Notes under the pieces: model-generated | Databases searched by the model: none | The model's input: only the letters and a program-made list of their open reading frames with translations | Told to the model about the DNA's origin: nothing | In this document: piece after piece, positions 1 through 64,000 of the stretch | How the letters are laid out: each line of letters opens with the position of its first letter | How positions within the stretch are numbered: the stretch's first letter is position 1 | IMG/VR virus record: IMGVR_UViG_3300045921_000484 | Location: 25,258 to 89,257 of that record | Origin: a virus | Lineage: Duplodnaviria > Heunggongvirae > Uroviricota > Caudoviricetes | Reading direction: 5' to 3' (one strand) | Length of the DNA: 64,000 nucleotides | Translations under genes and position numbers: made by a program

Positions 1-99
1 ATCTTCATTTATAGTCCAATTTTGGATACCATATTCCTCACATATCGACTCAATATCTCCGGTAGATTCAAATAATCTATATTTAATTAAATATTTCAT
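1..99 (-). CDS. 5' part of an LRR-family paralog (runs off the left edge)
   Basis: Reverse strand reads MKYLIKYRLFESTGDIESICEEYGIQNWTINED, nearly identical to the N-terminus starting at 876; preceded by TTTAATATATA. Confidence 0.8.
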   Translation of the reverse strand, partial: MKYLIKYRLFESTGDIESICEEYGIQNWTINED

Positions 100-109
100 A
101 ATGTATATA

Positions 110-876
110 TTAAAGGATAAATTTATAATCCTTAATAACCCTTCTTAATTCTTCTTCACTTTTAGGCTTGCCTATTTGGTCTAGAAAATCGATTAATCTA
201 TTAAGAATAATTGAATCCCCTTGAATAATATCCATATCATTAAATAATTCTATTTTATCCTTATCCTCAAATAATTCCCATATCTGTTTTACTGGATTAT
301 TAACACAGTAGAAATATCCACCAATTGATTCCGGAGCACCTTCTAGTGAAATTAGTTTGTTATTGTGACAGTCGAAATGACCACCAACCGATTTAGGACC
401 GCCTTCTAGTGAGGTTAGGTTGTTATTGTAGCAGTTGAAATCCCTACCAACCGATTTAGGACCACCTTCTAGTGAGGTTAGGTTGTTATTGTAGCAGTTG
501 AAATCCCTACCAACCGATTTAGGACCACCTTCTAGTGAAGTTATTTTGTTATTGTGGCAGTAGAAATTCCACACGATCGATTTAGGGACTCCTTTTAGTG
601 AAGTTAGATTGTTATAGGAACAAATAAAATCCCCAAGAATCAATTTAGGACATCCCTCTAGTGAAGTTAGATTGTTACTGTAACAGTAGAAATTACCGGT
701 AACATTTCTAAATTTAATAGGTAGCTTATCTAATCCTTTTTTGGATAGATCACATTACCATTTACGTCAATAGATCCGTCTTCATTTATAGTCCAATTTT
801 GTATACCATATTTCTTGCAGATAGATTCAATATCCTGATTAGACTCAAATAATCTGTATTTAATTAGGTTTTTCAT
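110..876 (-). pseudogene. 21-aa leucine-rich-repeat protein interrupted by a 1-nt frameshift near 751-753
   Basis: ATG at 876 gives MKNLIKYRLFES...DGSIDVNGNV then a premature TAG. Shifting one base gives DLSKKGLDKLPIKFRNVTGNFYCYSNNLTSLEGCPK, in frame with track ORF 110..643. Seven units of VxGxFxCxxNxLxSLxGxP. Confidence 0.8.
384..538. repeat. 63-bp near-perfect tandem repeat (about 2.5 copies) encoding LRR units
   Basis: CCAACCGATTTAGGACC starts at 384, 447 and 510. Confidence 0.9.
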
Positions 877-1009
877 TTATTACTAATTGTTATTTTTTAT
901 ATAATCAATTATCATTGTGTGATAATCTATAATAGGTATTTCCTTAAATTCAACACATTCATGTTATTTAATTGGTTTTTTATTCTTACTTTAAGTCTTT
1001 CACAAGTTA

Positions 1010-2635
1010 TCACTCATTGTTTTTTTTATTAATTATGAATTTATAATGTCCGCTGTTATATACTCTATTAATCCCAAGCCTTCTCATGCATTCTTGTTCA
1101 GTCTCATTTTCTTTTAATAAATTAAGTTTTATTAAATTAGACTTTCTCCATTTGAATCTATGTTCTCTTTTATTATTAATTATATAATAATAAGTTGGCT
1201 TTATCATTGAATGGTATTTAAACCCAATTTTTAAATATAAATTACCATTACTGATATCACAATCCGAAAAACTAATAACTGTGTTAAATTTATAATTATT
1301 AATAAAATATTTTAATAATTTACTAGCTCCTCCAATAATTATGTTGTCCTTTTTAACTGCGTATCTAGTTAGTTCATAGTCATCTTTATTTAAAGAGCCA
1401 ATACCATATCTATTCTTACTGAATGTCATTAATGAAACAAGCTCATCATTATATAATAATCCTATCTTTATACTTGATTTACAATTTCCCTGTAAATGAT
1501 TTTCTTGTAAAAATTTTTTAGTAATTTTATTATCATTATATACAATTACTTTACATTTTCTTGCAAATATTTTTTTATTTGTCAATCCTAGTTTATTTTT
1601 TATGATAGATTTTAATATATCCTTCTTATATAACCAATCATCCTCCCATATTTGGAATAATTTAATGCCACATTCTTTTGATTTTATATACTTTTTATTA
1701 TGATAAAATTTATCTTTATAAAGTTCGGAATGCCACCAAACACCATTAAATTCAAATCCTATTTTTAAATCAGGTAAATATATATCAATCTCATAAGGAT
1801 CAATTACATTTCTTACATTTCTTAATATTGTCCCATCATATATAGAGTTTATAAAATCGAAAATTTCATCTTCTTTAGAAGATCTGTTATTAATTGGATT
1901 GCAAATTGTACATAAATCTACATTATAAACATTAAGTCTTTTATATAAAACATCATTATTTATGGTATAGGTGTGATTATTTTTACAATTAATAATATAG
2001 TTATTATCATTGTCAATGGATATTAAATCTATATTAAGCCTTTTTAATTCTAGAATTCTATTATTTAGGAAATTTATATTATTATATTGTCTATAATAGT
2101 TATTTTTATTAGATTTAAAATAGTCTGTTTTGAAAAAAACAACATTTCCATATCTATCATTTATTGTTTTTTTAACTTTTTGATAAATTTCTTTATTCTT
2201 AGTTGGATTATCAACTCCATATTTTTCTAAGCAAGTTTTTTTAACTGATTTTTTAAATGAATCTAACGTGTTTGGATATTTAACTCCGTATTTTATAAGA
2301 TTTGATTCCTCTCTTTTAAGTAATATTTCTTTACTTTTAGTTGGATTATCAACACCATATCTTTCTAAACAGGTTTTTTTATTTTTTACTTGAGAACATT
2401 TAGATGAACAACAATATAGATCTCCATTTATATAAGATTTATAATATTCTCTCCAAATTATTTCTTTTTCCTTGAAACAAATATCACATTTAACATTTAT
2501 TTTTAAATGTGAACCCGGTATTAAATCCTTGGTATTTATTCTCAACTTCTTATCTGTTATATTATAACCCTTACTTTTATAGTATTCTATGTTTTTTTTA
2601 TTAACAGTTATAACAACATATTCATCAATTATCAT
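1010..2635 (-). CDS. Free-standing homing-endonuclease-like protein (KYGVDNP repeats + Vsr/EDxHD-type nuclease + GNAT-like C-terminal domain)
   Basis: Repeated xxKYGVDNPxKxxE; EIDIYLPDLKIGFEFNGVWWH; C-terminal IIGGASKLLKYF...GNLYLKIGF. Confidence 0.7.
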   Translation of the reverse strand: MIIDEYVVITVNKKNIEYYKSKGYNITDKKLRINTKDLIPGSHLKINVKCDICFKEKEIIWREYYKSYINGDLYCCSSKCSQVKNKKTCLERYGVDNPTKSKEILLKREESNLIKYGVKYPNTLDSFKKSVKKTCLEKYGVDNPTKNKEIYQKVKKTINDRYGNVVFFKTDYFKSNKNNYYRQYNNINFLNNRILELKRLNIDLISIDNDNNYIINCKNNHTYTINNDVLYKRLNVYNVDLCTICNPINNRSSKEDEIFDFINSIYDGTILRNVRNVIDPYEIDIYLPDLKIGFEFNGVWWHSELYKDKFYHNKKYIKSKECGIKLFQIWEDDWLYKKDILKSIIKNKLGLTNKKIFARKCKVIVYNDNKITKKFLQENHLQGNCKSSIKIGLLYNDELVSLMTFSKNRYGIGSLNKDDYELTRYAVKKDNIIIGGASKLLKYFINNYKFNTVISFSDCDISNGNLYLKIGFKYHSMIKPTYYYIINNKREHRFKWRKSNLIKLNLLKENETEQECMRRLGINRVYNSGHYKFIINKKNNE

Positions 2636-2642
2636 AATATAT

Positions 2643-3260
2643 TTATTTTATAGGGCAATGTGATGCTGAGTATATAAATTTATGATTCCTCTTTATGTTA
2701 TTACCTAATGATAATGCTGTAACATAAATGTCTTCTAAACATTCAGAATCACTTCCACCTACAATATATATTAATTTATTTTTATTTGTTTTTAATAGAT
2801 TATATAGTTTTATTGGAACATGAAACCATCTATGATTATTTCCTACATAAACAATAGCTGTTCCTTCGGTTGTTTTAAACATATCTCCCTTTTTTATTGT
2901 TTTATTTTTCTCTTTTTCTTTTAACTCTCTATAAGTATCTTTATCTAGAATTTTTTTATAGAAGTCAACATTTACATTGTAGTTATATCTCTTCTCGATC
3001 AAATCCTTTTGATTTGGGAAGTGATATAGATCATCATGTATAGGTATCTCAGGAGTGTGTTTATATAGGTAATCTTTATCAACGTGTTTACCATCGACAT
3101 GATTATCCCATATTTGATATACACTATTAAATTTTTGACAATACTTCTTTAATTCATTCAGATACTTCTCAGTAAAAAACTTTTTAAATGATTTCTGAAC
3201 ATCAACAATTATTAATATTGAACTATCAGAGTAATTTTCATATGTCTTAATATATCTCAT
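2643..3260 (-). CDS. Isochorismatase/nicotinamidase-like cysteine hydrolase with a CTS-like N-terminus
   Basis: ILIIVDVQKSF and IVGGSDSECLED match the Asp and Cys motifs of the family; likely start MRYIKTYENY at 3260 after TTTTAATATATA. Confidence 0.55.
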   Translation of the reverse strand: MRYIKTYENYSDSSILIIVDVQKSFKKFFTEKYLNELKKYCQKFNSVYQIWDNHVDGKHVDKDYLYKHTPEIPIHDDLYHFPNQKDLIEKRYNYNVNVDFYKKILDKDTYRELKEKEKNKTIKKGDMFKTTEGTAIVYVGNNHRWFHVPIKLYNLLKTNKNKLIYIVGGSDSECLEDIYVTALSLGNNIKRNHKFIYSASHCPIK

Positions 3261-3328
3261 TGTATTATATATTAAAATATAAAAACCCATCATTTCTGAT
3301 GGGTTTATATTTTAATAACTTTATTAAA

Positions 3329-3949
3329 TTAAAGTGGAAGTTCTTCTTCACCACCTTCTTCAGTTTCTTCCTCTTCTTGAGCTTGAGCTTGACTTTGTCC
3401 TTGAGCTTGACTTTGTCCTTGAGCTTGACTTTGTCCTTGAGCTTGACTTTGTCCTTGAGCTTGACTTTGTCCTTGAGCTTGACTTTGTCCTTGAGCTTGA
3501 CTTTGTCCTTGAGCTTGTGGTTCTTCGAATTCATCTTGGTCTTCTTGACCACCTTCAGTTTGAACTTGAACTTGTGATTTAGATTGTCCTTGACTTTGTG
3601 TTTCAGTTTCTGTCTGTGTTTGAGCTTTTGTTTCAGTTTGTGTCTGTGCTTGACCTTGTCCTTGAACTCCACCAATTATTGCATCAGCTGGGATTTTATC
3701 AACATCTAAATTGTTAAGATTGATATACTTTATTATTTCTTCAGCTATATCAACATCTCCAAAGAATTGTCGTAAATTTTTACCAGTATTATCTTTAACC
3801 TTTTTAACATAAGCATTTATTAATGATTGAGGAATATCAATCATTGTTTTTACTTTGTATATATCGTTCACCTGAAGAACAGATTCTTTAATAATTTCTT
3901 CTCTATTTTTTCTGATACGATAGCTTTCAAATGTTCTAATATGCTTCAT
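3329..3949 (-). CDS. Hypothetical (putative head-associated) protein with a Gln-rich repeat and acidic tail
   Basis: Starts MKHIRTFESY; (GQSQAQ)x7; ends EEEETEEGGEEELPL. Confidence 0.8.
   Translation of the reverse strand: MKHIRTFESYRIRKNREEIIKESVLQVNDIYKVKTMIDIPQSLINAYVKKVKDNTGKNLRQFFGDVDIAEEIIKYINLNNLDVDKIPADAIIGGVQGQGQAQTQTETKAQTQTETETQSQGQSKSQVQVQTEGGQEDQDEFEEPQAQGQSQAQGQSQAQGQSQAQGQSQAQGQSQAQGQSQAQGQSQAQAQEEEETEEGGEEELPL
3383..3517. repeat. Perfect 18-bp tandem repeat, 7.5 copies (TTGAGCTTGACTTTGTCC)
   Basis: Read directly; encodes GQSQAQ on the minus strand. Confidence 0.95.
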
Positions 3950-3994
3950 TTTTTATACTATATTTTTTATAACTTATATATTAAAGTTAAAAAG

Positions 3995-4504
3995 TCATTT
4001 TTTTTCATTTGATATTATAATAAGAATACCACCTACTACACCTACTCCACCTACTACAAAACCAACAACTTTTTGAAATTTGTGTTTTTTAATTTCTTTT
4101 TTAAGTATTTTTATTTCTTCATCCTTGTTGTTTTTTTGATATTCACATAGGTCACTACTAGATTTTTCGTTATCTAATTGTTGTTGAAGGTTATCTATTT
4201 GTTTATCCTTATCATTTAATTGTTCTTTTAATGTCTTAACATTCAATTCTAACAATATTACTTGATTGTTTAGTTTATCAATAACTTTTAGGTAAGCAGT
4301 ATTTAGGCTATCACACTGAAGTCCTTGTTTTTCAAATAGTTTTAGTAATTCTAATTTATTATCTACCATTTGTGCTTGATGGATTGTCATAACTAGAATT
4401 TTATTACCTAGCGAATCTGTTTCTATTCTTGGATATTCTATTGTCTGTGAGAACGATAAAATAGTAAATAGCGATAATATAACTGTAACTATATTCTTTT
4501 TCAT
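3995..4504 (-). CDS. Exported coiled-coil protein with signal peptide and C-terminal hydrophobic anchor
   Basis: MKKNIVTVILSLFTILSFS|Q; heptad-rich middle; C-terminal VVGFVVGGVGVVGGILIII. Confidence 0.7.
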   Translation of the reverse strand: MKKNIVTVILSLFTILSFSQTIEYPRIETDSLGNKILVMTIHQAQMVDNKLELLKLFEKQGLQCDSLNTAYLKVIDKLNNQVILLELNVKTLKEQLNDKDKQIDNLQQQLDNEKSSSDLCEYQKNNKDEEIKILKKEIKKHKFQKVVGFVVGGVGVVGGILIIISNEKK

Positions 4505-4509
4505 AATTA

Positions 4510-4920
4510 TTATTTTAGTTTTTCTTTAAGAGATTTTAATAGATCTTCATCATCTCTCTTGATGGGATTCTTTTTTAACTCTTCAATTTTTTTCTTAGTC
4601 TCCGCTAAGTCCTTCCTATATACATTTACTATAGCGTTTGCTGCATCTAAATCTCTTTTTGTTTTTAATAGATGTTCTTCGATATCTTTTATCTTCCTAT
4701 CTCTTTCATCAATTTTTTTTTGAATCTTATCAAATTCCGCTGATAGGTATTTATTGGCTAAATCTAAAGAGTCCCTAATTTTTTCTATCCTTAGATTCTC
4801 TTTTTCTAGTTGTTTGATTTTTTCCTTTGTTTCGGAACCCTTGAAGAACCACATTCCGAAAAATAAAATACAAGTTCCGGTAAGTACCAATATAGCTATC
4901 CATTTAACATCTAATTTCAT
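4510..4920 (-). CDS. N-terminally membrane-anchored coiled-coil protein (i-spanin-like topology)
   Basis: KWIAILVLTGTCILFFGMWFF followed by a long coiled coil; likely start at 4920. Confidence 0.65.
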   Translation of the reverse strand: MKLDVKWIAILVLTGTCILFFGMWFFKGSETKEKIKQLEKENLRIEKIRDSLDLANKYLSAEFDKIQKKIDERDRKIKDIEEHLLKTKRDLDAANAIVNVYRKDLAETKKKIEELKKNPIKRDDEDLLKSLKEKLK

Positions 4921-4991
4921 AAATTTATTAAATTTTAAGATTATATATAAAAAATACATGGTCCCAACTTTAAAAAATGATATATTATATT

Positions 4992-4999
4992 TATATTTG
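4992..4999 (+). promoter_or_regulatory. Bacteroidota-type -7 promoter element TATATTTG
   Basis: Matches TAnnTTTG, about 20 nt upstream of the ATG at 5019; same octamer in intergenic positions at 12834-12841 (-), 13252-13259 (-), 51019-51026 (+), 53748-53755 (+). Confidence 0.6.
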
Positions 5000-5018
5000 T
5001 AAATTAATTTATAAATTT

Positions 5019-5603
5019 ATGATTGATAAAATAATATGCTTTGATTTTGATGGTACCCTATTTCACACATTTGATCGGTGTCAAGGTGAGAAAGTTTTTA
5101 AGGAAAAAACAGGATTGGATTGGCCGTATAATGGTTGGTGGGGTAAGCCAGAGAGTATAGATATGGATATATTTCATATTCCATTAAATGGTTGGGTGTA
5201 TCAGAGATATTTAGAGGCTGTTTCTGACCCCACAGCTCATGTTATTCTAGCAACAGGTCGTTTGGAAAAACCTATCTACATGAGGGAGAATATTGAGAGA
5301 ATTTTAGATTATCATAATCTTTCATTTGATGTTTTTGAACCTCTTAATGTTATAGAGATAGGTTCTCCCTCTAGGGTGGTTATTAGAAACGGTGTTTATC
5401 TGAATACAGGTGGAGATACATTTATGTTCAAGACTCGATTATTTGAGGATATGATGAGAAAGATGAAAGTAAATGAGTTATTGATTTATGATGATAGACA
5501 TGAACATTTGTGTAAGTTTAGTGATTGGGCTCATAAACAATCAAACTCAAAAATCACAATTTGTGATGTAGTAAATAAGAAATTTAAAACAATCGAAAAA
5601 TAA
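5019..5603 (+). CDS. HAD-superfamily phosphatase (HAD_SAK RNA-repair-like)
   Basis: CFDFDGTLF (motif I), GWWGKP, VILATGR (motif II), LIYDDR (motif IV). Confidence 0.7.
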   Translation: MIDKIICFDFDGTLFHTFDRCQGEKVFKEKTGLDWPYNGWWGKPESIDMDIFHIPLNGWVYQRYLEAVSDPTAHVILATGRLEKPIYMRENIERILDYHNLSFDVFEPLNVIEIGSPSRVVIRNGVYLNTGGDTFMFKTRLFEDMMRKMKVNELLIYDDRHEHLCKFSDWAHKQSNSKITICDVVNKKFKTIEK

Positions 5604-5647
5604 TAAATATAAATAAATATATAGTTAAAATTAAAAAAAAAACAGAT

Positions 5648-5929
5648 ATGGCTACAATTACAAAGAAGAAAACAGAATCAAAGGTTGATGAGATTCTATC
5701 TAAACCTTATCGTTTAATTCTACACAACGATGATTATAACACATTTGATTGGGTTATTACTTGTCTTATGAAGGTTTGTAATCATGAATTAGAGCAAGCA
5801 ACTCAGTGTGCACATATTGTTCATTATCGAGGTAAATGTGATATTAAGTATGGTGAATTTGAAATAATTTCAGAAATGAAAGATAAGTTGAAAAATGCTG
5901 GTCTTTCTGTCACAATAGAATCTAATTAA
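5648..5929 (+). CDS. clpS: ATP-dependent Clp protease adaptor ClpS
   Basis: YRLILHNDDYNTFDWVITCL...AHIVHYRGKC is the ClpS signature. Confidence 0.9.
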   Translation: MATITKKKTESKVDEILSKPYRLILHNDDYNTFDWVITCLMKVCNHELEQATQCAHIVHYRGKCDIKYGEFEIISEMKDKLKNAGLSVTIESN

Positions 5930-5930
5930 T

Positions 5931-5954
5931 AAACCCCTGTTGAGGGGTTTTTTT
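5931..5954. terminator. Bidirectional intrinsic terminator
   Basis: AAACCCCT-GTTG-AGGGGTTT(TTTT) between convergent clpS and terL-C. Confidence 0.8.
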
Positions 5955-8175
5955 ATTTCTTTCCAAACCAATTTACTCTACCTCCCTTATATCTATTCAT
6001 TTGTTGTCTTCTAACTTTTAGTACTTGACTATAATCAACTCCTTCTACATAGTCTATATTCCTTAGACACTCATTTACATAGTTCATGAACTCTTTATCA
6101 ACAAACTTATTAGCCCAATCTTCAACCATTTCTTTATATTCGTATTTATTGAATACTGTTGTTGAGTTTACTATTGTCATGACACAATCATCATGTCCAA
6201 CGTCTGCGGCATATTTTATATTGCCAGCTGTTGTAACATGCTTAACAAATGTCGTTATCTCTCTAATATTATCTTCATTGGTTATTAAGAATCCTTTCCT
6301 CATCATTAAATCTTGATAGTCCTTAACCATTAGGTTCTTATTGTCTCCAACTTTTAGACCAATTTTTTCTTCATTTGAGTCAGACCTGTGTTTATATCTA
6401 AAGAATACAGAGGAACCGTAGTTATTGTTGCCATCAAAAACGTGTGGCATTTCTGCTAATAGTGTATTACCATAGTTATTCAATTCCAAAACTATCTTCA
6501 CATTATCAGGATTTAAATATTCGAATACAATCATGTAAAGTAGTTCAGCTAACTGTTTTACAGATATAATGTTACTTCTGTAAATACCTATTTGCTCAAG
6601 TCTAAAGAAGTCTGATATTGACTTATAAGATGCTTTTTGAATCTCTATTAGTTCTTTAGGCTTCTGTGATATTTTAAATATGTTTATAACTGAGTAATCT
6701 TGACCCAATCCTTCTGATATATCCACCGATATTATTATCTTATAGTCTTTTCTCATTAATGGTATAAACGATTCATCATCTACCCATTTTAAGTCAGAGT
6801 AATTAAATTTAAGTTTTCTGTCAAATTCTGGAATTTGTTCAAATACATAATTCTTCTTACCCTTCAATAATTCATCTATTATACTCTCACTTAAAAGTGA
6901 TTTACTTGAGTTTATAAATCTTAAACCATACTCTTGATTAAACGCATCTTCACCTCCTATATCTTTAATAGCTTCTTCCTTCCAGGTTGTTATTTCGGAT
7001 ATTGCTCTTATTGATACTTCGTGTCCATTTTTATCTATAAAGGTCATTGATCTCACATCATCCTCTGAACAAGATTCGTTATTATAGACATATATAACAT
7101 CTTTTAATTTGTCAACAATATATTTCATCTCTACTTTGGTTACATTTCCCCAAGTATCGTTTACTAACTTGAATATATCTTCTTTTGTTACACCATATTC
7201 ATGTAGTTTATGATTATTTAATCGTATATATGTTAGGAATCGACCAGGTACCTGATACCAATAAACCCTCATAGGCTTATAGTTATTCTTTTGTGGATCA
7301 CCATCTGGTCTTTCAGCATCTGTTAATAACTTATGAAATAGATTCATGCCATTTGGTGTTGATGTTATTATAATTTTTGAGTTGTTAACGGCAGATACGG
7401 TCGGGAAGGCTGCAGTATAGTATGGTTCTATGATATTTGATGGAATGTGAGCGAATTCATCTAAGTAAAGAACGTCAATGGTAAAACCTATAGCTGGCGT
7501 CTTTGTTCTTGCGGATGTTTTAATTCTACATCCATTCTCAAAGGTTAGTGATTTTTGATTCCAAGTTTTAATACCTGGTTTTAAGAAGAATGGTAGTAGA
7601 GTATAGATTGATTTAATCTTATCTACAATTTCCACAGCAGTATCACCCTTGTTAGCTACAATCATTATATTCTTATCATTATTGAATAGAATAGTATGTA
7701 ACATGAAGATTGATGATGATATAGTATTGTGTGACAGTATACCATTTGTAAAAAATCTATGGTTTGGATGAACAACCGTTAAGTCAAACATTGATGTTTT
7801 GTGATTGTCCGAAAATATTTCTTTAATAATACTATTTCCTTTTTCAGTTTTTATTATATCACCAACTCTTAAATCTTTAGTAAATATTTCATTGAATTCA
7901 CTATCAAATAATATGTGATTATCGGCACAAGTTAGTTTAAACCCATCTTCTGTAACTATATTATAATGTTTATATGGTTGAGTTATATGTATATTTGAAA
8001 CAGGTTCATATCCGGTATCAGTTTTAACCTTTATATTCATTAAGCATATAGAATTTAATATCTTTTTACTAATATCATCTTCATCTAAAGATATATTCCT
8101 ATATTCATACTTCTCTATTAATTCAATTGTATATTTAATAGTAATTATTAAATATTTTTTAAAAAATTTAAACAT
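5953..8175 (-). CDS. terL: Terminase large subunit, C-terminal gene (split-intein C part + ATPase remainder + RNase H-like nuclease)
   Basis: After ...GILSHN|T: NIMIVANK, Walker B VLYLDEFAH, IITSTPNG, nuclease ISVDISEGLGQDYS and HDDCVM, as in T4 gp17. Confidence 0.93.
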   Translation of the reverse strand: MFKFFKKYLIITIKYTIELIEKYEYRNISLDEDDISKKILNSICLMNIKVKTDTGYEPVSNIHITQPYKHYNIVTEDGFKLTCADNHILFDSEFNEIFTKDLRVGDIIKTEKGNSIIKEIFSDNHKTSMFDLTVVHPNHRFFTNGILSHNTISSSIFMLHTILFNNDKNIMIVANKGDTAVEIVDKIKSIYTLLPFFLKPGIKTWNQKSLTFENGCRIKTSARTKTPAIGFTIDVLYLDEFAHIPSNIIEPYYTAAFPTVSAVNNSKIIITSTPNGMNLFHKLLTDAERPDGDPQKNNYKPMRVYWYQVPGRFLTYIRLNNHKLHEYGVTKEDIFKLVNDTWGNVTKVEMKYIVDKLKDVIYVYNNESCSEDDVRSMTFIDKNGHEVSIRAISEITTWKEEAIKDIGGEDAFNQEYGLRFINSSKSLLSESIIDELLKGKKNYVFEQIPEFDRKLKFNYSDLKWVDDESFIPLMRKDYKIIISVDISEGLGQDYSVINIFKISQKPKELIEIQKASYKSISDFFRLEQIGIYRSNIISVKQLAELLYMIVFEYLNPDNVKIVLELNNYGNTLLAEMPHVFDGNNNYGSSVFFRYKHRSDSNEEKIGLKVGDNKNLMVKDYQDLMMRKGFLITNEDNIREITTFVKHVTTAGNIKYAADVGHDDCVMTIVNSTTVFNKYEYKEMVEDWANKFVDKEFMNYVNECLRNIDYVEGVDYSQVLKVRRQQMNRYKGGRVNWFGKK
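7726..8175 (-). other. Split intein C-fragment (150 aa)
   Basis: Block B-like LTCADNH, block F MFDLTV, terminal His-Asn followed by +1 Thr. Confidence 0.9.
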
Positions 8176-9139
8176 TTTTTAATTGTTTTGTTTTTAATAT
8201 AAAGTTTACCATTTTTAAGACAACCAACTCCTTATTATTTCTATATTCCTTCTCACTTATATGTATTACTTTATAACCAGATTGTAATATATTTTGGTCT
8301 CTTTTTCTCTCTCTTTCTCTATTCTCTGGATTATCTCTATGATAATATGTCCCATCAAATTCTAAAATTAATTTCAAATCAGGTATAAAAAAATCAGGAA
8401 GTATATATGAATTATTTAACTTTAACCTAAACTCATAATTTCTATTTGTATCATGTATTTGGTTATTATCATCTAACCTAGCAAAATAAACTTTATTATC
8501 AAAACCTAATTTAACCAACTCATTATATATTGATATAAACATCTCTTGACTTATAACACTATAATTAACTTTTTTATAATTACTAAGCCATTTCTCTTGT
8601 CTATCTAACCATCTACTATAACCAATTTCTTTACCAAGTCTATCAATACACTTATCTAACGTAAATGTTCTTTGTCTCTCTTTCAATAGATTTTTAGATT
8701 CTTCAACTGAATATCCCTTATTGATATAATATTCCAATGTAGTAGGGTGTAATCTCTCTTTAATAGCTTCTTTAGCGAATTCACTTATATACTCTTCAAC
8801 ATTATATATATCCTTATACTTTATAAATTCTTTTGAAAATGGACTTCTTGATTTCCTCTCTAACTCAGTTGTTTTAGATTTATGATTAGGATTTTTTTCA
8901 CCCTTTACTTTCTCAGAAAACATTTTTTTATATTTTTCTTGTTTCATATGTTTTCCAGAGTTTTTAGTAGTATTTTTAATATCAGATAGAGCCATTATAG
9001 GAGCACCGGGAAATAATTTCTTATAATCCTCAGTGGTCATATTATTATGATTATATTTTAAGTGTTTACCATATATTCTCTTACATTGTTCGCCACATAT
9101 TCTACATGTAACAGTTTCTATATTATCATCTATTTTCAT
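8168..9139 (-). mobile_element. Free-standing Vsr/DUF559-like homing endonuclease gene between the two terL halves
   Basis: N-terminal CRIC...KHLKYNH Zn finger; C-terminal LPDFFIPDLKLILEFDGTYYH...ERKRD...GYKVIHISE; overlaps the terL-C start by 8 nt. Confidence 0.8.
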
Positions 9140-9173
9140 AAAAAATTAATTTTTTATTTATGTATTAAAAAAA

Positions 9174-9362
9174 TCATGGCTTCCTATCAAGTTGGTAAGC
9201 GTTTTCTAACCTATATAGATAATCATATAATTTAATCTTTAACTTTTCTAAAAAATTTAACTTTCTTTCTTTAGAAATCATTAAATAATAAAGCTTTCCA
9301 AATCTAATATCATATTTTATCCCATCTCGCTCTATTGAAATTATAGTATTAAAAGAAAAACA
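9174..9362 (-). other. Split intein N-fragment (62 aa, starts at Cys118)
   Basis: C-F-x-x-x-T-I-I...I-x-F-G-K-L-Y resembles short IntN fragments of atypically split TerL inteins. Confidence 0.85.
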
Positions 9363-9713
9363 TTTACCAACCTGCCTACTAGCCATTAGAATATTAAATC
9401 TATTATTTATGAAGTTATCTAATATCTCTTTTTGATAATCTCTTAATTTTATATTATTAATAGTCCCATCTTCTGTCTTTACTTTACAGTATTTTTCCGT
9501 GAAGTAGTGAACATCGAGAGCACATTTAATATATTCTTGTTGTTCTTCTTCTGTCATCTTAAATGACACACCAGATCTTCTTAGGCCAATTTCACTTTTC
9601 AGCCATGGATTTTGATATCTCTTTAAGACGATACCATCATTTATTTTATCTGTTGCTTCATCAACTAATCTTGTTGTGAACACCATTTGTCTCTCTTGTT
9701 GTTTAACTGACAT
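9174..9713 (-). CDS. terL: Terminase large subunit, N-terminal gene (117-aa N-extein + split-intein N part)
   Basis: IKLRDYQKE (adenine-binding motif), Walker A MASRQVGK followed directly by CFSFNTII (intein block A). Confidence 0.92.
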   Translation of the reverse strand: MSVKQQERQMVFTTRLVDEATDKINDGIVLKRYQNPWLKSEIGLRRSGVSFKMTEEEQQEYIKCALDVHYFTEKYCKVKTEDGTINNIKLRDYQKEILDNFINNRFNILMASRQVGKCFSFNTIISIERDGIKYDIRFGKLYYLMISKERKLNFLEKLKIKLYDYLYRLENAYQLDRKP

Positions 9714-9761
9714 AAAGGAAAATTATTTTTTTTAATATATATTGTAAAAAACCGCCTTTCT

Positions 9762-10394
9762 ATGTCGAAAACAGAAAATGAAAGAAATAGATTACAAGAT
9801 GAGTTTGACCAAATTCAGTCAGAAAGTGGTGAATTTGATATATCTAAACACTTAGCTAAACCAGAAGATCTACCGGATTTAGGTGAAATAAAGATATATG
9901 ACTATGACTCCGATATGACTGTTGCTAGTCAACAGTCAATGGAGGTGCTTGAATCTTTAGTTGATTTATATTTGAGTGACGTTCCTCAATTAAAGCAACA
10001 TCCATATATTAGGAATAAAATGAAGGAAGATGCTATGGTTTATGCTGAATCCATTTTTTTATCCAAAATGACTAGAAAAAATTTCTTATCGCAACTAAGA
10101 CAAATTGATAATGGAGATAATTCAGCTAGGATGCATGAAGTTGTCAATCAAACTATTGCTCAAATAAGAGAGAATGCTAAGTTTTCTTCCACACAAAGAA
10201 CAGAATTGGAAAAGTTCTATAAGAATCTAAGAAAAGATTTAGGTCTTAATGATATCGAAAGTCCTGAAGTGAGGAAGGCAACACAAGAAGCATCTTCTGA
10301 TTCACAAGAGGACGAAGGTATTGGTTCTATAATAGATAATCGTAAACTAAATGATATGATTAAAGCTGCAATGAATAAGGATAAGAAGGATTAA
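9762..10394 (+). CDS. Hypothetical helical protein, candidate terminase small subunit
   Basis: 210-aa helical ORF divergent from terL-N, sharing the palindromic AATATATATT element at 9734-9743; function inferred from position only. Confidence 0.6.
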   Translation: MSKTENERNRLQDEFDQIQSESGEFDISKHLAKPEDLPDLGEIKIYDYDSDMTVASQQSMEVLESLVDLYLSDVPQLKQHPYIRNKMKEDAMVYAESIFLSKMTRKNFLSQLRQIDNGDNSARMHEVVNQTIAQIRENAKFSSTQRTELEKFYKNLRKDLGLNDIESPEVRKATQEASSDSQEDEGIGSIIDNRKLNDMIKAAMNKDKKD

Positions 10395-11239
10395 CCTTTC
10401 CAGTTAAAATTTTCAAATGCTTTTATCAGGTTACTCCATTCTATGTTAATTTTTGAGGTTTTAAATCTATTTATTTTATTAGGACTTACTAAGTTAACAT
10501 ATAGTATGTTATCGTTATTTTTTAGAGTTTCTTTCACTTTTAACTTTATAGATGATTCTGAATTTGATATCAATACTTGTAATATAGAGTTTGAGTTTAT
10601 TGCAAGATTAGTTGATGATGGATCATCATCATAATAATATATCTCATCATATTTTAATATTTCATTATTTGTAAACTTGTTACCATCTGTTTTTAATCCT
10701 ATTAGATGTTGTAGTAGTAGTCTAACTTTATCATGTGATATTTTATCTTCATTTCTATTATAGAATGTCTCTGATATAAAATAATAATTTTTTACAACAA
10801 GACCTTCACTCTTGAATTTATCTTCCATTTTTTTAATCATTAACTCATAATTCTTTTTATTATTTTTAGAGCAAATGATGTATATGTGATCATCCGTATT
10901 TTTAACGTGTTGTATGTTATCTGTGTTTATTTTGTACTCTATATTTTCAATCAATTCTTTATTCATGAATTCTTGCATAGAGAATCCTAAGTTAGATATA
11001 TCAGATTTGTAATTTTTACATTTAATCTTCAATACATCCATCATTTCTTTTGGTAGATAATATGATTTACCACTAAATTCTATTTTTGAATTTTGACTTT
11101 TGTATATTCCACTCTTTATCAGATTGAAGTCTGATTGTGACACTTTCATGATTGGAATGTTAGGTCTTTTTTTATCAACTATCCAAACCTTATTATCAAT
11201 AATCAATATTGTGTCTATATCAAAGAAATGGGCTTTCAT
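10391..11239 (-). CDS. Degenerate HAD-fold protein
   Basis: N-terminal AHFFDIDT and late IYYYDDD resemble HAD motifs I and IV. Confidence 0.5.
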   Translation of the reverse strand: MKAHFFDIDTILIIDNKVWIVDKKRPNIPIMKVSQSDFNLIKSGIYKSQNSKIEFSGKSYYLPKEMMDVLKIKCKNYKSDISNLGFSMQEFMNKELIENIEYKINTDNIQHVKNTDDHIYIICSKNNKKNYELMIKKMEDKFKSEGLVVKNYYFISETFYNRNEDKISHDKVRLLLQHLIGLKTDGNKFTNNEILKYDEIYYYDDDPSSTNLAINSNSILQVLISNSESSIKLKVKETLKNNDNILYVNLVSPNKINRFKTSKINIEWSNLIKAFENFNWKG

Positions 11240-11505
11240 TAGAAATACTTATTAATTTTATATATTATTTGATTTGGTTGATCATTGAATCTACCACCTT
11301 CATAATCTTTATCTTTCCAAGTGACCCCACCACTTAATTCATTACAAAAGCTTTCGCATTTATTGCACTCTTTTGGTTCCATTTTAATACCATCTATTAT
11401 AATCATATCATTCTCTGTATAAATGAATGTTGCTTTACACCATGGATTTCTACAAACTGATCTTAATTCTTCCATAATGTATATATATAAAAGAAAACCC
11501 GTCAT
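11239..11505 (-). CDS. Small Zn-ribbon protein (start probably at MEELRSV)
   Basis: CRNPWC...CNKC pairs. Confidence 0.6.
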   Translation of the reverse strand: MTGFLLYIYIMEELRSVCRNPWCKATFIYTENDMIIIDGIKMEPKECNKCESFCNELSGGVTWKDKDYEGGRFNDQPNQIIYKINKYF

Positions 11506-11521
11506 TTTTTTTGACGGGTTT
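11495..11521. terminator. Intrinsic terminator-like hairpin
   Basis: AAACCCGTCA-T7-TGACGGGTTT just downstream of 11526..11981 (-). Confidence 0.7.
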
Positions 11522-11525
11522 ATCT

Positions 11526-11981
11526 TTACTTTATCATATTTTTACTTAATGCGAAATCATATAATATTGGTAAATTTAAATGTTTCACGAAGTTATCTCT
11601 TATATCTTTTAATTTTTTTGACCTTTTTACTATATTAACTATTAAAAATCCAAATTCTTCTTGAAAATCTAAGTAATAGTCACACCAAGGTTTATTATAA
11701 TGATCTAGAGTTCTCCATTCTGAATAACCACCAGTTAGCCAAAACAGTGATTTCTCCGGTGTTATTTCTTCATATACTATATCTTTTAATTCGACTTCCC
11801 ACACAGGACTGTCCCATTCTACTTTTCTCATTAGTATCGTTACTGCCTCTGCTACATCTGTCGTTAATTCTTTTCCAATTTCAAAATAGTATTCATTTCC
11901 TTCTTTATTAATTCTAATGATGTTATCGTCATATACACCATTTGCTCTTCTTGTCTCTAGAGCAACTCTTCTTTTTTTCAT
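11526..11981 (-). CDS. Hypothetical protein
   Basis: 151-aa ORF in a co-oriented operon. Confidence 0.7.
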   Translation of the reverse strand: MKKRRVALETRRANGVYDDNIIRINKEGNEYYFEIGKELTTDVAEAVTILMRKVEWDSPVWEVELKDIVYEEITPEKSLFWLTGGYSEWRTLDHYNKPWCDYYLDFQEEFGFLIVNIVKRSKKLKDIRDNFVKHLNLPILYDFALSKNMIK

Positions 11982-11989
11982 AGTGATTT

Positions 11990-12292
11990 TTAATTTTTTA
12001 TATCTTTAACAAGATTAATGCCGCTATGCCATTTACCGCTAAAATTGCCGTTTTCAAATATCCCATTTTCCCAATTGCCATAAAATTCTCCATTTTTAAA
12101 AATACCGTAATGCCAATCACCCGAATAGAATGATCCATTATGCCATATTAATGTGTTTTTCTTGATTTCTAATTTAGCTCCTTCTATCTCAGAATCTATT
12201 AGCCAGAATAGACCATTTTCTTGAAGTATTTTGTTTATTTGATGTTCACTTTTGTATGTTTTACCATCAACTAACAATTCTAAATATCTCAT
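11990..12292 (-). CDS. Short protein with Gly/aromatic pentapeptide repeats (probable beta-solenoid)
   Basis: WHNGSFYSGDWHYGIFKNGEFYGNWENGIFENGNFSGKWHSG. Confidence 0.65.
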   Translation of the reverse strand: MRYLELLVDGKTYKSEHQINKILQENGLFWLIDSEIEGAKLEIKKNTLIWHNGSFYSGDWHYGIFKNGEFYGNWENGIFENGNFSGKWHSGINLVKDIKN

Positions 12293-12405
12293 AACCGAAG
12301 TTAAATTTATACATTATATATTTGATTTTCATCTCTGGAAATTCACCACCATTGTTTTTTGAAGAAAAATGAATATATTATTGAAAAAAAATTATTTAAA
12401 AAAAT

Positions 12406-12429
12406 AAAACCGAGATTTCTCTCGGTTTT
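12406..12429. terminator. Intrinsic terminator
   Basis: AAAACCGAGA-TTTC-TCTCGGTTTT downstream of the 12459 gene. Confidence 0.8.
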
Positions 12430-12458
12430 TTTAAGGTTTGTGAAAAAAGTCATTTTTT

Positions 12459-12809
12459 TTAATTTGAATTTTCATCAAGAAATTTCTTTTCAGTCACACT
12501 CAAAGATTCAATTCCATATAAGTTAATCTTATCAAGAATTGTATCGATAGTCATTTCCTTAGGAGCTTTTTTCTTAGCTTCAAATGGTTTGATAGCTTTA
12601 AGCATTTCATCTAAACAAGATGTGTAACCTATTGTGGGATCTATCTTTTGTGTATATGCTATTCCTTGACCATTTAATATGTAAATTTTAGCAAAACCTC
12701 TCTCTTTGTTGGTAATTAACATTTTTGAATCAATATTCAATTCTTTTGCAATTTGAATAAGTTTTTCATTGTTGTACATTGTAACGTCTATACAGATAAT
12801 GTTTTTCAT
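12459..12809 (-). CDS. Paralog A with DUF6576-like C-terminus
   Basis: MKNIICIDVTMYNNEKL...MTIDTILDKINLYGIESLSVTEKKFL; TATATTTG upstream. Confidence 0.7.
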   Translation of the reverse strand: MKNIICIDVTMYNNEKLIQIAKELNIDSKMLITNKERGFAKIYILNGQGIAYTQKIDPTIGYTSCLDEMLKAIKPFEAKKKAPKEMTIDTILDKINLYGIESLSVTEKKFLDENSN

Positions 12810-12867
12810 TGTGTATTGAATTAATTTATAATACAAATATAAGTATATTTTATTAATTTACCTAATT

Positions 12868-13212
12868 TTAAGAATTTTTTTCTAAAAAATCTATTTCAGT
12901 TTTTGTAAGTGTTTCAATTCCATATTTATTTATCTTATCAAGTATTGAATCGACTGTCATTACAGAAGGTTCTTCTATTGTAAATGGTACTATTTTTGAT
13001 ATTTCTTCATCTAAAGATGGTGTATATACTATTGTTTCTTTGTTCTTTTTTGTTGTGAATGCTAAAACTTTACCTTCATTGATATATAGTTTAGCGAAAC
13101 CTAATTTTTTATTTTCTAATAAAGTTTCTGATTTTATATTTAACTCATTGGCAATACTAACAAGTTTTTCATTATTATACATTGTTAGGTCTATACATAT
13201 AATATTTTCCAT
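12868..13212 (-). CDS. Paralog B with DUF6576-like C-terminus
   Basis: MENIICIDLTMYNNEKL...MTVDSILDKINKYGIETLTKTEIDFL; clearly homologous to the neighbour. Confidence 0.75.
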   Translation of the reverse strand: MENIICIDLTMYNNEKLVSIANELNIKSETLLENKKLGFAKLYINEGKVLAFTTKKNKETIVYTPSLDEEISKIVPFTIEEPSVMTVDSILDKINKYGIETLTKTEIDFLEKNS

Positions 13213-13225
13213 ATATAAATATAAT

Positions 13226-13288
13226 TAATTTAGATATATATCAATTTTTTACAAATATAATAATAATTTAGATATATATCAATTTTTT
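13226..13288. promoter_or_regulatory. Two 25-bp direct repeats each containing the palindrome GATATATATC, in a divergent intergenic region
   Basis: TAATTTAGATATATATCAATTTTTT at 13226-13250 and 13264-13288, flanking CAAATATA (TATATTTG on the minus strand). Confidence 0.6.
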
Positions 13289-13336
13289 TTAGGAATATTA
13301 TTTTTAATATATACTTTGTAAAAAATAAATACATAT

Positions 13337-15997
13337 ATGAGGTATCTTAAGCAAAGAGAACTTTTTCTTAAAGAGATAAATATTGGTGTCGTTAAATACA
13401 GTGAAGGTGATTTAAAGATAATTAATGAAGTCTTGAAAAATGATATTCCTTGGGGAGATTCTCTTTTAGGAAGGCTTATAAATTCTATTATACGAAAGGC
13501 TAAGATCGGTGTTAATCTAGTTAGAATGGATCATGTTAGTAAATCATTATACTCATTTTTTGATTCATTGATATCTGAAAATGCTATGTCAAATATTCAA
13601 GCATCTAGTAAGATAAAGCTTATTAGATTTGCTATGATAAGACTAATAGCTGAAGTTGAAAAGTTATCTGCTGCTAAGGTGGATATGATAATAAATGAAA
13701 ATCCAGAAATTCCTGAAAGTATTAAGGAATTAAAGGATATCACTGATAAAGTGATTAATAATAGTGGACCTGAGATAGATAGGATTATAAATGAGTCGAT
13801 AAAAAACTTATCTGATAAGGATGTTAAAGATTTACAGAAGGACAAGGAAGAGATGTTAGCTGCTTTGAAGGATTTTAGAGATTCTTTGAATAAGATAGAA
13901 CAAGATAATGTTGCTGATGAGGTAGATAAAAAATCAGATGTTGTATTATCTGATGATATTTTTCCAAAAATATTAGCCAATTTTAAAAGTTTATACCACA
14001 TACTATATCTATATCACGAATTAAAGATGAAGGCAGCTAAGGATGCTCCAAATAAACAAAACGTTGATATTAAAAACGTTAGTAAAGATGTAAGACATGG
14101 TCAAAGCTTTGAAAAAGGTACAAAGATAAATCAGAAAGAAAAAGATAAAAATTTAATAAGTACTGATAAGATTGAAGATTCATATATAATTGATGGTTTA
14201 TCAAAGTATCTTATGATAAATGAGCAACAATCATCCGAAGTACTTAAGCTAATAAAATCAATATACAACTATACTAAACAATATTTAAGTTTTGGATTTA
14301 AAGATAGTGATAAGAGAACAATTGGTGAAAAGTTAAAGCAAGCTTCTGCCGAATTTGAAACTGCTGCTAAGACGAACAAGGACGCTTTAATGAAGGTTTA
14401 CTCACATATAATTAGAAAATCAGTGGTTAATGAGGGTGTCACAGAGTTATTAACTAGACCTGAGGCTATAGGCGATAAAATATTAAAATTGTATAATGTT
14501 ACTAAATCAAATAAGGGTGTTAGTGGTTCTGATGTGATATATGCTGATATGAATAGATATATTCGTGAATTTAATACAACAATGGCTAGTATATTATCAA
14601 GTAAAAAACCTGAGATTAAGAAAGAAGAAGGTGATAGTAAAGATAAATTGAAAAAAGAATCTAAATTACATAGATATTATGAGTTTATAAACGAGAATGC
14701 CGAGCTGGATGTGCCGGATTGGTATGTGAAGGTTAATGAGTTTTGGAAATCTATCTTCCTTACTAATTTTGGTGAGAAAATGAAGAAATATAATCTTACA
14801 AATGAGCAAGTTGATAAACTTAATTTTGAATTAGATTCTATGTCTAAGGATGCTAAGTTTATAAAGATTTCAGGAATGGATCCAATCATGGAAGTAGTTA
14901 GGTTGTTTAACAGGGCTTATAGGCTACATACAGTTGCTACTATTCCGTCTGGTAGATCTGGTGGGAAGGTTTCTAATAGGACATTTAGAGAATATGATAA
15001 TATTGGTAAAGAAGGATATGGAACTCCTGATAATCCAGGATATGGACCTTATAGAAATAAAGTTTTATTTTCGAAATGGGAAAATGCTGTATTGGATATA
15101 TTAAGTAGTTCTAAATATAGAGTTATTTTTGATAAAGATACAACTATTAAGGTCGGTGATGCTGATCCCAAACCAGGATTTGGTCCTAAATTTAAATCAT
15201 TTATGAATGATATGTTGTATGGTGATAACCAACAATATGGGAAAAATCAACATAAATTTATTGAGAAATATTTTGAAATTGATGGTGTTAATCCCGAAGA
15301 AACTAGCTTCCCAGGTACTGATGATTCTGATTTTAATTCTAATATATCTAAAAATGTTAAACCAACAAAGCAGTTGGAATTTAAAGATGTTGATGATTTT
15401 GAGTTGGTAAATGGTAAAATTGTTAAGATATTATACAGAGATGATAATAATAATGAGAGAAACATATATGGTTATGTCTACTCAGATAAGCCGGATAAGT
15501 TTTATATGAAACTAGGTGATAATACTTTATTTTTCAGAAAGTATATGCCATCGACGCATAATATTAAAACTAAACTAAATATTCGATCTAATGATATATT
15601 CTTGGTTAAGTTAAAGGATGGTAAGTTAAATAAGGGTGTTGATTATACATTCAATAATTCTTTAAATATATCTAAATATACTAATGATAAGACTATTGAG
15701 AAGAAGAGTATAAATTTAAAACCAATTAAAATATCAGTGTTGAAGGATGGTGAGGATGATTATATTATTAAAAATCCAGTTGATTATTATTCTAAAAAGG
15801 ATTCAAAAAATAAGTGGATAGAAATCTATAATGGAATTATTGATACGAAAGATTCTGATATTGAATCTGATGCGTTGAAGGCTTTGTTGAAGTTGGGTAT
15901 TAAAGAAAAGGACGCCAAGGTTAAAATAGATAACGCTTTGAAGTCGGGTAAATATACCACCGCTGATGATCTTGTTAAGGCGGCTCTTAAAAAATAA
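13337..15997 (+). CDS. Large putative virion/internal protein with a C-terminal RuvA domain III-like module
   Basis: 886 aa; internal YxxINE motifs; ends DALKALLKLGIKEKDAKVKIDNALKSGKYTTADDLVKAALKK. Confidence 0.75.
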   Translation: MRYLKQRELFLKEINIGVVKYSEGDLKIINEVLKNDIPWGDSLLGRLINSIIRKAKIGVNLVRMDHVSKSLYSFFDSLISENAMSNIQASSKIKLIRFAMIRLIAEVEKLSAAKVDMIINENPEIPESIKELKDITDKVINNSGPEIDRIINESIKNLSDKDVKDLQKDKEEMLAALKDFRDSLNKIEQDNVADEVDKKSDVVLSDDIFPKILANFKSLYHILYLYHELKMKAAKDAPNKQNVDIKNVSKDVRHGQSFEKGTKINQKEKDKNLISTDKIEDSYIIDGLSKYLMINEQQSSEVLKLIKSIYNYTKQYLSFGFKDSDKRTIGEKLKQASAEFETAAKTNKDALMKVYSHIIRKSVVNEGVTELLTRPEAIGDKILKLYNVTKSNKGVSGSDVIYADMNRYIREFNTTMASILSSKKPEIKKEEGDSKDKLKKESKLHRYYEFINENAELDVPDWYVKVNEFWKSIFLTNFGEKMKKYNLTNEQVDKLNFELDSMSKDAKFIKISGMDPIMEVVRLFNRAYRLHTVATIPSGRSGGKVSNRTFREYDNIGKEGYGTPDNPGYGPYRNKVLFSKWENAVLDILSSSKYRVIFDKDTTIKVGDADPKPGFGPKFKSFMNDMLYGDNQQYGKNQHKFIEKYFEIDGVNPEETSFPGTDDSDFNSNISKNVKPTKQLEFKDVDDFELVNGKIVKILYRDDNNNERNIYGYVYSDKPDKFYMKLGDNTLFFRKYMPSTHNIKTKLNIRSNDIFLVKLKDGKLNKGVDYTFNNSLNISKYTNDKTIEKKSINLKPIKISVLKDGEDDYIIKNPVDYYSKKDSKNKWIEIYNGIIDTKDSDIESDALKALLKLGIKEKDAKVKIDNALKSGKYTTADDLVKAALKK

Positions 15998-16006
15998 AAA
16001 GTTTAG

Positions 16007-16555
16007 ATGAAATATCTTAAAGAATATAGGACTTTCGAGGAAGCTGAATTTGACATTTCTCCTAATGATACTTTAAATGTAAAGAAGTCTAAAGAACAAT
16101 TGAGTGTTGTTAGAGATTATATTAATGAGTATAATAGAGTTAAGTCTAAACTGGATCTTATCTATAAGAACTCTAAAACTGATGATGAGATATCAAAGAA
16201 GGTTGATGAATTGGTTGGTAAGGATAAAGAGAAGAGAAATCCTTTTCTTGTATCTTACTTAACTGTGTGTGAAGACGAAAGAAGACTTCAGAAGTTGATA
16301 GATAGTCTTTCTGAGGATGAGATGGCTAAAAGTAAGTTGAAGGATATGATTAATATGACTACTGATAGTAAGCAGAAGCAGAATATTAATATATCTATTA
16401 ATGAAATAAACAATCGTTCCGCAAGAACAAAAGCTGATATATCTAAGTTAAAATTGGATATTCAGAAAAGGAGAAAAGATATAGAATTAAAAATGAAGGA
16501 TGTTATGAAAGACATTCAAGATGATATAAAGAATATTGCCAAAGGTCAAAAATAG
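16007..16555 (+). CDS. Coiled-coil protein with CTS-like N-terminus
   Basis: MKYLKEYRTFEE; heptad-rich. Confidence 0.75.
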   Translation: MKYLKEYRTFEEAEFDISPNDTLNVKKSKEQLSVVRDYINEYNRVKSKLDLIYKNSKTDDEISKKVDELVGKDKEKRNPFLVSYLTVCEDERRLQKLIDSLSEDEMAKSKLKDMINMTTDSKQKQNINISINEINNRSARTKADISKLKLDIQKRRKDIELKMKDVMKDIQDDIKNIAKGQK

Positions 16556-16616
16556 AAAAAATATGGTTTTTTAGATTTTATATATAAGATATAAAACAAA
16601 AATTAAAAGAATAAAT

Positions 16617-19600
16617 ATGGCAATTCAAATTGGAAAATACAAAAGACCTGGTATCTTTATCGAAGAATTTGACCAATCCGTGATAAGTTCACCAAGATTT
16701 GAAGGTATCAATAACCTTGTTATTGGTGTTTCTAAGAAGGGTCCGGTTAATACACCTATTTTATTGAAAAATATAAATGATTTGGAAGCGGTATTTGGTC
16801 AATTGGATAGAAATATGGAGAGAAAGGGTTCATATTTTCATAGAACTATTGCGAAAATGTTGGAATCTAGTCCAGTATACGCCCTCAATCTATTATTGAC
16901 TGATGATAATTTAGATACTATTGAATACCAGTCACTTTCAGCCGCATCAAATTATACGAATGATGTTGAGAGAGAAGGTCCTTATAGAAGATTTTTTGAT
17001 ACTACTGGTTTTTGGAAAAGAGATACAGAGTCTTTTATTAATTTAACAAAGAATAATACAGGATATGCCGAAAGAATTATTAATTTCACTAACTTATCTG
17101 ATAAGTATATTACTGTATTTATTGTTAAATCTAAACTAACAGGATTTGATAGAACTCTTATCGAGTGGTATGGTTCTGTTGAGAAGATGCCACCTTATGT
17201 TAATAGTAATGATTATGCTTCTGACTACATGGTGGATGTTGTGGTTGTTGGTGGTGATTGGTCAAATTATCAAGAATTAGCCGTGGATAATAGATGGAGC
17301 GCATACTTTAATAGCTCAGGTCTTAGAAAAGAACAATTAAGAAATTTCGCTAATGATAGAAATGTTACTTTACTTGCATACTACGAAGGGTTGTCATTAA
17401 TTCCATATTTTAGAGATAGTAATGGTAGAAATATTTTTATTGAAACAGTTATAAATAGAGATACTGATAGAACAGGTCTATTCTGTGCATTTAATTCAGA
17501 ATTGCTTGAAACTGATTACCCTAATGGTCTTGTTGATCTTTTAGGTAATGGTATTGCTCAATCAGAAGAAATGGATATTAATTTCCTTTCATATAAAGAG
17601 ACTATAACTGAATCAGTTGTTTTACCAAATGTTATTCTTGATAGACCAGGAAATGTTATATCTTTTGGTGGTACTGCATATGGTAACCCATCAAGAAGTC
17701 AATTACATGGTAGAAACGTAGGTCTTTCAAATATTCCATCGGTTGATGGTACTGTTAAGAACGGTAACAGAACAGGTTGGTATGCTGAAGATTTTGTATT
17801 TAATACAAAATTGTCGGCTATTTCTTCAACAACCGCTTCAATAGTTGTTTCTTACGGTGAAGTATCACCTGGTGATGGTATGTATGCTGTTGTAGGTGGT
17901 AAATCCTTAGTTATTGAGGGTGCTACATTTTCAATACAAGCTTCAAGTTATCCGCCATCTGGTGTAACCGCTTCTTTTACAGTTGCTTTTGTTGTAGATG
18001 GTACTGGTAATTTTGTGATGGTTGATAATATATTGACATCAAGTAATCCAGTTGTTAATTCAAGTGATATTGTATTAGGATATGTAACATTTAATATAAC
18101 AAACAATGTAATTGATACTGGTAGTGTAACATATAATCCAGTTTCAATTGATTCGTCCGGATTTGTTGACTTAGTTTTAGGTGTTGATTACCAAGTTACT
18201 GAGTCTACTCCAGGTTCAATAACTATTGAGTTACTTAACACAGCTAATTCACCTAATTCTTCAAATTACGAGCAATTTAGAAAGATTAAATATTTCAATA
18301 AACTATTAGATGGTGTTGATGGATCTTCTAAAAATAGAATGAGTATGATTATTAATTACTCCTCAATGACTAAGAAGTCATTGGAGAATATGTCAGTTAC
18401 AAATATAGTAACTGCTTCTACTCAAAATAAATCTCTTACAATCAATACAGGATTGACAAGTGCTGAGATAGCTGATATTGTTAATGAAGGTTACTTACTA
18501 TTCTACTTAAATGATGATGAGTTTATAGTTGGTCCTTATAAAGTTGAGACTAAAGATGGTATTGCTATTCTTACTGGTACTTCTTCAACATCTGATGGTG
18601 GTGTAGTATCTAAGTATTCAGATTTATATATTAAGTATATAAATGGTATTATTAATAGTGGTGACTATTTCTGGTCAAATTTAGTTAATTCTGATCCAGA
18701 ATCATCAGCTTATGGTGTTCCTGAGGCTATCACATTTATTGATGGTGAAGATGTTCCATCTGGTACAGCTTCAGCTTCTGGATATGATTATATTATATTC
18801 TATTCTTCCGGAACATTCTCTGGTTCAGCTTTAGCTAACTTGAGTGTTAATGATGTAATTTCAGTTCCATCCTCTTCACTGAATAAAGGAACATTCACAA
18901 TACTCACTGGTGGTGGAGCTGCGGCTGCTACATTAGCTGCTCAGTTAGGATATATCGGTTCTGGATATTATGCTTATAAAGTTAATGAAGAGACTGTATC
19001 AGAAACCTTATTTGAGTCTAATGGTCAAACAGGTGTTGTTTATAATTATTTAAAGAAACATTATTTAAGAATGTATATAGATGGATTAAATAGATTATCT
19101 GTATCATTTATGGATCCATTGTTGCAGTCTTATGAACCTGTTGATGTTGATACAAACCAAGTTTTATTTATACAGTCTAATATTAGTAACTATAAACAAT
19201 CTGTTGAGATTGAGACTAATGTTAATGGATATATACAGCAACCAAATAAAATACTTGTTAATGGATCTAGATATACTGAGGTTAAAGTAGGTGATTTCTT
19301 AGAAGCTTATGTTGATACAACAACATTGGTTCCTGGTGAAGTACCAAGAAGACTTACTAGAATTTTAAGTAAGAGAGCTTATGCTGGTGACCCAACGTTA
19401 ACTGAGATTACTTGTGACTCAAGAATTGCGACATATAATTTTAATGGTGATTATCAAACATTCAGATATACAACTATCGAAGATTATGTATCTACTTATA
19501 AAGCTATTACACTTAAAGGGTTTAGAGTAAGACAAGATTCTTTACCTGATGGCACTGAAGTTAAACAAAATCAAATTTTAAACCTTGTTGCGAAAGGAAC

Positions 19601-20543
19601 ACCTTTATTTAAGGCTTTAATTAACAAGGAATCATTTGACTTCAGATATTTAGTTGATTCGTTTGGTTTAGGCTTAACTGAAAGATCTAAGCAACAGTTA
19701 GTTGATATTTGTGGTAATAGGTTAGATGTATTTGGTTTCATAAATATGCCGTCTTTAAGACAGTTTAAGAATTCTACATCTCCATCATTTGTTAACTCTG
19801 AGGGTGTTTTACAGATAGAATATGTTTCTAAGGGTGGTGATCCTGAGTCTAATCCAGCTTTCCTTTATTCATTCGGTGATGGTCCTGGTACAACTTGTAC
19901 AGGTTACTTCACACCTTATGTGACAGTAAACGATAACGGTAGACCAATAGATGTTCCACCAGCTATGTTTGTAGCAACAACTTATATGAGAAAGCATACA
20001 TCTAATGTATCGGCTATAACTCCTTGGACAATTGCTGCTGGTGTTACAAATGGTAAAGTAACGAATATTGCTGGTCTTGAAATGGACTTCACTCTTGAAG
20101 ATATCGAGTGGTTAAATCAAGCTCAAATGAATCCAATTGTTTTCAAGAGAAATAGAGGTTGGATCATTGAGACTGAAAATACAGCTCAAACTCTTTACAA
20201 GTCAGCTCTTTCTTACATACACGTTAGAGAGGTATTAATTGAACTTGAGAGAGAACTTTCAAGAATGTTATTAGACTTCCAGTGGAAGTTCAATACACCT
20301 GAGGTTAGAGCAGAGATTAAGTTGAGAGCAGACGTTATTTGTGAAACTTATGTAAGTAGAAATGGTTTATATAACTACTTCAACAAAATTGATGAGGAGA
20401 ATAATACTCCTGAGATAATCGATAACCAAATTGGTGTTCTTGATACCTATGTAGAACCAATTAAGGGTATGGGAATAATTGTAAATAATATAACTATACT
20501 AAGAACGGGAGCAATAAGTGCAGGTGGTTTTATAAATGGATAA
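16617..20543 (+). CDS. Contractile tail sheath protein (T4 gp18-like, enlarged)
   Basis: N-terminal YKRPGIFIEEFD, GVSKKGPVNTP; C-terminal VREVLIELE...FKFNTPEVR...TYVEPIKGMGIIVNNITI. Confidence 0.92.
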   Translation: MAIQIGKYKRPGIFIEEFDQSVISSPRFEGINNLVIGVSKKGPVNTPILLKNINDLEAVFGQLDRNMERKGSYFHRTIAKMLESSPVYALNLLLTDDNLDTIEYQSLSAASNYTNDVEREGPYRRFFDTTGFWKRDTESFINLTKNNTGYAERIINFTNLSDKYITVFIVKSKLTGFDRTLIEWYGSVEKMPPYVNSNDYASDYMVDVVVVGGDWSNYQELAVDNRWSAYFNSSGLRKEQLRNFANDRNVTLLAYYEGLSLIPYFRDSNGRNIFIETVINRDTDRTGLFCAFNSELLETDYPNGLVDLLGNGIAQSEEMDINFLSYKETITESVVLPNVILDRPGNVISFGGTAYGNPSRSQLHGRNVGLSNIPSVDGTVKNGNRTGWYAEDFVFNTKLSAISSTTASIVVSYGEVSPGDGMYAVVGGKSLVIEGATFSIQASSYPPSGVTASFTVAFVVDGTGNFVMVDNILTSSNPVVNSSDIVLGYVTFNITNNVIDTGSVTYNPVSIDSSGFVDLVLGVDYQVTESTPGSITIELLNTANSPNSSNYEQFRKIKYFNKLLDGVDGSSKNRMSMIINYSSMTKKSLENMSVTNIVTASTQNKSLTINTGLTSAEIADIVNEGYLLFYLNDDEFIVGPYKVETKDGIAILTGTSSTSDGGVVSKYSDLYIKYINGIINSGDYFWSNLVNSDPESSAYGVPEAITFIDGEDVPSGTASASGYDYIIFYSSGTFSGSALANLSVNDVISVPSSSLNKGTFTILTGGGAAAATLAAQLGYIGSGYYAYKVNEETVSETLFESNGQTGVVYNYLKKHYLRMYIDGLNRLSVSFMDPLLQSYEPVDVDTNQVLFIQSNISNYKQSVEIETNVNGYIQQPNKILVNGSRYTEVKVGDFLEAYVDTTTLVPGEVPRRLTRILSKRAYAGDPTLTEITCDSRIATYNFNGDYQTFRYTTIEDYVSTYKAITLKGFRVRQDSLPDGTEVKQNQILNLVAKGTPLFKALINKESFDFRYLVDSFGLGLTERSKQQLVDICGNRLDVFGFINMPSLRQFKNSTSPSFVNSEGVLQIEYVSKGGDPESNPAFLYSFGDGPGTTCTGYFTPYVTVNDNGRPIDVPPAMFVATTYMRKHTSNVSAITPWTIAAGVTNGKVTNIAGLEMDFTLEDIEWLNQAQMNPIVFKRNRGWIIETENTAQTLYKSALSYIHVREVLIELERELSRMLLDFQWKFNTPEVRAEIKLRADVICETYVSRNGLYNYFNKIDEENNTPEIIDNQIGVLDTYVEPIKGMGIIVNNITILRTGAISAGGFING

Positions 20544-20560
20544 TAATAATTAAAATTATA

Positions 20561-20595
20561 AAACGGATATATTTAAAATATATCCGTTTTTTTTT
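20561..20595 (+). terminator. Intrinsic terminator after the sheath gene
   Basis: AAACGGATATATT...AATATATCCGTTT followed by a T-run. Confidence 0.8.
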
Positions 20596-20639
20596 AACCA
20601 AATAGGAGTTTTTAATATATATCTTAAACAGTATGTCTT

Positions 20640-22343
20640 ATGAATTTAGAAATATTTAAGCAAAGTGATCCTTCTGGGAGGTTTTTTAAGGAATCCTTTT
20701 TACTAAATAATTACCCAGAAGAGTATGAATATATCATGAATTTTTGTAAGATAAATGGCATATCTGATATTCCTTTTAAAGAAAAGGTATATTTAGCTAT
20801 AAATAATTTGAAAAATAAACCAATTTGCAGAAATCCAAATTGTCAAAATGAAACAAAATATAAAAATTCTACATTAGGGTATAATAAATATTGTTCCAAT
20901 AAGTGTATGTCATCTGATCCTTTTATTAAATCAATAAAACAAGAAAAGTCATATCAAAAATACGGAACAAAAACTCCAGCGGAATCTAAGGAAGTTAGAG
21001 AAAAAATAATAAAGACGAATCAATTAAGATATGGAAATAACTCACCCATGTGTTTGAGTGAAATTCAAGATAAATCAAGAAAAACATTAGTTAAAAATTA
21101 TGGTGTTGATAATCCAAGTAAATCAAAAGAATTGATAGATAAAAGAATAAAGTCTTTTAAATTAAGTGGATATAAAGAAACCTATAAAAAAACATCAAAT
21201 GAAAAGTATGGAGTTAATCACCCATGGATGAATAAAGAAATTCATAAAAAAACTATAGATTTTTTTTATTCTGATTATAGAAAAAGAATTGAAAGTAAAA
21301 TAAATTCGGATTTTACTTTTATAGATTTTAAAAAGGTTGGAATATCTACAAAATTATTATTTCATTGTAATAATTGCAATAAAGACTTTGATATATTACC
21401 TTATCAATTTTATTATAGAATAAATAGTAATATTAATATATGCACAAATTGTTTTCCAATCTCGGAAAACAAATCAATATCACAGATAGAAGTTTATAAT
21501 TTTATTAAAAAAAATTATTCCAATGAGGTTATAATTAATTGTAAAGATGTCATAAAGCCATATGAAGTCGATATATATCTACCTGAATTGAAGATTGGAT
21601 TTGAATTTAATGGTGTTTGGTGGCATTCTGAAAAATATAAAGAAGAAAATTATCATTTAAATAAATATAGATTATCTGAAACAAATGGCATAGATATTTA
21701 TACTATATGGGAAGATGATTGGAACACAAAAAGGGAGATATGTGAGTCGTTTATTTTAAATAAATTAGGTAAGAGTAATAAAATATTTGCCAGAAAATGT
21801 GAAATAAAAGAGGTAAGTTATAATGAATCTAGACTTTTCTTAAATAATAATCACTTACAGGGAGATTGTAAATCATCAATTAGAATAGGATTATTTTACA
21901 ATAATACAATGGTTAGCTTAATGACATTTTCAAAATTAAGATTGCCGTTACAGAGATTTTCAAAAAATAGAAATAAATCAGATTATTATGAATTGACTAG
22001 ATTTTGTAATAAAATAAACAATGTTGTTATTGGAGGAGCATCTAAGATATTAAATTATTTTATTAATAAATACAAACCAATTCAGATAGAAACATATTCT
22101 GATAATTTAATCTCAAAAGGGGTTTTATATGAAAAGTTAGGGTTTGTTTATTCACATACGTCAAAACCAGGATATTGGTATGTAATAGACGGAATAAGGG
22201 AGCATAGATTTAATTGGAGAAAACAAAATCTAGTGAGATTAGGATATGATGCTAATAAAACAGAGGAAGAAATAATGTCTGAAATTGGGTATTATAGAAT
22301 TTATAATGCTGGTAATAAGAAGTGGGTTTTTCATAAAGGATAA
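20640..22343 (+). CDS. Free-standing homing-endonuclease-like protein, paralog of 1010..2635
   Basis: CRNPNC/CSNKC Zn motifs, KNYGVDNPSKS repeats, EVDIYLPELKIGFEFNGVWWHSE, GNAT-like IGGASKIL...LYEKLGF. Confidence 0.7.
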   Translation: MNLEIFKQSDPSGRFFKESFLLNNYPEEYEYIMNFCKINGISDIPFKEKVYLAINNLKNKPICRNPNCQNETKYKNSTLGYNKYCSNKCMSSDPFIKSIKQEKSYQKYGTKTPAESKEVREKIIKTNQLRYGNNSPMCLSEIQDKSRKTLVKNYGVDNPSKSKELIDKRIKSFKLSGYKETYKKTSNEKYGVNHPWMNKEIHKKTIDFFYSDYRKRIESKINSDFTFIDFKKVGISTKLLFHCNNCNKDFDILPYQFYYRINSNINICTNCFPISENKSISQIEVYNFIKKNYSNEVIINCKDVIKPYEVDIYLPELKIGFEFNGVWWHSEKYKEENYHLNKYRLSETNGIDIYTIWEDDWNTKREICESFILNKLGKSNKIFARKCEIKEVSYNESRLFLNNNHLQGDCKSSIRIGLFYNNTMVSLMTFSKLRLPLQRFSKNRNKSDYYELTRFCNKINNVVIGGASKILNYFINKYKPIQIETYSDNLISKGVLYEKLGFVYSHTSKPGYWYVIDGIREHRFNWRKQNLVRLGYDANKTEEEIMSEIGYYRIYNAGNKKWVFHKG

Positions 22344-22422
22344 AGTATTAAACTTTTCCTCTTTTTTTCTTATAATGGAGAGGACGCTATGCGTAATATA
22401 TAATAAAAAATAACAACATTAT

Positions 22423-23364
22423 ATGTCTGATAATAATAAGAAAGAAATGTCTGAAGAGGAATATCTAAGAAAACATCTAGAGAGTGTAGATAATAATCAC
22501 ATGAATACTGATATATCATTCAACAATGCTAAGCCAGTTGTTGAATCAAGTAAATCTACTGATTTAACCTTTTTTAACTTTGATGCTAAGGAAATGCCAT
22601 GTGGTAGATATTATCCAACCGGTACAATTATTATGGTTAGACCGGCTCAAGTTAGAGAAATACAGGCATATTCTATGGTTGATGATAATAATTTTTATGA
22701 TATTGTTGAGAAGATGAATGATATGTTGCAAGCTTGTGTGAGAATTAAATATCCAAATGGAAATTTAGCATCATATTTGGAGTTAAAAGACCAAGATAGA
22801 CTATTCTTAATATTCATGATTAGAGAAATGACATTTCAACAGGGTAATTCATTGGCTGTTAATGTTAGATGTACTTGTGGAAATGAGATGAAAATTGAAA
22901 TGAATAGAAAGAATTTTGTTTTCCACGAGATTGATGAGAAGATGAATAAGTTCTTTGATAATTCAACTAGATCATTTAAATTTAAGATTCAGAATGGTAA
23001 GGAGTATGAATTGTCACCACCTTCTATTGGTATACAAAAGGCATTTACTGAATATATTATTAAGGAGAATCAGGAAAAGAGATCACCTAATTTAGCATTC
23101 TTGAAAATTATACCATTTATGTTAACTGGTAGAAATACTATAACAATTGATGGTATAAAGGCTAAATTGCAAGAATTTGAGAAGATAGATGATATATCAT
23201 TCCAATTCCTAAATGCTGCTGTTAGTAAAATGACATTTGGGTTGAAGGAGTTAAAAGGTATTTGTAGCTGCGGTATGGAGGTGCGCAGTGATATGACATT
23301 TCCCAACGGAGCGTCAGGTATTTTCGTTATTCATGATGCCTTTGAGGCATATATTAAAGAATAA
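22423..23364 (+). CDS. Baseplate hub assembly protein (T4 gp26-like)
   Basis: MVRPAQVREI, L...DRLFLIFMIRE, CTC...CSC pairs; adjacent to gp51-like and tail genes. Confidence 0.65.
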   Translation: MSDNNKKEMSEEEYLRKHLESVDNNHMNTDISFNNAKPVVESSKSTDLTFFNFDAKEMPCGRYYPTGTIIMVRPAQVREIQAYSMVDDNNFYDIVEKMNDMLQACVRIKYPNGNLASYLELKDQDRLFLIFMIREMTFQQGNSLAVNVRCTCGNEMKIEMNRKNFVFHEIDEKMNKFFDNSTRSFKFKIQNGKEYELSPPSIGIQKAFTEYIIKENQEKRSPNLAFLKIIPFMLTGRNTITIDGIKAKLQEFEKIDDISFQFLNAAVSKMTFGLKELKGICSCGMEVRSDMTFPNGASGIFVIHDAFEAYIKE

Positions 23365-23584
23365 GCTTTTATTACAAAAGCACTTTAATACTCAAGAGAT
23401 ATCCATGGATGAATGGCCATATTGGATGTTCGAAGAAAACATTAAGCTGGTTAACGAGATTATTGAAGAGGAAGAAAAGCATAGAAAGAAAGAGGAAGAA
23501 AAACAACAATCGAGTATGCCTAACTTTAATGTGAATTCAATGATGAGGGATGCCGGTAATATGGCTAGTAAATTTAAGAAATAA
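23333..23584 (+). CDS. Baseplate hub assembly catalyst (T4 gp51-like)
   Basis: LLQKHFN...SMDEWPYWMFE...L...IEEE resembles the gp51 pattern. Confidence 0.55.
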   Translation: MMPLRHILKNKLLLQKHFNTQEISMDEWPYWMFEENIKLVNEIIEEEEKHRKKEEEKQQSSMPNFNVNSMMRDAGNMASKFKK

Positions 23585-23615
23585 AAAAAAAGAGAGATTT
23601 TCATCTCTCTTTTTT
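23583..23615. terminator. Bidirectional intrinsic terminator
   Basis: A-run AGAGAGAT-TTTC-ATCTCTCT T-run between convergent genes. Confidence 0.8.
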
Positions 23616-23636
23616 GTTTTAAATAAAATTTATTTA

Positions 23637-24254
23637 TTAATATCCAGAAATTATTGGAGGAGTGATAGCGAAGTTATTATCTATATACTCATCAATCCAG
23701 TAATCAGCTACGAATCCGGCATCTACACTCCAAATATCACTACCTTCCCAATTAAGAGAAGCACCAGATATGTTTTTAATTTGGCAGTTTTGGAAAGTAA
23801 CTCTTCTTAGAACAAATCCTTTTTTATCATGTTGATTAACAATGATAGTGCCAATTATATCACTCTTATAGTGAAGATAACCTGTTTGAGAATTCCATAC
23901 TAAATCATACCATGCTTTTAGGGTATTCCAGTTTTCCATTGAGCCACCGTCATTTACATTAATTTGAAAGTTTATATTAAACTCAATGTGAGTTTGAGCA
24001 GGACCAGCTGACATGAAAGCTCTAGTTGAATACTTGAACCTTTGAGTCTTAGTTTCAATAGCTTCTGTTAAGTTAAGATCTATTTTAGTAGCGTTCTCTA
24101 ATAATAATAGAGGATTTCTACCTTGTGCTTGTAATATAACCGGTAACACAAATGTAATCTCAAACAAGTTAAGATATACTGGTTCTTCTGGCTTTGTACC
24201 TGGACCCCCTGGTGATCCTACGTTTGATAAATTGGTAAAATGTGGTAATGGCAT
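23637..24254 (-). CDS. Tail tube protein (T4 gp19-like)
   Basis: EPVYLNLFEITF, WNTLKAWYDL, IVNQHDKKG.VLRRVTF.NC, VADYW. Confidence 0.8.
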   Translation of the reverse strand: MPLPHFTNLSNVGSPGGPGTKPEEPVYLNLFEITFVLPVILQAQGRNPLLLLENATKIDLNLTEAIETKTQRFKYSTRAFMSAGPAQTHIEFNINFQINVNDGGSMENWNTLKAWYDLVWNSQTGYLHYKSDIIGTIIVNQHDKKGFVLRRVTFQNCQIKNISGASLNWEGSDIWSVDAGFVADYWIDEYIDNNFAITPPIISGY

Positions 24255-24436
24255 TTTATTTTTATTATTTTTTAGTTAATTTGTTTAACAAACTATAAGA
24301 TATATATTAATTATTTTTATGTCTCTATATTATATATCTTTGCTTTTATATATTATTATTCCAAATAGAATTTTTTCTATTTCTGCAAATTGAAACTTTA
24401 CTGTTATGTCAATATATAAAAAATAAAATTCATTTA

Positions 24437-25549
24437 ATGAGGGTATTTATAACTAGTGATTGGCATTTTGGTGTTTACCTTAATAATTTAGATAAATGGT
24501 TGGATATGATGGAAGACTATTTCTATAATTCTTTTATACCATATATAAAAGAAAATGCCAAAGAAGGTGATATAATGATACACTGTGGTGACCTTTATGA
24601 TAACAGAACATCAATCCCTATAATAGCTTCATATAAAGCTGAAAAAATACTTCTAGAGCTTTCTAAAATAATGCCGTTGCACATAATTGTTGGTAATCAC
24701 GATCTTTGGAATAAGGGAACAAATGATGTTAATTCTGTGAGATTATTCAATCATATTAGTAATATTCACGTTTACACCGAAACAACATCAATCGAAGTTA
24801 TGGGTAAGAAGTTAGTACTTATGCCTTGGGTTGAAAATAGATTAGATATGATTAAGGAAATTAAATCTAATCCAGGTGATTATTTATTTTGTCACTCTGA
24901 TTTGAATGGGTGTAGGATGCATTTAAACTCAGTTGCTCATAGAAATGCTGATAAGATTGATGTTGTGGAGTTTAGTGGATATAAGCATGTATTTTCTGGA
25001 CATATACATATACGTCAACAAAATGAGAACTTTTCTTTTGTTGGTTCTCCTTATCAAATGGATAGAAATGACATGGGTGATCAAAAGGGTATCACTATAC
25101 TTGACCTATCAACTGGTAAAATTGATTTTGAACCTAATAAATATTCACCGGTATTCAGAAAGTTTTCTATTAGAACCGAAGAAGACGTTGATAGATTAGA
25201 TGAACTAAAAGACACTAAGGATTACATAGATTTATCTATTTCGAATAATTTATTAGTTACTAATAGAAAACTTCGTAGAAAGCTAGAGGTTATGCTTGAG
25301 AAAGGTAACTTTGCTTCTGTTGAGTATATTGATGATATTGTGAGTGAAGATACAACTGAAAATAATGAGTCTATTGAAGTTAAGGAAGATGAATTAGATG
25401 TCTCTATACAATTTGAATATGAAGAGTATATTAAAGAATATATCCTTAGACAAAAGTATGATAATGATAAATTCAAGAATGGTGTTCTTACTGAATATGA
25501 TGAGATTGTTAAGATATTTAATGAGAACTATAAATCTAAGACAGACTAA
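24437..25549 (+). CDS. Recombination nuclease, T4 gp47/SbcD/Mre11-like
   Basis: SDWHFG, GDLYD, VGNHD, FSGHIH metallophosphoesterase motifs. Confidence 0.92.
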   Translation: MRVFITSDWHFGVYLNNLDKWLDMMEDYFYNSFIPYIKENAKEGDIMIHCGDLYDNRTSIPIIASYKAEKILLELSKIMPLHIIVGNHDLWNKGTNDVNSVRLFNHISNIHVYTETTSIEVMGKKLVLMPWVENRLDMIKEIKSNPGDYLFCHSDLNGCRMHLNSVAHRNADKIDVVEFSGYKHVFSGHIHIRQQNENFSFVGSPYQMDRNDMGDQKGITILDLSTGKIDFEPNKYSPVFRKFSIRTEEDVDRLDELKDTKDYIDLSISNNLLVTNRKLRRKLEVMLEKGNFASVEYIDDIVSEDTTENNESIEVKEDELDVSIQFEYEEYIKEYILRQKYDNDKFKNGVLTEYDEIVKIFNENYKSKTD

Positions 25550-25773
25550 TGATCGACTACTTATTTGAACTAGAAAGTAAGAGATATCCGTTTTATAATG
25601 TTATTAAAATAGATGTAATATCGAATGAGAATGGTATTATAACTTATAGAGTTCTTATTGATTCTAAATTTGAAACAGGTAAGTGGATAAAGCAGGAACC
25701 AACAAGAACTATTAGGTTATCTGAATTAGTTGCTGAAATGAGAGATGAGAAAATTAAAAAGATATTAGAGTGA
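25549..25773 (+). CDS. Small hypothetical protein with C-terminal RDEKIKKIL tag
   Basis: 74 aa, coupled to the gp47 stop (TAATG). Confidence 0.65.
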   Translation: MIDYLFELESKRYPFYNVIKIDVISNENGIITYRVLIDSKFETGKWIKQEPTRTIRLSELVAEMRDEKIKKILE

Positions 25774-25775
25774 TT

Positions 25776-26042
25776 TCAAAGCTTTTGTATCCTTATTTTA
25801 AGATCACCGGTTCCTTTTATTATTCTATGATATACACCTTTTGGTATAAATATTTTACCATCAATTTTTTTCGGAAGATCATCATCTATTTGAAATAACC
25901 AATCTGTTTCGCCAATCGATTCGATTATTCTATCTTCAAAATCTCTGTGCCACATAAATTCTCCGGAATCGGTTTCTTGCTTAAATTCTCTAATAAATAT
26001 ATTTTCTGATAATTTAGTTTCGGTAAATGGTAGGGGTATCAT
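25776..26042 (-). CDS. Small cupin-fold protein
   Basis: MWHRDFE...FIPKGVYHRII. Confidence 0.6.
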   Translation of the reverse strand: MIPLPFTETKLSENIFIREFKQETDSGEFMWHRDFEDRIIESIGETDWLFQIDDDLPKKIDGKIFIPKGVYHRIIKGTGDLKIRIQKL

Positions 26043-26764
26043 TAAAAATCTTTAAATTTTATAATATCATCTCTAAGCATGCTCATGAATTTATCTTCAA
26101 AATATTTTGAGTCTTTTTTGTATCCTGATTTACTTTCATCATTCGGGTCTTTTGTCCATTGATACGACCAAAATAAATCGGTTGGTGTTTTAAATCCAAA
26201 GAAAGAAAGCACTTTCTTTTCTAAATCAATAGCCTCATTACCATTCCAGTTATGTCCGACAGAGATAACACCTGCTTCTATATCTTTTATAATATTACTC
26301 TCACCTAAAGTTTTATGTCTATTTTCTAACCAGGTCAATCTTTCGATCAATTTAGTGTAGATTGAATTCATCTTGCCCCATCTTATAGATCCAAAAAATA
26401 AAACCGCTTCGGATATCAATAATTCATTTACAATTTTATATAACTCATCATCTGAATTGTTATAAGATGCCCAACATCTATGTTCACCGGTTTTATCTTT
26501 ATTACCCTTTAATAGAGCCTCTTTTACACCACAACTATTTCCGTTTTTACCACTAACATTTCCTTCACATACATGTATATTTAGCTTAGAAACGTCAATT
26601 ATAGTAACATTATTCTTGCCAAGATGTTCCCGCATTTGATAAGCTATTAATGATGATTTAGGTAATTCATCATGTCCTTCCCATCTATTAGATGTTAGCA
26701 GGAAAAGAACTTTTTTCTTTTTCCTTAAATGACTTATTGTTTTTTTGTATTTTGTAATAGACAT
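26042..26764 (-). CDS. Flavodoxin-fold NAD(P)H-dependent FMN reductase-like protein
   Basis: HVCEGN...SC...RCW, DDELYKIVNELLISEAVLFFGSIRWG, KLIERL. Confidence 0.7.
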   Translation of the reverse strand: MSITKYKKTISHLRKKKKVLFLLTSNRWEGHDELPKSSLIAYQMREHLGKNNVTIIDVSKLNIHVCEGNVSGKNGNSCGVKEALLKGNKDKTGEHRCWASYNNSDDELYKIVNELLISEAVLFFGSIRWGKMNSIYTKLIERLTWLENRHKTLGESNIIKDIEAGVISVGHNWNGNEAIDLEKKVLSFFGFKTPTDLFWSYQWTKDPNDESKSGYKKDSKYFEDKFMSMLRDDIIKFKDF

Positions 26765-26854
26765 GCTTAATTAATATATTTTTTTATGAAAGGCATATTT
26801 TTGTATATTTTTATATTATATAAGGACAAAACATTTAAGTAATATGCAAATATT

Positions 26855-27577
26855 TTACCAATAACCAGGGTAAGTTTTACCACCCCAGAGATGTCCGTAT
26901 TTATTTATTCTACATGCCCAGTACCCTGCTTTAGTCTTATCTTTTTTGGTAGAACATTGATGTCTTGCTGCGAATGATTTTCTAGCTTCTGGATTTGATA
27001 CTTTAGCACTTAATCCAGTTGTATCTCCGAAAGAAATTTTTTTAACATTTCCGCTTTTTGGATCTTTCACATAAACGTAGTATTTCTTAGATCCTCCTCT
27101 CATTGGGTGATTTAATTTAACTTCTTTACCCTTATATTTAGCCTCATTAATATCCTCGGTGTATTCCATTGGAATATCTAAAGGTACTATTTCATCATTA
27201 AATTTTGCAAATCTTCCTATATCGGTGCATTCAAATAGTTCTTTATCTTCTTTTAATAGTTCGATTTGACCTTTATCGAATAAGTTTCTAGCTTCTTTTA
27301 ATAGGTTAAAAAATGAATTAGATCCAGGTCTGAATACATTTTCAACAATTGATTTTTTGTTATCGATGTGATACTGAAGTTTTTCACTTATCATTGATGA
27401 TGCATTACTAAATGATTCGAACTTCTCAACTTTATCAAGTTCTTTTTTGAAATTTTTATCATTATTTTTAGGATCATTAGTAAATTCAATTATTTCATCA
27501 TCAGCTATTGATTTATCGTTAAATCCTTGGTCTTTAATTTTTTTATCTGATTCATTGAATCTTTTAATATGTTTCAT
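26855..27577 (-). CDS. Putative virion protein with CTS-like N-terminus and DUF6321-like C-terminal domain
   Basis: MKHIKRFNES; KKYYVYVKDPKSGNVKKISFGD...ARKSFAARHQC...AGYWAC. Confidence 0.7.
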   Translation of the reverse strand: MKHIKRFNESDKKIKDQGFNDKSIADDEIIEFTNDPKNNDKNFKKELDKVEKFESFSNASSMISEKLQYHIDNKKSIVENVFRPGSNSFFNLLKEARNLFDKGQIELLKEDKELFECTDIGRFAKFNDEIVPLDIPMEYTEDINEAKYKGKEVKLNHPMRGGSKKYYVYVKDPKSGNVKKISFGDTTGLSAKVSNPEARKSFAARHQCSTKKDKTKAGYWACRINKYGHLWGGKTYPGYW

Positions 27578-27948
27578 TATCTTTCGCTTAATTTTTTGAC
27601 GATTAATGCGCACTTTTCATACTCTTCATTATCTTCTAATTCTTTTTTATAATCTAAAAGTTGTTGTCTATCAGATAATTCTAATCTAATTCTGAATCTA
27701 ACTTCTTCTAATTCACTCATGCTGTTCACAGAGTTATCGATAATATTATCTATTACATATTTATCAAATTTACCAACGCTTATGAAATCATTCCAGTCAT
27801 TTATATCATTTTCTTTTAGAAATTTAATAATAGTATTAACACAGTCGTCTATTCTATTATTAGAATCTTTTTTCTTTTTTTTGAAAATCTTTTTGAAGAA
27901 TTCTTCATTTATGAATTCTCCATATTTTATAACATTTCTTTTTCTCAT
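27577..27948 (-). CDS. Hypothetical protein with CTS-like N-terminus and UVR-like C-terminal motif
   Basis: VIKYGEFINEE; ends EDNEEYEKCALIVKKL. Confidence 0.65.
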   Translation of the reverse strand: MRKRNVIKYGEFINEEFFKKIFKKKKKDSNNRIDDCVNTIIKFLKENDINDWNDFISVGKFDKYVIDNIIDNSVNSMSELEEVRFRIRLELSDRQQLLDYKKELEDNEEYEKCALIVKKLSER

Positions 27949-28019
27949 ATAATTATATATTAATTTTCATCATCAAGAAATACGAAATTAATATATAAAC
28001 AAAAGCATTAACACTATAA

Positions 28020-31000
28020 ATGTCAAATCACAAAAATCTAATTTGGTTCAATAAAGAGGGTGACTATTTGAATTTCAGATATGAACCTACAACAGACAGA
28101 TTTGAGGGTAATATATTATTTCATGAAAATTCAACCGATACATTTAAGACATATGGTTTATATATGTTTGAGAAAGTTCCATCTTTTGAATATGAATTGC
28201 CAGGTGAACTAACACTTGATAAGTTTCAATTGTTTAACGAATATGGAATTGATATTTATGGATCTAAATACCAATTAGAGAAGATTGATAAAATAGAGCC
28301 TGTTAATAATGATCCTACATATTATTCTAAATGGATATATGGTGTTGATTTCGAGAAGAAGTTCCCTATAGGAACACACCTTGTTTTTAACAGTCCAGTG
28401 ATGGAGTTTACAAACTTATCACAAACTTATATAGTTGTGTCGAGCAAGAAGAATGCTGTAATGATTCTGAGTGCAATGAATAATGCTACATTTGAGTCAA
28501 CATATCTTGTTACATATAACGACCCAAATACATATAATAATTTATATATCTCTGGTATTAACGCAATAGGTATTTATAACTATGTAGACTCTTTATATAA
28601 TAACAATTTATCCAATTGGTCAGAACCGAACTTCTATGATAAGTATTATGTTGGTAGAAGACTTAATTTAATAAATACCGATAAGAATAAAAATGAAAAT
28701 TCAAGATTTAAGCAAAAAATAGTTACCATTAGTGATGATTCATTAAGTGATACTGTTTATTTTGAATATGATGTTAGTACTAATGTTTTACCTACTCAAT
28801 CTAACTTAATTATAGAACTTAATACAAAAACAGATTTACCTTTAGTATATACTGGTCAGTTGAGTGTTTCAACTTATAGTATAACATTCGTTGGTGGAGT
28901 TGTTCCTGCAATAATGAAGCCAGGTCAGTCATTTAAGATAAATGGTTCAGTGAATAACACATCTGAATATACTGTTGCTTTTATTCCGGAGTTCACTGCT
29001 AATAATCAATATTACTTTTATGCTACACAATCAATTGTTATGTGGAATGGTAGAGTTTATGAATGCATTCAAGCATATACACAAAGTGGTGTTGATCCTG
29101 GTAATAGTGAGTATTGGACAGCTGCTGTTGGTTTGTCCAGTGGTTATGAGATAGATCCTGATAATACTAGTTATTGGCAATTATCATCATATGTTCCTGT
29201 TGTTGAACCAATGATTTCTGAGTCTATTTTGTATTCTCAGATTTATTTAGTTACTGATAAGTTGTATTTTGAGCAAGCATATACACAAAGTGCTGCTGTT
29301 ACATTAGCATCTGCTGCGGAGAAATATGCTGATGAATTTAAGTTATTTAATATAGATCTTTATTTTGATAAAAATAAATTAAGGGCCGATCTTATATATC
29401 CAACAAATTATGCAATTGTTAATTATTATCATACCCAAGTAGGGCCTACATATGCAATAGGTAATGTTATACAAACAACTGAGAGAGTTGTAAGAGTTGA
29501 AGAACAATTGAATACCGAACTAAATTATAATATATCTGAGAATTATAATTATAATATAGTATTTACTGATATAGATGAGTATGGTATAGTTATTAGAATT
29601 AATAAGATGGTTTATCAAGAGGAAATATCTTGGGTTTACTCAGGTATGACTATCGATATGGAAAGAACCATAGATAGAACACTCAGAAACTGGTTAACTA
29701 GACATTATGCTAGATTATTTACTTTGGGTATTTTACCTGAGTTACAATATATTGGTAATTTTACTTCTATATTTTATAATTCAATAAAATTAAGAACAGA
29801 ATATCCAAATGTTCCTATTGAGTTTGATGTTACTGTCGGTGATACCGCTAATTTTTATATTGAACACTCAAGAGTTCTGTTTAATGATATGGGTGGGTAT
29901 TTTGGTGTTAAGATTAATAATAGAGATTATAGTATATCGGCTTCATTTTCCGGTGCCACTGTTAGTATTCCTAATACATTAAAAGCTTGGTGTGATGAGT
30001 ATAGTGATATATTGAAAGAATATGGCATATATGTTACTAATGTTAATAACTTGTTAAAATTTGATGTTAAAGAGCAATATAAAAGACTTGATTATTCCTT
30101 TACGATAGGAAAGTCTACCTTACCAGGATTACCTGGATACACCATAACTAAAAAGATAAAAGGCAATGAGGGTATGATAATAACCTCAAATGAAACAAAA
30201 CTACCATCTAGTAGCAATGGATCTTTTATAGATGCTGGATTCTCAACAGGTATGGTATTTTCAGTTAATAATACATTATACCCATTCAATAATCAGGAGT
30301 ATGTTATACTTGATTTAGATAGTGATACATTGAATATGAGTTACGAAGGTCCATTTTGGGGTCTTACTGATTCAGCTTGTTCATCTTCTCCATTTGTTAA
30401 TATAGCATTTAATATCGGATTTGGTCAGACAGGTTGTTCGGTTTCTGCTGGTCCGACTGCTGGTAACGTTGGTGGTCCGTTTGATCCTTCTATGTTTAGT
30501 ACGGCTATGTTTACATTGGTTTATAATCCAAATGTTTATGTTGTCAATAATTATAATCTTAATAGCTATCCTGGTTCTTCTAATCTTGTTGATATAACTT
30601 ATATACAATTATCCAACTCGATATATGCTCTTGGTGATGATATTATTGTATTTGATGCTTACTTAGCACAGTATTTAAATACAATTACACTACCGGGTAA
30701 TACACAAAGTATTAAATTGGAATTCAATCCAGTTAATGGGTATTTATACGCTTTATCTTTAAATAGACTATATGTTATAGATCCTCTACTGAATACGGTT
30801 ATTTCTTCGAGTATATTATCTTGGAACGCTTCAGATATTATTATCAATTCGTTGAATGGTGATATTTATATCTCATATAGTAATACTGAGAGGGTTGATA
30901 TTTTTAACTCAAGTAATAACTTGGTTAATAGTATAAACTCTTGGGGAGCTTCGTTTTCGGGTGGTGCGTTTAACATGGCTTATAATGTCTTTGAAAATGA

Positions 31001-33875
31001 TATTTATGTTGTCACCAATGATACATCTGATATAGTATTAAGAATAGATGGATCAACAAGAACTTTACAGACAACATATAATATACCTGGATTATCTGGT
31101 ATGTCAGCATCTCAGTATAATATCTATTATGAACCTGTTAATGAGTCTATTTATGTTTGGGGTAGCGCTAGTTTATATAAGATAGATAATAGTTTGCCTA
31201 TACCTATACCTAATATATCTACACAAGCATTTAATTATATATTATTTAATAACTTAACTGGACAGATGTATATTTCCGATTCATCCAATCAATTCACACA
31301 ATTGGATTTGAATACTAATGCTACTTTATTTACATCGGGAGTTTCAAATTATGGATATATTCAATTAAATCAATATGACGGTGATATTTATTTATCATCT
31401 CAAAATACAAATTCAGTTATTGTTGTTAATCCAATAAATGGTAGTGTTAAATACACTTCTCCTATGTCAGCACCTACTGGTAAGATTATTTATAATCCTG
31501 AGAGAAAGAGTATGTGGACTATACAACCAAGTACTAATTCAATTGTTGAAGTTGAAGTTGAATTAAATAGCTATTTAAATATTTATAATGTTACTAGTAA
31601 AACAGTTGATGGTTATAATTATGGTACTTTAGATCCTAACTTTCAAGAAAGACCAGGTCTATGGTTGAAGACTAGAGAGTATATAAGAAGACCTAGAGAG
31701 AATTTTGATGATGAGCCAAGGGTAAAATATTATTACAAGTGGTTAACTGATAATGTTCCTGAGATATTTTTATATGACATAAGTGGTCAACAATTAGCTA
31801 CCGCTGGATCTTACTCATATACTGGACCTAAACCACTTGAGGGTGATATTTTTTTAAATAAAACTCCTAATAGAAATATAAACAGAGTTTCCGATCCAGC
31901 AGCTCAACAAACTGTATTTGATAGACTTTATTATTCATTGGAATATATAAATGAAGAGATAACTGATATATTCTTAGATCCAGAGCCTATACAGACATTT
32001 ATAGGATTTAATTCTACACAAGAGGGAGTCCTTAGATCTGTATTGCAGATATTTAAGAGAGAAGATATTATCTTTGATATACAGAGTTCAAATCTAGTAA
32101 ATGATGTTATTACATTTACTACTAAAATAGATCCTATAACTGGAAATAAAATAGGTGAGATTAAGTTAAATTCCTTATCTACATCATTATTTGTTACTGA
32201 TTCTTTTAATAATAAGAGAGGTCTTAAACCGGGTCAATTATTAAGAATAGATGTTTATGATAGAACTAATAAAAAGAAACAGTATATCTCTAGAAATAGC
32301 GGTAGAATTTTTAGAATAAAAGAAGTTTACAATAGAACACTTGTTCTTGAATTCTTGAAGAAAGAAGATTCTCTTATAGAAGAAACTACTATTATTTCTA
32401 ATTATCCCAAGTTTGGAGAGACTACTTATCTAGGGGTTAGATTTACTGTTGTTGATAGAGAAATTGGTAGATTTAATGTTATTGGTCAGACTGAAGAAGA
32501 GGATGTTAGATTTAAGATTGAATTAGGTAATGTCGGTAAGAACATTGGTAGCGATGAAGTATTTATATTCAGGGAATATGATATCTATGAAGGTGGTTCT
32601 GACTGGGTTTACTTAAATAAGAAGAGAAAAGAAATGCTCATGCAAAAGCATTTGATTTATCCTTATATCGGATCTTATAAATCTATTATTAATGCTATTA
32701 ATTTCTTCGGATATAATGATTTAGAGTTAAATGAGTATTATAAAAATATAAATGAGAATTCCGATAACTTTGGTAAGCTATTTAAGATCGAGATACCTGA
32801 TATATTTGATAATACAGTTGAAGGATGGACAGAAAACGATTTTATAAAACATACATTTCCTAATGAGAATTTTGAAACAACTAATTTATTTAACCTTACT
32901 TATAGGATAACCGACAAAGAAGGTACTAATGTATTGATTTACACATTAAGAGAGGTTCAAATAAAACTTCAGGGATTAAAGTACTGGTTACAAAGAAATA
33001 TAATACCATTAACACATAAGATATTAGATATTACCGGTAGAGCAGATTTTGTTGGTGTTAACACAATTCAACATAGATCATATGATATTAAGATATTTAA
33101 TATGAATCAATCAATGTGTCCGGTTACATTTAAGTTAAATGAGGCATATTTGATGCCTATTAATAGTGGCTCTACTCAGTACAACTGTGTTTTGGATTTT
33201 TATGTATTAGATAGTGCATCTTACTCATCTAACCTATCAACATTCCCTTTACCATCTAAGAATTTGTTACCTGATAATTATAGCATAACTGTTAAGACAT
33301 ATAAGACTTATCAAGAATGGGTCCCATTTAAAACATATCAGATGGGTGATAGAGTTATCTATTATGGTAAATTATATGAGTCTGTGATAAATAATAACAA
33401 GACTAATAATCCTAGAAAGTATGAAAGTGTTGTTAAATGGGGTTACCCGGATAATAATCCAGAGTTCAAATATAATGTTGGTCAGGTTTATAAATATGAT
33501 AGAGATTACTATGTATATACAGGAATAGCTATTTCGAGTGCTACATCATCTACATTTTCGACAGTTACTCCTAATAAGGACTCCGGAAATTGGTTAAATA
33601 TCACAGAATGGAGACAAATAGATTATGAGCCAGTTCAGAGATTTAGTGAATTTAGGAATATATCTAATTTATTACCGTATAATTTTACAATTGACTCTAA
33701 TATAGATCCTTTCTTGGTTATAGAGGTTACATCTGATAATGGTTATGGTCAGGTTTACAGAGATAAGAAGAATTATGAAATTAGAGGATTGTTGGATATA
33801 AGAGATGAGGTTACTGGATTAGATCCAATTGAACCTTTTAAACCAATTAGTCCAGTTACTAATTTATTAACATAA
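28020..33875 (+). CDS. Very large baseplate/tail structural protein
   Basis: 1951 aa, beta-rich; central YVTN-like propeller repeats; GSYKSIINAINFFGY wedge-like segment; CBM5/12-like WVPFKTYQMGDRVIYYGKLYE. Confidence 0.75.
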   Translation: MSNHKNLIWFNKEGDYLNFRYEPTTDRFEGNILFHENSTDTFKTYGLYMFEKVPSFEYELPGELTLDKFQLFNEYGIDIYGSKYQLEKIDKIEPVNNDPTYYSKWIYGVDFEKKFPIGTHLVFNSPVMEFTNLSQTYIVVSSKKNAVMILSAMNNATFESTYLVTYNDPNTYNNLYISGINAIGIYNYVDSLYNNNLSNWSEPNFYDKYYVGRRLNLINTDKNKNENSRFKQKIVTISDDSLSDTVYFEYDVSTNVLPTQSNLIIELNTKTDLPLVYTGQLSVSTYSITFVGGVVPAIMKPGQSFKINGSVNNTSEYTVAFIPEFTANNQYYFYATQSIVMWNGRVYECIQAYTQSGVDPGNSEYWTAAVGLSSGYEIDPDNTSYWQLSSYVPVVEPMISESILYSQIYLVTDKLYFEQAYTQSAAVTLASAAEKYADEFKLFNIDLYFDKNKLRADLIYPTNYAIVNYYHTQVGPTYAIGNVIQTTERVVRVEEQLNTELNYNISENYNYNIVFTDIDEYGIVIRINKMVYQEEISWVYSGMTIDMERTIDRTLRNWLTRHYARLFTLGILPELQYIGNFTSIFYNSIKLRTEYPNVPIEFDVTVGDTANFYIEHSRVLFNDMGGYFGVKINNRDYSISASFSGATVSIPNTLKAWCDEYSDILKEYGIYVTNVNNLLKFDVKEQYKRLDYSFTIGKSTLPGLPGYTITKKIKGNEGMIITSNETKLPSSSNGSFIDAGFSTGMVFSVNNTLYPFNNQEYVILDLDSDTLNMSYEGPFWGLTDSACSSSPFVNIAFNIGFGQTGCSVSAGPTAGNVGGPFDPSMFSTAMFTLVYNPNVYVVNNYNLNSYPGSSNLVDITYIQLSNSIYALGDDIIVFDAYLAQYLNTITLPGNTQSIKLEFNPVNGYLYALSLNRLYVIDPLLNTVISSSILSWNASDIIINSLNGDIYISYSNTERVDIFNSSNNLVNSINSWGASFSGGAFNMAYNVFENDIYVVTNDTSDIVLRIDGSTRTLQTTYNIPGLSGMSASQYNIYYEPVNESIYVWGSASLYKIDNSLPIPIPNISTQAFNYILFNNLTGQMYISDSSNQFTQLDLNTNATLFTSGVSNYGYIQLNQYDGDIYLSSQNTNSVIVVNPINGSVKYTSPMSAPTGKIIYNPERKSMWTIQPSTNSIVEVEVELNSYLNIYNVTSKTVDGYNYGTLDPNFQERPGLWLKTREYIRRPRENFDDEPRVKYYYKWLTDNVPEIFLYDISGQQLATAGSYSYTGPKPLEGDIFLNKTPNRNINRVSDPAAQQTVFDRLYYSLEYINEEITDIFLDPEPIQTFIGFNSTQEGVLRSVLQIFKREDIIFDIQSSNLVNDVITFTTKIDPITGNKIGEIKLNSLSTSLFVTDSFNNKRGLKPGQLLRIDVYDRTNKKKQYISRNSGRIFRIKEVYNRTLVLEFLKKEDSLIEETTIISNYPKFGETTYLGVRFTVVDREIGRFNVIGQTEEEDVRFKIELGNVGKNIGSDEVFIFREYDIYEGGSDWVYLNKKRKEMLMQKHLIYPYIGSYKSIINAINFFGYNDLELNEYYKNINENSDNFGKLFKIEIPDIFDNTVEGWTENDFIKHTFPNENFETTNLFNLTYRITDKEGTNVLIYTLREVQIKLQGLKYWLQRNIIPLTHKILDITGRADFVGVNTIQHRSYDIKIFNMNQSMCPVTFKLNEAYLMPINSGSTQYNCVLDFYVLDSASYSSNLSTFPLPSKNLLPDNYSITVKTYKTYQEWVPFKTYQMGDRVIYYGKLYESVINNNKTNNPRKYESVVKWGYPDNNPEFKYNVGQVYKYDRDYYVYTGIAISSATSSTFSTVTPNKDSGNWLNITEWRQIDYEPVQRFSEFRNISNLLPYNFTIDSNIDPFLVIEVTSDNGYGQVYRDKKNYEIRGLLDIRDEVTGLDPIEPFKPISPVTNLLT

Positions 33876-33879
33876 ATAG

Positions 33880-33905
33880 AAAACCCTCTCAACTGAGAGG
33901 GTTTT
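33880..33905. terminator. Bidirectional intrinsic terminator
   Basis: AAAACCCTCTC-AACT-GAGAGGGTTTT between convergent genes. Confidence 0.85.
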
Positions 33906-33906
33906 G

Positions 33907-34587
33907 TTATTTTGTTTTTTCCTTTTTAGGACTTAGAACTTTTACTTCACCTGTATCTTTATTAATTACATCTTCTGATACAACACCATCTTCAAATGTA
34001 GCAACCCAATCTTGGATTTCTGTTGCTAGGTTCTTAGCGGTTGTGTCATAGTAGTTAATTATTTTGCTAATATTTCCGATTCTTCTCAATATTTGAGCAA
34101 ATGTGTATGCATCTTTTGTCAATCCTTTAATCTTATGTTTTTGTATAAGATGGTAAATATATGTGATCTCTGTTGCGTTTACTGGAAAAGCAATTAGAGT
34201 CTTATCATCTGTGTATTTAACTTTCTTCATGTTACCTAACATATCAGTTAGCTCAATTGCGAAAAATACCGTATTCACATCATATTCGATTTTTTGAAGA
34301 ATTAGATTTGTTAGAAAATTCCACTGAGTTCTATTTAGATGAAAATTATATTTAGCATCTCTAAGACATGATTGATATTCTTTCCAGATTTGTTGAGATT
34401 CTGCATAAATTTTATTTTTCTCATCTTCGGATTTTCCCTTACCGACTGTATTTTTCATGAATGTTTCAACATTATTTATTTTTTCATCAAGAGATTTTTC
34501 AACCTCTGCTGTTAGTATCACGTGTTCTGATTCGTTTTCAAAAAACTTAGTTTCTGGTTTTACCACATTTGTTTCTATCTTTTGCAT
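33907..34587 (-). CDS. Hypothetical helical protein
   Basis: 226-aa ORF in the operon downstream of the tape-measure-like gene. Confidence 0.7.
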   Translation of the reverse strand: MQKIETNVVKPETKFFENESEHVILTAEVEKSLDEKINNVETFMKNTVGKGKSEDEKNKIYAESQQIWKEYQSCLRDAKYNFHLNRTQWNFLTNLILQKIEYDVNTVFFAIELTDMLGNMKKVKYTDDKTLIAFPVNATEITYIYHLIQKHKIKGLTKDAYTFAQILRRIGNISKIINYYDTTAKNLATEIQDWVATFEDGVVSEDVINKDTGEVKVLSPKKEKTK

Positions 34588-34609
34588 AATTTATTTTTAT
34601 TTTATTTTT

Positions 34610-35041
34610 TTAAGCTATAAATTCTTCATCAGTTTGACTATCTTTAATTTGTTGTTGATATAACTCTTCAACCTTGTTAGCCCTTGCTACTTTATCTACG
34701 CCATATTTGTTAATAAGTGATGAGAAGGTTGTTAGGTCAGGCTTAATCATTTTTATTTTACCTGTTTCGATATTCATATGAATCTTGTCAATTTCTTGTT
34801 CAAATAGAATTGTTACAGATTCTTCATCAAACGCATCTAATATTGTTTCATTTATTGAAACAAGTAATTCCTTTTCTAAAAGAAAAGAATATTTAGGGGG
34901 TATAATTGATATCTTTATCAATTCCTTTTGTTTTTTGTCTCCCTCAAATTGAAATTTGATAGGTAATGGGAATGATTTTTTTTGAAATACTTCAAAAAAT
35001 CTTTCCTTTGTCTCATCTGATAGATGGTAAAAGTTTTCCAT
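34610..35041 (-). CDS. Hypothetical protein, possibly a degenerate phage metallopeptidase fold
   Basis: ILFEQEIDKI sits where family members have HExxH; family call weak. Confidence 0.6.
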   Translation of the reverse strand: MENFYHLSDETKERFFEVFQKKSFPLPIKFQFEGDKKQKELIKISIIPPKYSFLLEKELLVSINETILDAFDEESVTILFEQEIDKIHMNIETGKIKMIKPDLTTFSSLINKYGVDKVARANKVEELYQQQIKDSQTDEEFIA

Positions 35042-35092
35042 GTTAAATTATTTTTTTATTTTTATTTATAGGTTATAAACTATAAAAGTTTA

Positions 35093-35527
35093 TTATATAA
35101 GAAAAATTAGAGCTAAAATAGTTGACAGTATAATTACAGATGGTATTATTTTATAATAGATGTTATTATAGTATTCATGGCTTCTGAATAGTGAGAATCC
35201 GATAACTATTAAATAGGAGTATTTTCCCACTTTATCTACTTTATAGAAATCATACATCTCTTGTAGACCTTTTGAATCCAAAAATCTAGCAACTTGCATT
35301 GAGTACTCTCTAATGAATTTTTCTGCTATTTTATCAATATCTGATTTTCTGATATTGTATGGTTCACCAATTAGTTCCTCTGGAATATTTAGCACGGTGT
35401 ACATTCTTTTAGCGTTATCTATTCTTATATTGAATCTTTTCTCTAACTCATTTCTATTTAGTTTAAGAGTTTTTTTGAATGTGTTAAAGATTTTAATCTT
35501 CTTAAATATTGAAATATCTTTATTCAT
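35093..35527 (-). CDS. Hypothetical protein with C-terminal transmembrane helix
   Basis: Ends IIPSVIILSTILALIFLI. Confidence 0.7.
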   Translation of the reverse strand: MNKDISIFKKIKIFNTFKKTLKLNRNELEKRFNIRIDNAKRMYTVLNIPEELIGEPYNIRKSDIDKIAEKFIREYSMQVARFLDSKGLQEMYDFYKVDKVGKYSYLIVIGFSLFRSHEYYNNIYYKIIPSVIILSTILALIFLI

Positions 35528-35556
35528 ATTAATTATATATCAGTATTTCGCTTTGT

Positions 35557-38500
35557 TTATTTTTTAATTTTAATACCTTGTCCTGTTCTTAACTCATTGG
35601 TGTAGTCTGCTAATGTAGATGAGTTTCTAGCAATTGTTCCTAGTTTAGAATCCATAGATGATAATATCTGCAGCATTTTTTGTTGTGTTTGATCTTGTTT
35701 ATCTGATACTGTTGATTGCTTAACACCTGTTACACTTTTTTTATTATTATTTTCTGTTGCTGAGTTCATGTCATTTATTATATCGGTGAATAACCCAGCT
35801 TTTTTCTCTAATTTATCTAGCATTTCTTCGAATGCTCCGGGATCCATAAATGACATTAGAATTACATTTGATGTGAATGCTCTTATAGTAGATAATTTTT
35901 CAGCATCTATACCATTTATCGCATTTCCAAAGTTACTAATTGACTTACTTAACATATTATAAGCAACTCCAAGTTTAACCATTCCATCTATGACTCTATC
36001 CATTGGATTCTTTGTTGATTCTTCACCAAATAGAAAACCAGATATTGCACCTGCTACTCCACCTTTTCCAGATGGTAGGTTCCCATCAACAAATTTAGCT
36101 AGCGCTACATAACTTATAACATTCGATGTCAAGTTTTTCATAAAATTAGGATCTATTTTGGTGCCCCATATATTCTTATTTTTAAATATCAGTCTGGCAA
36201 AACGGGTCATATCTCCTATTATATGAAATAATGATGGTCTCAATTTTTTTAGATCATCTCTATTCAATCCGGTATCATATAATAAATTATATACCTCACT
36301 GAATCCTTTCACGGCAGAACCTACACCTTCACCCCAATTTTTCGTAGGATAGTTGCCAGTAAAAGGTACTTTATTATTATTGAAGAATTTAGCAACATCA
36401 ACTATACCTTCTGATATAGTCATCATTGCTTGTTTCATTTTATCTGGTGTTACATTTGTGCCGAATAAAGATCCAAGTAATGATTGGTCAGTAAGTATTT
36501 TATAAACTGGGGCGAATGCTCCTATTGCTAATCCAACTCCTCTGGCCCACTCTTCTGGTGGCCCACCTTTCCAAACAGTTACTCCTGCATTGGAAAATAA
36601 CTGACCAGCTTGAACAATGCCCTCTGATATCATTTTTATCGCTTTTGTGAACCCTTCAGCTGCGTTCTCGCCCTTTAATATACTAAGGAAACTTTGACCC
36701 TCTTGTAATTTGAAGTAAACATACGAGAATGCCGCAATTGCTCTTGATACACCATATGCCCATTCAATTTTTGGACCATCTTTATAATTACCGCTCGCTA
36801 ATGTTATTGAAACTGATTTTATTGTTTCAGCTATTTGAACCATCATATTTTTTGCCAATTCAAATGGATCTGGGCCTCCAAAGAAACTCATTATAGAACC
36901 CACTATACCCATAGCTCCAAGGAATACCATTATAGGTGTGAATGTCATATATAAAAGAGCTACACCTTTTGCCCAAGGTAATAGGTTTCCTCCATATGTG
37001 AAGTCACCTTTAGATAATATTTTAGATATCTCCATAATTGTTGCTGCTATCACAATCATCGTTCCAAGACCTAATAACATGGCGGCGAATCCCACTCCAC
37101 TCATTGCTATGAATCCAATTGTTGCTGATAGTAGTGCAAATGATCCGATTGATAGAATAACTCCTAATCCCCAATCTAAACTTGGGGCATTATCATAAGT
37201 TCCTTCACCTATCAACCAAGAAGATGTCATTATAACACCAGCTGTTAGTATAACAAGTGCTGATCCGATTAGGAAATTAACCGGGTTCTTAATGAATCCC
37301 ATTTTATCCATAGTCCATATTGTTGCTGCCACTGCTATAGTAGATATAGACAATGCAATACTCATAACAACAATATTAAATAATAATCCATAATCAACTG
37401 GTGTTGTTTTGGACAAGAATTCAGATGAATACATTATAGCCATTGACATTCCTACAAATAGTATAGGTAGTATAATTGATGCTTTCAGTGCTTTAGCTGG
37501 ACTTATGTCACCAAGAGATTTGAATATCATTGACATTGCGAATGATAGTGCTACAAATATTATTGAAATACCCAGTGCTGTTAAGAATTGATTAAATTTA
37601 ATAGGTTGTATTTTTGCAAAGTTATATGATGATTGCATCATTGCAAAAGACATGGCAATGAATAGTATTGGTAGTACTACCGCAGCGACAATAGATCCCG
37701 CTAACGCATTTTCTCCGCCAAAGGTTGTTATTATATTTTTAATTCCAAATGCTAATACTGTAAATACTCCAGATATTAGTATAGCTGTTAGTCCTTGCAT
37801 TAGTGTTATCGGTTTCACTTTAGATAGAATATGGGATGATGATGTTATTGCTATTGATATTCCCGTCATTACTATTGGTAATGCTAATGCTGCTATAATT
37901 GCTGTTTTCCAACTTATACCTTTTGATTTAAATCCCATTCCAAATGCTGAACCATTTTGTTCAGACATAATTCCTGATATCAACGCACTAATTGATGGCG
38001 CTATTAATGCGAATATGAATCCAATTCCAATTGCAGTCAATGCTTGCGGTATTGATATTGGTCTAACCTTAGATAGAATATATGATGATGTTAAAATACT
38101 TAGTGATATACTAGACATTAGTAGTGGTAACATTGCTGATGCTGCTAGTACCTGGCTGAATTTTAGACCCCTTGATTTGAATTTCATCCCATTATATTCA
38201 AATTCATCTTCGGATTCCATTGACTTTATCAATGTTGCTATAGCTGGTGCTATAAATGTAAACATACCTGCTATTCCAATTGCGGTTAATGCTTGAGCAA
38301 ATGATATTGGTTTTACCATTGATAATATCCAAGATGTTGCTGTTATACCAGCTGCCGCCACTGTTAGTATTAATGATGTCATTGCTGCATCTTTTACAGA
38401 CATTTTTAGTTTGGCTATCTTTTCAAATGCGATTGCTACAAGAACCATGGCGAGTGATAATCCAACAACTGATAGAAAGTCTACTTTACCAATTAACTTA

Positions 38501-38856
38501 AATGCCATTCCTATTGCTAATACACCAGCCGCTATAATTAAAACTATTGAAACACCAGTCTTAATTAGTTTTTGCATGTCTTTGTCTCCGGCTTTTTGGA
38601 ATGGATCGGTTTTTTTATCATTTTCCTTTTTCTTAGATAAAGCAAGTATTGTTTCCTGATTTTTTATAATCTTTTGATTATCAGCTTGTATCTTTTTTAT
38701 ACCTTCATTTATTTCCTTAATTTGGCTTACGAAGTCTCCTTCTTCTAAAGCTTTCGCAGTTGGGGATTGAGCACTGTTTTTTTCACTTAGTACCTGCGCA
38801 ATTAAATCCAATGATTCGGATAAATTATTTAGTGCATCTAATAACTTCTTGTCCAT
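35557..38856 (-). CDS. Tape-measure-like protein with many hydrophobic helices
   Basis: 1099 aa; Ala/Gly/Ile-rich repeats such as ILSKVKPISFAQALTAIGI. Confidence 0.6.
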   Translation of the reverse strand: MDKKLLDALNNLSESLDLIAQVLSEKNSAQSPTAKALEEGDFVSQIKEINEGIKKIQADNQKIIKNQETILALSKKKENDKKTDPFQKAGDKDMQKLIKTGVSIVLIIAAGVLAIGMAFKLIGKVDFLSVVGLSLAMVLVAIAFEKIAKLKMSVKDAAMTSLILTVAAAGITATSWILSMVKPISFAQALTAIGIAGMFTFIAPAIATLIKSMESEDEFEYNGMKFKSRGLKFSQVLAASAMLPLLMSSISLSILTSSYILSKVRPISIPQALTAIGIGFIFALIAPSISALISGIMSEQNGSAFGMGFKSKGISWKTAIIAALALPIVMTGISIAITSSSHILSKVKPITLMQGLTAILISGVFTVLAFGIKNIITTFGGENALAGSIVAAVVLPILFIAMSFAMMQSSYNFAKIQPIKFNQFLTALGISIIFVALSFAMSMIFKSLGDISPAKALKASIILPILFVGMSMAIMYSSEFLSKTTPVDYGLLFNIVVMSIALSISTIAVAATIWTMDKMGFIKNPVNFLIGSALVILTAGVIMTSSWLIGEGTYDNAPSLDWGLGVILSIGSFALLSATIGFIAMSGVGFAAMLLGLGTMIVIAATIMEISKILSKGDFTYGGNLLPWAKGVALLYMTFTPIMVFLGAMGIVGSIMSFFGGPDPFELAKNMMVQIAETIKSVSITLASGNYKDGPKIEWAYGVSRAIAAFSYVYFKLQEGQSFLSILKGENAAEGFTKAIKMISEGIVQAGQLFSNAGVTVWKGGPPEEWARGVGLAIGAFAPVYKILTDQSLLGSLFGTNVTPDKMKQAMMTISEGIVDVAKFFNNNKVPFTGNYPTKNWGEGVGSAVKGFSEVYNLLYDTGLNRDDLKKLRPSLFHIIGDMTRFARLIFKNKNIWGTKIDPNFMKNLTSNVISYVALAKFVDGNLPSGKGGVAGAISGFLFGEESTKNPMDRVIDGMVKLGVAYNMLSKSISNFGNAINGIDAEKLSTIRAFTSNVILMSFMDPGAFEEMLDKLEKKAGLFTDIINDMNSATENNNKKSVTGVKQSTVSDKQDQTQQKMLQILSSMDSKLGTIARNSSTLADYTNELRTGQGIKIKK

Positions 38857-38936
38857 TAAAGAATATAAATTTTACAATGTATATATAAAATATAGATATA
38901 CTTCTTAATATATAAGATTAAGAATTTACTAAACAA

Positions 38937-39407
38937 ATGAGAGTTATGAAGTTTTCAAAATTTATCAAACACTACATTCTAGGTGAATCTATTAAAGATA
39001 TAGAGATGAATAGAATATTGGACAAAATGAATAAGAATATGGAGCTTACTGACAGAGAGAAGAGGTTTAGAGATTTATATAGTCAATTAAGTGATGAAGA
39101 CTTCAAAGACTATATGTACTTATCTAAAAATTCAGCCTTTGATGTTTTAAGTAAGCTATTAAATAATAATAAGAAGGTAATTTGTGACTTACATGATAGA
39201 AATGGTAAGTTTGGCCTTCAAGTAATTGATATTACTAATGATTTCGAGAATGAGACTTGTATCATTACGATGAAAGGTAATGAGAAGCATGAACTACACG
39301 ATAGATATCTTTATAATATTATCTATAATAATATAAAAGATGAGTATTCATTACAAGAACAAGATGAGTACTTTGAAAAAATTCCAGTTGGTAAGGATGA
39401 ATATTAA
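38937..39407 (+). CDS. Hypothetical protein
   Basis: 156 aa after TAATATATAAG. Confidence 0.7.
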   Translation: MRVMKFSKFIKHYILGESIKDIEMNRILDKMNKNMELTDREKRFRDLYSQLSDEDFKDYMYLSKNSAFDVLSKLLNNNKKVICDLHDRNGKFGLQVIDITNDFENETCIITMKGNEKHELHDRYLYNIIYNNIKDEYSLQEQDEYFEKIPVGKDEY

Positions 39408-39669
39408 GAATTTTAGGCAATTTTTCGAGGCTATTTCTGGAACAGAACTTGTTGGTCCTGTTGGACCGGCTTATGGTGAAACTAGATTGCAGAATAAGAA
39501 TGTATATAAACATCACACTAATGTTATCTATTCAGATTTAGATGATAAATTTTATACCATTGATGAATATAACGATTTATACGGTGAGTATCTTAAAAAT
39601 GGAGGCAGTCCACTCATTGGTTTTAGTAAGGAAAATATAGACAAGATATTAATATACTTAAAAGAGTAA
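39397..39669 (+). CDS. Small protein with CTS-like N-terminus
   Basis: Likely start MNIKNFRQFFEA at 39397, overlapping the previous stop. Confidence 0.6.
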   Translation: MNIKNFRQFFEAISGTELVGPVGPAYGETRLQNKNVYKHHTNVIYSDLDDKFYTIDEYNDLYGEYLKNGGSPLIGFSKENIDKILIYLKE

Positions 39670-39709
39670 ATTTTTTTAATATATATTTTTTGATAAAAAC
39701 AAAAATCAA

Positions 39710-41062
39710 ATGAATCAATATAACAACGACATGAGTAAATTAGTAACATTAAATGGTATTGACGATCAGGAATTACTTAATGAGTTATTCAATGATGAGA
39801 TAACTGTCTTTGAAGATGTGCAGGGGAGTAAAATATGGGTTAATTGGAACGGTAAAGAGTTTATAATTAAACCAAAGTCAATATCAAATGATCCCATTAG
39901 TCTTATAGATTTAGCAATGCAGAATTACTATAATCCTGCTATTAATTATTTTAATTCTCTCGATGAAAGAATTAAGGGACTTCTAAATAAGAAATGGTGG
40001 TTTTGTTTTGAGTATTTTCCTGATAATCAACCAGCTAATATTGAATACTCAAGAGTTCCAAAGAATAATTTAGTATTAACTTCTATTAATAAGGGTGGTA
40101 ATAAATATGAACTCAATCTTGAAGAGATAGATGAGTATTCTAGATTATTTGATGTTGATATGATACCGGTTGTCTTTCAAGGTAAATTGACTGAGAGAAT
40201 GATAGAGGCTATTAAGTATTTTATTAATACGAGTGAGAAAGACCTTGAATATATATTTGGTGAGAAATCATTTTCCTTTTTCTTTTATAAGATATTGAAT
40301 CCAAGATCAAATGGTTCTTTCTTAATGGAGGATGAATATCAAAGTAATTTAGAAAAATTAATAATAAGAACTAAATCAAAAGATATTTCATTTGAGCTTC
40401 TTAATCCTTTATATAAAAGGATAAGTGATAATAATTCAACCGAGTTTGTTGAAATATACACACTAATACTTGTTAACTTTCTTAGTTTTTGTCAATCGGT
40501 TGATATGTCTGATATTAAATTGAAAGGTGATAAGAAAGATGAAGTTTATCTATACCTAATGTGTAAGTTATTCAACATATATGTTTCTGAGGTTAAACAA
40601 GACTTGCTGAATTTTGAATTTACAGTTCCAGCATTCTTTGATAAGGAGAAATTCAAAATTAATACTGAGTTAATACCAAATAAATTGACAAAAGAATATA
40701 TACAAGAAAGTGATAAATTAGAGTACATTTTCAAAGTTATACTTGGTTCATTTAATAAAAAGAGAAAGAAAGCAATAGGTGTTTTTACAGATAACACCGT
40801 TTCGATATTTAATAGTTTTGTTGATGATATATCAAATTACATTGAGAAGTACCTAAATAAAATACATGAGGTTGAACTTAATAGAGCAGGTCTACTTGAC
40901 TTTGGAGATTTTTTTGAGATTAAGTATGATCAAGATGGTGAAGGTGAAATTTATCCTGATGTCTATTCTGAGTTTGAAAAAGGAGTTTCTGATGAAAAGA
41001 AGAAAAAAGGTGGAATTAAAGGTAAAGTTCCACCATCTGAACCTACTGAAAGCACTAAATAA
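39710..41062 (+). CDS. RNA ligase 2-like nucleotidyltransferase fold lacking the catalytic Lys
   Basis: VFEDVQGS (motif I position, K replaced by D), FCFEYF (III), MIPVVFQG, LEKLIIR (IV), FELLNP (V). Confidence 0.5.
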   Translation: MNQYNNDMSKLVTLNGIDDQELLNELFNDEITVFEDVQGSKIWVNWNGKEFIIKPKSISNDPISLIDLAMQNYYNPAINYFNSLDERIKGLLNKKWWFCFEYFPDNQPANIEYSRVPKNNLVLTSINKGGNKYELNLEEIDEYSRLFDVDMIPVVFQGKLTERMIEAIKYFINTSEKDLEYIFGEKSFSFFFYKILNPRSNGSFLMEDEYQSNLEKLIIRTKSKDISFELLNPLYKRISDNNSTEFVEIYTLILVNFLSFCQSVDMSDIKLKGDKKDEVYLYLMCKLFNIYVSEVKQDLLNFEFTVPAFFDKEKFKINTELIPNKLTKEYIQESDKLEYIFKVILGSFNKKRKKAIGVFTDNTVSIFNSFVDDISNYIEKYLNKIHEVELNRAGLLDFGDFFEIKYDQDGEGEIYPDVYSEFEKGVSDEKKKKGGIKGKVPPSEPTESTK

Positions 41063-41244
41063 TGAATATGGGAGAAGTTAAAGTTGGTACCTTTTCTGTT
41101 AAGGCGGAATTTACTAGAATAATGGTTGATGATTTAAACAATATGAAACCATTTGATATTGCTAAGATTGAAGATGAAATATTAAAGAGACTTAATCGAC
41201 CCTCTTATAGAAAAAAAATAATAAATAAAATTTTTAATTTATAA
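41062..41244 (+). CDS. Small hypothetical protein with RKKIINKIF tail
   Basis: 60 aa, coupled to the upstream stop. Confidence 0.55.
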   Translation: MNMGEVKVGTFSVKAEFTRIMVDDLNNMKPFDIAKIEDEILKRLNRPSYRKKIINKIFNL

Positions 41245-41274
41245 ACATCATGAATTTTAATTCATAAAATTTCT

Positions 41275-42510
41275 ATGAGTGTTTTAAGTGTAGTTAATAT
41301 ATCTGATATCAAAGGATATAAGTCAATAAGACAGAAGTTAGAGTCCAAAAAGAGCAGTCTTCAATTTTTACCACAACAATTAGAGGTTCTTTCTAAAGAA
41401 AAGACCTTTATCTATAAAGGTCAGAAACTAAAATCAGCTTATATAATTGATATCATGCATAATCTTATACTAAAGTATTACTTTAAGAAGGAAAATAAGT
41501 TCCATTTATCATCCTTGATTCTTAAAGAGAAGTATGGATATCTATATAATTACTATATGGACTATTTATTAGATACTGGAATGCTTGTTCTGCTATTAAA
41601 GCATCAAAAAGGTAAGAATTCTAGAATATACGCTATAAGAGAAACCGTATTACGTTCGAAGATTTCTAGATATAATAACTCAGACAAATCTCTTCTTAGA
41701 AAATATAAGAACAAATTTTCACAGGTTGAAGAAGATGGAATAGAAAATTCACTAATTGATACTGATATTAAGACTAAGCTTGTTAATGATCTTTTCCACA
41801 TAGACATTCAATTTGACAAATCTATATTCTATCTTGATAATATAAAAGAAGATGATGTTGATATTTATAATAGAAATAAGTATAGTGTTGAGTGTATAAA
41901 TGACAAACACATTTTCTATCACTTTGATAATTATGGTAGAATGCACACAAACTTTACAATCCTTAAATCATTTATTAGAAAGAATTGTTTACTTATAGAT
42001 GGTGAGTGCACACATGAAATAGACATTAAGAATAGTCAACCTTTGTTTTTAACAAAACTTATTCAAGATAGTAATACTAAATGGGTATTACCTGATGAAT
42101 TTGAGTTATTCAAGGCACTTACTATAAGTGGTAGGTATTATCAATATATAATGGACAATTTTGGTATAAAAGATAAATCTACTGTTAAGGAATTAACATA
42201 TAAAGTTCTATTTGGTCGAAACGGATCTAATAGTAAGGCTGATAAGATGTTCTCCAAACTTTTCCCAACAATACATAATTTCATAAAACTATATAAGAAG
42301 GAAAATGGGGATTATAGAGTTTTGGCATATGAACTACAAAAGGCTGAATCTAATTTAATTTTTAATAAAATTATACGACAAATAATGACTTTATATCCTG
42401 ATATAAAGATAGTTACTGTACATGATAGTATCATCGTTCCGATAAGTAGAAAAGATGAGGTTAATGCCATTTTTAAGGTTAAACTATATGAGGAATTTGG
42501 ACTAATTTAG
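41275..42510 (+). CDS. Minimal superfamily-A polymerase palm protein (TV-Pol/PolA/T7-RNAP-like)
   Basis: YGRMHT, EIDIKNSQP (motif A), VKELTYKVLFG (motif B), LQKAES, TVHDSII (motif C); no exonuclease domain. Confidence 0.65.
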   Translation: MSVLSVVNISDIKGYKSIRQKLESKKSSLQFLPQQLEVLSKEKTFIYKGQKLKSAYIIDIMHNLILKYYFKKENKFHLSSLILKEKYGYLYNYYMDYLLDTGMLVLLLKHQKGKNSRIYAIRETVLRSKISRYNNSDKSLLRKYKNKFSQVEEDGIENSLIDTDIKTKLVNDLFHIDIQFDKSIFYLDNIKEDDVDIYNRNKYSVECINDKHIFYHFDNYGRMHTNFTILKSFIRKNCLLIDGECTHEIDIKNSQPLFLTKLIQDSNTKWVLPDEFELFKALTISGRYYQYIMDNFGIKDKSTVKELTYKVLFGRNGSNSKADKMFSKLFPTIHNFIKLYKKENGDYRVLAYELQKAESNLIFNKIIRQIMTLYPDIKIVTVHDSIIVPISRKDEVNAIFKVKLYEEFGLI

Positions 42511-42710
42511 TATTTTTATATAAATAAACACATTATGAAGACATTTTATCTTTAAGTAAAACTAACAAATCTTATATTTTAAAAAGTGGATGCTGACTTT
42601 ATAAGTAAATTATTGAAATCGGAAAATATATTCAAAAGACTATCAAAAGAAGATCTATTAAAGATATTTTTCGTCACATATAAGGTATAATTTTTTTAAT
42701 ATATACCACC

Positions 42711-43253
42711 ATGATGATAGGCTTAGAGCAACCAAACACATCCTATATTATTTTATCTTCTGATAAGTTAGAAGATATGATTTCTATTCTTTATGCAAAA
42801 GATTATCAAATAATTCCAATAAAAGGTTATTACCGAGGCCAGTATGAGGATTCTGTTATGGCATTTGGTAGAGTCGATAATGATAATTTAAGAAAGGATG
42901 TATTATTCTTATTAAATCATTTTCACCAAGAATGTGCTATAATTAAGTATTTGGATGAGACCAAAGCTAAGAAGATATTTAAGGATGGGTCTGAGAAGCC
43001 ATTAGGCATTGTTATGTATAATACAGATTCTGAGAACAAATCATATCTATATAATGGCCTTTCATTTTCGTTTGTGGAAGCTGTTAGATATTGGAAGCCA
43101 ACTAAAAAAGAAGACTTTAAGGTTGGTATGATAGTAGAGTACCTAAATAACAATAAGTGGTACGAGAAAAAAGTAGAAAATCCTTCAGAAGAATATGAGA
43201 GGCTTTACAAGCTTTTAATTAAATATGATAAAGTTAGAGTTGCTTCTAAATAA
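42711..43253 (+). CDS. Hypothetical protein (weak DUF3293-like pattern)
   Basis: IKGYYRGQYEDS...FHQECAI; preceded by TTTTAATATATA. Confidence 0.65.
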   Translation: MMIGLEQPNTSYIILSSDKLEDMISILYAKDYQIIPIKGYYRGQYEDSVMAFGRVDNDNLRKDVLFLLNHFHQECAIIKYLDETKAKKIFKDGSEKPLGIVMYNTDSENKSYLYNGLSFSFVEAVRYWKPTKKEDFKVGMIVEYLNNNKWYEKKVENPSEEYERLYKLLIKYDKVRVASK

Positions 43254-43995
43254 CATCAAACCATTGAATTTTATTTTCCCACTTACCTAATTCACTTAGG
43301 AAATAATGATCACTTGTCAGACTTTTAACAAGTGTTAATCCTGTTTCTATTTTTTTCTCAGTCCTCATAATTATGACTTTATTTGGTGATATATTAGGAT
43401 CTATTACAACATCCATTCCAGCAATTTTTTTTAGCGAAATAATTGATTCAGTGATATTAACAGATTGTGTGAAATGATGATCGAATGGTATTAAATGTGA
43501 TATTGCGTTATATCCAGATATGACCGTTGTTCCGGGACCAGTTCTTCCTTTTGATGCTATTAGATTACTTAATAGTAAACATTTGGTTATTATTTTTCTA
43601 CAAAGTACATCTGCATCCATACCAGATGAATATATTGGTTGATGTGGAGATGGCGTTAAAGTTAATGATTCTAACTTTTTAATTACTTCTTTCCATAAAT
43701 CATCATAATTTGTAAATATATTAGAGGATATATTCTTTGACATCATTCTCGGTGAGATTGAAGGTATATACATCTCATTGTCTATTTGATTTTCAGATGA
43801 AAACTTCTCAAATTCATCAACTTTATTATCAATTATAGCATCTATTACCTTTTCCCTTCTTTCACTAATAATCTGTCTTTTTTCCTCGTCTTCATCATAT
43901 ATAAAATCCATATATGATATTTTTATAACTGGTAATCCATTTGTGTTTAATTCGGAATAATTACATATTAATTGTAAATCATATTTGGTTATCAT
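43246..43995 (-). CDS. Hypothetical protein
   Basis: 249 aa at the end of the glycosylation operon. Confidence 0.7.
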   Translation of the reverse strand: MITKYDLQLICNYSELNTNGLPVIKISYMDFIYDEDEEKRQIISERREKVIDAIIDNKVDEFEKFSSENQIDNEMYIPSISPRMMSKNISSNIFTNYDDLWKEVIKKLESLTLTPSPHQPIYSSGMDADVLCRKIITKCLLLSNLIASKGRTGPGTTVISGYNAISHLIPFDHHFTQSVNITESIISLKKIAGMDVVIDPNISPNKVIIMRTEKKIETGLTLVKSLTSDHYFLSELGKWENKIQWFDVI

Positions 43996-44746
43996 ACTTA
44001 TTTTTCATTCCTATTTTTTGAAGATTATTTGGATTTATAGTTTTAGCCAAATCTTCTTTAGTCATTGCTCCAAATTTTTGCAACAGTTGTAGGTTTCTTT
44101 GATATAGTCTCATATCAGGATTCTCCCTAGTATGATATAAGTGATAGCACTTATATGGTAGTTCCGTGTAGTTTAAAAAATGTTTAACTTTCAAAGATAC
44201 GAAATCATCTTCAGCTCCCCATCCAATAAAATCTTCATTCCATCCTCCTATTTTTATAATAGCATCTTTTCTAAACATACAAATTCCACCACATAAAGGT
44301 ACTTTTTGATGATCGGTTTCTCCTCTACCTGGTCTATCTATTTTTAGAATATTTTCTAATGGTAAATTAGACTCATTAGCATTTAAATCAATTACTGATT
44401 TATAAGGATTAACCATTTCATATTGTTGAAGAGCTTTTAGACCCTCAATAAACTGATTGGGATCCATAATTAGATCCGAGTCAGCATATACTATGATTGG
44501 AGAATTTGAGTATTTAATTGCTACATTAAATGCCCAAGATTTATTATATGGTATGTTTGATTTTAAGAAAATATGTTTTGCTCTAAGATTTAGATGTTTA
44601 ATTTTAGAGTGTTTATCTTGTTCTATTAGAAGAACTTCGACACCTTGGAATCCATTAATCCATTCAAGTACTCTTTTTAGATTATTCAATCTGTCTGGCT
44701 TGTGTCTATACCCTATTACATAAGTGAAAGCATATGGTTGAATCAT
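43979..44746 (-). CDS. GT-A glycosyltransferase (GT2/GT7 C-terminal-like)
   Basis: YNKSWAFN, YADSD (DxD), GGWNEDFIGWGAEDD. Confidence 0.85.
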   Translation of the reverse strand: MIQPYAFTYVIGYRHKPDRLNNLKRVLEWINGFQGVEVLLIEQDKHSKIKHLNLRAKHIFLKSNIPYNKSWAFNVAIKYSNSPIIVYADSDLIMDPNQFIEGLKALQQYEMVNPYKSVIDLNANESNLPLENILKIDRPGRGETDHQKVPLCGGICMFRKDAIIKIGGWNEDFIGWGAEDDFVSLKVKHFLNYTELPYKCYHLYHTRENPDMRLYQRNLQLLQKFGAMTKEDLAKTINPNNLQKIGMKNKYDNQI

Positions 44747-44792
44747 TAAATAATATTATTTTTTTTATTTATACTAATGTATTTCAAATTGT

Positions 44793-45323
44793 TTATTTTT
44801 TTATACCATAAAAGTATAAATCCTTATGGTGATAATTTATTTCAAATTCAAATAATTCAAATTGATCTGTATTAAGATGTGATTTAATATCATCTATATT
44901 TAGATTTTTATAATAATCGCCTACAAATGGCGCGTCATTAGGTGATGTTCTTTTTGTTCCGTGCTCAGGTCTACCTTCGGTTGCACATGTTATTATCATT
45001 AGTCCTCCACTTTTTGTTAATTCAAACATCTTTTTAATAGTTAAATAATAAAATTCATCATGCTCTAAACATTCTGTTGATATTACAATATCAAACTTAT
45101 TTTCTGTTTCATATTCATGTGCTCTGCATATAACATCAACGTTATTACCTTCACCTATATCTATACCTATGTATGTATATTCTTTAAAAAGATAGTGGTT
45201 GTTTCCGTTTATATCTAATGATCCAATATCGATTACGCTACAGTTCTCGAATTTTTCAGGAAATTTTTTTTTTATCTTTAGTAGGAAATCTACTTGATCC
45301 TTATGTGCCATTACTTCCACCAA
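44793..45323 (-). CDS. Class I SAM-dependent methyltransferase
   Basis: VIDIGS, YIGIDI, FDIVISTECLEHD, TKSGGLMII. Confidence 0.85.
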   Translation of the reverse strand: MVEVMAHKDQVDFLLKIKKKFPEKFENCSVIDIGSLDINGNNHYLFKEYTYIGIDIGEGNNVDVICRAHEYETENKFDIVISTECLEHDEFYYLTIKKMFELTKSGGLMIITCATEGRPEHGTKRTSPNDAPFVGDYYKNLNIDDIKSHLNTDQFELFEFEINYHHKDLYFYGIKK

Positions 45324-45970
45324 TTTTTATTATATAAGTCCTTTCTAATCCAAACCGAATCTGTTTGTGGCCAAGCTGACTTTATAGCGGTTAGTATAAA
45401 TCCTTTATCTATTAAATATTTTTCAACTTCACTGTATGTTATTTGGTTACTCCATACCGGTATATGTTCATTTTCAATATGAATACATTTTACCTTTTTT
45501 ATTTCATCGCCAAATCCTTCTAGAACTTCCATGCTATGACCCTCTACGTCTATTTTTAAAATATCTATCGATGATATTCCGTTATTGATCATAAATGAAT
45601 CCATTCTTTTACCTGTTATAAAATACTTTGTATAATTAACACCATTTCTATCATGTATTGATGATATTCCTTGATTCTTTATACCATCATTCACACCATT
45701 GAATTCTATTTCACAATCTTTGTTTGTGGCTGCAAATTCATATACTTTGAATTTTGGATATTTTTGCTTTATTTTCTTTGAATATACCGGATGAGCTTCT
45801 ATTATATTTATATCAATGTTTTTGAAAATATCACTTAATATTTTCATATCATTTCCGTGTAGAGACCCAATCTCCACTACTACTTTTGGATCTATTGTTT
45901 TTTGTAATATTATAATGTCTGAAAGCTCATACATATTTATTAGTATTCTATGATAAAGGTGTTCGTGCAT
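45311..45970 (-). CDS. FkbM-family methyltransferase
   Basis: VVEIGSLHG, IIEAHP, IDILKIDVEGHSMEVLEG. Confidence 0.88.
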   Translation of the reverse strand: MHEHLYHRILINMYELSDIIILQKTIDPKVVVEIGSLHGNDMKILSDIFKNIDINIIEAHPVYSKKIKQKYPKFKVYEFAATNKDCEIEFNGVNDGIKNQGISSIHDRNGVNYTKYFITGKRMDSFMINNGISSIDILKIDVEGHSMEVLEGFGDEIKKVKCIHIENEHIPVWSNQITYSEVEKYLIDKGFILTAIKSAWPQTDSVWIRKDLYNKNWWK

Positions 45971-46712
45971 TGTAATTATCTATTTTTTTAAATATCTCTT
46001 TCATATTATCACTTGATATTGATTCTAATTCAAGAAAATCTTTAGAATTTCTAAACTTTATCCATTTTTTCTTCCACTTTTCTATACCCCATCCTGCTGG
46101 ATCTCTATTTGGCGAAACATGTATTCCATGTACTGGTCTCATAGTTTTTTCATAATCAATTCTATTTTTACTTTTTACAAATTCATATAGGAAGACTTCA
46201 TCATGATTCAGCATTCCTTTTTTTGCATATATCTCTATATCACCAATCGGATAGTAGTTTTCCCATTTAGTGAAGTGTAGTCCGGTCATCCTTCTCCATC
46301 CTGAATTATCATTTTTTGGCCTAACTATATTACTATACCCTAAACCAGATGATTTCATATCTTCTATATGAAATTTAGATACATCCTCTAAAGAAATTAT
46401 ATCCACATCACTTATGTAAACATATTCATTTTTTGTTATAGGCTCTTCTATAAATCTTATAATGTTGGCGCAAGGTTTATATTCTTTACCATTGATTTTT
46501 TTATTTGAAAAATCTACCTCTCTTATTATGAAGTTACTATAATTATTACTTATTAGATTAAGAGAATTTGATGTGTATTTATCAATATCCATGATACTAT
46601 CAACTCCAATTTCTATAAACGCGTCTTTATTGAAGTATAAGGATGATAGTATAAATATTGGAATAAATTCTTTATATTTACCGTTACAACAAGTGTATAT
46701 TGTTAAATTCAT
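45948..46712 (-). CDS. Probable GT-A-fold glycosyltransferase
   Basis: YVYISDVDII (DxD), YSNIVR, DEVFL. Confidence 0.5.
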   Translation of the reverse strand: MNLTIYTCCNGKYKEFIPIFILSSLYFNKDAFIEIGVDSIMDIDKYTSNSLNLISNNYSNFIIREVDFSNKKINGKEYKPCANIIRFIEEPITKNEYVYISDVDIISLEDVSKFHIEDMKSSGLGYSNIVRPKNDNSGWRRMTGLHFTKWENYYPIGDIEIYAKKGMLNHDEVFLYEFVKSKNRIDYEKTMRPVHGIHVSPNRDPAGWGIEKWKKKWIKFRNSKDFLELESISSDNMKEIFKKIDNYNARTPLS

Positions 46713-47257
46713 AGTAAGTGTGTTTTGTTTTTTGGATCAGGCCATCGATACCAATGATAGATGTACACACCTTTCATAAGATATATTTTTTCACCATTCT
46801 TTTGTATTTTCCAGTGTAAGTCATTATCTATACCTAACATACCACCCTCTTCGAACTTTCCAATTTTTTCCCATATATCTTTTCTAAGTAATATCATAAC
46901 ACCACTCATTACTTCATTTCTATTTACATTTGATACGTCTATACAATTAGTTCCAAATATTGTTTGGAGTGATAATCCAAATTCCCTATGATATTCTATA
47001 TCATTTGATTGTGTATCCACACCTGGTGCTATTTGCCATTTACATCCGACTCTGTTTGTGTAGCAAGTGAAACAACCAACTTCCGGATTTTCAGATACTA
47101 CTTTTTCAATTATGTGTCCATAATTTGATGTGGTAAATATTGTATCTCCGTCAACAAAACAAGCAAAGTCATCTTTATTTGGTAGATTCTCCATGAATTG
47201 GTTATAATATTTTCCAATGTTTTTTTCTGTGCTATACGGTATTGAATAATATATCAT
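46709..47257 (-). CDS. Small GT2-like glycosyltransferase
   Basis: IGKYYNQFM, FACFVDGDTIF, SGVMILL, GIDND, GVYIYHWY. Confidence 0.65.
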   Translation of the reverse strand: MIYYSIPYSTEKNIGKYYNQFMENLPNKDDFACFVDGDTIFTTSNYGHIIEKVVSENPEVGCFTCYTNRVGCKWQIAPGVDTQSNDIEYHREFGLSLQTIFGTNCIDVSNVNRNEVMSGVMILLRKDIWEKIGKFEEGGMLGIDNDLHWKIQKNGEKIYLMKGVYIYHWYRWPDPKNKTHLL

Positions 47258-50031
47258 ACTTCTTTTCCATTTATATAATTTTTAATATCATCATAACCTT
47301 TTCTCAGCTTGATGATTTCTCCGTTGTGTTTGTATATTTGAAAGTATTTACTACAAATAATAGATGGTTTCATTATATCTATTATAAATTCTTTATTCCA
47401 TATAACATAATTAAATGATAGCTGATCCCTTTTTGAGTATTTATAGATTTGATCCCACCACAATTCGCCAATTTCTCTAGAATATTGATTGTTATTCCTG
47501 ATGATTATACCAGATTGTACTAATCCATTATCTTTCGGATACCCCATTTTCATATATTGAGACATTTGTTCGTTTACAACATCAGATTTATCTTTATTTA
47601 ATAAAATAACAGCATTTGACTCATCATATATGCATTTTCTATCTGGGTGTTTTGCTATAGCAAAATAATTTATTAGATTATTAGATATAAATTCGTTTAT
47701 ATTGCCTATAACTTGAATATTTCCATCCACCCATACAGTTGTCTCATATTCTTTTAGAAAAATATGAGGTAATGTCTTAACACATCTAGCTATTTTGGCT
47801 TGATCAACTTCATTCATATATTCCGGAATTTTTCTTATTTCCCAGGTCTCGCTTTCTATTTCTCTATCAGTATAACATATATAATCTATGTTATTCTCAA
47901 CATTTAAAACTTCCTTCAATATATCATATCCACCTGATATACAAGTGTAGATCGCAATTTTATTTCTATTTTTAATTTTTGATAGCTTTTTATACCTATT
48001 ATTGTAATTTCTATCACTTAAATTTCCATGATATAAGTGATTGATAGTTTCATTTAGATATCCGATGGTATATTTACCAAGTGAATCAATCCAACTTATT
48101 GAGTTTTTCCATATTTTGTAATTATTCTCCTTTACTTTACTAAGTGTCCATCCGTTCTTTACATTGAATAATCCATATAGAAATATGGTGTCACCACCAC
48201 CCACATACATTTGTTCAAATAGTTTCTTTTCTTTTAGTATTCTTACTTTACCCATCCATGATCCACCCGGTTTGTATCCTTTCTCCAATAAATAGTCTAT
48301 ATTTTTTGAATCCGGATTAGCTGACATTATTGATTTATGTGATTCCAATAATTCACCATTTTCACCTAAGTAATTAATCTTATTAAATAGTTGAACGAAA
48401 TCGTATCCTTTTGATATTGAGTCTAAATTATTTAACCAATCGAGATTTTCATATATTAAATCACCATCTATCCATATTAGATAGTCGGTATTTACTTTTT
48501 CTAAAATTTTATTTATTAATATTTCTTTTGACCATATTTTATTATCTATATCACCATCAATTATTAACTTTTCACAAGGTATTTCAAAATCTATATCTCC
48601 ATAATTAATAACACCGACAATCATCTTATCATAATAATCCTTAAATTGATCTAAGAATTTTATGAAGTTATTTTTTTGTCTTATATCATTTCGAAAATTG
48701 AAGTAATATGAACAAATTGTATATGTTGTTTTTTTATTAAATAGTCTATTTATTTCTTCATCATTTATGAACATTTCGGTTTCTCTACCTTTCCAGTTAG
48801 AATAGGCTTTCCCTAAGTGTATGACAGATATATTTATATCTACCCTATTGTTAAATTTATTTCTAAATGATAAGTCACTCCAAGAGGCATCATCTGATGT
48901 TTCAGGGAAAATGGGATTTCTACCGAATATCGCACTACTGTTTACATTGAATAATTGAAAATATCCAAAACCTTTAGATGATTCTATCTTACCAACTTGT
49001 TCACCGTTAATCCATCTTTGATAATCATCGTAGTTTTCTATGATATTTCTACTGCATATATGTAGAGCGTCCTTCTTAAATATATTGGAGTTTATTATTT
49101 CACTCCAGTTATTTGGTAGTATAATATCTGCATCGAGTAGTAATATCCATTCTGGATTTTGAATAGATTTTATACCTTCATTAATAGCCTTCCCCTTATT
49201 AAACTTCGCTCCATCCTCATACATTCTATCCGTTATTACACATTTAACTCCGAATTTATCACATATTTCCTTACATAATGTATCACTAGTGGAAGTAACA
49301 ACCGTTATATTTTCTAAGTATTTTATATTATTCTTTAATGTTAGAATTAAAAAATCATTATAATCTACTGAGACTATAACTGCATCAATTTTATTAATTT
49401 TTATTCCTGGATCAGCCTTTATATCTTCTTTTTTGGCGACTTGTCTTCTTGATTGTAGATTAACAATTTGGCTTTCAATGTTTGATTCTTTTTGTATATT
49501 CCTTCTTGGTATTATATCGAAGTTCTTGGTTTGTGTTTGTATTGGTTTTGAATAGTACGATGGTCTTTTATTATTCACTATAATACTTAATGATACATCA
49601 ATTCGTTCACCTATTAGAGACTCATATATTGTTTGTTTAGATTCATCCAATATTATATTATCAAATATTAAAGTATCGATTGATCCTTTATTCAATAATC
49701 CATTAGAGTATGAACTTAGTTGAATTATCTTTCCTTTACCAATACTATTTACCTTCATTAGAGTGTGATTAAAAATGGCATATGGGTTTGCCCATATTAT
49801 TGTTTCATTCTTATGTATATTACTAACATATTTAAGAATATCAACTTCACTATATCCTTTTTTTATTGAGAAATTTATTTTGTTATTTTTAGGTAGTCCA
49901 GGTATGTCTAAGTCTGAAAATATCAATATTTTTGATATAAGGCTATTAGATATGTTTTGTCTAAGTGATTCCAAATAGTCAATCTTATATGGTTCTAATT
50001 CTCTGTATTGTATTTTATGGACAAGTATCAT
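47254..50031 (-). CDS. Multidomain glycosyltransferase (two GT-A domains + TOD1/MUCI70 DUF616-like domain)
   Basis: FNKGKAINEG/LLLDADII; WSKEILIN/IWIDGDL; IAIYTCISGGYD...VWVDGN...HPDRKCIYDE...RDQLSFNY. Confidence 0.8.
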   Translation of the reverse strand: MILVHKIQYRELEPYKIDYLESLRQNISNSLISKILIFSDLDIPGLPKNNKINFSIKKGYSEVDILKYVSNIHKNETIIWANPYAIFNHTLMKVNSIGKGKIIQLSSYSNGLLNKGSIDTLIFDNIILDESKQTIYESLIGERIDVSLSIIVNNKRPSYYSKPIQTQTKNFDIIPRRNIQKESNIESQIVNLQSRRQVAKKEDIKADPGIKINKIDAVIVSVDYNDFLILTLKNNIKYLENITVVTSTSDTLCKEICDKFGVKCVITDRMYEDGAKFNKGKAINEGIKSIQNPEWILLLDADIILPNNWSEIINSNIFKKDALHICSRNIIENYDDYQRWINGEQVGKIESSKGFGYFQLFNVNSSAIFGRNPIFPETSDDASWSDLSFRNKFNNRVDINISVIHLGKAYSNWKGRETEMFINDEEINRLFNKKTTYTICSYYFNFRNDIRQKNNFIKFLDQFKDYYDKMIVGVINYGDIDFEIPCEKLIIDGDIDNKIWSKEILINKILEKVNTDYLIWIDGDLIYENLDWLNNLDSISKGYDFVQLFNKINYLGENGELLESHKSIMSANPDSKNIDYLLEKGYKPGGSWMGKVRILKEKKLFEQMYVGGGDTIFLYGLFNVKNGWTLSKVKENNYKIWKNSISWIDSLGKYTIGYLNETINHLYHGNLSDRNYNNRYKKLSKIKNRNKIAIYTCISGGYDILKEVLNVENNIDYICYTDREIESETWEIRKIPEYMNEVDQAKIARCVKTLPHIFLKEYETTVWVDGNIQVIGNINEFISNNLINYFAIAKHPDRKCIYDESNAVILLNKDKSDVVNEQMSQYMKMGYPKDNGLVQSGIIIRNNNQYSREIGELWWDQIYKYSKRDQLSFNYVIWNKEFIIDIMKPSIICSKYFQIYKHNGEIIKLRKGYDDIKNYINGKEV

Positions 50032-50061
50032 AAAATTATATATAAAGAAAAATCGTCTCTA

Positions 50062-50472
50062 ATGGAGAAAAAAGTGGGTAGAAAAGAGGTAATTTCTTTT
50101 CCAGATTTAGGAATAGAAAAGATTAAAGCCAAGGTTGATACCGGAGCTTATGGTATAGCTTTACATGTTGATGGTGTAGAAGTCGTTGATGATAAAATTT
50201 ATTTTTGGATTGGAGATAAAAGTCGTATATTTGTATTTGATAAGTACAAAAAAATAAAAGTTAAAAGTTCTTTTGGAAGAGAACAGGAAAGATATTCCAT
50301 TTTAACTAGAATAAAATTAGGCGATAGAATTTATAAATTTTATGTATCATTAACCGATAGAAAGAATATGAGATATCCGGTATTAATAGGTCGTAGATTT
50401 CTTTATAAGTTTGACTTTTTAGTGGATGTGAGAAAAATAAATCTACATTATGATAGAGATAAAAAGGTGTAA
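50062..50472 (+). CDS. RimK-associated retropepsin-like aspartic protease
   Basis: VGRKEVISFPDLG...AKVDTGA...DRKNMRYPVLIGR; likely start MEKKVG at 50062. Confidence 0.85.
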   Translation: MEKKVGRKEVISFPDLGIEKIKAKVDTGAYGIALHVDGVEVVDDKIYFWIGDKSRIFVFDKYKKIKVKSSFGREQERYSILTRIKLGDRIYKFYVSLTDRKNMRYPVLIGRRFLYKFDFLVDVRKINLHYDRDKKV

Positions 50473-50992
50473 TTATATAACTGGACATGATGTCAGTTCC
50501 GTTTCTTTTGGGTTAACAAAGATTGTCGACTTCCTTGAAGCATCTGGTAGAACACCCCTATTTTTATCCAAACCAGATAATAAAACATCATTAAAATCAT
50601 TTATAAAATCTTCAAAGTTTGAATTTAAAAATCGGCATGAGTTTGAAGTGATAATAACAAACAAAGGTAATCTATTTAGAGTTGACTTATTGATAGTTGA
50701 TCTATGGCATTTAAGTACCGTTTCATCAGTACTTGATTATAAAAAAATTTTGGATAAACTAAATATTGATTATATGATAGTTTGTACTAAGTATCACTAT
50801 AAAGTTGATGATAATAACACTAGAGTCTATCATATAGACAAAGAGGTTATTGATACGGTTTCTTGGATAAAGAATTATAATTATATTATAAGTGAGAAAG
50901 TTGATGGGTGGAAGTCAACCATAGATGATTTGATACTATCTTATAAGAGAGATAAGAAGATTGATGATATCTTTGGTGAAAATTCTATTTAA
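50450..50992 (+). CDS. Degenerate P-loop-like protein with C-terminal RDKKIDDIF tag
   Basis: LLIVD Walker B-like strand, no GKT; layout parallels 57258..57746. Confidence 0.6.
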   Translation: MIEIKRCNYITGHDVSSVSFGLTKIVDFLEASGRTPLFLSKPDNKTSLKSFIKSSKFEFKNRHEFEVIITNKGNLFRVDLLIVDLWHLSTVSSVLDYKKILDKLNIDYMIVCTKYHYKVDDNNTRVYHIDKEVIDTVSWIKNYNYIISEKVDGWKSTIDDLILSYKRDKKIDDIFGENSI

Positions 50993-51018
50993 AATCTTTC
51001 TAAATTAATTTTTTTCCT

Positions 51019-51026
51019 TATATTTG
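51019..51026 (+). promoter_or_regulatory. Bacteroidota-type -7 element TATATTTG
   Basis: Intergenic, just upstream of the peptidase gene. Confidence 0.55.
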
Positions 51027-51042
51027 TATTATAAAATCATAA

Positions 51043-52179
51043 TTGATGAGAATTAGACGAAAATTTCTGCAACTTACTCGAAAAACATTTCCTTACGGCT
51101 ACGAAAGTGAACTAGTAAAGTATTTACCTGATGGATCTTCTGTTGATGAACATGGTAATTATTTTTATATAGTTGGAGATAATCCAACAACTATGTTCAC
51201 TTGTCACCTAGACACTGCTTGTGATGAACAGAAGTTTGTAAAACACGTTTATTCTGATAGAATTATTAAAACAGATGGTACCACTATCTTAGGTGCTGAT
51301 GATAAGGCAGGTATGGTTGTTCTTCTTTATATGATCGAGAAGAAAGTCCCAGGTCTTTACTATTTTTTTATTGGTGAGGAAGTTGGTTGTATTGGTTCCA
51401 GTAAACTGGCAGAGGATTGGGAGAATTTCGAATATAAGGATTCTATTAAGAAAGTCGTTTCTTTTGACCGTAGAGGCACAAAATCTGTTATTACTCATCA
51501 ATTGTATGGTCGTTGTTGTTCTGATGAATTTGCTGAAGAACTATCTTTTCGTTTAAATACAGCTGGATATGATTTGAATCTTGAACCGGATGATACTGGT
51601 ATTATGACTGATTCTGCTAAGTTTATTGACCTTGTTCCAGAGTGTACAAATATTTCTGTTGGTTATTATAAAGAACATACATATGGTGAAAGTCAAGATA
51701 TTGAATATTTGACAAGACTTTGTAGATCAGTTGTTCTAATTGATTGGGAAACATTACCAGTTGAGAGAGATCCTTATATTAACTATGAGTATTATGAAGA
51801 GGAATATGATGCGTATAACTATGGTAACTATGATAATGGTCGTTATTTCAGTCCAAATAACTGGACTTGGGTAAACACCAAGACAGGTGTTAAGAAGATG
51901 TATATATCAAGTAGTCAGATAGATAAAGAAAAGTCTATGATATATTCCTGGTTATTTAATAGTGGTTTGTATCACAGTGTCATGAGTATTTCTTGGAATG
52001 GAAATACACTTTATATTGAGAATCAAAGAGGTGATATGGAATATGTTGGTGGTAGAATGGATGTTTGTGAAATGGTTCCGGATTTGAAATTTATATCTTC
52101 TAGTCAGTTATCTGATAAACCTACAAGAAAATCAAATTTACTTTTTGGGCGAGTTCAAAAAAAAGAATTCCTGATGTAA
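51043..52179 (+). CDS. M20/M28-family metallopeptidase
   Basis: FTCHLDT, LGADDKAG, FIGEEVG, SFDRRG, GYYKEHT. Confidence 0.85.
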   Translation: MMRIRRKFLQLTRKTFPYGYESELVKYLPDGSSVDEHGNYFYIVGDNPTTMFTCHLDTACDEQKFVKHVYSDRIIKTDGTTILGADDKAGMVVLLYMIEKKVPGLYYFFIGEEVGCIGSSKLAEDWENFEYKDSIKKVVSFDRRGTKSVITHQLYGRCCSDEFAEELSFRLNTAGYDLNLEPDDTGIMTDSAKFIDLVPECTNISVGYYKEHTYGESQDIEYLTRLCRSVVLIDWETLPVERDPYINYEYYEEEYDAYNYGNYDNGRYFSPNNWTWVNTKTGVKKMYISSSQIDKEKSMIYSWLFNSGLYHSVMSISWNGNTLYIENQRGDMEYVGGRMDVCEMVPDLKFISSSQLSDKPTRKSNLLFGRVQKKEFLM

Positions 52180-52195
52180 TTAATCAAGAATTCTT

Positions 52196-52783
52196 TTAAT
52201 CAAATCTTTTATTTGGATCACAGAAATCATTATATGTTTCAACTGATACGGCCTTGTAAGCATCATCTAATTTATATGTTTTAGGATTTCCTCTTCTACC
52301 AGCCACCATTGCTGTGTAATCATCTTCTTTCCATCCCAATTTAAATGGTTCTCTTGATATTATTTTAAGTTTACATCTATAAATGGAGTATCCACCATCG
52401 AAATAAATTAAAATAACATCATCTCCTTCTTTTAAATATCTTCTCTCATCACTTAAATTTTTAAGAGCTTCTATATCTATATTTGATGATTTAACTTTTG
52501 AAAAGTCCTCGCCTAAATTTTGACATACTTGCTTAGATATTAGCTTAGCTAATTTCTTTTGTAACTCATTTAATTTACTTTCTTGTTCCGGTGTAATATC
52601 ACCTGATACGGTATTAAACTTTTGATGAACATTAATTAAGATATCATTTATCTTATCATCAATTAGTTTTAGAGCGTAGTTGTATATATCTTCTTCGGTT
52701 TTATCCAATCGATATATTGGATTAGTTCCATCAGAAGAGGATATTTTTGACTCACTAAAATATTCAGTCCAATTCTTAATCAT
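52196..52783 (-). CDS. Hypothetical protein with CTS-like N-terminus
   Basis: MIKNWTEYFSES. Confidence 0.65.
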   Translation of the reverse strand: MIKNWTEYFSESKISSSDGTNPIYRLDKTEEDIYNYALKLIDDKINDILINVHQKFNTVSGDITPEQESKLNELQKKLAKLISKQVCQNLGEDFSKVKSSNIDIEALKNLSDERRYLKEGDDVILIYFDGGYSIYRCKLKIISREPFKLGWKEDDYTAMVAGRRGNPKTYKLDDAYKAVSVETYNDFCDPNKRFD

Positions 52784-52974
52784 CCTAAAATAATTCCAGG
52801 TGTTTTGTACTCTTTTTGAGTTGCGATTTCTAGCATTTGTGATGTTGATAATTCTTTAGGATTCCATCCTTTTTTTTTAGAATATTCATTAATAAATTTC
52901 TCTCTTAATAGAGATATTTCTTCTTTTGTTAGTACTTGGTTACCTTTTAATAAGTCGAATTTTCTCTCGTTCAT
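52780..52974 (-). CDS. Small hypothetical protein
   Basis: 64 aa, ATGA-type overlap with the next gene. Confidence 0.6.
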   Translation of the reverse strand: MNERKFDLLKGNQVLTKEEISLLREKFINEYSKKKGWNPKELSTSQMLEIATQKEYKTPGIILG

Positions 52975-52993
52975 AAAAATTTATTTTTTTTTA

Positions 52994-53419
52994 TTATAGG
53001 AATAAGAACATAAATATTTGAGCTAAAACGCCCAACATCATAAATATTGTTCTATTTCTATATGTCATGATTTTTGTCATTTTTGCGGTAGATGTAGTTG
53101 ATTGGTCAGACCATCTTTTCACATAAAGTCTATCATCTAACTTATGTCTTGTATAATAATATGATCCGTTATGAAAGTAACTAAATATTAACATCATTGA
53201 AATAACTGATATTATTGATTGCCATCCTATGAATGTGTATAATAGAATTCCTATCAATGTTAGTACTATTCCTCTTTGTATCGAGAATATAGGATGTATT
53301 TCGAAGTTACAATCTTTTCTACTATTTGTTTTAAAGTGCCAATAGAATCCTTCTCTTAGTCCTTCTAGTATAGAATATAATATCCAAGCTATATTTATAG
53401 ATAAAGCAACTAATATCAT
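52994..53419 (-). CDS. Multi-pass membrane protein
   Basis: Three to four hydrophobic segments. Confidence 0.7.
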   Translation of the reverse strand: MILVALSINIAWILYSILEGLREGFYWHFKTNSRKDCNFEIHPIFSIQRGIVLTLIGILLYTFIGWQSIISVISMMLIFSYFHNGSYYYTRHKLDDRLYVKRWSDQSTTSTAKMTKIMTYRNRTIFMMLGVLAQIFMFLFL

Positions 53420-53703
53420 CTTGATACTCCTTTCTTACCGTTAGTATAATCCTGTCTTATTTTGTAGGATATTAATAGCGATGATATTGTAAAAAATATA
53501 CCAACCGCTATTCCTATTTTATCGGATTCTTTTGAAAATATTTCCCATCCTTTATATGCAAAGAACATGTTACCTAATAGAATAATAACATACCATTTTC
53601 TCATCCAAAGTAACCAGGGACCGAATTCATAACCACCTGTGTAGTCTTTGATCTTAAAAGATGCTTCTATTTCTTCTTCCGTTCTTTTTCTCCATTTTCC
53701 CAT
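53416..53703 (-). CDS. Two-TM membrane protein
   Basis: WYVIILLGNMFFAY; IGIAVGIFFTISSLLI. Confidence 0.65.
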   Translation of the reverse strand: MGKWRKRTEEEIEASFKIKDYTGGYEFGPWLLWMRKWYVIILLGNMFFAYKGWEIFSKESDKIGIAVGIFFTISSLLISYKIRQDYTNGKKGVSR

Positions 53704-53747
53704 AATTGATAATAATTTTGTTTCTTGTATATATTAAAAAAATTTAG

Positions 53748-53755
53748 TATATTTG
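53748..53755 (+). promoter_or_regulatory. Bacteroidota-type -7 element TATATTTG
   Basis: Ends 4 nt before the ATG at 53760, so the mRNA would be nearly leaderless. Confidence 0.5.
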
Positions 53756-53759
53756 TTTA

Positions 53760-54254
53760 ATGTTTGAACTGAAAGGTAAAATAGAATTCGACCCAATTAA
53801 TGTGACTAGAAAGCATCACAGTCAATCTATTTGGAAGAAAGTTGCATTGGTTAAATTTGATTGTGATATAGCTGAGTACTACTCTTGGTTCATTGAAAAT
53901 AGATTCAACTTTGCCAAAAATGAAAGAACTGGTTTAATTCTTAATAAACCACTTCGTGGAACACACATAACTATTATTAATGATCGTGTCGATGATGAGA
54001 TTTATTCGCAAGCTAGAGAAATATTTCATGGAAAAGAAATAATTTTATTCTATGATCCAACCTATATTAGAGCTAACAATAAAGGTCATTGGTGGATTAA
54101 AGTTTATTCTGATGATGCTAGAAATATCAGAACTGCTATGGGGCTATCTCCGGATCCATACTTTGGATTACACCTAACTCTTGGTAGAGTTACCGATTTA
54201 AGATTAGAACAATCTAACTATATTGTGGAACAATGCAAAAGATTCAATCTGTAA
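53760..54254 (+). CDS. 2H phosphoesterase family protein
   Basis: Two Hx(T/S)-hydrophobic motifs: GTHITII and GLHLTLG. Confidence 0.65.
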   Translation: MFELKGKIEFDPINVTRKHHSQSIWKKVALVKFDCDIAEYYSWFIENRFNFAKNERTGLILNKPLRGTHITIINDRVDDEIYSQAREIFHGKEIILFYDPTYIRANNKGHWWIKVYSDDARNIRTAMGLSPDPYFGLHLTLGRVTDLRLEQSNYIVEQCKRFNL

Positions 54255-54730
54255 TAACACACTTAGAGAGAGTCTATGGTTTAGAGGTCGTTCCTTGTTC
54301 AATTCCAAGGAACGACTTTCAACGCCTTAAAAGAATTTTTTACCTATTTATTCATAATAAGATAAGTGAGGATTTATTTTACTTCCTGAGAGATAAAGTA
54401 TCTCCTATTAAATATCTAGCTGAAAGACCTGAGGGTGAAATTTGGTTAAGAAAGAGAAACGGACAAGGTAGGATTGAATTTGAGATAGAACTAAAACCTT
54501 TACCAATAGAAGCTTGTATCTATTGTGTTGGTTCTGAAAATCCACTATTAGATATTAATATAGGTGATAATTATAGGGTTAGAGTATATCATCAAATGAA
54601 TGAGATTGAAACAATTGAGTTTGTTGTAAATCATTATCGAGGAATTGAAATATTCAATCAGAATTTATCAGAAATTCCACAATTTAAGCAACTATATAGA
54701 GATTATAAATTGAGTAAGATACTCAATTAG
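54233..54730 (+). CDS. Hypothetical protein with C-terminal RDYKLSKIL tag
   Basis: 165 aa. Confidence 0.65.
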   Translation: MQKIQSVITHLERVYGLEVVPCSIPRNDFQRLKRIFYLFIHNKISEDLFYFLRDKVSPIKYLAERPEGEIWLRKRNGQGRIEFEIELKPLPIEACIYCVGSENPLLDINIGDNYRVRVYHQMNEIETIEFVVNHYRGIEIFNQNLSEIPQFKQLYRDYKLSKILN

Positions 54731-55922
54731 CCTTCATAAGGGCTGTTAAAGCTTGCTTCCTTATTTCAGCTGTATTAACACCACCCTCAATTCCTTTAAG
54801 TATTATACCACTAACTTCACTTACTCCGTTTAGATGTGATATGCCTTGCCATATACCCATACCAGCTAAAGAAACCATTGTTATTGAGTAAATAACATTT
54901 GCTACTTTCTCTCTGAACTGTTCGTCTCGTAGTTTAGAATCTTTTTTAGTTAACTTTGACATACCCAAAAGAGCTAGTCTTATAGGTGATGTGTATGCAT
55001 GATGTAATTCATGTCCTTTTTCTTTTAACCAATTACCAAATGATGTTCCAAATAGTTTATCTCTTATAGCCTTTAGTTTAGCTATTTCTCCTTCAAGTAA
55101 TTTCTTGTCCGCATTTGTACCAGTTACTTTTGCTTTCTCAGATTCAAATATAAGAGATTCTTTTACTTCCTTTTTAGTAGCCTCAGTTTTTGCAGTTTGT
55201 TCAGTTTTTACTTCTTGCTTAACATCTGGTTTAGTTTCTGATTTAGTTTCACTAGTATCTTCTTTATTTGTTTCTTTGTGTTCATCTTTTAAGTGTCTAT
55301 GACCGTGATTAAGAAATTCACTTCCTTTACCAAATTGAACCGATTCATTACCGGTGAGTTCTGATAATTTCGATCCTAATTCAGTCCAATTTTTCCAATT
55401 ATAATCAATGCCTACAAATTTAGCAGATCCTTTGGTAATTATTTTTTTGTATGATGTGATGGCATCATTATAATATTTTACCTGTTTTAGTTGATCTTCA
55501 GATAAATTAATTCCAAATTTTCTTTTAAGTAGATTACTTAGACTACCAACGGCTTCCATCGCGACTGGAATTAAGGATGCAATAGTTATTGATAATAAAA
55601 CAGCGCCTTCATTTTTACTTTCACCCTCATCTTTTTTATTTTCAGGATTTTCACCCTCATTTTTCTTATCTTCGGGGTTTTCACCTGATGACTTTTCTTG
55701 AGGACTTGGCGCCTTATCTAAATCTATATCTTGTTTGAAATGTTTTTTTATTAAGTTTTCTATTTTAGACTTCTCATTTTCTGATGAATTAGCCAACAAT
55801 TCTTTATCAGATTCAATATTTGTTGGTGCTATTGTTCCTTCAAATAACATTTCAGTTCCCTCTAAAATAGAGTCAATTTCTCTTTTCTCGCAGAATCTTC
55901 TATAATTAGATAGATGCTTCAT
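54723..55922 (-). CDS. Putative head-packaged membrane protein with CTS-like N-terminus
   Basis: MKHLSNYRRFCE; hydrophobic AVLLSITIASLIPVAM and IYSITMVSLAGMGIW; E/K/T-rich linkers. Confidence 0.7.
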   Translation of the reverse strand: MKHLSNYRRFCEKREIDSILEGTEMLFEGTIAPTNIESDKELLANSSENEKSKIENLIKKHFKQDIDLDKAPSPQEKSSGENPEDKKNEGENPENKKDEGESKNEGAVLLSITIASLIPVAMEAVGSLSNLLKRKFGINLSEDQLKQVKYYNDAITSYKKIITKGSAKFVGIDYNWKNWTELGSKLSELTGNESVQFGKGSEFLNHGHRHLKDEHKETNKEDTSETKSETKPDVKQEVKTEQTAKTEATKKEVKESLIFESEKAKVTGTNADKKLLEGEIAKLKAIRDKLFGTSFGNWLKEKGHELHHAYTSPIRLALLGMSKLTKKDSKLRDEQFREKVANVIYSITMVSLAGMGIWQGISHLNGVSEVSGIILKGIEGGVNTAEIRKQALTALMKAN

Positions 55923-55937
55923 ATAATCAAAATCAAT

Positions 55938-55957
55938 TTTTTAATATATATTAAAAA
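55938..55957. promoter_or_regulatory. Perfect 20-bp palindrome carrying AATATATA on both strands (bidirectional late-type promoter candidate)
   Basis: TTTTTAATATATATTAAAAA centred between divergent starts at 55922 and 55972. Confidence 0.6.
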
Positions 55958-55971
55958 TCAAATACTATTTT

Positions 55972-56409
55972 ATGAAACACTTATGTAGATTTAAGTCATT
56001 TGAAAATGTCGATAATAGTAAAGAAGAAATAGCTGAATACACACAGAATTATATATCCAAACTAAGTGAAAGTGAACTTGAAGAGGTAAAAAGTGAGTTA
56101 GAAAAATTTGCTATGGACAATAATTGTTCAGTTGATGATTTGGCTAATCCGGAGTTTGTTAAAAAAATCCTATCTTCTAATATAGAAGAGGGAATCGGCA
56201 CTTGGATAAAAGATAACTGGTATAAATTATGTAATTATATAGGAATAGGAGGTAAGATAGCTGGTATAATTACATTTGTTGGATCAATAGCACTTCATTA
56301 TATGAATGGAATAGATACAATTACTGGTGTTAAAGTCGGAGTTGCTGCTTATATTATATCTAGTATTGTTCAATCACTTAGAGAACTTGAAGTTCTAAAA
56401 GAAAATTAA
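55972..56409 (+). CDS. Putative head-packaged two-TM protein with CTS-like N-terminus
   Basis: MKHLCRFKSFEN; IEEG before the TM hairpin IAGIITFVGSIAL / VGVAAYIISSIV. Confidence 0.7.
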   Translation: MKHLCRFKSFENVDNSKEEIAEYTQNYISKLSESELEEVKSELEKFAMDNNCSVDDLANPEFVKKILSSNIEEGIGTWIKDNWYKLCNYIGIGGKIAGIITFVGSIALHYMNGIDTITGVKVGVAAYIISSIVQSLRELEVLKEN

Positions 56410-56441
56410 AACAATTTATGGTATACTTAATATCATGAAAT

Positions 56442-57227
56442 ATGCCAGAATTAGTTGAAGTTAAAATAATGTCTGATTATATCAATCAGAATTCAAAGAA
56501 TCGTAAATTTTCCAAATTATATCACGTTGAAAGGGGAAATAATCCAGTCGATTCCAAATTAATTGAAGATTTTAGTGTTGAGTCAGATTCAAATGGTAAA
56601 GAGTTACTGTTAAGAGTATATCATGATTTTGCAGATCTTAAATTCTCTGTATTTATGGGCATGAGTGGTAATTGGAAGTTTGTTCCAACTATTGAGTGGA
56701 ACAATACTAATTTTGTTAGGATGAGATTAGACACATTTGATGGATATTCATTAATCTTATATGGTGGGTATATGGGGCCTAAATATAAGCTTGGTGGATT
56801 TACTGGTGTTAAGAGAGGGCCAGATCCAACAAAAGAATTTGACACATTTAAGGCTAATGTTCTTAATAATCTAGAAAATAAGGCATTTGATAAACCAATT
56901 TGTGAAGCATTATTGAATCAATCATATTTTAATGGAATAGGTAATTACCTAAGAAGTACAATACTATATTATCTTGATATTAATCCGTTTGAGAAAGCTC
57001 GATATGTAATAAATAAATATCCGAAAATTTTAGATATGTGTAGAGACATTCCTAATAAAGCATATCAATTAAATGGTGGTCAATTAAGAGATTGGAAGAA
57101 CCCATTTGATACGGATTATGATAAGTTTATTGAATGGGTTTTTTATCAGAAAGGAATCTCTTGTAAAGATAAGACAGGTAGAACATTTTGGTATAATGAG
57201 AAGTGGAAAGATGAATGCCCCTATTAA
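56442..57227 (+). CDS. Fpg/Nei DNA glycosylase of the NEIL1 (zincless-finger) type
   Basis: N-terminal MPE; H2TH PICEALLNQSYFNGIGNYLRSTILY; C-terminal DKTGRTFWY with no Cys4 finger. Confidence 0.88.
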   Translation: MPELVEVKIMSDYINQNSKNRKFSKLYHVERGNNPVDSKLIEDFSVESDSNGKELLLRVYHDFADLKFSVFMGMSGNWKFVPTIEWNNTNFVRMRLDTFDGYSLILYGGYMGPKYKLGGFTGVKRGPDPTKEFDTFKANVLNNLENKAFDKPICEALLNQSYFNGIGNYLRSTILYYLDINPFEKARYVINKYPKILDMCRDIPNKAYQLNGGQLRDWKNPFDTDYDKFIEWVFYQKGISCKDKTGRTFWYNEKWKDECPY

Positions 57228-57257
57228 ACATTTTATTTATTATGATATATAAATCCT

Positions 57258-57746
57258 GTGTTTGATTGTAACTTTAATATAATAATGGGTGATAGAATGT
57301 CTGGTAAAACAACATACTTAGTGTGTTTATCAAATTTGATGATGATTGGTGGATTAAGAGTTTGTTTTATAGGAGGTTCTACTGAGCTGGAAAATTCACC
57401 AAATGTGCAAAATACAGCTAACATTGTTAGATTTATTAAAGGCTCCGGGACGAATTCTGATAAGTGTAATCTAAAGATGTTAGAGTCTATAAGAGAAATA
57501 TCACATAGAGATAAATATGATTTTATTTTGGTTGATGACTTTGATCTATTATCAAAAAAATGTATTGAGTTATTAAAGTCTATCAAAATTAAAAAAATAG
57601 TAACTTGCTCGATGAATGAAATACCTATTTTGAATGAATCAATATCAACATATCAACTATCTGACTATAAAATAGACAAATTTGGATTTATGGATTTATC
57701 AAGAATATTGATAAGAGATAAAAAAATAAAAGAAATATTAAAATGA
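57258..57746 (+). CDS. Small P-loop NTPase-like protein with C-terminal RDKKIKEIL tag
   Basis: GDRMSGKT (Walker A), FILVDD (Walker B). Confidence 0.65.
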   Translation: MFDCNFNIIMGDRMSGKTTYLVCLSNLMMIGGLRVCFIGGSTELENSPNVQNTANIVRFIKGSGTNSDKCNLKMLESIREISHRDKYDFILVDDFDLLSKKCIELLKSIKIKKIVTCSMNEIPILNESISTYQLSDYKIDKFGFMDLSRILIRDKKIKEILK

Positions 57747-58795
57747 ATAATAACGTAGATAGACAATATTTTGAACTTATTAGACATATTCTAAATAATG
57801 GTACAAAGAAAATAGATAGAACAGGCACAGGCACAATTTCCGTATTTGATTATACGATGAGATTTAATATGAGTGAGGGTTTCCCCTTACTCACTTCAAA
57901 AAAAATGTTTATCAAGGGGATTATACATGAACTGATTTGGTTCCTTCGAGGAGATACTAATATTAAGTATCTTGTTGACAATGATGTTCACATTTGGGAT
58001 GGAGATGCTTATAAGAACTATCTAAATCGATATCGCAATGTAAATAATCATCCTTTATCAAAAGAAGAATTCATTAATAAAATAAAAACCGATGATGAGT
58101 TTGCTAAGAAGTGGGGTGAATTAGGTCCTATTTACGGGGCACAGTGGCGTAACTGGGGAAGGAATTATATTTCTGATTCATCTATCAGTTTAAGTCATTC
58201 AAAATTATCGGGTGGTAAATATATCGACCAAATTGCAAATTTAATTAATGAGCTTAAAAATAATCCAGATTCAAGAAGATTGATGGTGTCTGCTTGGAAT
58301 GTTGGTGAGTTAGACCAAATGGCTCTTCCTCCCTGTCATTATGGGTTTCAGTGTTATACACAAGAAATGAATATGTTTGAGAGAAAAAAGTATTGGTGTG
58401 ATTCGATCGGTAAGAGCATTAATTATGCTGAGGATTTCACAGATATTGAATTGGACAATATGGGAATCCCTAAGAGAAGAATAAGTTTGAAGTGGACTCA
58501 AAGATCTTGCGATGTGCCACTTGGAATTCCGTTTAATATTGCCTCTTACGGGTTTTTATTACATTTATTGGCTAGAGAGGTAAATATGATTCCACATGAA
58601 TTAATATTTTCAGGAGGTGATTGTCATATTTATTTAAATCAAATAGATGCTATTAAGGATCAACTAAATAATAAGACTTTTACCTTACCTAAATTAGTTT
58701 TGAATAATAAATCAATAGATGATTTGAGATATGAGGATTTTCAAATAATCGGATACCAATCTTCTGATTCCGTTAAAATTCCTTTATCAAACTAA
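57743..58795 (+). CDS. thyA: Thymidylate synthase
   Basis: DRTGTGT, ELIWFLRG, SRRLMVSAWN, ALPPCH, QRSCDVPLGIPFNIASY. Confidence 0.97.
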   Translation: MNNNVDRQYFELIRHILNNGTKKIDRTGTGTISVFDYTMRFNMSEGFPLLTSKKMFIKGIIHELIWFLRGDTNIKYLVDNDVHIWDGDAYKNYLNRYRNVNNHPLSKEEFINKIKTDDEFAKKWGELGPIYGAQWRNWGRNYISDSSISLSHSKLSGGKYIDQIANLINELKNNPDSRRLMVSAWNVGELDQMALPPCHYGFQCYTQEMNMFERKKYWCDSIGKSINYAEDFTDIELDNMGIPKRRISLKWTQRSCDVPLGIPFNIASYGFLLHLLAREVNMIPHELIFSGGDCHIYLNQIDAIKDQLNNKTFTLPKLVLNNKSIDDLRYEDFQIIGYQSSDSVKIPLSN

Positions 58796-58827
58796 ACTTT
58801 ACCCTTAAAAAAATAAAATAAATAAAA

Positions 58828-59313
58828 ATGAGTAATACTAAATCATATCTTGACAATATTATTGAGAGTATAAAAAGTATAGATACCGATAATCTCTCAG
58901 ATGAAGTATCAAAGGATGTAATAACTAAAATAGTTGAAGAGCAAAAAGTATATTTTTGGATTAGACTTTATTTAAAAGATGAGGATCCAAATATTCAAGT
59001 AGGTGATGATATTATAATTGAATATGTGCCGAGTGGTGAAGAGTTGATTACTAAGTTTATATGTTACGATAAACAAGGATTAAGTACTGATCATCAAGGT
59101 GAAATTACCAATTACAATCCAGAAGACAATAAAAAGGTTTTATGTTTAATGGTTGATACAAAAATGGTCAATTATAATGATGATATACCTTTTATAAGGA
59201 CACTATTTAAGATGAGTTATCATTATAATTACCAATTAGTAAAAAGAGATGAGCTTTTATTCATTAATGGTAAAAATGGTATGTTGCTTGACTATTTCGA
59301 TGTTGATTTTTAA
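58828..59313 (+). CDS. Hypothetical protein
   Basis: 161-aa acidic ORF. Confidence 0.7.
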   Translation: MSNTKSYLDNIIESIKSIDTDNLSDEVSKDVITKIVEEQKVYFWIRLYLKDEDPNIQVGDDIIIEYVPSGEELITKFICYDKQGLSTDHQGEITNYNPEDNKKVLCLMVDTKMVNYNDDIPFIRTLFKMSYHYNYQLVKRDELLFINGKNGMLLDYFDVDF

Positions 59314-59564
59314 TAGAAAAGTATAAAAAATTATACTTTTTTTAAAATTTTTGAAATCTATTCAGTTAGTTAAGAAAAAGGATTGTTCTTCATTTATTTT
59401 ATATTTATAAGAATTTAACATATTTATATGTTAAAGTATAAAAGTCATTTTTTTGTCTTTTAAACTTTTTAAACTTTTTTGATAAAATTTTAAATCAAAT
59501 ACACCATAGAATCTATTCTGTGTTTTATTTGTACGAATTCATGATAAAAAAATGATTTATTTAA

Positions 59565-61229
59565 ATGTTAATTGAAACGCAGTATTTAACAAATAGTAAG
59601 AAATTAGTAGTAAGTTACGTTGATAAGAGTGGAGATATAAAGCTTAAGTACTTTAATTGGGATACACCAATGAAATATGTTTCTTGTGAGGACTCAGATC
59701 CACAGAAGCACCCAAGATTTAAATCTTGGGATGGTAAGTCTGTAAAACAAATAGAGGTTAATCAACCAGATAGATATGCTATTTATGAGTTCCTTGATGC
59801 TTTACCAGAAGATGAGAAGAATGAAATATTCGAATTTAATCTACCTAAGATATATTTTATAGATATCGAGACCGAGATTATTGATGGGTTTCCTGAAGCA
59901 TCTGAGGCCAATACGAGAGTATTATCAATTTCAATTGTTTATGATAATAAAATAATTCTTTTGGGTCTTAAAGAGATGTCACAAGAGATGCAGGATAGAA
60001 TAATTAATAACACAAATAAGTACTTTGAGAAGTTCAATGCTGATTATAAGTTCAAATACATCAAATATGAAGATGAGTTTGATATGTTATATGCGTTTTT
60101 CTATAAAATGGTTCCTAAAATGCCACTTCTAACTGGTTGGAACTTTTTAAATTATGACTGGACATATTTAGTTAATCGTTCAAGAAAAATATCTAAATGG
60201 GTTAATGGTAAGGAATATAAAATTGATCCAGCTGTTTCTTCTTTGACTAAGAGATTGAATAAAATTTGGGCAACTGAATATGAAGTACCTGCACATCGAA
60301 TGATATTTGACTATATGCAATTGTACGAGATATGTGATACCTCTATTAAGGTAAAAGAATCATCATCATTAGATTTCGTTTCTAGTAAATTGGTTGGAAT
60401 TGAGAAGATTAAGTATGTTAGTTCAATTTATAAGTTGAAGGATGATTCAACTATAATGGGTTATTCTTTTAAGAAGGGTGATATTTGTAGAAATGATAAA
60501 GAAGGATTCTATATGTATATTGGTACTAAAAGGATAAATATACCTGATGACAAATTTATTTCTTTAAAACACTTATTTGAGGAAATAAACGTATCTAACT
60601 TACAGAAGTTATATGATACAGACTTTGAAATCTATATGTACTATAATACGGTCGACTCCGTTCTTGTTCAGAAGATACATGAAGCCAGAAACTATATCTC
60701 AATAATTTATGCGATTTCATCATTGGCTCAAATTAGAATAGTTGACGTAGTTTCACAGATGAATAATGCACTTGGCTCACTTGCTATTACAGAGGGAGTT
60801 CTTAGAAATAGATTCAGAGATATGGATAATATAGTACTCTTCAAAGATGAAAGAGGAGACACTGAATCTACTATTGCTGGTGGTTGGGTTAAAGACCCCG
60901 TTGTTGGATTGAATCAGTGGGTTGTTTGTTATGACTTCGCATCACTTTATCCTACGACACAAAGACAATTCTATATTGCTCCAGAGACATTTGTTGGTGT
61001 TCAGAGATCTGATAATCCTAAATACTGTGATAATGGTAAAGAAATTGACCTTGAGAAGCATGTGGTTTGTGTTAATGGTGTTGTATTTGAGAAAAGAAAA
61101 TCACCAACACTTCAAATGCTTGAAGATGTTTATGCTGACCGTAAGAAAAACAAAAATATAATGATGGATAAAAAGGAAGAACTTAAAAAAGTTCTTGATG
61201 AAATTAAGAAGTTAGAAGCTGAATTGTAA
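59565..61229 (+). CDS. Family B DNA polymerase, N-terminal subunit (exonuclease + motif A; lacks motifs B and C)
   Basis: IDIET (ExoI), GWNFLNYDW (ExoII), YNTVDS (ExoIII), YDFASLYP (motif A); stops after the first fingers helix. Confidence 0.88.
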   Translation: MLIETQYLTNSKKLVVSYVDKSGDIKLKYFNWDTPMKYVSCEDSDPQKHPRFKSWDGKSVKQIEVNQPDRYAIYEFLDALPEDEKNEIFEFNLPKIYFIDIETEIIDGFPEASEANTRVLSISIVYDNKIILLGLKEMSQEMQDRIINNTNKYFEKFNADYKFKYIKYEDEFDMLYAFFYKMVPKMPLLTGWNFLNYDWTYLVNRSRKISKWVNGKEYKIDPAVSSLTKRLNKIWATEYEVPAHRMIFDYMQLYEICDTSIKVKESSSLDFVSSKLVGIEKIKYVSSIYKLKDDSTIMGYSFKKGDICRNDKEGFYMYIGTKRINIPDDKFISLKHLFEEINVSNLQKLYDTDFEIYMYYNTVDSVLVQKIHEARNYISIIYAISSLAQIRIVDVVSQMNNALGSLAITEGVLRNRFRDMDNIVLFKDERGDTESTIAGGWVKDPVVGLNQWVVCYDFASLYPTTQRQFYIAPETFVGVQRSDNPKYCDNGKEIDLEKHVVCVNGVVFEKRKSPTLQMLEDVYADRKKNKNIMMDKKEELKKVLDEIKKLEAEL

Positions 61230-61269
61230 TTGAATTATTGAACTAAAAATATTCAAACATTAAATAAAA

Positions 61270-61500
61270 ATGAAAGCGATTTGTATAAAAAGTAAAATAT
61301 TTGACTTTGGATCCTCTTATGGAGGTACTCAATTCAAAGTGGAAAAAGGAAAAGTGTATGAATACATAAAGGATAATTTTGGATTTAATATACAAGATGA
61401 AGATAGAAGAAATCTTTATTATACTATAATAAATTTTCATGAATTTTTCATAGATATTATTGAATATAGAGAACAAAAAATAAATAAAATATTGAATTAA
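61270..61500 (+). CDS. Small hypothetical protein with C-terminal REQKINKIL tag
   Basis: 76 aa. Confidence 0.65.
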   Translation: MKAICIKSKIFDFGSSYGGTQFKVEKGKVYEYIKDNFGFNIQDEDRRNLYYTIINFHEFFIDIIEYREQKINKILN

Positions 61501-61591
61501 ACCTAACGGTTCTCAGATATATGTGTTTTTAACACAAAATTTAATAAAATGGAAAAATTAAAATTATATTTAATATAAAGGAAATAAATAA

Positions 61592-61619
61592 AAAAAATCC
61601 ACCAAATGGTGGATTTTTT
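61592..61619. terminator. Bidirectional intrinsic terminator
   Basis: AAAAAATCCACCA-A-ATGGTGGATTTTTT type hairpin at the helicase stop. Confidence 0.8.
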
Positions 61620-63285
61620 ATTCACTTATTTTAACATTAATCTTTCTTATAGCTTCTTGTATCCAGTCAGGTAAGAAGTGTGAACTATGTTTAATAACAT
61701 CACCAAATGATGCATCTATGATAATTGTATCAGCATAATCCATCTCAGAACGAACCGGTCTACCTGTCATCTGAATCAAACCGGAAACTGTCTTCCATGC
61801 GTACCAATCAGGATTATTTTTCTGTCTCAATTTATTTTTTTGTGATCCTAAACTAGGATAAGGAACTTTAGCAATTATCTGAAATCTAGCAGAATCATTA
61901 TCAAATGACACACCAGTATCCATACTCGGACTAACAATAACAGTTGGCTCTTCTGATTCCATGTGCATTCTCAACATCTCATCTTTATTAGATGAATCGT
62001 GAAATATTAATCTTGGATCTTTAATAGAATCCTCTATCCACTTAGACAATTCAAATGAGTTAGTATGTATGATTCCTTTCTTATTTTTATACTTTTCTAG
62101 TAACTTCTTTATATACGGAATATACTTTTTGAATGTTTCACCTTTAGTCTTATATGACATTTTACCAATAGGCATATAATATATTAATCTATTCTTAACG
62201 TTGAATGGTGATGGTATAGAGTAATAAACTGCTTTTGTAACATCAAGACCATTTAATTGACAAAATAGGTTTTTATCAAGAATAGTACCAGACATTAGGA
62301 ATACCATGTCATATCTACTAAATACATACTTATCTAAGTAATCATATGCCCAAATTGGTTCTAATGATAATTCTTTCTGATTCAACTTCTCATTATAATA
62401 GGTCTCTAATACCCAGTTATTTGGATTATCCTTATATTCTTTCAAGAAAACCTCAATCTTCAACTGATACTGTCTAAGATCGGTAATCATTTGCATGAAC
62501 TTGACATCAGAGTTTTTACTATTTAAAAGTTTAGATAGCTTCAAATCTCTTTTATCAGACTTAGCACTTCTATGAACTGAGATCATACCTTTTTCCATCT
62601 CATCAATTGTGACTATAATTTCATTATTTAGATATTTTAAAAAGTCAACATATTGGCTTATGGAAGTAACACCTTTTAATGTCTTAATGATATCATACTC
62701 ATTAGCGAACTTGTATTTCTTAATAACATTCTCTGTTATCTTTATAGATATAAAGTCACTCATAACATCATCAAATTCGTGCGCTTCATCCACAATTAAC
62801 ACTCTAGAATCTCTAGCATCCATAAATTTAGAGTTATAGATAGCATAAAGTATGTACAAGTAGAAATTAGTTAATGATATACCACCACTTATAAATGATT
62901 CACGAGCACTTGAGTATGGACAAGTCTCACAAGATGTCTTATTAAGACGGTTAAACTCAGCACCTTGGGCACAAGAACAAGAATAACTCTCACATTCATA
63001 GTTTTCTTTACCTTTTAGATCATTAATAGATTCATATGTATTAACGTATTGGTCTTGTAAGATTTTACTGTTTGTTATAATATCAATCTTAGACATTTTA
63101 TTGACATTTTTCCTATACCAGTCAGCTATCATTAGGGCTAAATGTGATTTACCACTTCCAACTGGTAGGTTGAGTAGGAAAAACTTATTTAGTTTATTCT
63201 TTTGATATTCTTTATCAATAAATTCAAGAGCCTCTTTTTGTTCCTTTCTGGGCTTATATTTAGCTAAATCTTTTTTAAGCGACAT
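61618..63285 (-). CDS. DinG/XPD-like SF2 helicase
   Basis: PRKEQ (Q motif), PVGSGKS, DEAH, SGT, IIAKVPYP, QMTGRPVR; Cys cluster YECESYSCSC...CETCPY. Confidence 0.9.
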   Translation of the reverse strand: MSLKKDLAKYKPRKEQKEALEFIDKEYQKNKLNKFFLLNLPVGSGKSHLALMIADWYRKNVNKMSKIDIITNSKILQDQYVNTYESINDLKGKENYECESYSCSCAQGAEFNRLNKTSCETCPYSSARESFISGGISLTNFYLYILYAIYNSKFMDARDSRVLIVDEAHEFDDVMSDFISIKITENVIKKYKFANEYDIIKTLKGVTSISQYVDFLKYLNNEIIVTIDEMEKGMISVHRSAKSDKRDLKLSKLLNSKNSDVKFMQMITDLRQYQLKIEVFLKEYKDNPNNWVLETYYNEKLNQKELSLEPIWAYDYLDKYVFSRYDMVFLMSGTILDKNLFCQLNGLDVTKAVYYSIPSPFNVKNRLIYYMPIGKMSYKTKGETFKKYIPYIKKLLEKYKNKKGIIHTNSFELSKWIEDSIKDPRLIFHDSSNKDEMLRMHMESEEPTVIVSPSMDTGVSFDNDSARFQIIAKVPYPSLGSQKNKLRQKNNPDWYAWKTVSGLIQMTGRPVRSEMDYADTIIIDASFGDVIKHSSHFLPDWIQEAIRKINVKISE

Positions 63286-63395
63286 CTGTATATTAATTTT
63301 TTATAAAAATTATATAAATTATTCTCATTTAGTTTCAAAAATCTATTTTTTATTGGTTTTTTTACGAATATATATAAAGAAAATAATATCCGGTT

Positions 63396-63584
63396 ATGTA
63401 TCATCAAATTATAGACTACGATGAGTTTAACATCTACACAACAATTGAAGATGTTAAAAATTATATTATATCCTTAATTCAAAAAGGATATGATTCTAGA
63501 GAAGAAATATATAATATGTGTTTAGAGTACTTTGGTCAAAATTATATAAGTATTATAGAGGACTTGATGAATGATGAGGATTAA
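63396..63584 (+). CDS. Small acidic hypothetical protein
   Basis: 62 aa after AATATATATAAA. Confidence 0.55.
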   Translation: MYHQIIDYDEFNIYTTIEDVKNYIISLIQKGYDSREEIYNMCLEYFGQNYISIIEDLMNDED

Positions 63585-64000
63585 GACATTTGAAAGTTTC
63601 AATAATTCAAATACACTATACATATTTGATTTTGATGATACTTTAGTTAAAACTCCAAATTTCTTGGATTTATCTATTGAATTTTTAAAAGAAGGCAATA
63701 CAATAAAAGATATACTTATTTCATCAACTAATAAAATCGGAGTTAGATTGGATGATTTAAGATGGGAGAATGGGAAAATATATGTAAGTGATCCACAGAA
63801 TAAACTAAACCAAAAATCAAACTGGGTAAGAAAGGGTAATAGACTCTATCTTACAATGCCTAGTAAATTTCCATATATGGATATTAGCTTACCAAGTCAA
63901 CTAAAAGAGACTGCTAAACTATATAACAGTGTTGAAAACAAATGTATTGTAACAGCTAGACCCGAAGATATCAGAGGAAAAATAATCGATACTCTAAATA
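63571..64000 (+). CDS. HAD-fold protein with CTS-like N-terminus (partial, runs off the right edge)
   Basis: Not in the ORF track. Translates MMRIKTFESFNNSNTLHIFDFDDTLVKTP...CIVTARP, open to the window end. Confidence 0.8.
   Translation, partial: MMRIKTFESFNNSNTLYIFDFDDTLVKTPNFLDLSIEFLKEGNTIKDILISSTNKIGVRLDDLRWENGKIYVSDPQNKLNQKSNWVRKGNRLYLTMPSKFPYMDISLPSQLKETAKLYNSVENKCIVTARPEDIRGKIIDTLN

Follow-up and report, generated by a model that had tools for sequence, protein, structure and literature searches.

Dassa, London, Stoddard, Schueler-Furman and Pietrokovski described in 2009 (PMC2677866) what they called fractured genes: host genes that exist as two pieces, with half of a split intein on each and a free-standing homing endonuclease gene in the gap. 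The cases reported are mainly from phage and include a gp17-like terminase locus; the Vsr-like endonuclease family was defined in the same study, where overlapping reading frames were also noted. The prototype of these EDxHD (Vsr-like) homing endonucleases is I-Bth0305I, a protein with NUMOD repeats whose gene lies within a group I intron of recA (PMC3239194, PDB 3r3p).

AceL-TerL, GOS-TerL, their consensus Cat (PDB 6dsl) and VidaL (PDB 6vgv) belong to the atypically split inteins, in which a short N piece pairs with a long C piece. Review figures for the lengths of IntN and IntC are 25/104 aa in AceL-TerL, 37/115 aa in GOS-TerL and 30/104 aa in Cat, and a review table gives Cys as the +1 residue in all three. 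VidaL is named in the literature as a working split intein. Inteins at the K/T site of a terminase P-loop are known from mycobacteriophage TerL (TerL1-a; Kelley et al. 2016, PMC5050341). For huge phages, our literature search on terminase inteins yielded no more than group I introns and general counts of inteins, both from Jug phages.

The DNA analyzed here (hereafter, the window) is a stretch of 64,000 nt from a huge uncultured phage. In the TerL locus of the window, the ORF list contains three minus-strand genes: a TerL N gene, an endonuclease gene and a TerL C gene (Table 1). The best explanation, to which we assign a probability of about 0.85, is that this is a fractured TerL gene whose halves are rejoined by protein trans-splicing through a class 1 split intein placed at the Lys/Thr junction of the Walker A motif, with the endonuclease gene lodged in the break. 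An initial annotation had described TerL as two genes about 1 kb apart, and the distance from the N-gene stop to the C-gene start is indeed 998 nt. The junctions that it proposed are also found in the ORF list: the N protein reads ...ASRQVGK/CFSFNT at residues 117/118, leaving an IntN of 62 aa, and the C protein starts with a 150-aa IntC and reads ...GILSHN/TISS at residues 150/151. Splicing at these points would yield a TerL of 117 + 590 = 707 aa.

Table 1. Features of the fractured TerL locus (positions in the window)
Feature	Position	Strand	Description
TerL N gene	9174-9713	-	179 aa
TerL N-extein	9363..9713	-	117 aa; ends in first part of Walker A (..SRQVGK); from ORF
IntN	9177..9362	-	62 aa: Cys1, block A beta-hairpin, helix alpha1, C-terminal amphipathic tail helix
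IntN tail helix	roughly 9195-9254	-	~residues 154-173 of the N protein
N-gene stop	9174-9176	-	TGA
Spacer, N-gene stop to endonuclease start	9140..9173	-	34 nt, A+T-rich
Free-standing homing endonuclease gene	8168..9139	-	323 aa; stop TAA
TerL C gene	5953-8175	-	740 aa
IntC	7726..8175	-	150 aa
IntC N-terminal tail helix	roughly 8101-8160	-	~residues 6-25
Block B	7915-7929	-	C-A-D-N-H, IntC residues 83-87
Blocks F and G	within 7726..8175	-	Block F ..SMFD..HPNHR..; block G ending S-H-N
TerL C-extein	5953..7725	-	590 aa + stop; first residue Thr+1 = Walker A Thr
G+C-rich hairpin	5931..5950	.	T/A runs on both sides; just past TerL-C stop

The TAA stop of the endonuclease gene overlaps the ATG of the C gene (ATGTTTAA), and no terminator-like site is found in the 34-nt spacer. 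A ClpS-like gene converges on the C gene at the hairpin that follows it. This hairpin is likely a two-way terminator for both genes, and is the one terminator-like site between 5600 and 10000, a number close to chance as shuffled sequences yield 0.9. A promoter scan gave 36 sites against 32.1 in shuffled sequence, which is no excess; in this A+T-rich DNA the scan is uninformative. No sequencing run recorded as RNA was found to contain the stretch. Some huge phages recode TAG. An alternative genetic code was rejected here: open reading frames are long throughout under the standard code, and of the three stop codons at issue two are TGA and TAA, the third being the normal end of the C gene.

Both exteins are recognizable as parts of a terminase. 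The N-extein matches the PHROG terminase large subunit (E 3.5e-19) and is 78-89% identical to the N-terminal part of the contiguous TerL of relatives. The C-extein matches Pfam Terminase_6N (E 1.6e-14) from residue 155, and the C protein is 78% identical to the TerL of LR756502 from query residue 151 onward. In relatives that lack the intein (LR756502, LR745206 and four IMG/VR loci), the sequence ...NILMASRQVGK-TIxSS... runs directly into the C-extein; the four IMG/VR loci and LR745206 are the closest matches to the junction residues of the window. Since intein-less relatives read ..RQVGK-TISSSIF.. uninterrupted, the junction is exact, and removal of the intein would restore the host protein with the RQVGK-T motif and the 707-aa length that had been anticipated. 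The direct joining of N- and C-extein in these relatives also means that the split pattern is not due to chance. By sequence, the insertion site is the classic P-loop K/T point of Walker A. TerL1-a inteins share this point, between the invariant Lys and the nucleophilic Thr; those inteins, however, are contiguous and lie in a Terminase_1-type TerL, while that of the window is split and lies in a T4-type (Terminase_6N) protein.

The residues of a class 1 intein are all present: Cys1, the block B His, the block F Asp, the block G His-Asn, and Thr at +1. Among homologous N halves, 119 of 120 have Cys directly after GK (Cys118 in the window), and C118, R150, L152, E156, K159, L162 and D164 are invariant positions. 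On the C side, A84, D85, H87, D131, H139, H149, N150 and also T151 are invariant in 69 sequences, and the SHN/T ending is found in 88 of the 88 homologues of 700-760 aa that match the junction pattern. Because block B (C-A-D-N-H) lies at IntC residues 83-87, IntN holds block A only, as the initial annotation had it. Block B has an Ala in place of the Thr or Ser usual in inteins, a peculiarity shared with VidaL (C-A-F-N-H). Conservation in the intein columns (0.74-0.78) comes close to that in the extein columns (0.83-0.85).

The proposed likeness to AceL-TerL and GOS-TerL holds, with qualifications. The split lies likewise between blocks A and B, and homology to this group and to gp41-1 is detected when IntC is compared with PDB sequences by phmmer (CatC, 6dsl_B, 8e-10 over IntC residues 42-150; VidaL, 5e-7; gp41-1, 6e-7); IntN alone gave no meaningful phmmer match in PDB. 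Block G, ..NGI(L/V)SH(N), is common to the IntC of the window and the Cat/VidaL group. The likeness does not extend to the size of the pieces, which at 62 and 150 aa are much longer than those of AceL-TerL, GOS-TerL and Cat, nor to the +1 residue, which is Thr instead of the tabulated Cys. Thr+1 is a weaker nucleophile than Cys+1, and both it and the block B Ala count against the splicing reading. The excess length amounts to ~30 aa at the C-terminus of IntN and ~40 aa at the N-terminus of IntC, and consists of two conserved helices: a conserved helical hairpin is inserted where AceL and Cat are split, the break falls at its tip, and this hairpin makes both pieces longer than their AceL-TerL and GOS-TerL counterparts. 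The IntN tail is conserved among the 120 homologous N halves; with 52-77 aa in relatives and 62 aa here, IntN is not of the very short kind (25-37 aa) that suits peptide synthesis.

Structural models were examined for the fold and for the association of the halves. A contiguous relative of the intein, used in place of the window's own halves, was modelled by AlphaFold2 with a mean pLDDT of 90. Each of the 50 PDB matches that Foldseek listed for this model is an intein or an intein-like (BIL) domain, and VidaL ranks first with a TM of 0.86 normalized to the target; the contiguous relative is thus modelled as a Hint domain. Docking of IntN and IntC was predicted with an ipSAE of 0.84, compared with 0.01 for the best of three controls, a score that may be explained by likeness to solved split inteins. 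The mark used for docking is reached by 58 of 80 solved complexes and by 2 of 110 mismatched pairs. Docking runs share 76% or more of their contacts, with a partner pLDDT of at least 76, and the tail helix of IntN is predicted to pack on the IntC helix.

The large interface that the tail helices add in the prediction admits another reading, namely that the intein halves are a dimerization module that holds the TerL pieces together without forming a peptide bond, as in the fragmented NrdA of phage Aeh1. A precedent exists for assembly through domains derived from a mobile element (PMC3045599), and the C-terminal junctions of two distant relatives are non-canonical (S-S-Q/T in LR756500 and N-L-N/T in LR756501). 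The textbook splicing route may not be used by every member. We consider this reading unlikely for the window: docking would not need Cys1, the block B His, the block F Asp, His-Asn and Thr+1, which are invariant or nearly so in its clade, and the break falls inside the P-loop itself, between Lys and Thr.

The endonuclease has three parts: a Cys/His motif (CxxC...H....H) at the N-terminus, a middle region, and at the C-terminus a nuclease domain of the Vsr-like (EDxHD/DUF559) kind. It matches Pfam DUF559 with 28.9 bits (cut-off, 20.6), and D249, E260, G263, Y266 and H267 are invariant. As a single sequence it had no meaningful phmmer match in PDB; a profile built from 9 orthologues reached I-Bth0305I (3r3p) with an E of 8e-4, and a conserved His aligns with the H213A position of the 3r3p crystal construct. 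The C-terminal nuclease domain is thus homologous to that of I-Bth0305I, and retains its acidic and His residues. The endonuclease of the window differs in being free-standing inside a split intein and in beginning with a Cys/His motif; its activity is a prediction. A Vsr-like gene between the two halves agrees with the earlier assignment of the locus to the known class of fractured genes with an endonuclease. The points in common with the cases of Dassa et al. are the two-piece host gene, the half intein on each piece and the free-standing homing endonuclease between them; the differences are that the window belongs to a huge-phage genome and that its intein is broken between blocks A and B, where the helical hairpin has its tip.

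Vsr-like endonucleases are also found inside group I introns, and such introns split the terL of other huge phages. One could hence envisage that the endonuclease ORF sits in a group I intron that is removed at the RNA level, as reported for the terL of Jug huge phages (PMC12880540). We deem this highly improbable, and the reading was dropped because a scan of positions 5500-10200 gave no Rfam family match at E up to 1. In addition, the flanks of the endonuclease gene encode a conserved protein with a Hint fold that ends exactly at the extein boundaries, and contiguous in-frame forms of the intein exist.

These contiguous forms occupy the same TerL site (P0202, of 909 aa, and others), and raise the question of whether a contiguous intein could look split through an error of assembly or gene calling. 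The chance of this is close to negligible, since the N gene has its own stop, followed by a spacer, the 323-aa endonuclease gene and a separate start for the C gene, and nine IMG/VR contigs have a same-strand endonuclease orthologue between the halves that spans the whole gene. Logan contigs from two runs bridge 7654-9374 and 7648-9240 without any difference; they are not independent support for the assembly because the sample series is probably the source of the window.

In 63 of 80 related IMG/VR loci, N-extein and C-extein matches were found with no intein or endonuclease match; another 13, among which are the nine just mentioned, also match IntN, the endonuclease and IntC, and 3 have both intein halves with no endonuclease match. 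L026 and L028 carry a split TerL gene without the endonuclease; L028 and L014, both split, have a DNA identity of 98-99% and are set apart by a 1.77-kb endonuclease insert. In LR756501, the halves lie 12.4 kb apart. The split state persists without the endonuclease in these sequences.

That the fractured gene might be a decaying or inactive copy, with DNA being packaged by another terminase, was also considered. The 195-kb contig that includes the window contains a single TerL match. A second TerL elsewhere in the genome is possible because the contig, about a third of a genome, is only ~34% complete (CheckV estimate; the nearest records are of 462-735 kb). LR756500 and LR756501 do have additional TerL-like paralogues; that of LR756500, however, is ATPase-only and has a degenerate Walker A. 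Against decay, neither frameshifts nor internal stops are seen, and both exteins and both intein halves are strongly conserved across the 361 separate N halves and 336 IntC-bearing proteins found in public data. We therefore regard an inactive copy as very unlikely.

Under the preferred reading, trans-splicing of a fractured TerL, the N gene, the endonuclease gene and the C gene would be expressed together. The 179-aa N precursor would associate with the 740-aa C precursor, the partial Hint fold of IntC being completed by the beta-hairpin and helix of IntN while the amphipathic tail helices pack antiparallel. A thioester would form at Cys118 and be attacked by Thr151, Asn150 would then cyclize, and an O-to-N shift would join K117 to T151, giving TerL with an intact ..RQVGKT.. 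P-loop. The endonuclease would take no part in splicing and would spread the cassette to alleles that lack it.

A more speculative proposal, to which we give somewhat less than even chances, is that the tail helices are a natural antiparallel 'zipper' that defines a large subclass of Cys1/Thr+1 split inteins, and that IntN and the endonuclease together form the mobile unit, not the intein as a whole. The subclass as proposed has several hundred members in public data, mostly from huge phages. Signs of mobility are indirect: the tract made of IntN and the endonuclease is 90-100% identical in DNA to those of two related loci (L021 and L012), compared with ~60-80% in the flanks. A contig without the endonuclease gene is present in the same sample as the window, and in run X5, among Logan contigs of the sample series that is probably the source, a 174-nt replacement marks an allele that may be either contiguous or split. 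If the mobile unit is of this kind, one IntN must serve IntC partners that share only ~60% identity; the passage of IntN between phages whose IntC has diverged speaks for tolerance among family members. IntN mobility would then amount to built-in cross-reactivity, the opposite of the orthogonality that the initial annotation had raised as a possibility.

The locus is a well-supported example of a known arrangement and not a new mechanism, as fractured genes have already been described. Its interest lies in the host gene and in the family. This phage lineage would have to rebuild the ATP-binding loop of its motor by protein trans-splicing before DNA could be packaged, so that a selfish element would clearly underlie an essential function of the virus. 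The intein family comprises natural variants of the atypically split Cys1/Thr+1 type in their hundreds, contiguous counterparts, split forms that have or lack the endonuclease, and forms with halves far apart in the genome, and is therefore good material for the study of the origin of split inteins and the role of the extra helices.

Three genes, all on the minus strand, occupy positions 5953-9713 in the ORF list of the window, which fits the standard genetic code. The ORF list and the sequence bear out the coordinates, lengths and junction residues given in the initial annotation for this interval. The N protein (TerL-N) reads ..SRQVGK|CFSFNT at residues 117/118, where the N-extein meets the intein piece IntN, and the C protein (TerL-C) reads ..NGILSHN|TISS at residues 150/151, where IntC meets the C-extein. 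The N gene ends with a TGA, 34 nt from the start of the middle gene; this second gene ends with a TAA that overlaps the C-gene ATG (ATGTTTAA).

Features of the terminase region and its surroundings in the window
Feature	Position	Strand	Observations
TerL-N, 179 aa	9174-9713	-	Residues 43-118 match terminase large-subunit families (PHROG 5989, E 3.5e-19)
Middle gene, 323 aa	8168-9139	-	ORF; Pfam DUF559
TerL-C, 740 aa	5953-8175	-	Pfam Terminase_6N from residue 155 (E 1.6e-14)
Possible presence/absence region	8067-9202		Sequencing runs X5 and X7
Hairpin	5931-5950		Common to the ends of terL and the ClpS-like gene
ClpS-like Clp protease adaptor gene	5648-5929	+	Pfam ClpS (E 3e-20); convergent with terL, running towards its end
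HAD-family protein, 'Swiss Army Knife RNA repair' type	4977-5603	+	Pfam HAD_SAK_1 (E 4e-11)

The nearest public genomes are those of huge uncultured phages: LR756502 (642 kb), LR745206 (635 kb), LR756504, LR756500 and LR756501/3 (735 kb). In three of them TerL is a single unbroken frame, and N-protein residue 118 meets C-protein residue 151. At the join, relatives read ..NILMASRQVGK-T..; four IMG/VR loci then continue with ..TISSSIFMLHTILFNNDKN.., matching the two exteins of the window, and matches were confined to the exteins in 63 of the 80 related IMG/VR loci. Judged from these alignments, the extein junction in the window TerL is exact. The insertion lies between the Lys and the Thr of Walker A; K|T is the 'classic' P-loop intein site in other terminases (PMC5050341), and the window intein uses that same site.

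When IntC alone was compared with the PDB, the matches were CatC (6dsl_B, E 8e-10; Cat being the consensus of the atypically split AceL-TerL and GOS-TerL inteins), VidaL (5e-7) and gp41-1 (6e-7). Among 69 IntC sequences, A84-D85-x-H87 of block B, D131 and H139 of block F, and S148-H149-N150-T151 of block G and +1 are invariant. The SHN|T junction is found in 88/88 homologues of 700-760 aa that match the junction pattern, and a Cys directly follows GK in 119 of 120 N halves. Block B is located in the C piece and IntN therefore carries block A only, as had been proposed. On this sequence evidence the interrupting element is an intein split between blocks A and B; conserved residues and homology would assign its splicing to the class 1 pathway. 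No RNA family matched the TerL region of the window. In two distant relatives the C-terminal junction is S-S-Q|T (LR756500, L005:5941-7827), with the penultimate His gone and Gln for Asn, or N-L-N|T (LR756501, L003:4947-7214), the penultimate His again being gone; hence, the chemistry may not be uniform throughout the wider intein family.

Docking of the halves was predicted from IntC 1-165 and N residues 104-179, with a separate alignment for each. The complex had an ipSAE of 0.84, the best of three controls scoring 0.01; this result expresses likeness rather than binding and may be caused in part by the predictor's memory of solved split-intein complexes. Of 80 solved complexes, 58 reach the ipSAE mark, as do 2 of 110 mismatched pairs; contact agreement between runs was at least 76%, and partner pLDDT at least 76. 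The predicted contacts have two parts: IntC core strands against IntN 116-146, and IntN 155-173 lying antiparallel on IntC 6-24. Conservation is somewhat higher at the predicted interface than elsewhere (0.81 vs 0.71 in IntC; 0.77 vs 0.66 in IntN), and that of the whole intein is nearly that of the exteins.

Contiguous relatives also exist. In P0202/P0203 (909 aa), N-extein, IntN, IntC and C-extein lie within one frame, without the endonuclease. Used as a query against 1.84 billion representatives, the contiguous intein gave 854 matches of three kinds: more contiguous forms; long-tailed C halves like that of the window, which begin near query residue 54; and many short, AceL-like C halves, which begin near residue 84. 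All contiguous forms checked by Pfam directly precede Terminase_6N profile position 11-12, as do three of the four short-type forms checked, the fourth lying in a PIF1-like helicase. The AlphaFold2 model of the contiguous form (mean pLDDT 90) shows, in order, a beta-hairpin, a helix, two long helices (model residues 51-65 and 69-86) and a beta-rich core. All 50 PDB matches listed by Foldseek are inteins or intein-like domains; the top one among them is VidaL (target-normalised TM 0.86), whose alignment has 202 columns for 145 target residues, which fits an insertion of ~55 residues in the modelled contiguous form. The long helices flank the break in the window intein, so that, on this model, the split occupies the tip of a helical hairpin, itself an insertion at the AceL-TerL/Cat split position. 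Because of this hairpin the pieces measure 62/150 aa, compared with 25/104 in AceL-TerL and 30/104 in Cat.

The middle gene scores 28.9 bits with DUF559 (cut-off 20.6), and a profile built from nine of its orthologues matches I-Bth0305I (3r3p, E 8e-4). Its invariant His aligns with the position mutated (H213A) in the 3r3p crystal construct. By homology the gene belongs to the Vsr-like/EDxHD family, which Dassa et al. (PMC2677866) reported from half of the fractured-gene loci in their set. Other occupants of the same IntN-IntC gap were seen in related loci: an opposite-strand, different endonuclease-like gene (L014:6573-8297, also L015, L022 and L023; 574 aa in L014, DUF7487 repeats, weak Vsr-like C-terminus) and, in L017, 2.85 kb of inserted DNA with small, unrelated ORFs. 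Insertions seem to have landed repeatedly at the split site.

Compared with the related IMG/VR loci L021 and L012, the N-extein DNA of the window is about 60-80% identical. Identity climbs to 90-100% near the Cys1 codon (9362) for L021, and more gradually for L012, and stays at that level to the last endonuclease codons (about 8161); the following 40-nt bin shows 62%, and IntC 58-82%. Terminase protein identity to the window is 59-63% (L021) and 83-89% (L012). A high-identity tract between diverged flanks therefore indicates, at the sequence level, that a ~1.2-kb IntN+endonuclease cassette was shared in the recent past by phages with diverged terminases. L014 and L028 are 98-99% identical apart from a 1.77-kb insert with the different, opposite-strand endonuclease gene, and TerL is split in both alike. 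A distance of 12.4 kb separates the halves in LR756501, where the C half has no neighbouring endonuclease gene. In run X5, one of a sample series that is probably the window's own source, a contig carries 6869-8067 with two differences, then 174 other letters, then 9202, a joint seen at an 85% likeness threshold. The replacement covers 8068-9201, that is, the endonuclease and both tail ends, and no X5 contig covers 8239-8906. These contig data hint at an allele without the endonuclease gene in the sample series, which comes from a hot spring or microbial mat, and suggest that near-identical phages in it differ in whether they carry the endonuclease.

Other TerL variants were detected in relatives. 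C halves of about 1060-1120 aa (P0129, P0133, P0140-P0148, P0152, P0156, P0163, P0184, P0217) harbor a second insert of ~320-360 aa at or after window C-protein residue 666, and their precomputed Pfam domains include Intein_splicing, with Hint_2 in some. Some relatives thus seem, from sequence, to have two TerL inteins, one of which lies in the nuclease portion at the C-terminus; no insert of this kind is present in TerL-C of the window. TerL-like paralogues are found in LR756500 (L005:7919-8731) and LR756501 (L009, about 700700-701026). The former, directly downstream of the fractured TerL, is 270 aa long, comprises the ATPase part only, reads ..SSRQMGIS.. at the Walker A position and has no Pfam match; no such paralogue turned up in the 195-kb contig to which the window belongs.

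Altogether, the layout is that of the fractured genes of Dassa et al. 2009 (PMC2677866), whose set already had a terminase locus, and the intein falls among the TerL inteins with an atypical split. The window differs from both in its huge-phage setting, the helical hairpin predicted at the break, the Thr at +1 and the putative IntN+endonuclease cassette.

Follow-up and report, generated by a model that had tools for sequence, protein, structure and literature searches.

A short C-terminal tag is found throughout a clade of ~300-640-kb T4-like megaphages; it spans about 10 residues, reads h-R-[D/N/E]-x-K-[L/I]-x-x-[I/L]-[L/G], and has 0-7 further residues behind it. Its C-terminal enrichment is real and positional, and comparison of the tagged sequences supports a portable, peptide-level tag, predicted to be an amphipathic helix, on unrelated non-structural proteins. 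The tag appears to behave like an undescribed address or disposal label and is probably a genetically encoded, portable address helix that serves as docking element for one common partner. As the likeliest reader we tentatively propose the N-domain-less ("headless") ClpC unfoldase that the clade itself encodes, with its VGF ClpP-docking loop; our confidence in the docking reading refers to that reading as a whole and not to ClpC as the reader. No published description of the tag was found in a limited literature search, as in the earlier note on this DNA, which knew of none.

The C-terminal motif and its distribution

The window (the whole stretch of DNA analysed, 64,000 nucleotides) belongs to a 195-kb contig that covers roughly one third of a T4-like megaphage genome. 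Five genes of the window, the same five strong C-termini that the earlier note had picked out, end in R-[DE]-x-K-[IL]-x-x-[IL]-[LF] followed by 1-5 residues (E, N, K, N or GENSI), and their positions are given in Table 1. The 69 greedy ORFs of the window contain six strict matches to the motif, of which 5/6 are C-terminal. Over the 231 ORFs of the whole contig there are eight strict matches and seven of these lie within 6 residues of the C-terminus, compared with means of 0.115 matches and 0.004 C-terminal matches in 2000 within-protein shuffles, so that the expected positional enrichment over shuffled proteins was borne out; the reversed motif gave 0 matches over the contig ORFs. In the complete 642-kb relative LR756502 a looser pattern resulted in 140 matches, with 115/140 located 10 residues or fewer from the C-terminus and 0/140 starting within the first 15 residues, as against 7.5 matches and 0.5 C-terminal matches after shuffling. 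The tag is thereby carried by 115/982 LR756502 reading frames (12%). The window samples a tag-poor core, relatives tagging ~12% of all their reading frames, and the other huge phages that a clamp-loader search recovered, among them one with a Prevotella phage annotation, do not have the tag.

In a logo of the 115 LR756502 tags, the arginine is invariant (115/115), the lysine is present in 103/115, and positions -1, 4, 7, and 8 are hydrophobic, positions 7 and 8 being I/L and L/G with phenylalanine at position 8 in just 4/115. The 0-7 residues that follow are often K, D, E or N, and a ..LG[IL]-COOH subtype (~32/115 tags) is the only one ending in a fixed non-polar residue. A helix projection places the conserved positions -1, 0, 3, 4, 7, and 8 on one face, which carries the arginine and lysine, while the opposite face varies. 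This one-sided conservation suggests that a common partner binds the tag from one side, presumably in a hydrophobic acidic groove. The earlier proposal of a docking, localisation or degradation signal is thus supported in part, as a one-face amphipathic C-terminal helix would fit one receptor.

Table 1. Tag-bearing and tag-like segments of the window, in order of position
Feature	Position	Strand	Tag or tag-like segment	Tag DNA	Remark
74-aa orphan protein	25549..25773	+	RDEKIKKIL + E (..MRDEKIKKILE)	25741-25767	profile score 24.4
60-aa ORF	41062..41244	+	RKKIINKIF + NL (YRKKIINKIFNL)	41209-41235	weak tag-like end, doubtful member
aa 46-55 of 249-aa protein 43246-43995	43831..43860	-	RREKVIDAII		internal; probably chance
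180-aa protein	50450..50992	+	RDKKIDDIF + GENSI (ends ..KRDKKIDDIFGENSI)	50948-50974	
165-aa conserved protein	54233..54730	+	RDYKLSKIL + N (..YRDYKLSKILN)	54698-54724	
162-aa P-loop (thymidine-kinase/AAA-like) protein	57258..57746	+	RDKKIKEIL + K (..IRDKKIKEILK)	57714-57740	
76-aa protein	61270..61500	+	REQKINKIL + N (..YREQKINKILN)	61468-61494	
aa 246-254 of XPD/DinG-like helicase 61618-63285	62524..62550	-	RDLKLSKLL		internal

Two further candidates of the earlier note fared less well. The 60-aa ORF is outside the 45 best tag-profile hits among all contig ORFs and is without an LR756502 orthologue, and the RREKVIDAII segment is compatible with chance, internal matches being expected at a low rate. 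The internal segment of the helicase has the counterpart RDLKISKIL at the identical position of the LR756502 orthologue.

The tagged proteins and their genes

The start of the 74-aa orphan gene overlaps the stop of a gp47/Mre11-like gene (24437-25549), the 180-aa protein gene lies between a PF05618 protease gene (50008-50472), which it overlaps, and a gene for an M28-like peptidase after it, the P-loop protein is encoded immediately upstream of thymidylate synthase, and the 76-aa protein gene comes directly after the N-terminal half of a split family-B DNA polymerase. The bodies are dissimilar, as previously claimed: 124 bodies with the tag removed fall into 114 BLAST clusters, in which the sequences that do pair up are mostly orthologues from the two genomes. 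No family is common to the seven window proteins searched with Pfam and PHROG profiles, and the 114 tagged LR756502 proteins searched matched 16 Pfam families with one member each, including riboflavin kinase and BtpA. A shared Pfam or PHROG domain as the cause of the common end was rejected, there being no common C-terminal profile match in either set. Tagged proteins are mostly small, faster-evolving, and early or accessory, and some are enzymes or reduced-size copies of the major capsid protein.

Five of the strongly tagged contig proteins have an orthologue in LR756502, and the tag is retained in 5/5, plus one weaker case; these orthologue pairs are 29-54% identical compared with a genome median of 60%. 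The orthologue of the 180-aa protein ends in RDKKIDGII, and for the P-loop protein the alignment is limited to residues 1-116 with the tag nonetheless at the end of the orthologue. The 165-aa protein belongs to a family with 168 metagenomic homologues; the tag is present in 112 of the 120 homologues listed and its columns are conserved as strongly as the best parts of the body. In the AF2 model of this protein (pLDDT 86) the tag lies within a helix of residues 149-164, predicted with pLDDT 86-94, and in view of this high confidence the tag helix may be part-packed on the body. Fold comparison of the 165-aa protein gave no convincing match.

Every tag position is encoded by several synonymous codons at roughly genome usage with a mild bias to A-ending codons (AGA, AGG, and CGT for arginine; CTA, CTT, TTA, and TTG for leucine), indicating that the constraint is on the peptide level. 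A mobile DNA cassette of PeSL-like or attC-like type was rejected on the same grounds, as there is no DNA-level conservation and the DNA downstream of the tags is unrelated between genes.

The promoter-like box TAATATATA, which precedes structural genes, is found directly upstream of 1/115 tagged genes of LR756502 compared with 200/867 other genes, and the nearest same-strand upstream box is of the TAnnTTTG type in 42/51 assignable tagged genes of this genome, so the tagged genes are not late-type. LR756502 tagged genes gather in two genome arms (15/53 ORFs in the first 20 kb and 25/55 in the 620-640-kb bin), and conserved core-region proteins outside these arrays are tagged as well. A CTS-like N-terminal tag of the MKHLKxYKIFES type is present in this phage too. 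The C-terminal tag occurs on 0/53 N-tagged LR756502 proteins (Fisher p = 0.0017), which extends the earlier observation that tagged proteins are without the N-terminal tag, and the C-tagged proteins are thus a population apart from the head-cargo-like N-tagged ones. Like the T4 CTS of IPI-III and Alt, the C-terminal tag is a genetically encoded address peptide on many unrelated proteins of a T4-like phage; the CTS, however, is N-terminal, is cleaved by the prohead protease at L-x-E, and belongs to late genes, whereas the tag stands at the C-terminus and its genes lack the late-type box. Identity with the CTS, a leader of ~10 residues with an L/I-x-E site at its end, was rejected for the position of the tag, its conserved core without an L-x-E site, and its mutual exclusion with the N-terminal tag.

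A phage-encoded headless ClpC as candidate reader

All near-complete genomes with the tag that were examined encode an N-domain-less ClpC; the 195-kb contig does not include the ClpC genes, and the link to ClpC is drawn from relatives. In LR756502 and LR745206 the protein is ~705 aa long and contains the Pfam domains AAA, AAA_lid_9, UVR, AAA_2, and ClpB_D2-small. Its two AAA+ modules, UVR middle domain, D2-small domain, and VGF loop are those of ClpC, a class I Clp/Hsp100 unfoldase, and the D2 segment F-G-x-G-V-G-F, which holds the ClpP-docking VGF loop, is largely invariant in 30 homologues. The Clp_N double repeat is absent, the short form starting ~45 residues before D1 (..DIKAALEDDDDD..), whereas the long ClpC forms encoded on other phage contigs can be aligned with the N-domain of B. 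subtilis ClpC.

In 21/32 IMG/VR loci the gene of a 107-141-aa protein lies 7-23 nt upstream of the short ClpC, a small helper-like gene placed directly before the unfoldase as clpS is before clpA. This protein ends in a tag-like helix (ERRDEIIDEILNETS) whose arginine is the sole residue invariant across the protein. The helix has the full tag pattern in locus L058 (RDSKIDELL) and a close match in L070 (RSYKLKKIL), and it deviates at two conserved tag positions, usually with isoleucine for the lysine at position 3 and arginine for the hydrophobic residue at -1. An AF2 model predicts a tail-tube/Hcp fold for the body (pLDDT >90), with the tag-like helix unpacked from it (pLDDT ~50). The tag DNA pattern was hit 4-32 times, with 0-1 control hits, in LR756502, LR745206, and seven IMG/VR contigs with the pair of upstream gene and ClpC, compared with 0-1 hits in most contigs whose ClpC is long or missing, or is short but not preceded by the upstream gene; contig G013, with 3 hits against 1 control hit, is ambiguous. 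The 483-kb contig G022, selected via its polymerase rather than ClpC, contains both tags and the short ClpC. The co-occurrence of tag, short ClpC, and upstream protein is confined to one clade and amounts to roughly one evolutionary event rather than being independent of phylogeny, and the same holds for the adjacency of upstream gene and ClpC. Three of the contigs with the tag (281-385 kb) do not encode ClpP, so host ClpP would be needed; in LR756502 one tagged gene adjoins a ClpP gene, an adjacency that is not conserved. The link of the tag to the headless ClpC is thus circumstantial. The earlier suggestion of host Clp as reader gains circumstantial support as far as Clp is concerned, with the candidate machine being the phage-encoded, N-domain-less ClpC and not a host protease.

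The tag helix would dock via its conserved face on one common partner, possibly the headless ClpC; in that case the tagged proteins would be substrates removed at set times, or else adaptors bringing bound targets to ClpC-ClpP. With more than 100 different clients, the reader is more plausibly catalytic than a stoichiometric hub. Examples of C-terminal degrons and tethering peptides for AAA+ proteases are the ssrA tag, the MuA C-terminus for ClpX, and the SspB XB peptide. The phage tag may be analogous in being a short terminal peptide on unrelated proteins with one reading machine, and the phages of the clade encode a ClpC-type unfoldase with a ClpP-docking loop; it differs in its one-faced helix, its invariant Arg and Lys, and the variable residues, often polar, that come after it. 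An ssrA-type degron, which sits at the extreme C-terminus and ends in non-polar residues with the carboxylate free, was rejected because of the 0-7 often polar residues after the tag. Furthermore, ssrA is added by tmRNA whereas the phage tag is encoded in each gene, and no tmRNA was found in the contig or LR756502. In type VI secretion, the N-domain of the Clp/Hsp100 unfoldase ClpV reads a short amphipathic N-terminal helix of TssC/VipB. The combination of such an unfoldase, a short amphipathic client helix, and an Hcp/tube-fold protein suggests an analogy with the phage system, although the phage ClpC lacks an N-domain, its UVR middle domain is of the ClpC type, and it carries a ClpP loop. 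The N-domain missing from the phage unfoldase is the one that normally binds adaptors and phospho-arginine. MecA, ClpS, and SPO1 Gp53 are ClpC/ClpA adaptors (PMC6873191).

Other possible readers

It is unlikely that the tag docks early phage proteins on a host hub (RNA polymerase, ribosome, nucleoid or membrane) or on host Clp/Lon/FtsH proteases instead of a phage machine. The tagged LR756502 genes, mostly small, fast-evolving, and early-type behind Bacteroidota-like TAnnTTTG boxes, are of the class usually aimed at host machinery, and the missing ClpP of three contigs points the same way, but restriction of the tag to one phage clade fits a phage-encoded reader more easily and >100 clients would saturate a stoichiometric host site. 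An address for capsid or virion assembly, as a second, C-terminal cargo-loading or scaffold-binding peptide, appears improbable. Encapsulin cargo-loading and bacterial microcompartment encapsulation peptides are short terminal amphipathic helices that bring unrelated cargo to one shell protein, those of encapsulins being C-terminal, and encapsulin shells and phage capsids have the HK97 fold; the C-terminal helices of the P22 scaffold are a further parallel. The phage tag resembles the encapsulin and microcompartment peptides in being a short terminal amphipathic helix on unrelated proteins. In this contig (G000), a tagged protein at 1140-1901 matches residues 439-497 of the gp23-type major capsid protein and 172127-172585 matches the N-terminus of this protein with the tag internal, and the ClpC-adjacent protein has the predicted tail-tube fold. 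Against this, timing and gene class of the tag do not fit head assembly, with the TAATATATA box nearly absent before tagged genes; the CTS-like N-terminal tag, the better candidate for head loading, does not overlap with it, and cytoplasmic enzymes (riboflavin kinase, the TK-like ATPase) are tagged. We know of no binding site for such a peptide on the capsid protein.

Recruitment of many proteins to the phage sliding clamp by a PIP-box-like or T4-type tail is very improbable. As in PIP boxes and T4 gp45-binding tails, the tag is C-terminal and short, with a helix-forming hydrophobic h-x-x-h-h core, a polar residue three positions earlier, and many clients of what would be a ring-shaped reader; the polymerase tail (R-L-S-V-V-M-D-I-F) shares its R....h..hh skeleton, and one window protein end, ..KIDDIFG, is near the polymerase ..VMDIFGG. 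Nevertheless, the C-terminal half of the clade polymerase ends in a near-invariant RLSVVMDIF[GS]G..GGF (120 homologues), which resembles the T4 gp43 tail SLDFLFG (gp55 has SLDFLYEAND) and is without D1 and K3 of the tag. Having its own, different T4-like tail, the clade polymerase makes the clamp a disfavored reader, contrary to the earlier listing of the clamp among possible partners. The tag has no aromatic pair, and with I/L and L/G at positions 7 and 8 and phenylalanine rare at the latter it is neither a PIP box (Q-x-x-[ILM]-x-x-[FY]-[FY]) nor the polymerase-tail motif. Neither the gp55-like sigma factor nor the clamp loader has the tag, it is implausible that a clamp would recruit capsid mimics or metabolic enzymes, and searches for a clamp gene with PF09116, PF02916, and phrog_223 gave no match. 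There is also a slim chance that the tag has no external reader, the helix joining tagged proteins to each other or being a neutral or stabilising cap spread by recombination and gene birth in arrays. The clustering in genome arms is consistent with such spread, whereas the codon variety argues that no DNA cassette is shared, purifying selection maintains the tag in orthologues that are 29-55% identical, (near-)invariant R0 and K3 on the hydrophobic face are unlike a self-complementary coiled coil, and core-region proteins outside the arrays carry the tag too.

Position, sequence and spread of the tag

All five strong C-termini that the earlier note had assigned to a shared tag were present in the window, and the C-terminal enrichment it anticipated was confirmed; the inclusion of a weaker C-terminus and of an internal RREKVIDAII stretch found no support. 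The strict pattern R[DE]xK[IL]xx[IL][LF] has 8 matches in the 231 reading frames of the 195,295-bp IMG/VR contig that contains the window (its bases 25258-89257), with 7 of the 8 lying at most 6 residues from the C-terminus, compared with a mean of 0.115 matches and 0.004 C-terminal matches in 2000 within-protein shuffles. The reversed motif has no match in the same 231 reading frames. A profile built from the seven tails recovers all seven, well apart from the remaining contig proteins, and also detects, beyond the window, a protein that mimics the capsid N-terminus and has one copy at an internal position. The seven strict tagged genes all lie on the plus strand, compared with 125 of the 231 contig genes overall, and tagged genes occur on both strands in LR756502.

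The contig (28.8% G+C; CheckV completeness 34%) has T4-type genes for a gp23-type major capsid protein, a T4-type large terminase, a sheath-like giant protein, a gp47/Mre11-like nuclease, a gp44-type clamp loader and a short gp55-like late sigma factor, and the window holds the N-half of a family-B DNA polymerase that is split into two genes. Among public sequences, two uncultured huge phages, LR745206 (635 kb) and LR756502 (642 kb; standard genetic code), are nearest to the contig, and it is collinear with the 175–355-kb core of the latter at a median protein identity of 60%. The whole LR756502 record was used for comparison. A slightly looser pattern gave 140 matches there, 115 of them within 10 residues of the C-terminus and none near an N-terminus, against a shuffle expectation of 7.5 matches and 0.5 C-terminal ones. 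Tagged proteins make up 12% of the 982 LR756502 reading frames, with a maximum of 24% among proteins of 80–120 residues. The tag is found on 15 of the 53 reading frames at one end of the record, on 25 of the 55 at the other and on only about 8% in the region collinear with the contig; the window is a sample of a tag-poor region. There are two subtypes, one ending in ..[IL]L plus 0–7 residues and the other in ..LG[IL]-COOH. At the DNA level the pattern is abundant in LR745206 and in IMG/VR contigs of the clade; LR756501, LR756504, Prevotella phage Lak-C1 and Sphingomonas phage PAU lack it. The tag is a real, strongly non-random feature and part of a clade-wide tagging system, which appears to be undescribed; a limited full-text literature search returned no published description.

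Several synonymous codons are used at each tag position, near genome frequencies, and the flanking DNA differs, indicating that the tag is a peptide and not a DNA element. The tag-less bodies (n = 124) fall into 114 BLAST clusters, the only pairs being mostly orthologues between the contig and LR756502, and Pfam searches of 114 tagged proteins matched 16 families with one member apiece, including BtpA. In the tagged riboflavin kinase the domain ends about 85 residues ahead of the tag. Every tagged protein with an LR756502 orthologue keeps its tag, despite pair identities of 29–54%. For the 165-aa window protein, 168 metagenomic homologues were found, and 112 of the 120 listed bear the tag; four of the remaining 8 carry near-variants of the tag and the others are apparently truncated. 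The tag columns of this family are as conserved as the best parts of the body, and a search of viral contigs yielded relatives at only 1, then 10 loci. Judging from these comparisons, the tag is under selection. The logo reads h(-1) R0 [D/N/E]1 x K3 [L/I]4 x x [I/L]7 [L/G]8, so that on a helix positions -1, 0, 3, 4, 7 and 8 cover one side and 2, 5 and 6 are the variable ones. The AlphaFold model of the 165-aa protein places the tag within a helix spanning residues 149–164. Foldseek gave no PDB match for its fold at E <= 0.001, with weak portal matches (probability 0.28) at the top of the list, and the best VIA-align score, Z 6.3, was inside the noise range. The earlier note proposed a docking, localisation or degradation signal with one receptor, and a docking helix read by a common partner is indeed the reading that we consider probable.

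Tagged genes, their upstream boxes and their neighbours

The C-terminal tag and the capsid-targeting-like N-terminal tag (MKHLKxYKIFES type) do not overlap in LR756502 (0/53, p = 0.0017). The most enriched upstream word, the TAATATATA box, precedes structural genes and several replication genes, and is found within 50–60 nt upstream of 74 of 231 contig genes and 201 of 982 LR756502 genes. In LR756502 it immediately precedes 1 of 115 tagged genes versus 200 of 867 others. Small-gene arrays are preceded by a Bacteroidota-type TAnnTTTG box, and 42 of the 51 tagged genes with an assignable operon class lie behind this box.

In the window the tagged genes are set among replication and nucleotide-metabolism genes. 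Individual members lie 3' of an Mre11-like gene, flanked by a PF05618 protease gene and an M28-like peptidase gene, 3' of a 2H phosphoesterase gene, 5' of a thymidylate synthase gene and 3' of the polymerase N-half. The PF05618, tagged 180-aa and M28-like genes may form a small proteolysis module; at least the order of the last two is the same in LR756502. Elsewhere in the contig, two tag-bearing proteins each reproduce a part of the phage's own capsid protein.

Coordinates of tagged genes and associated features
Feature	Sequence	Coordinates (strand)	Remarks
Tagged gene	Window	25549-25773	
Tagged gene	Window	50450-50992	
Tagged gene, 165 aa	Window	54233-54730	
Tagged gene, 162 aa	Window	57258-57746	Thymidine-kinase-like P-loop protein
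Tagged gene	Window	61270-61500	
Weak C-terminus	Window	41062-41244	Unsupported as tag
PF05618 retropepsin-like "zinc protease" gene region	Window	50008-52179	23-nt overlap with tagged 180-aa gene; M28-like peptidase next
XPD/DinG-like helicase	Window	61618-63285 (-)	Internal tag-like RDLKLSKLL, aa 246-254, in inserted (DUF7759-like) region; same position kept in LR756502
Large terminase, T4-type, 740 aa	Window	5953-8175 (-)	Weak intein-splicing-domain match, residues 18-121, E = 1.8e-4, under Pfam cut-off
Split family-B DNA polymerase	Window	59565-61229	C-terminal half absent from contig
Split family-B DNA polymerase	LR756502	253853-255391 (+); 120483-121907 (-)	Halves about 130 kb apart
gp55-like late sigma factor	Contig, outside window	16405-16731 (-)	Very short, 108-121 aa; 94% identity to LR756502, top value among compared proteins; ends ..GLHSI, no T4-like clamp-binding tail
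Tagged 253-aa miniature of part of gp23-type capsid protein	Contig, outside window	1140-1901 (+); window coordinates -24117 to -23356	Matches residues 439-497 of major capsid protein
Major capsid protein, 563 aa	Contig	4622-6313	
Headless ClpC with tail-tube/Hcp-fold upstream gene	LR756502	440128-442667	Also IMG/VR loci L054-L088
Headless ClpC-like protein, 686 aa	IMG/VR contig G027 (locus L195)	331-2391	Starts MKKLKLYELFTGEE, similar to the group's capsid-targeting-like N-terminal tag

Candidate readers of the tag

Three ClpP paralogues are encoded in LR756502, together with a ClpC of 707 aa that combines two AAA+ modules with a UVR middle domain and a D2-small domain, and in which the Clp_N domain is missing; LR745206 has the same type of ClpC. 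Relatives of this headless protein were found on at least 572 IMG/VR stretches. Thirty short forms have in common the VGF loop for ClpP docking, largely invariant among them, and an N-terminal ..[IV]K[AS][AS]LEDDDDD.. peptide that is conserved; longer forms on other phage contigs have a canonical N-domain alignable to B. subtilis ClpC. In 21 of 32 short-ClpC loci a putative helper protein of 107–141 aa is encoded 7–23 nt upstream of ClpC, a position that in other phage lineages holds a UVR-like protein or nothing. The helper bodies share only 24–49% identity, and only one residue never varies, the Arg within a C-terminal helix of the form ERR-[DE]-x-[I/K/L]-[IL]-[DN]-[DE]-[IL]-L-N, which follows the tag pattern with Lys3 usually replaced by Ile. 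One locus has a full tag match (RDSKIDELL) and another a near match (RSYKLKKIL), and a relaxed tag pattern is present in 16 of 21 helpers versus 9 of 378 other reading frames of the same loci. In the AlphaFold model, a tail-tube/Hcp fold is predicted with confidence for helper residues 1–91 (pLDDT >90; Foldseek probability 1.0, TM-score 0.5–0.6 against Hcp and tube proteins), and the pLDDT of about 50 for the tag-like helix indicates that this helix is not packed on the body. Tube/Hcp proteins and ClpC are both hexameric rings, and a reasonable picture would therefore be a helper ring docked on the ClpC motor through its six tag-like helices.

Tags occur in contigs with the helper–ClpC pair, and not in most of those with long ClpC or with short ClpC lacking the helper. 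Among other huge phages, LR756501 has a ClpC with N-domain, LR756504 a headless ClpC with no helper gene, and Lak-C1 a ClpX-like protein; all three are untagged and so offer no contrast for a co-variation test. Among contigs picked independently of ClpC, via the polymerase, the sole near-complete one (G022, 483 kb) carries both tags and short ClpC, in a sample that consists mostly of fragments and is largely uninformative on co-occurrence. CheckV completeness looks unreliable for genomes of this clade: a 242-kb contig (G024) rated 89% complete repeats, at shifted coordinates, five tag sites of G022 and looks like about half of such a genome. Since all of these data come from one clade, the tag/ClpC co-occurrence and the helper/ClpC adjacency each amount to something close to a single evolutionary event. 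Two conserved tag positions are altered in the helper helix, ClpP is not encoded on some of the tagged contigs, the ClpC genes are located outside the fragment holding the window, and complex prediction for short ClpC with the tagged 165-aa protein gave no answer either way (scores 0.00 and 0.00). For these reasons the headless ClpC, which is phage-encoded and not the host Clp named in the earlier note, is a possible but rather doubtful partner; the trio of tag, headless ClpC and tag-bearing Hcp-fold helper is a new, testable lead. A ClpP gene adjoins a tagged gene in LR756502, an adjacency not kept in contig G003; no tmRNA was found in the contig or LR756502, and the Clp genes have no recognisable promoter box.

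In favour of the sliding clamp, also listed in the earlier note, the tag does contain a PIP-like h-x-x-h-h core. The polymerase of the clade, however, has an almost invariant tail of its own at the end of the C-terminal half, RLSVVMDIF[GS]G..GGF (120 homologues), which resembles the SLDFLFG of T4 gp43, lacks the Asp1 and Lys3 of the tag and looks like a T4-type clamp-binding tail. The gp55-like sigma factor and the clamp loader are untagged, and polymerase-like tails were found on none of the other replication proteins. The clamp is thus a very improbable reader. Searches with PF09116, PF02916 and phrog_223 found no clamp gene in the contig or LR756502, nor did phmmer with T4 gp45, and the clamp-loader neighbourhood of Tenacibaculum phage pT24 offered no transferable clamp and no tags. 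A 254-aa gene adjoining the clamp loader, considered as a clamp, instead encodes a gp15-like sheath stabiliser.

A putative targeted proteolysis system

With headless ClpC as the reader, the tag could be the handle of a phage-encoded targeted proteolysis system. The ClpC, capped by the helper ring and paired with a ClpP of phage or host origin, would take any protein bearing the helix, and for ordinary early proteins the tag would mean breakdown at a set time. An adaptor role would fall to the mini-proteins in which the tag is combined with a bait copied from a segment of the capsid or another core phage protein: host defence sensors able to recognise the phage originals would bind to these copies and be handed over for destruction, much as with a natural degrader molecule. 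We regard this full scheme, including the adaptor role against host sensors, as improbable.

The tag would work similarly to the degrons and tethers of AAA+ proteases, but without their extreme-terminus position; to the T4 capsid-targeting sequence, but without its N-terminal location and cleavage site; and to clamp-binding tails, but without the aromatic pair that matches the polymerase motif. A survey of jumbo phages lists ClpP, ClpS, ClpA and ClpX genes, names no substrates and mentions no tag (PMC7824862), and phage SPO1 is known to have an adaptor-like protein for host ClpC (PMC6873191).

If one helix does direct about one-eighth of the proteins of a megaphage to the same machine, it would provide an experimental handle on more than 100 orphan proteins per genome, identify their common partner and common fate, and yield a portable reporter tag. 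We know of no earlier case of a bacterial virus running its own tag-and-unfoldase system, and headless ClpC as the reader would be the first; it would also have implications for when early functions act and for counter-defence, and account for the Clp genes in so many huge phages. The tag itself is a simple sequence marker for the clade and supports small reading frames as real genes.
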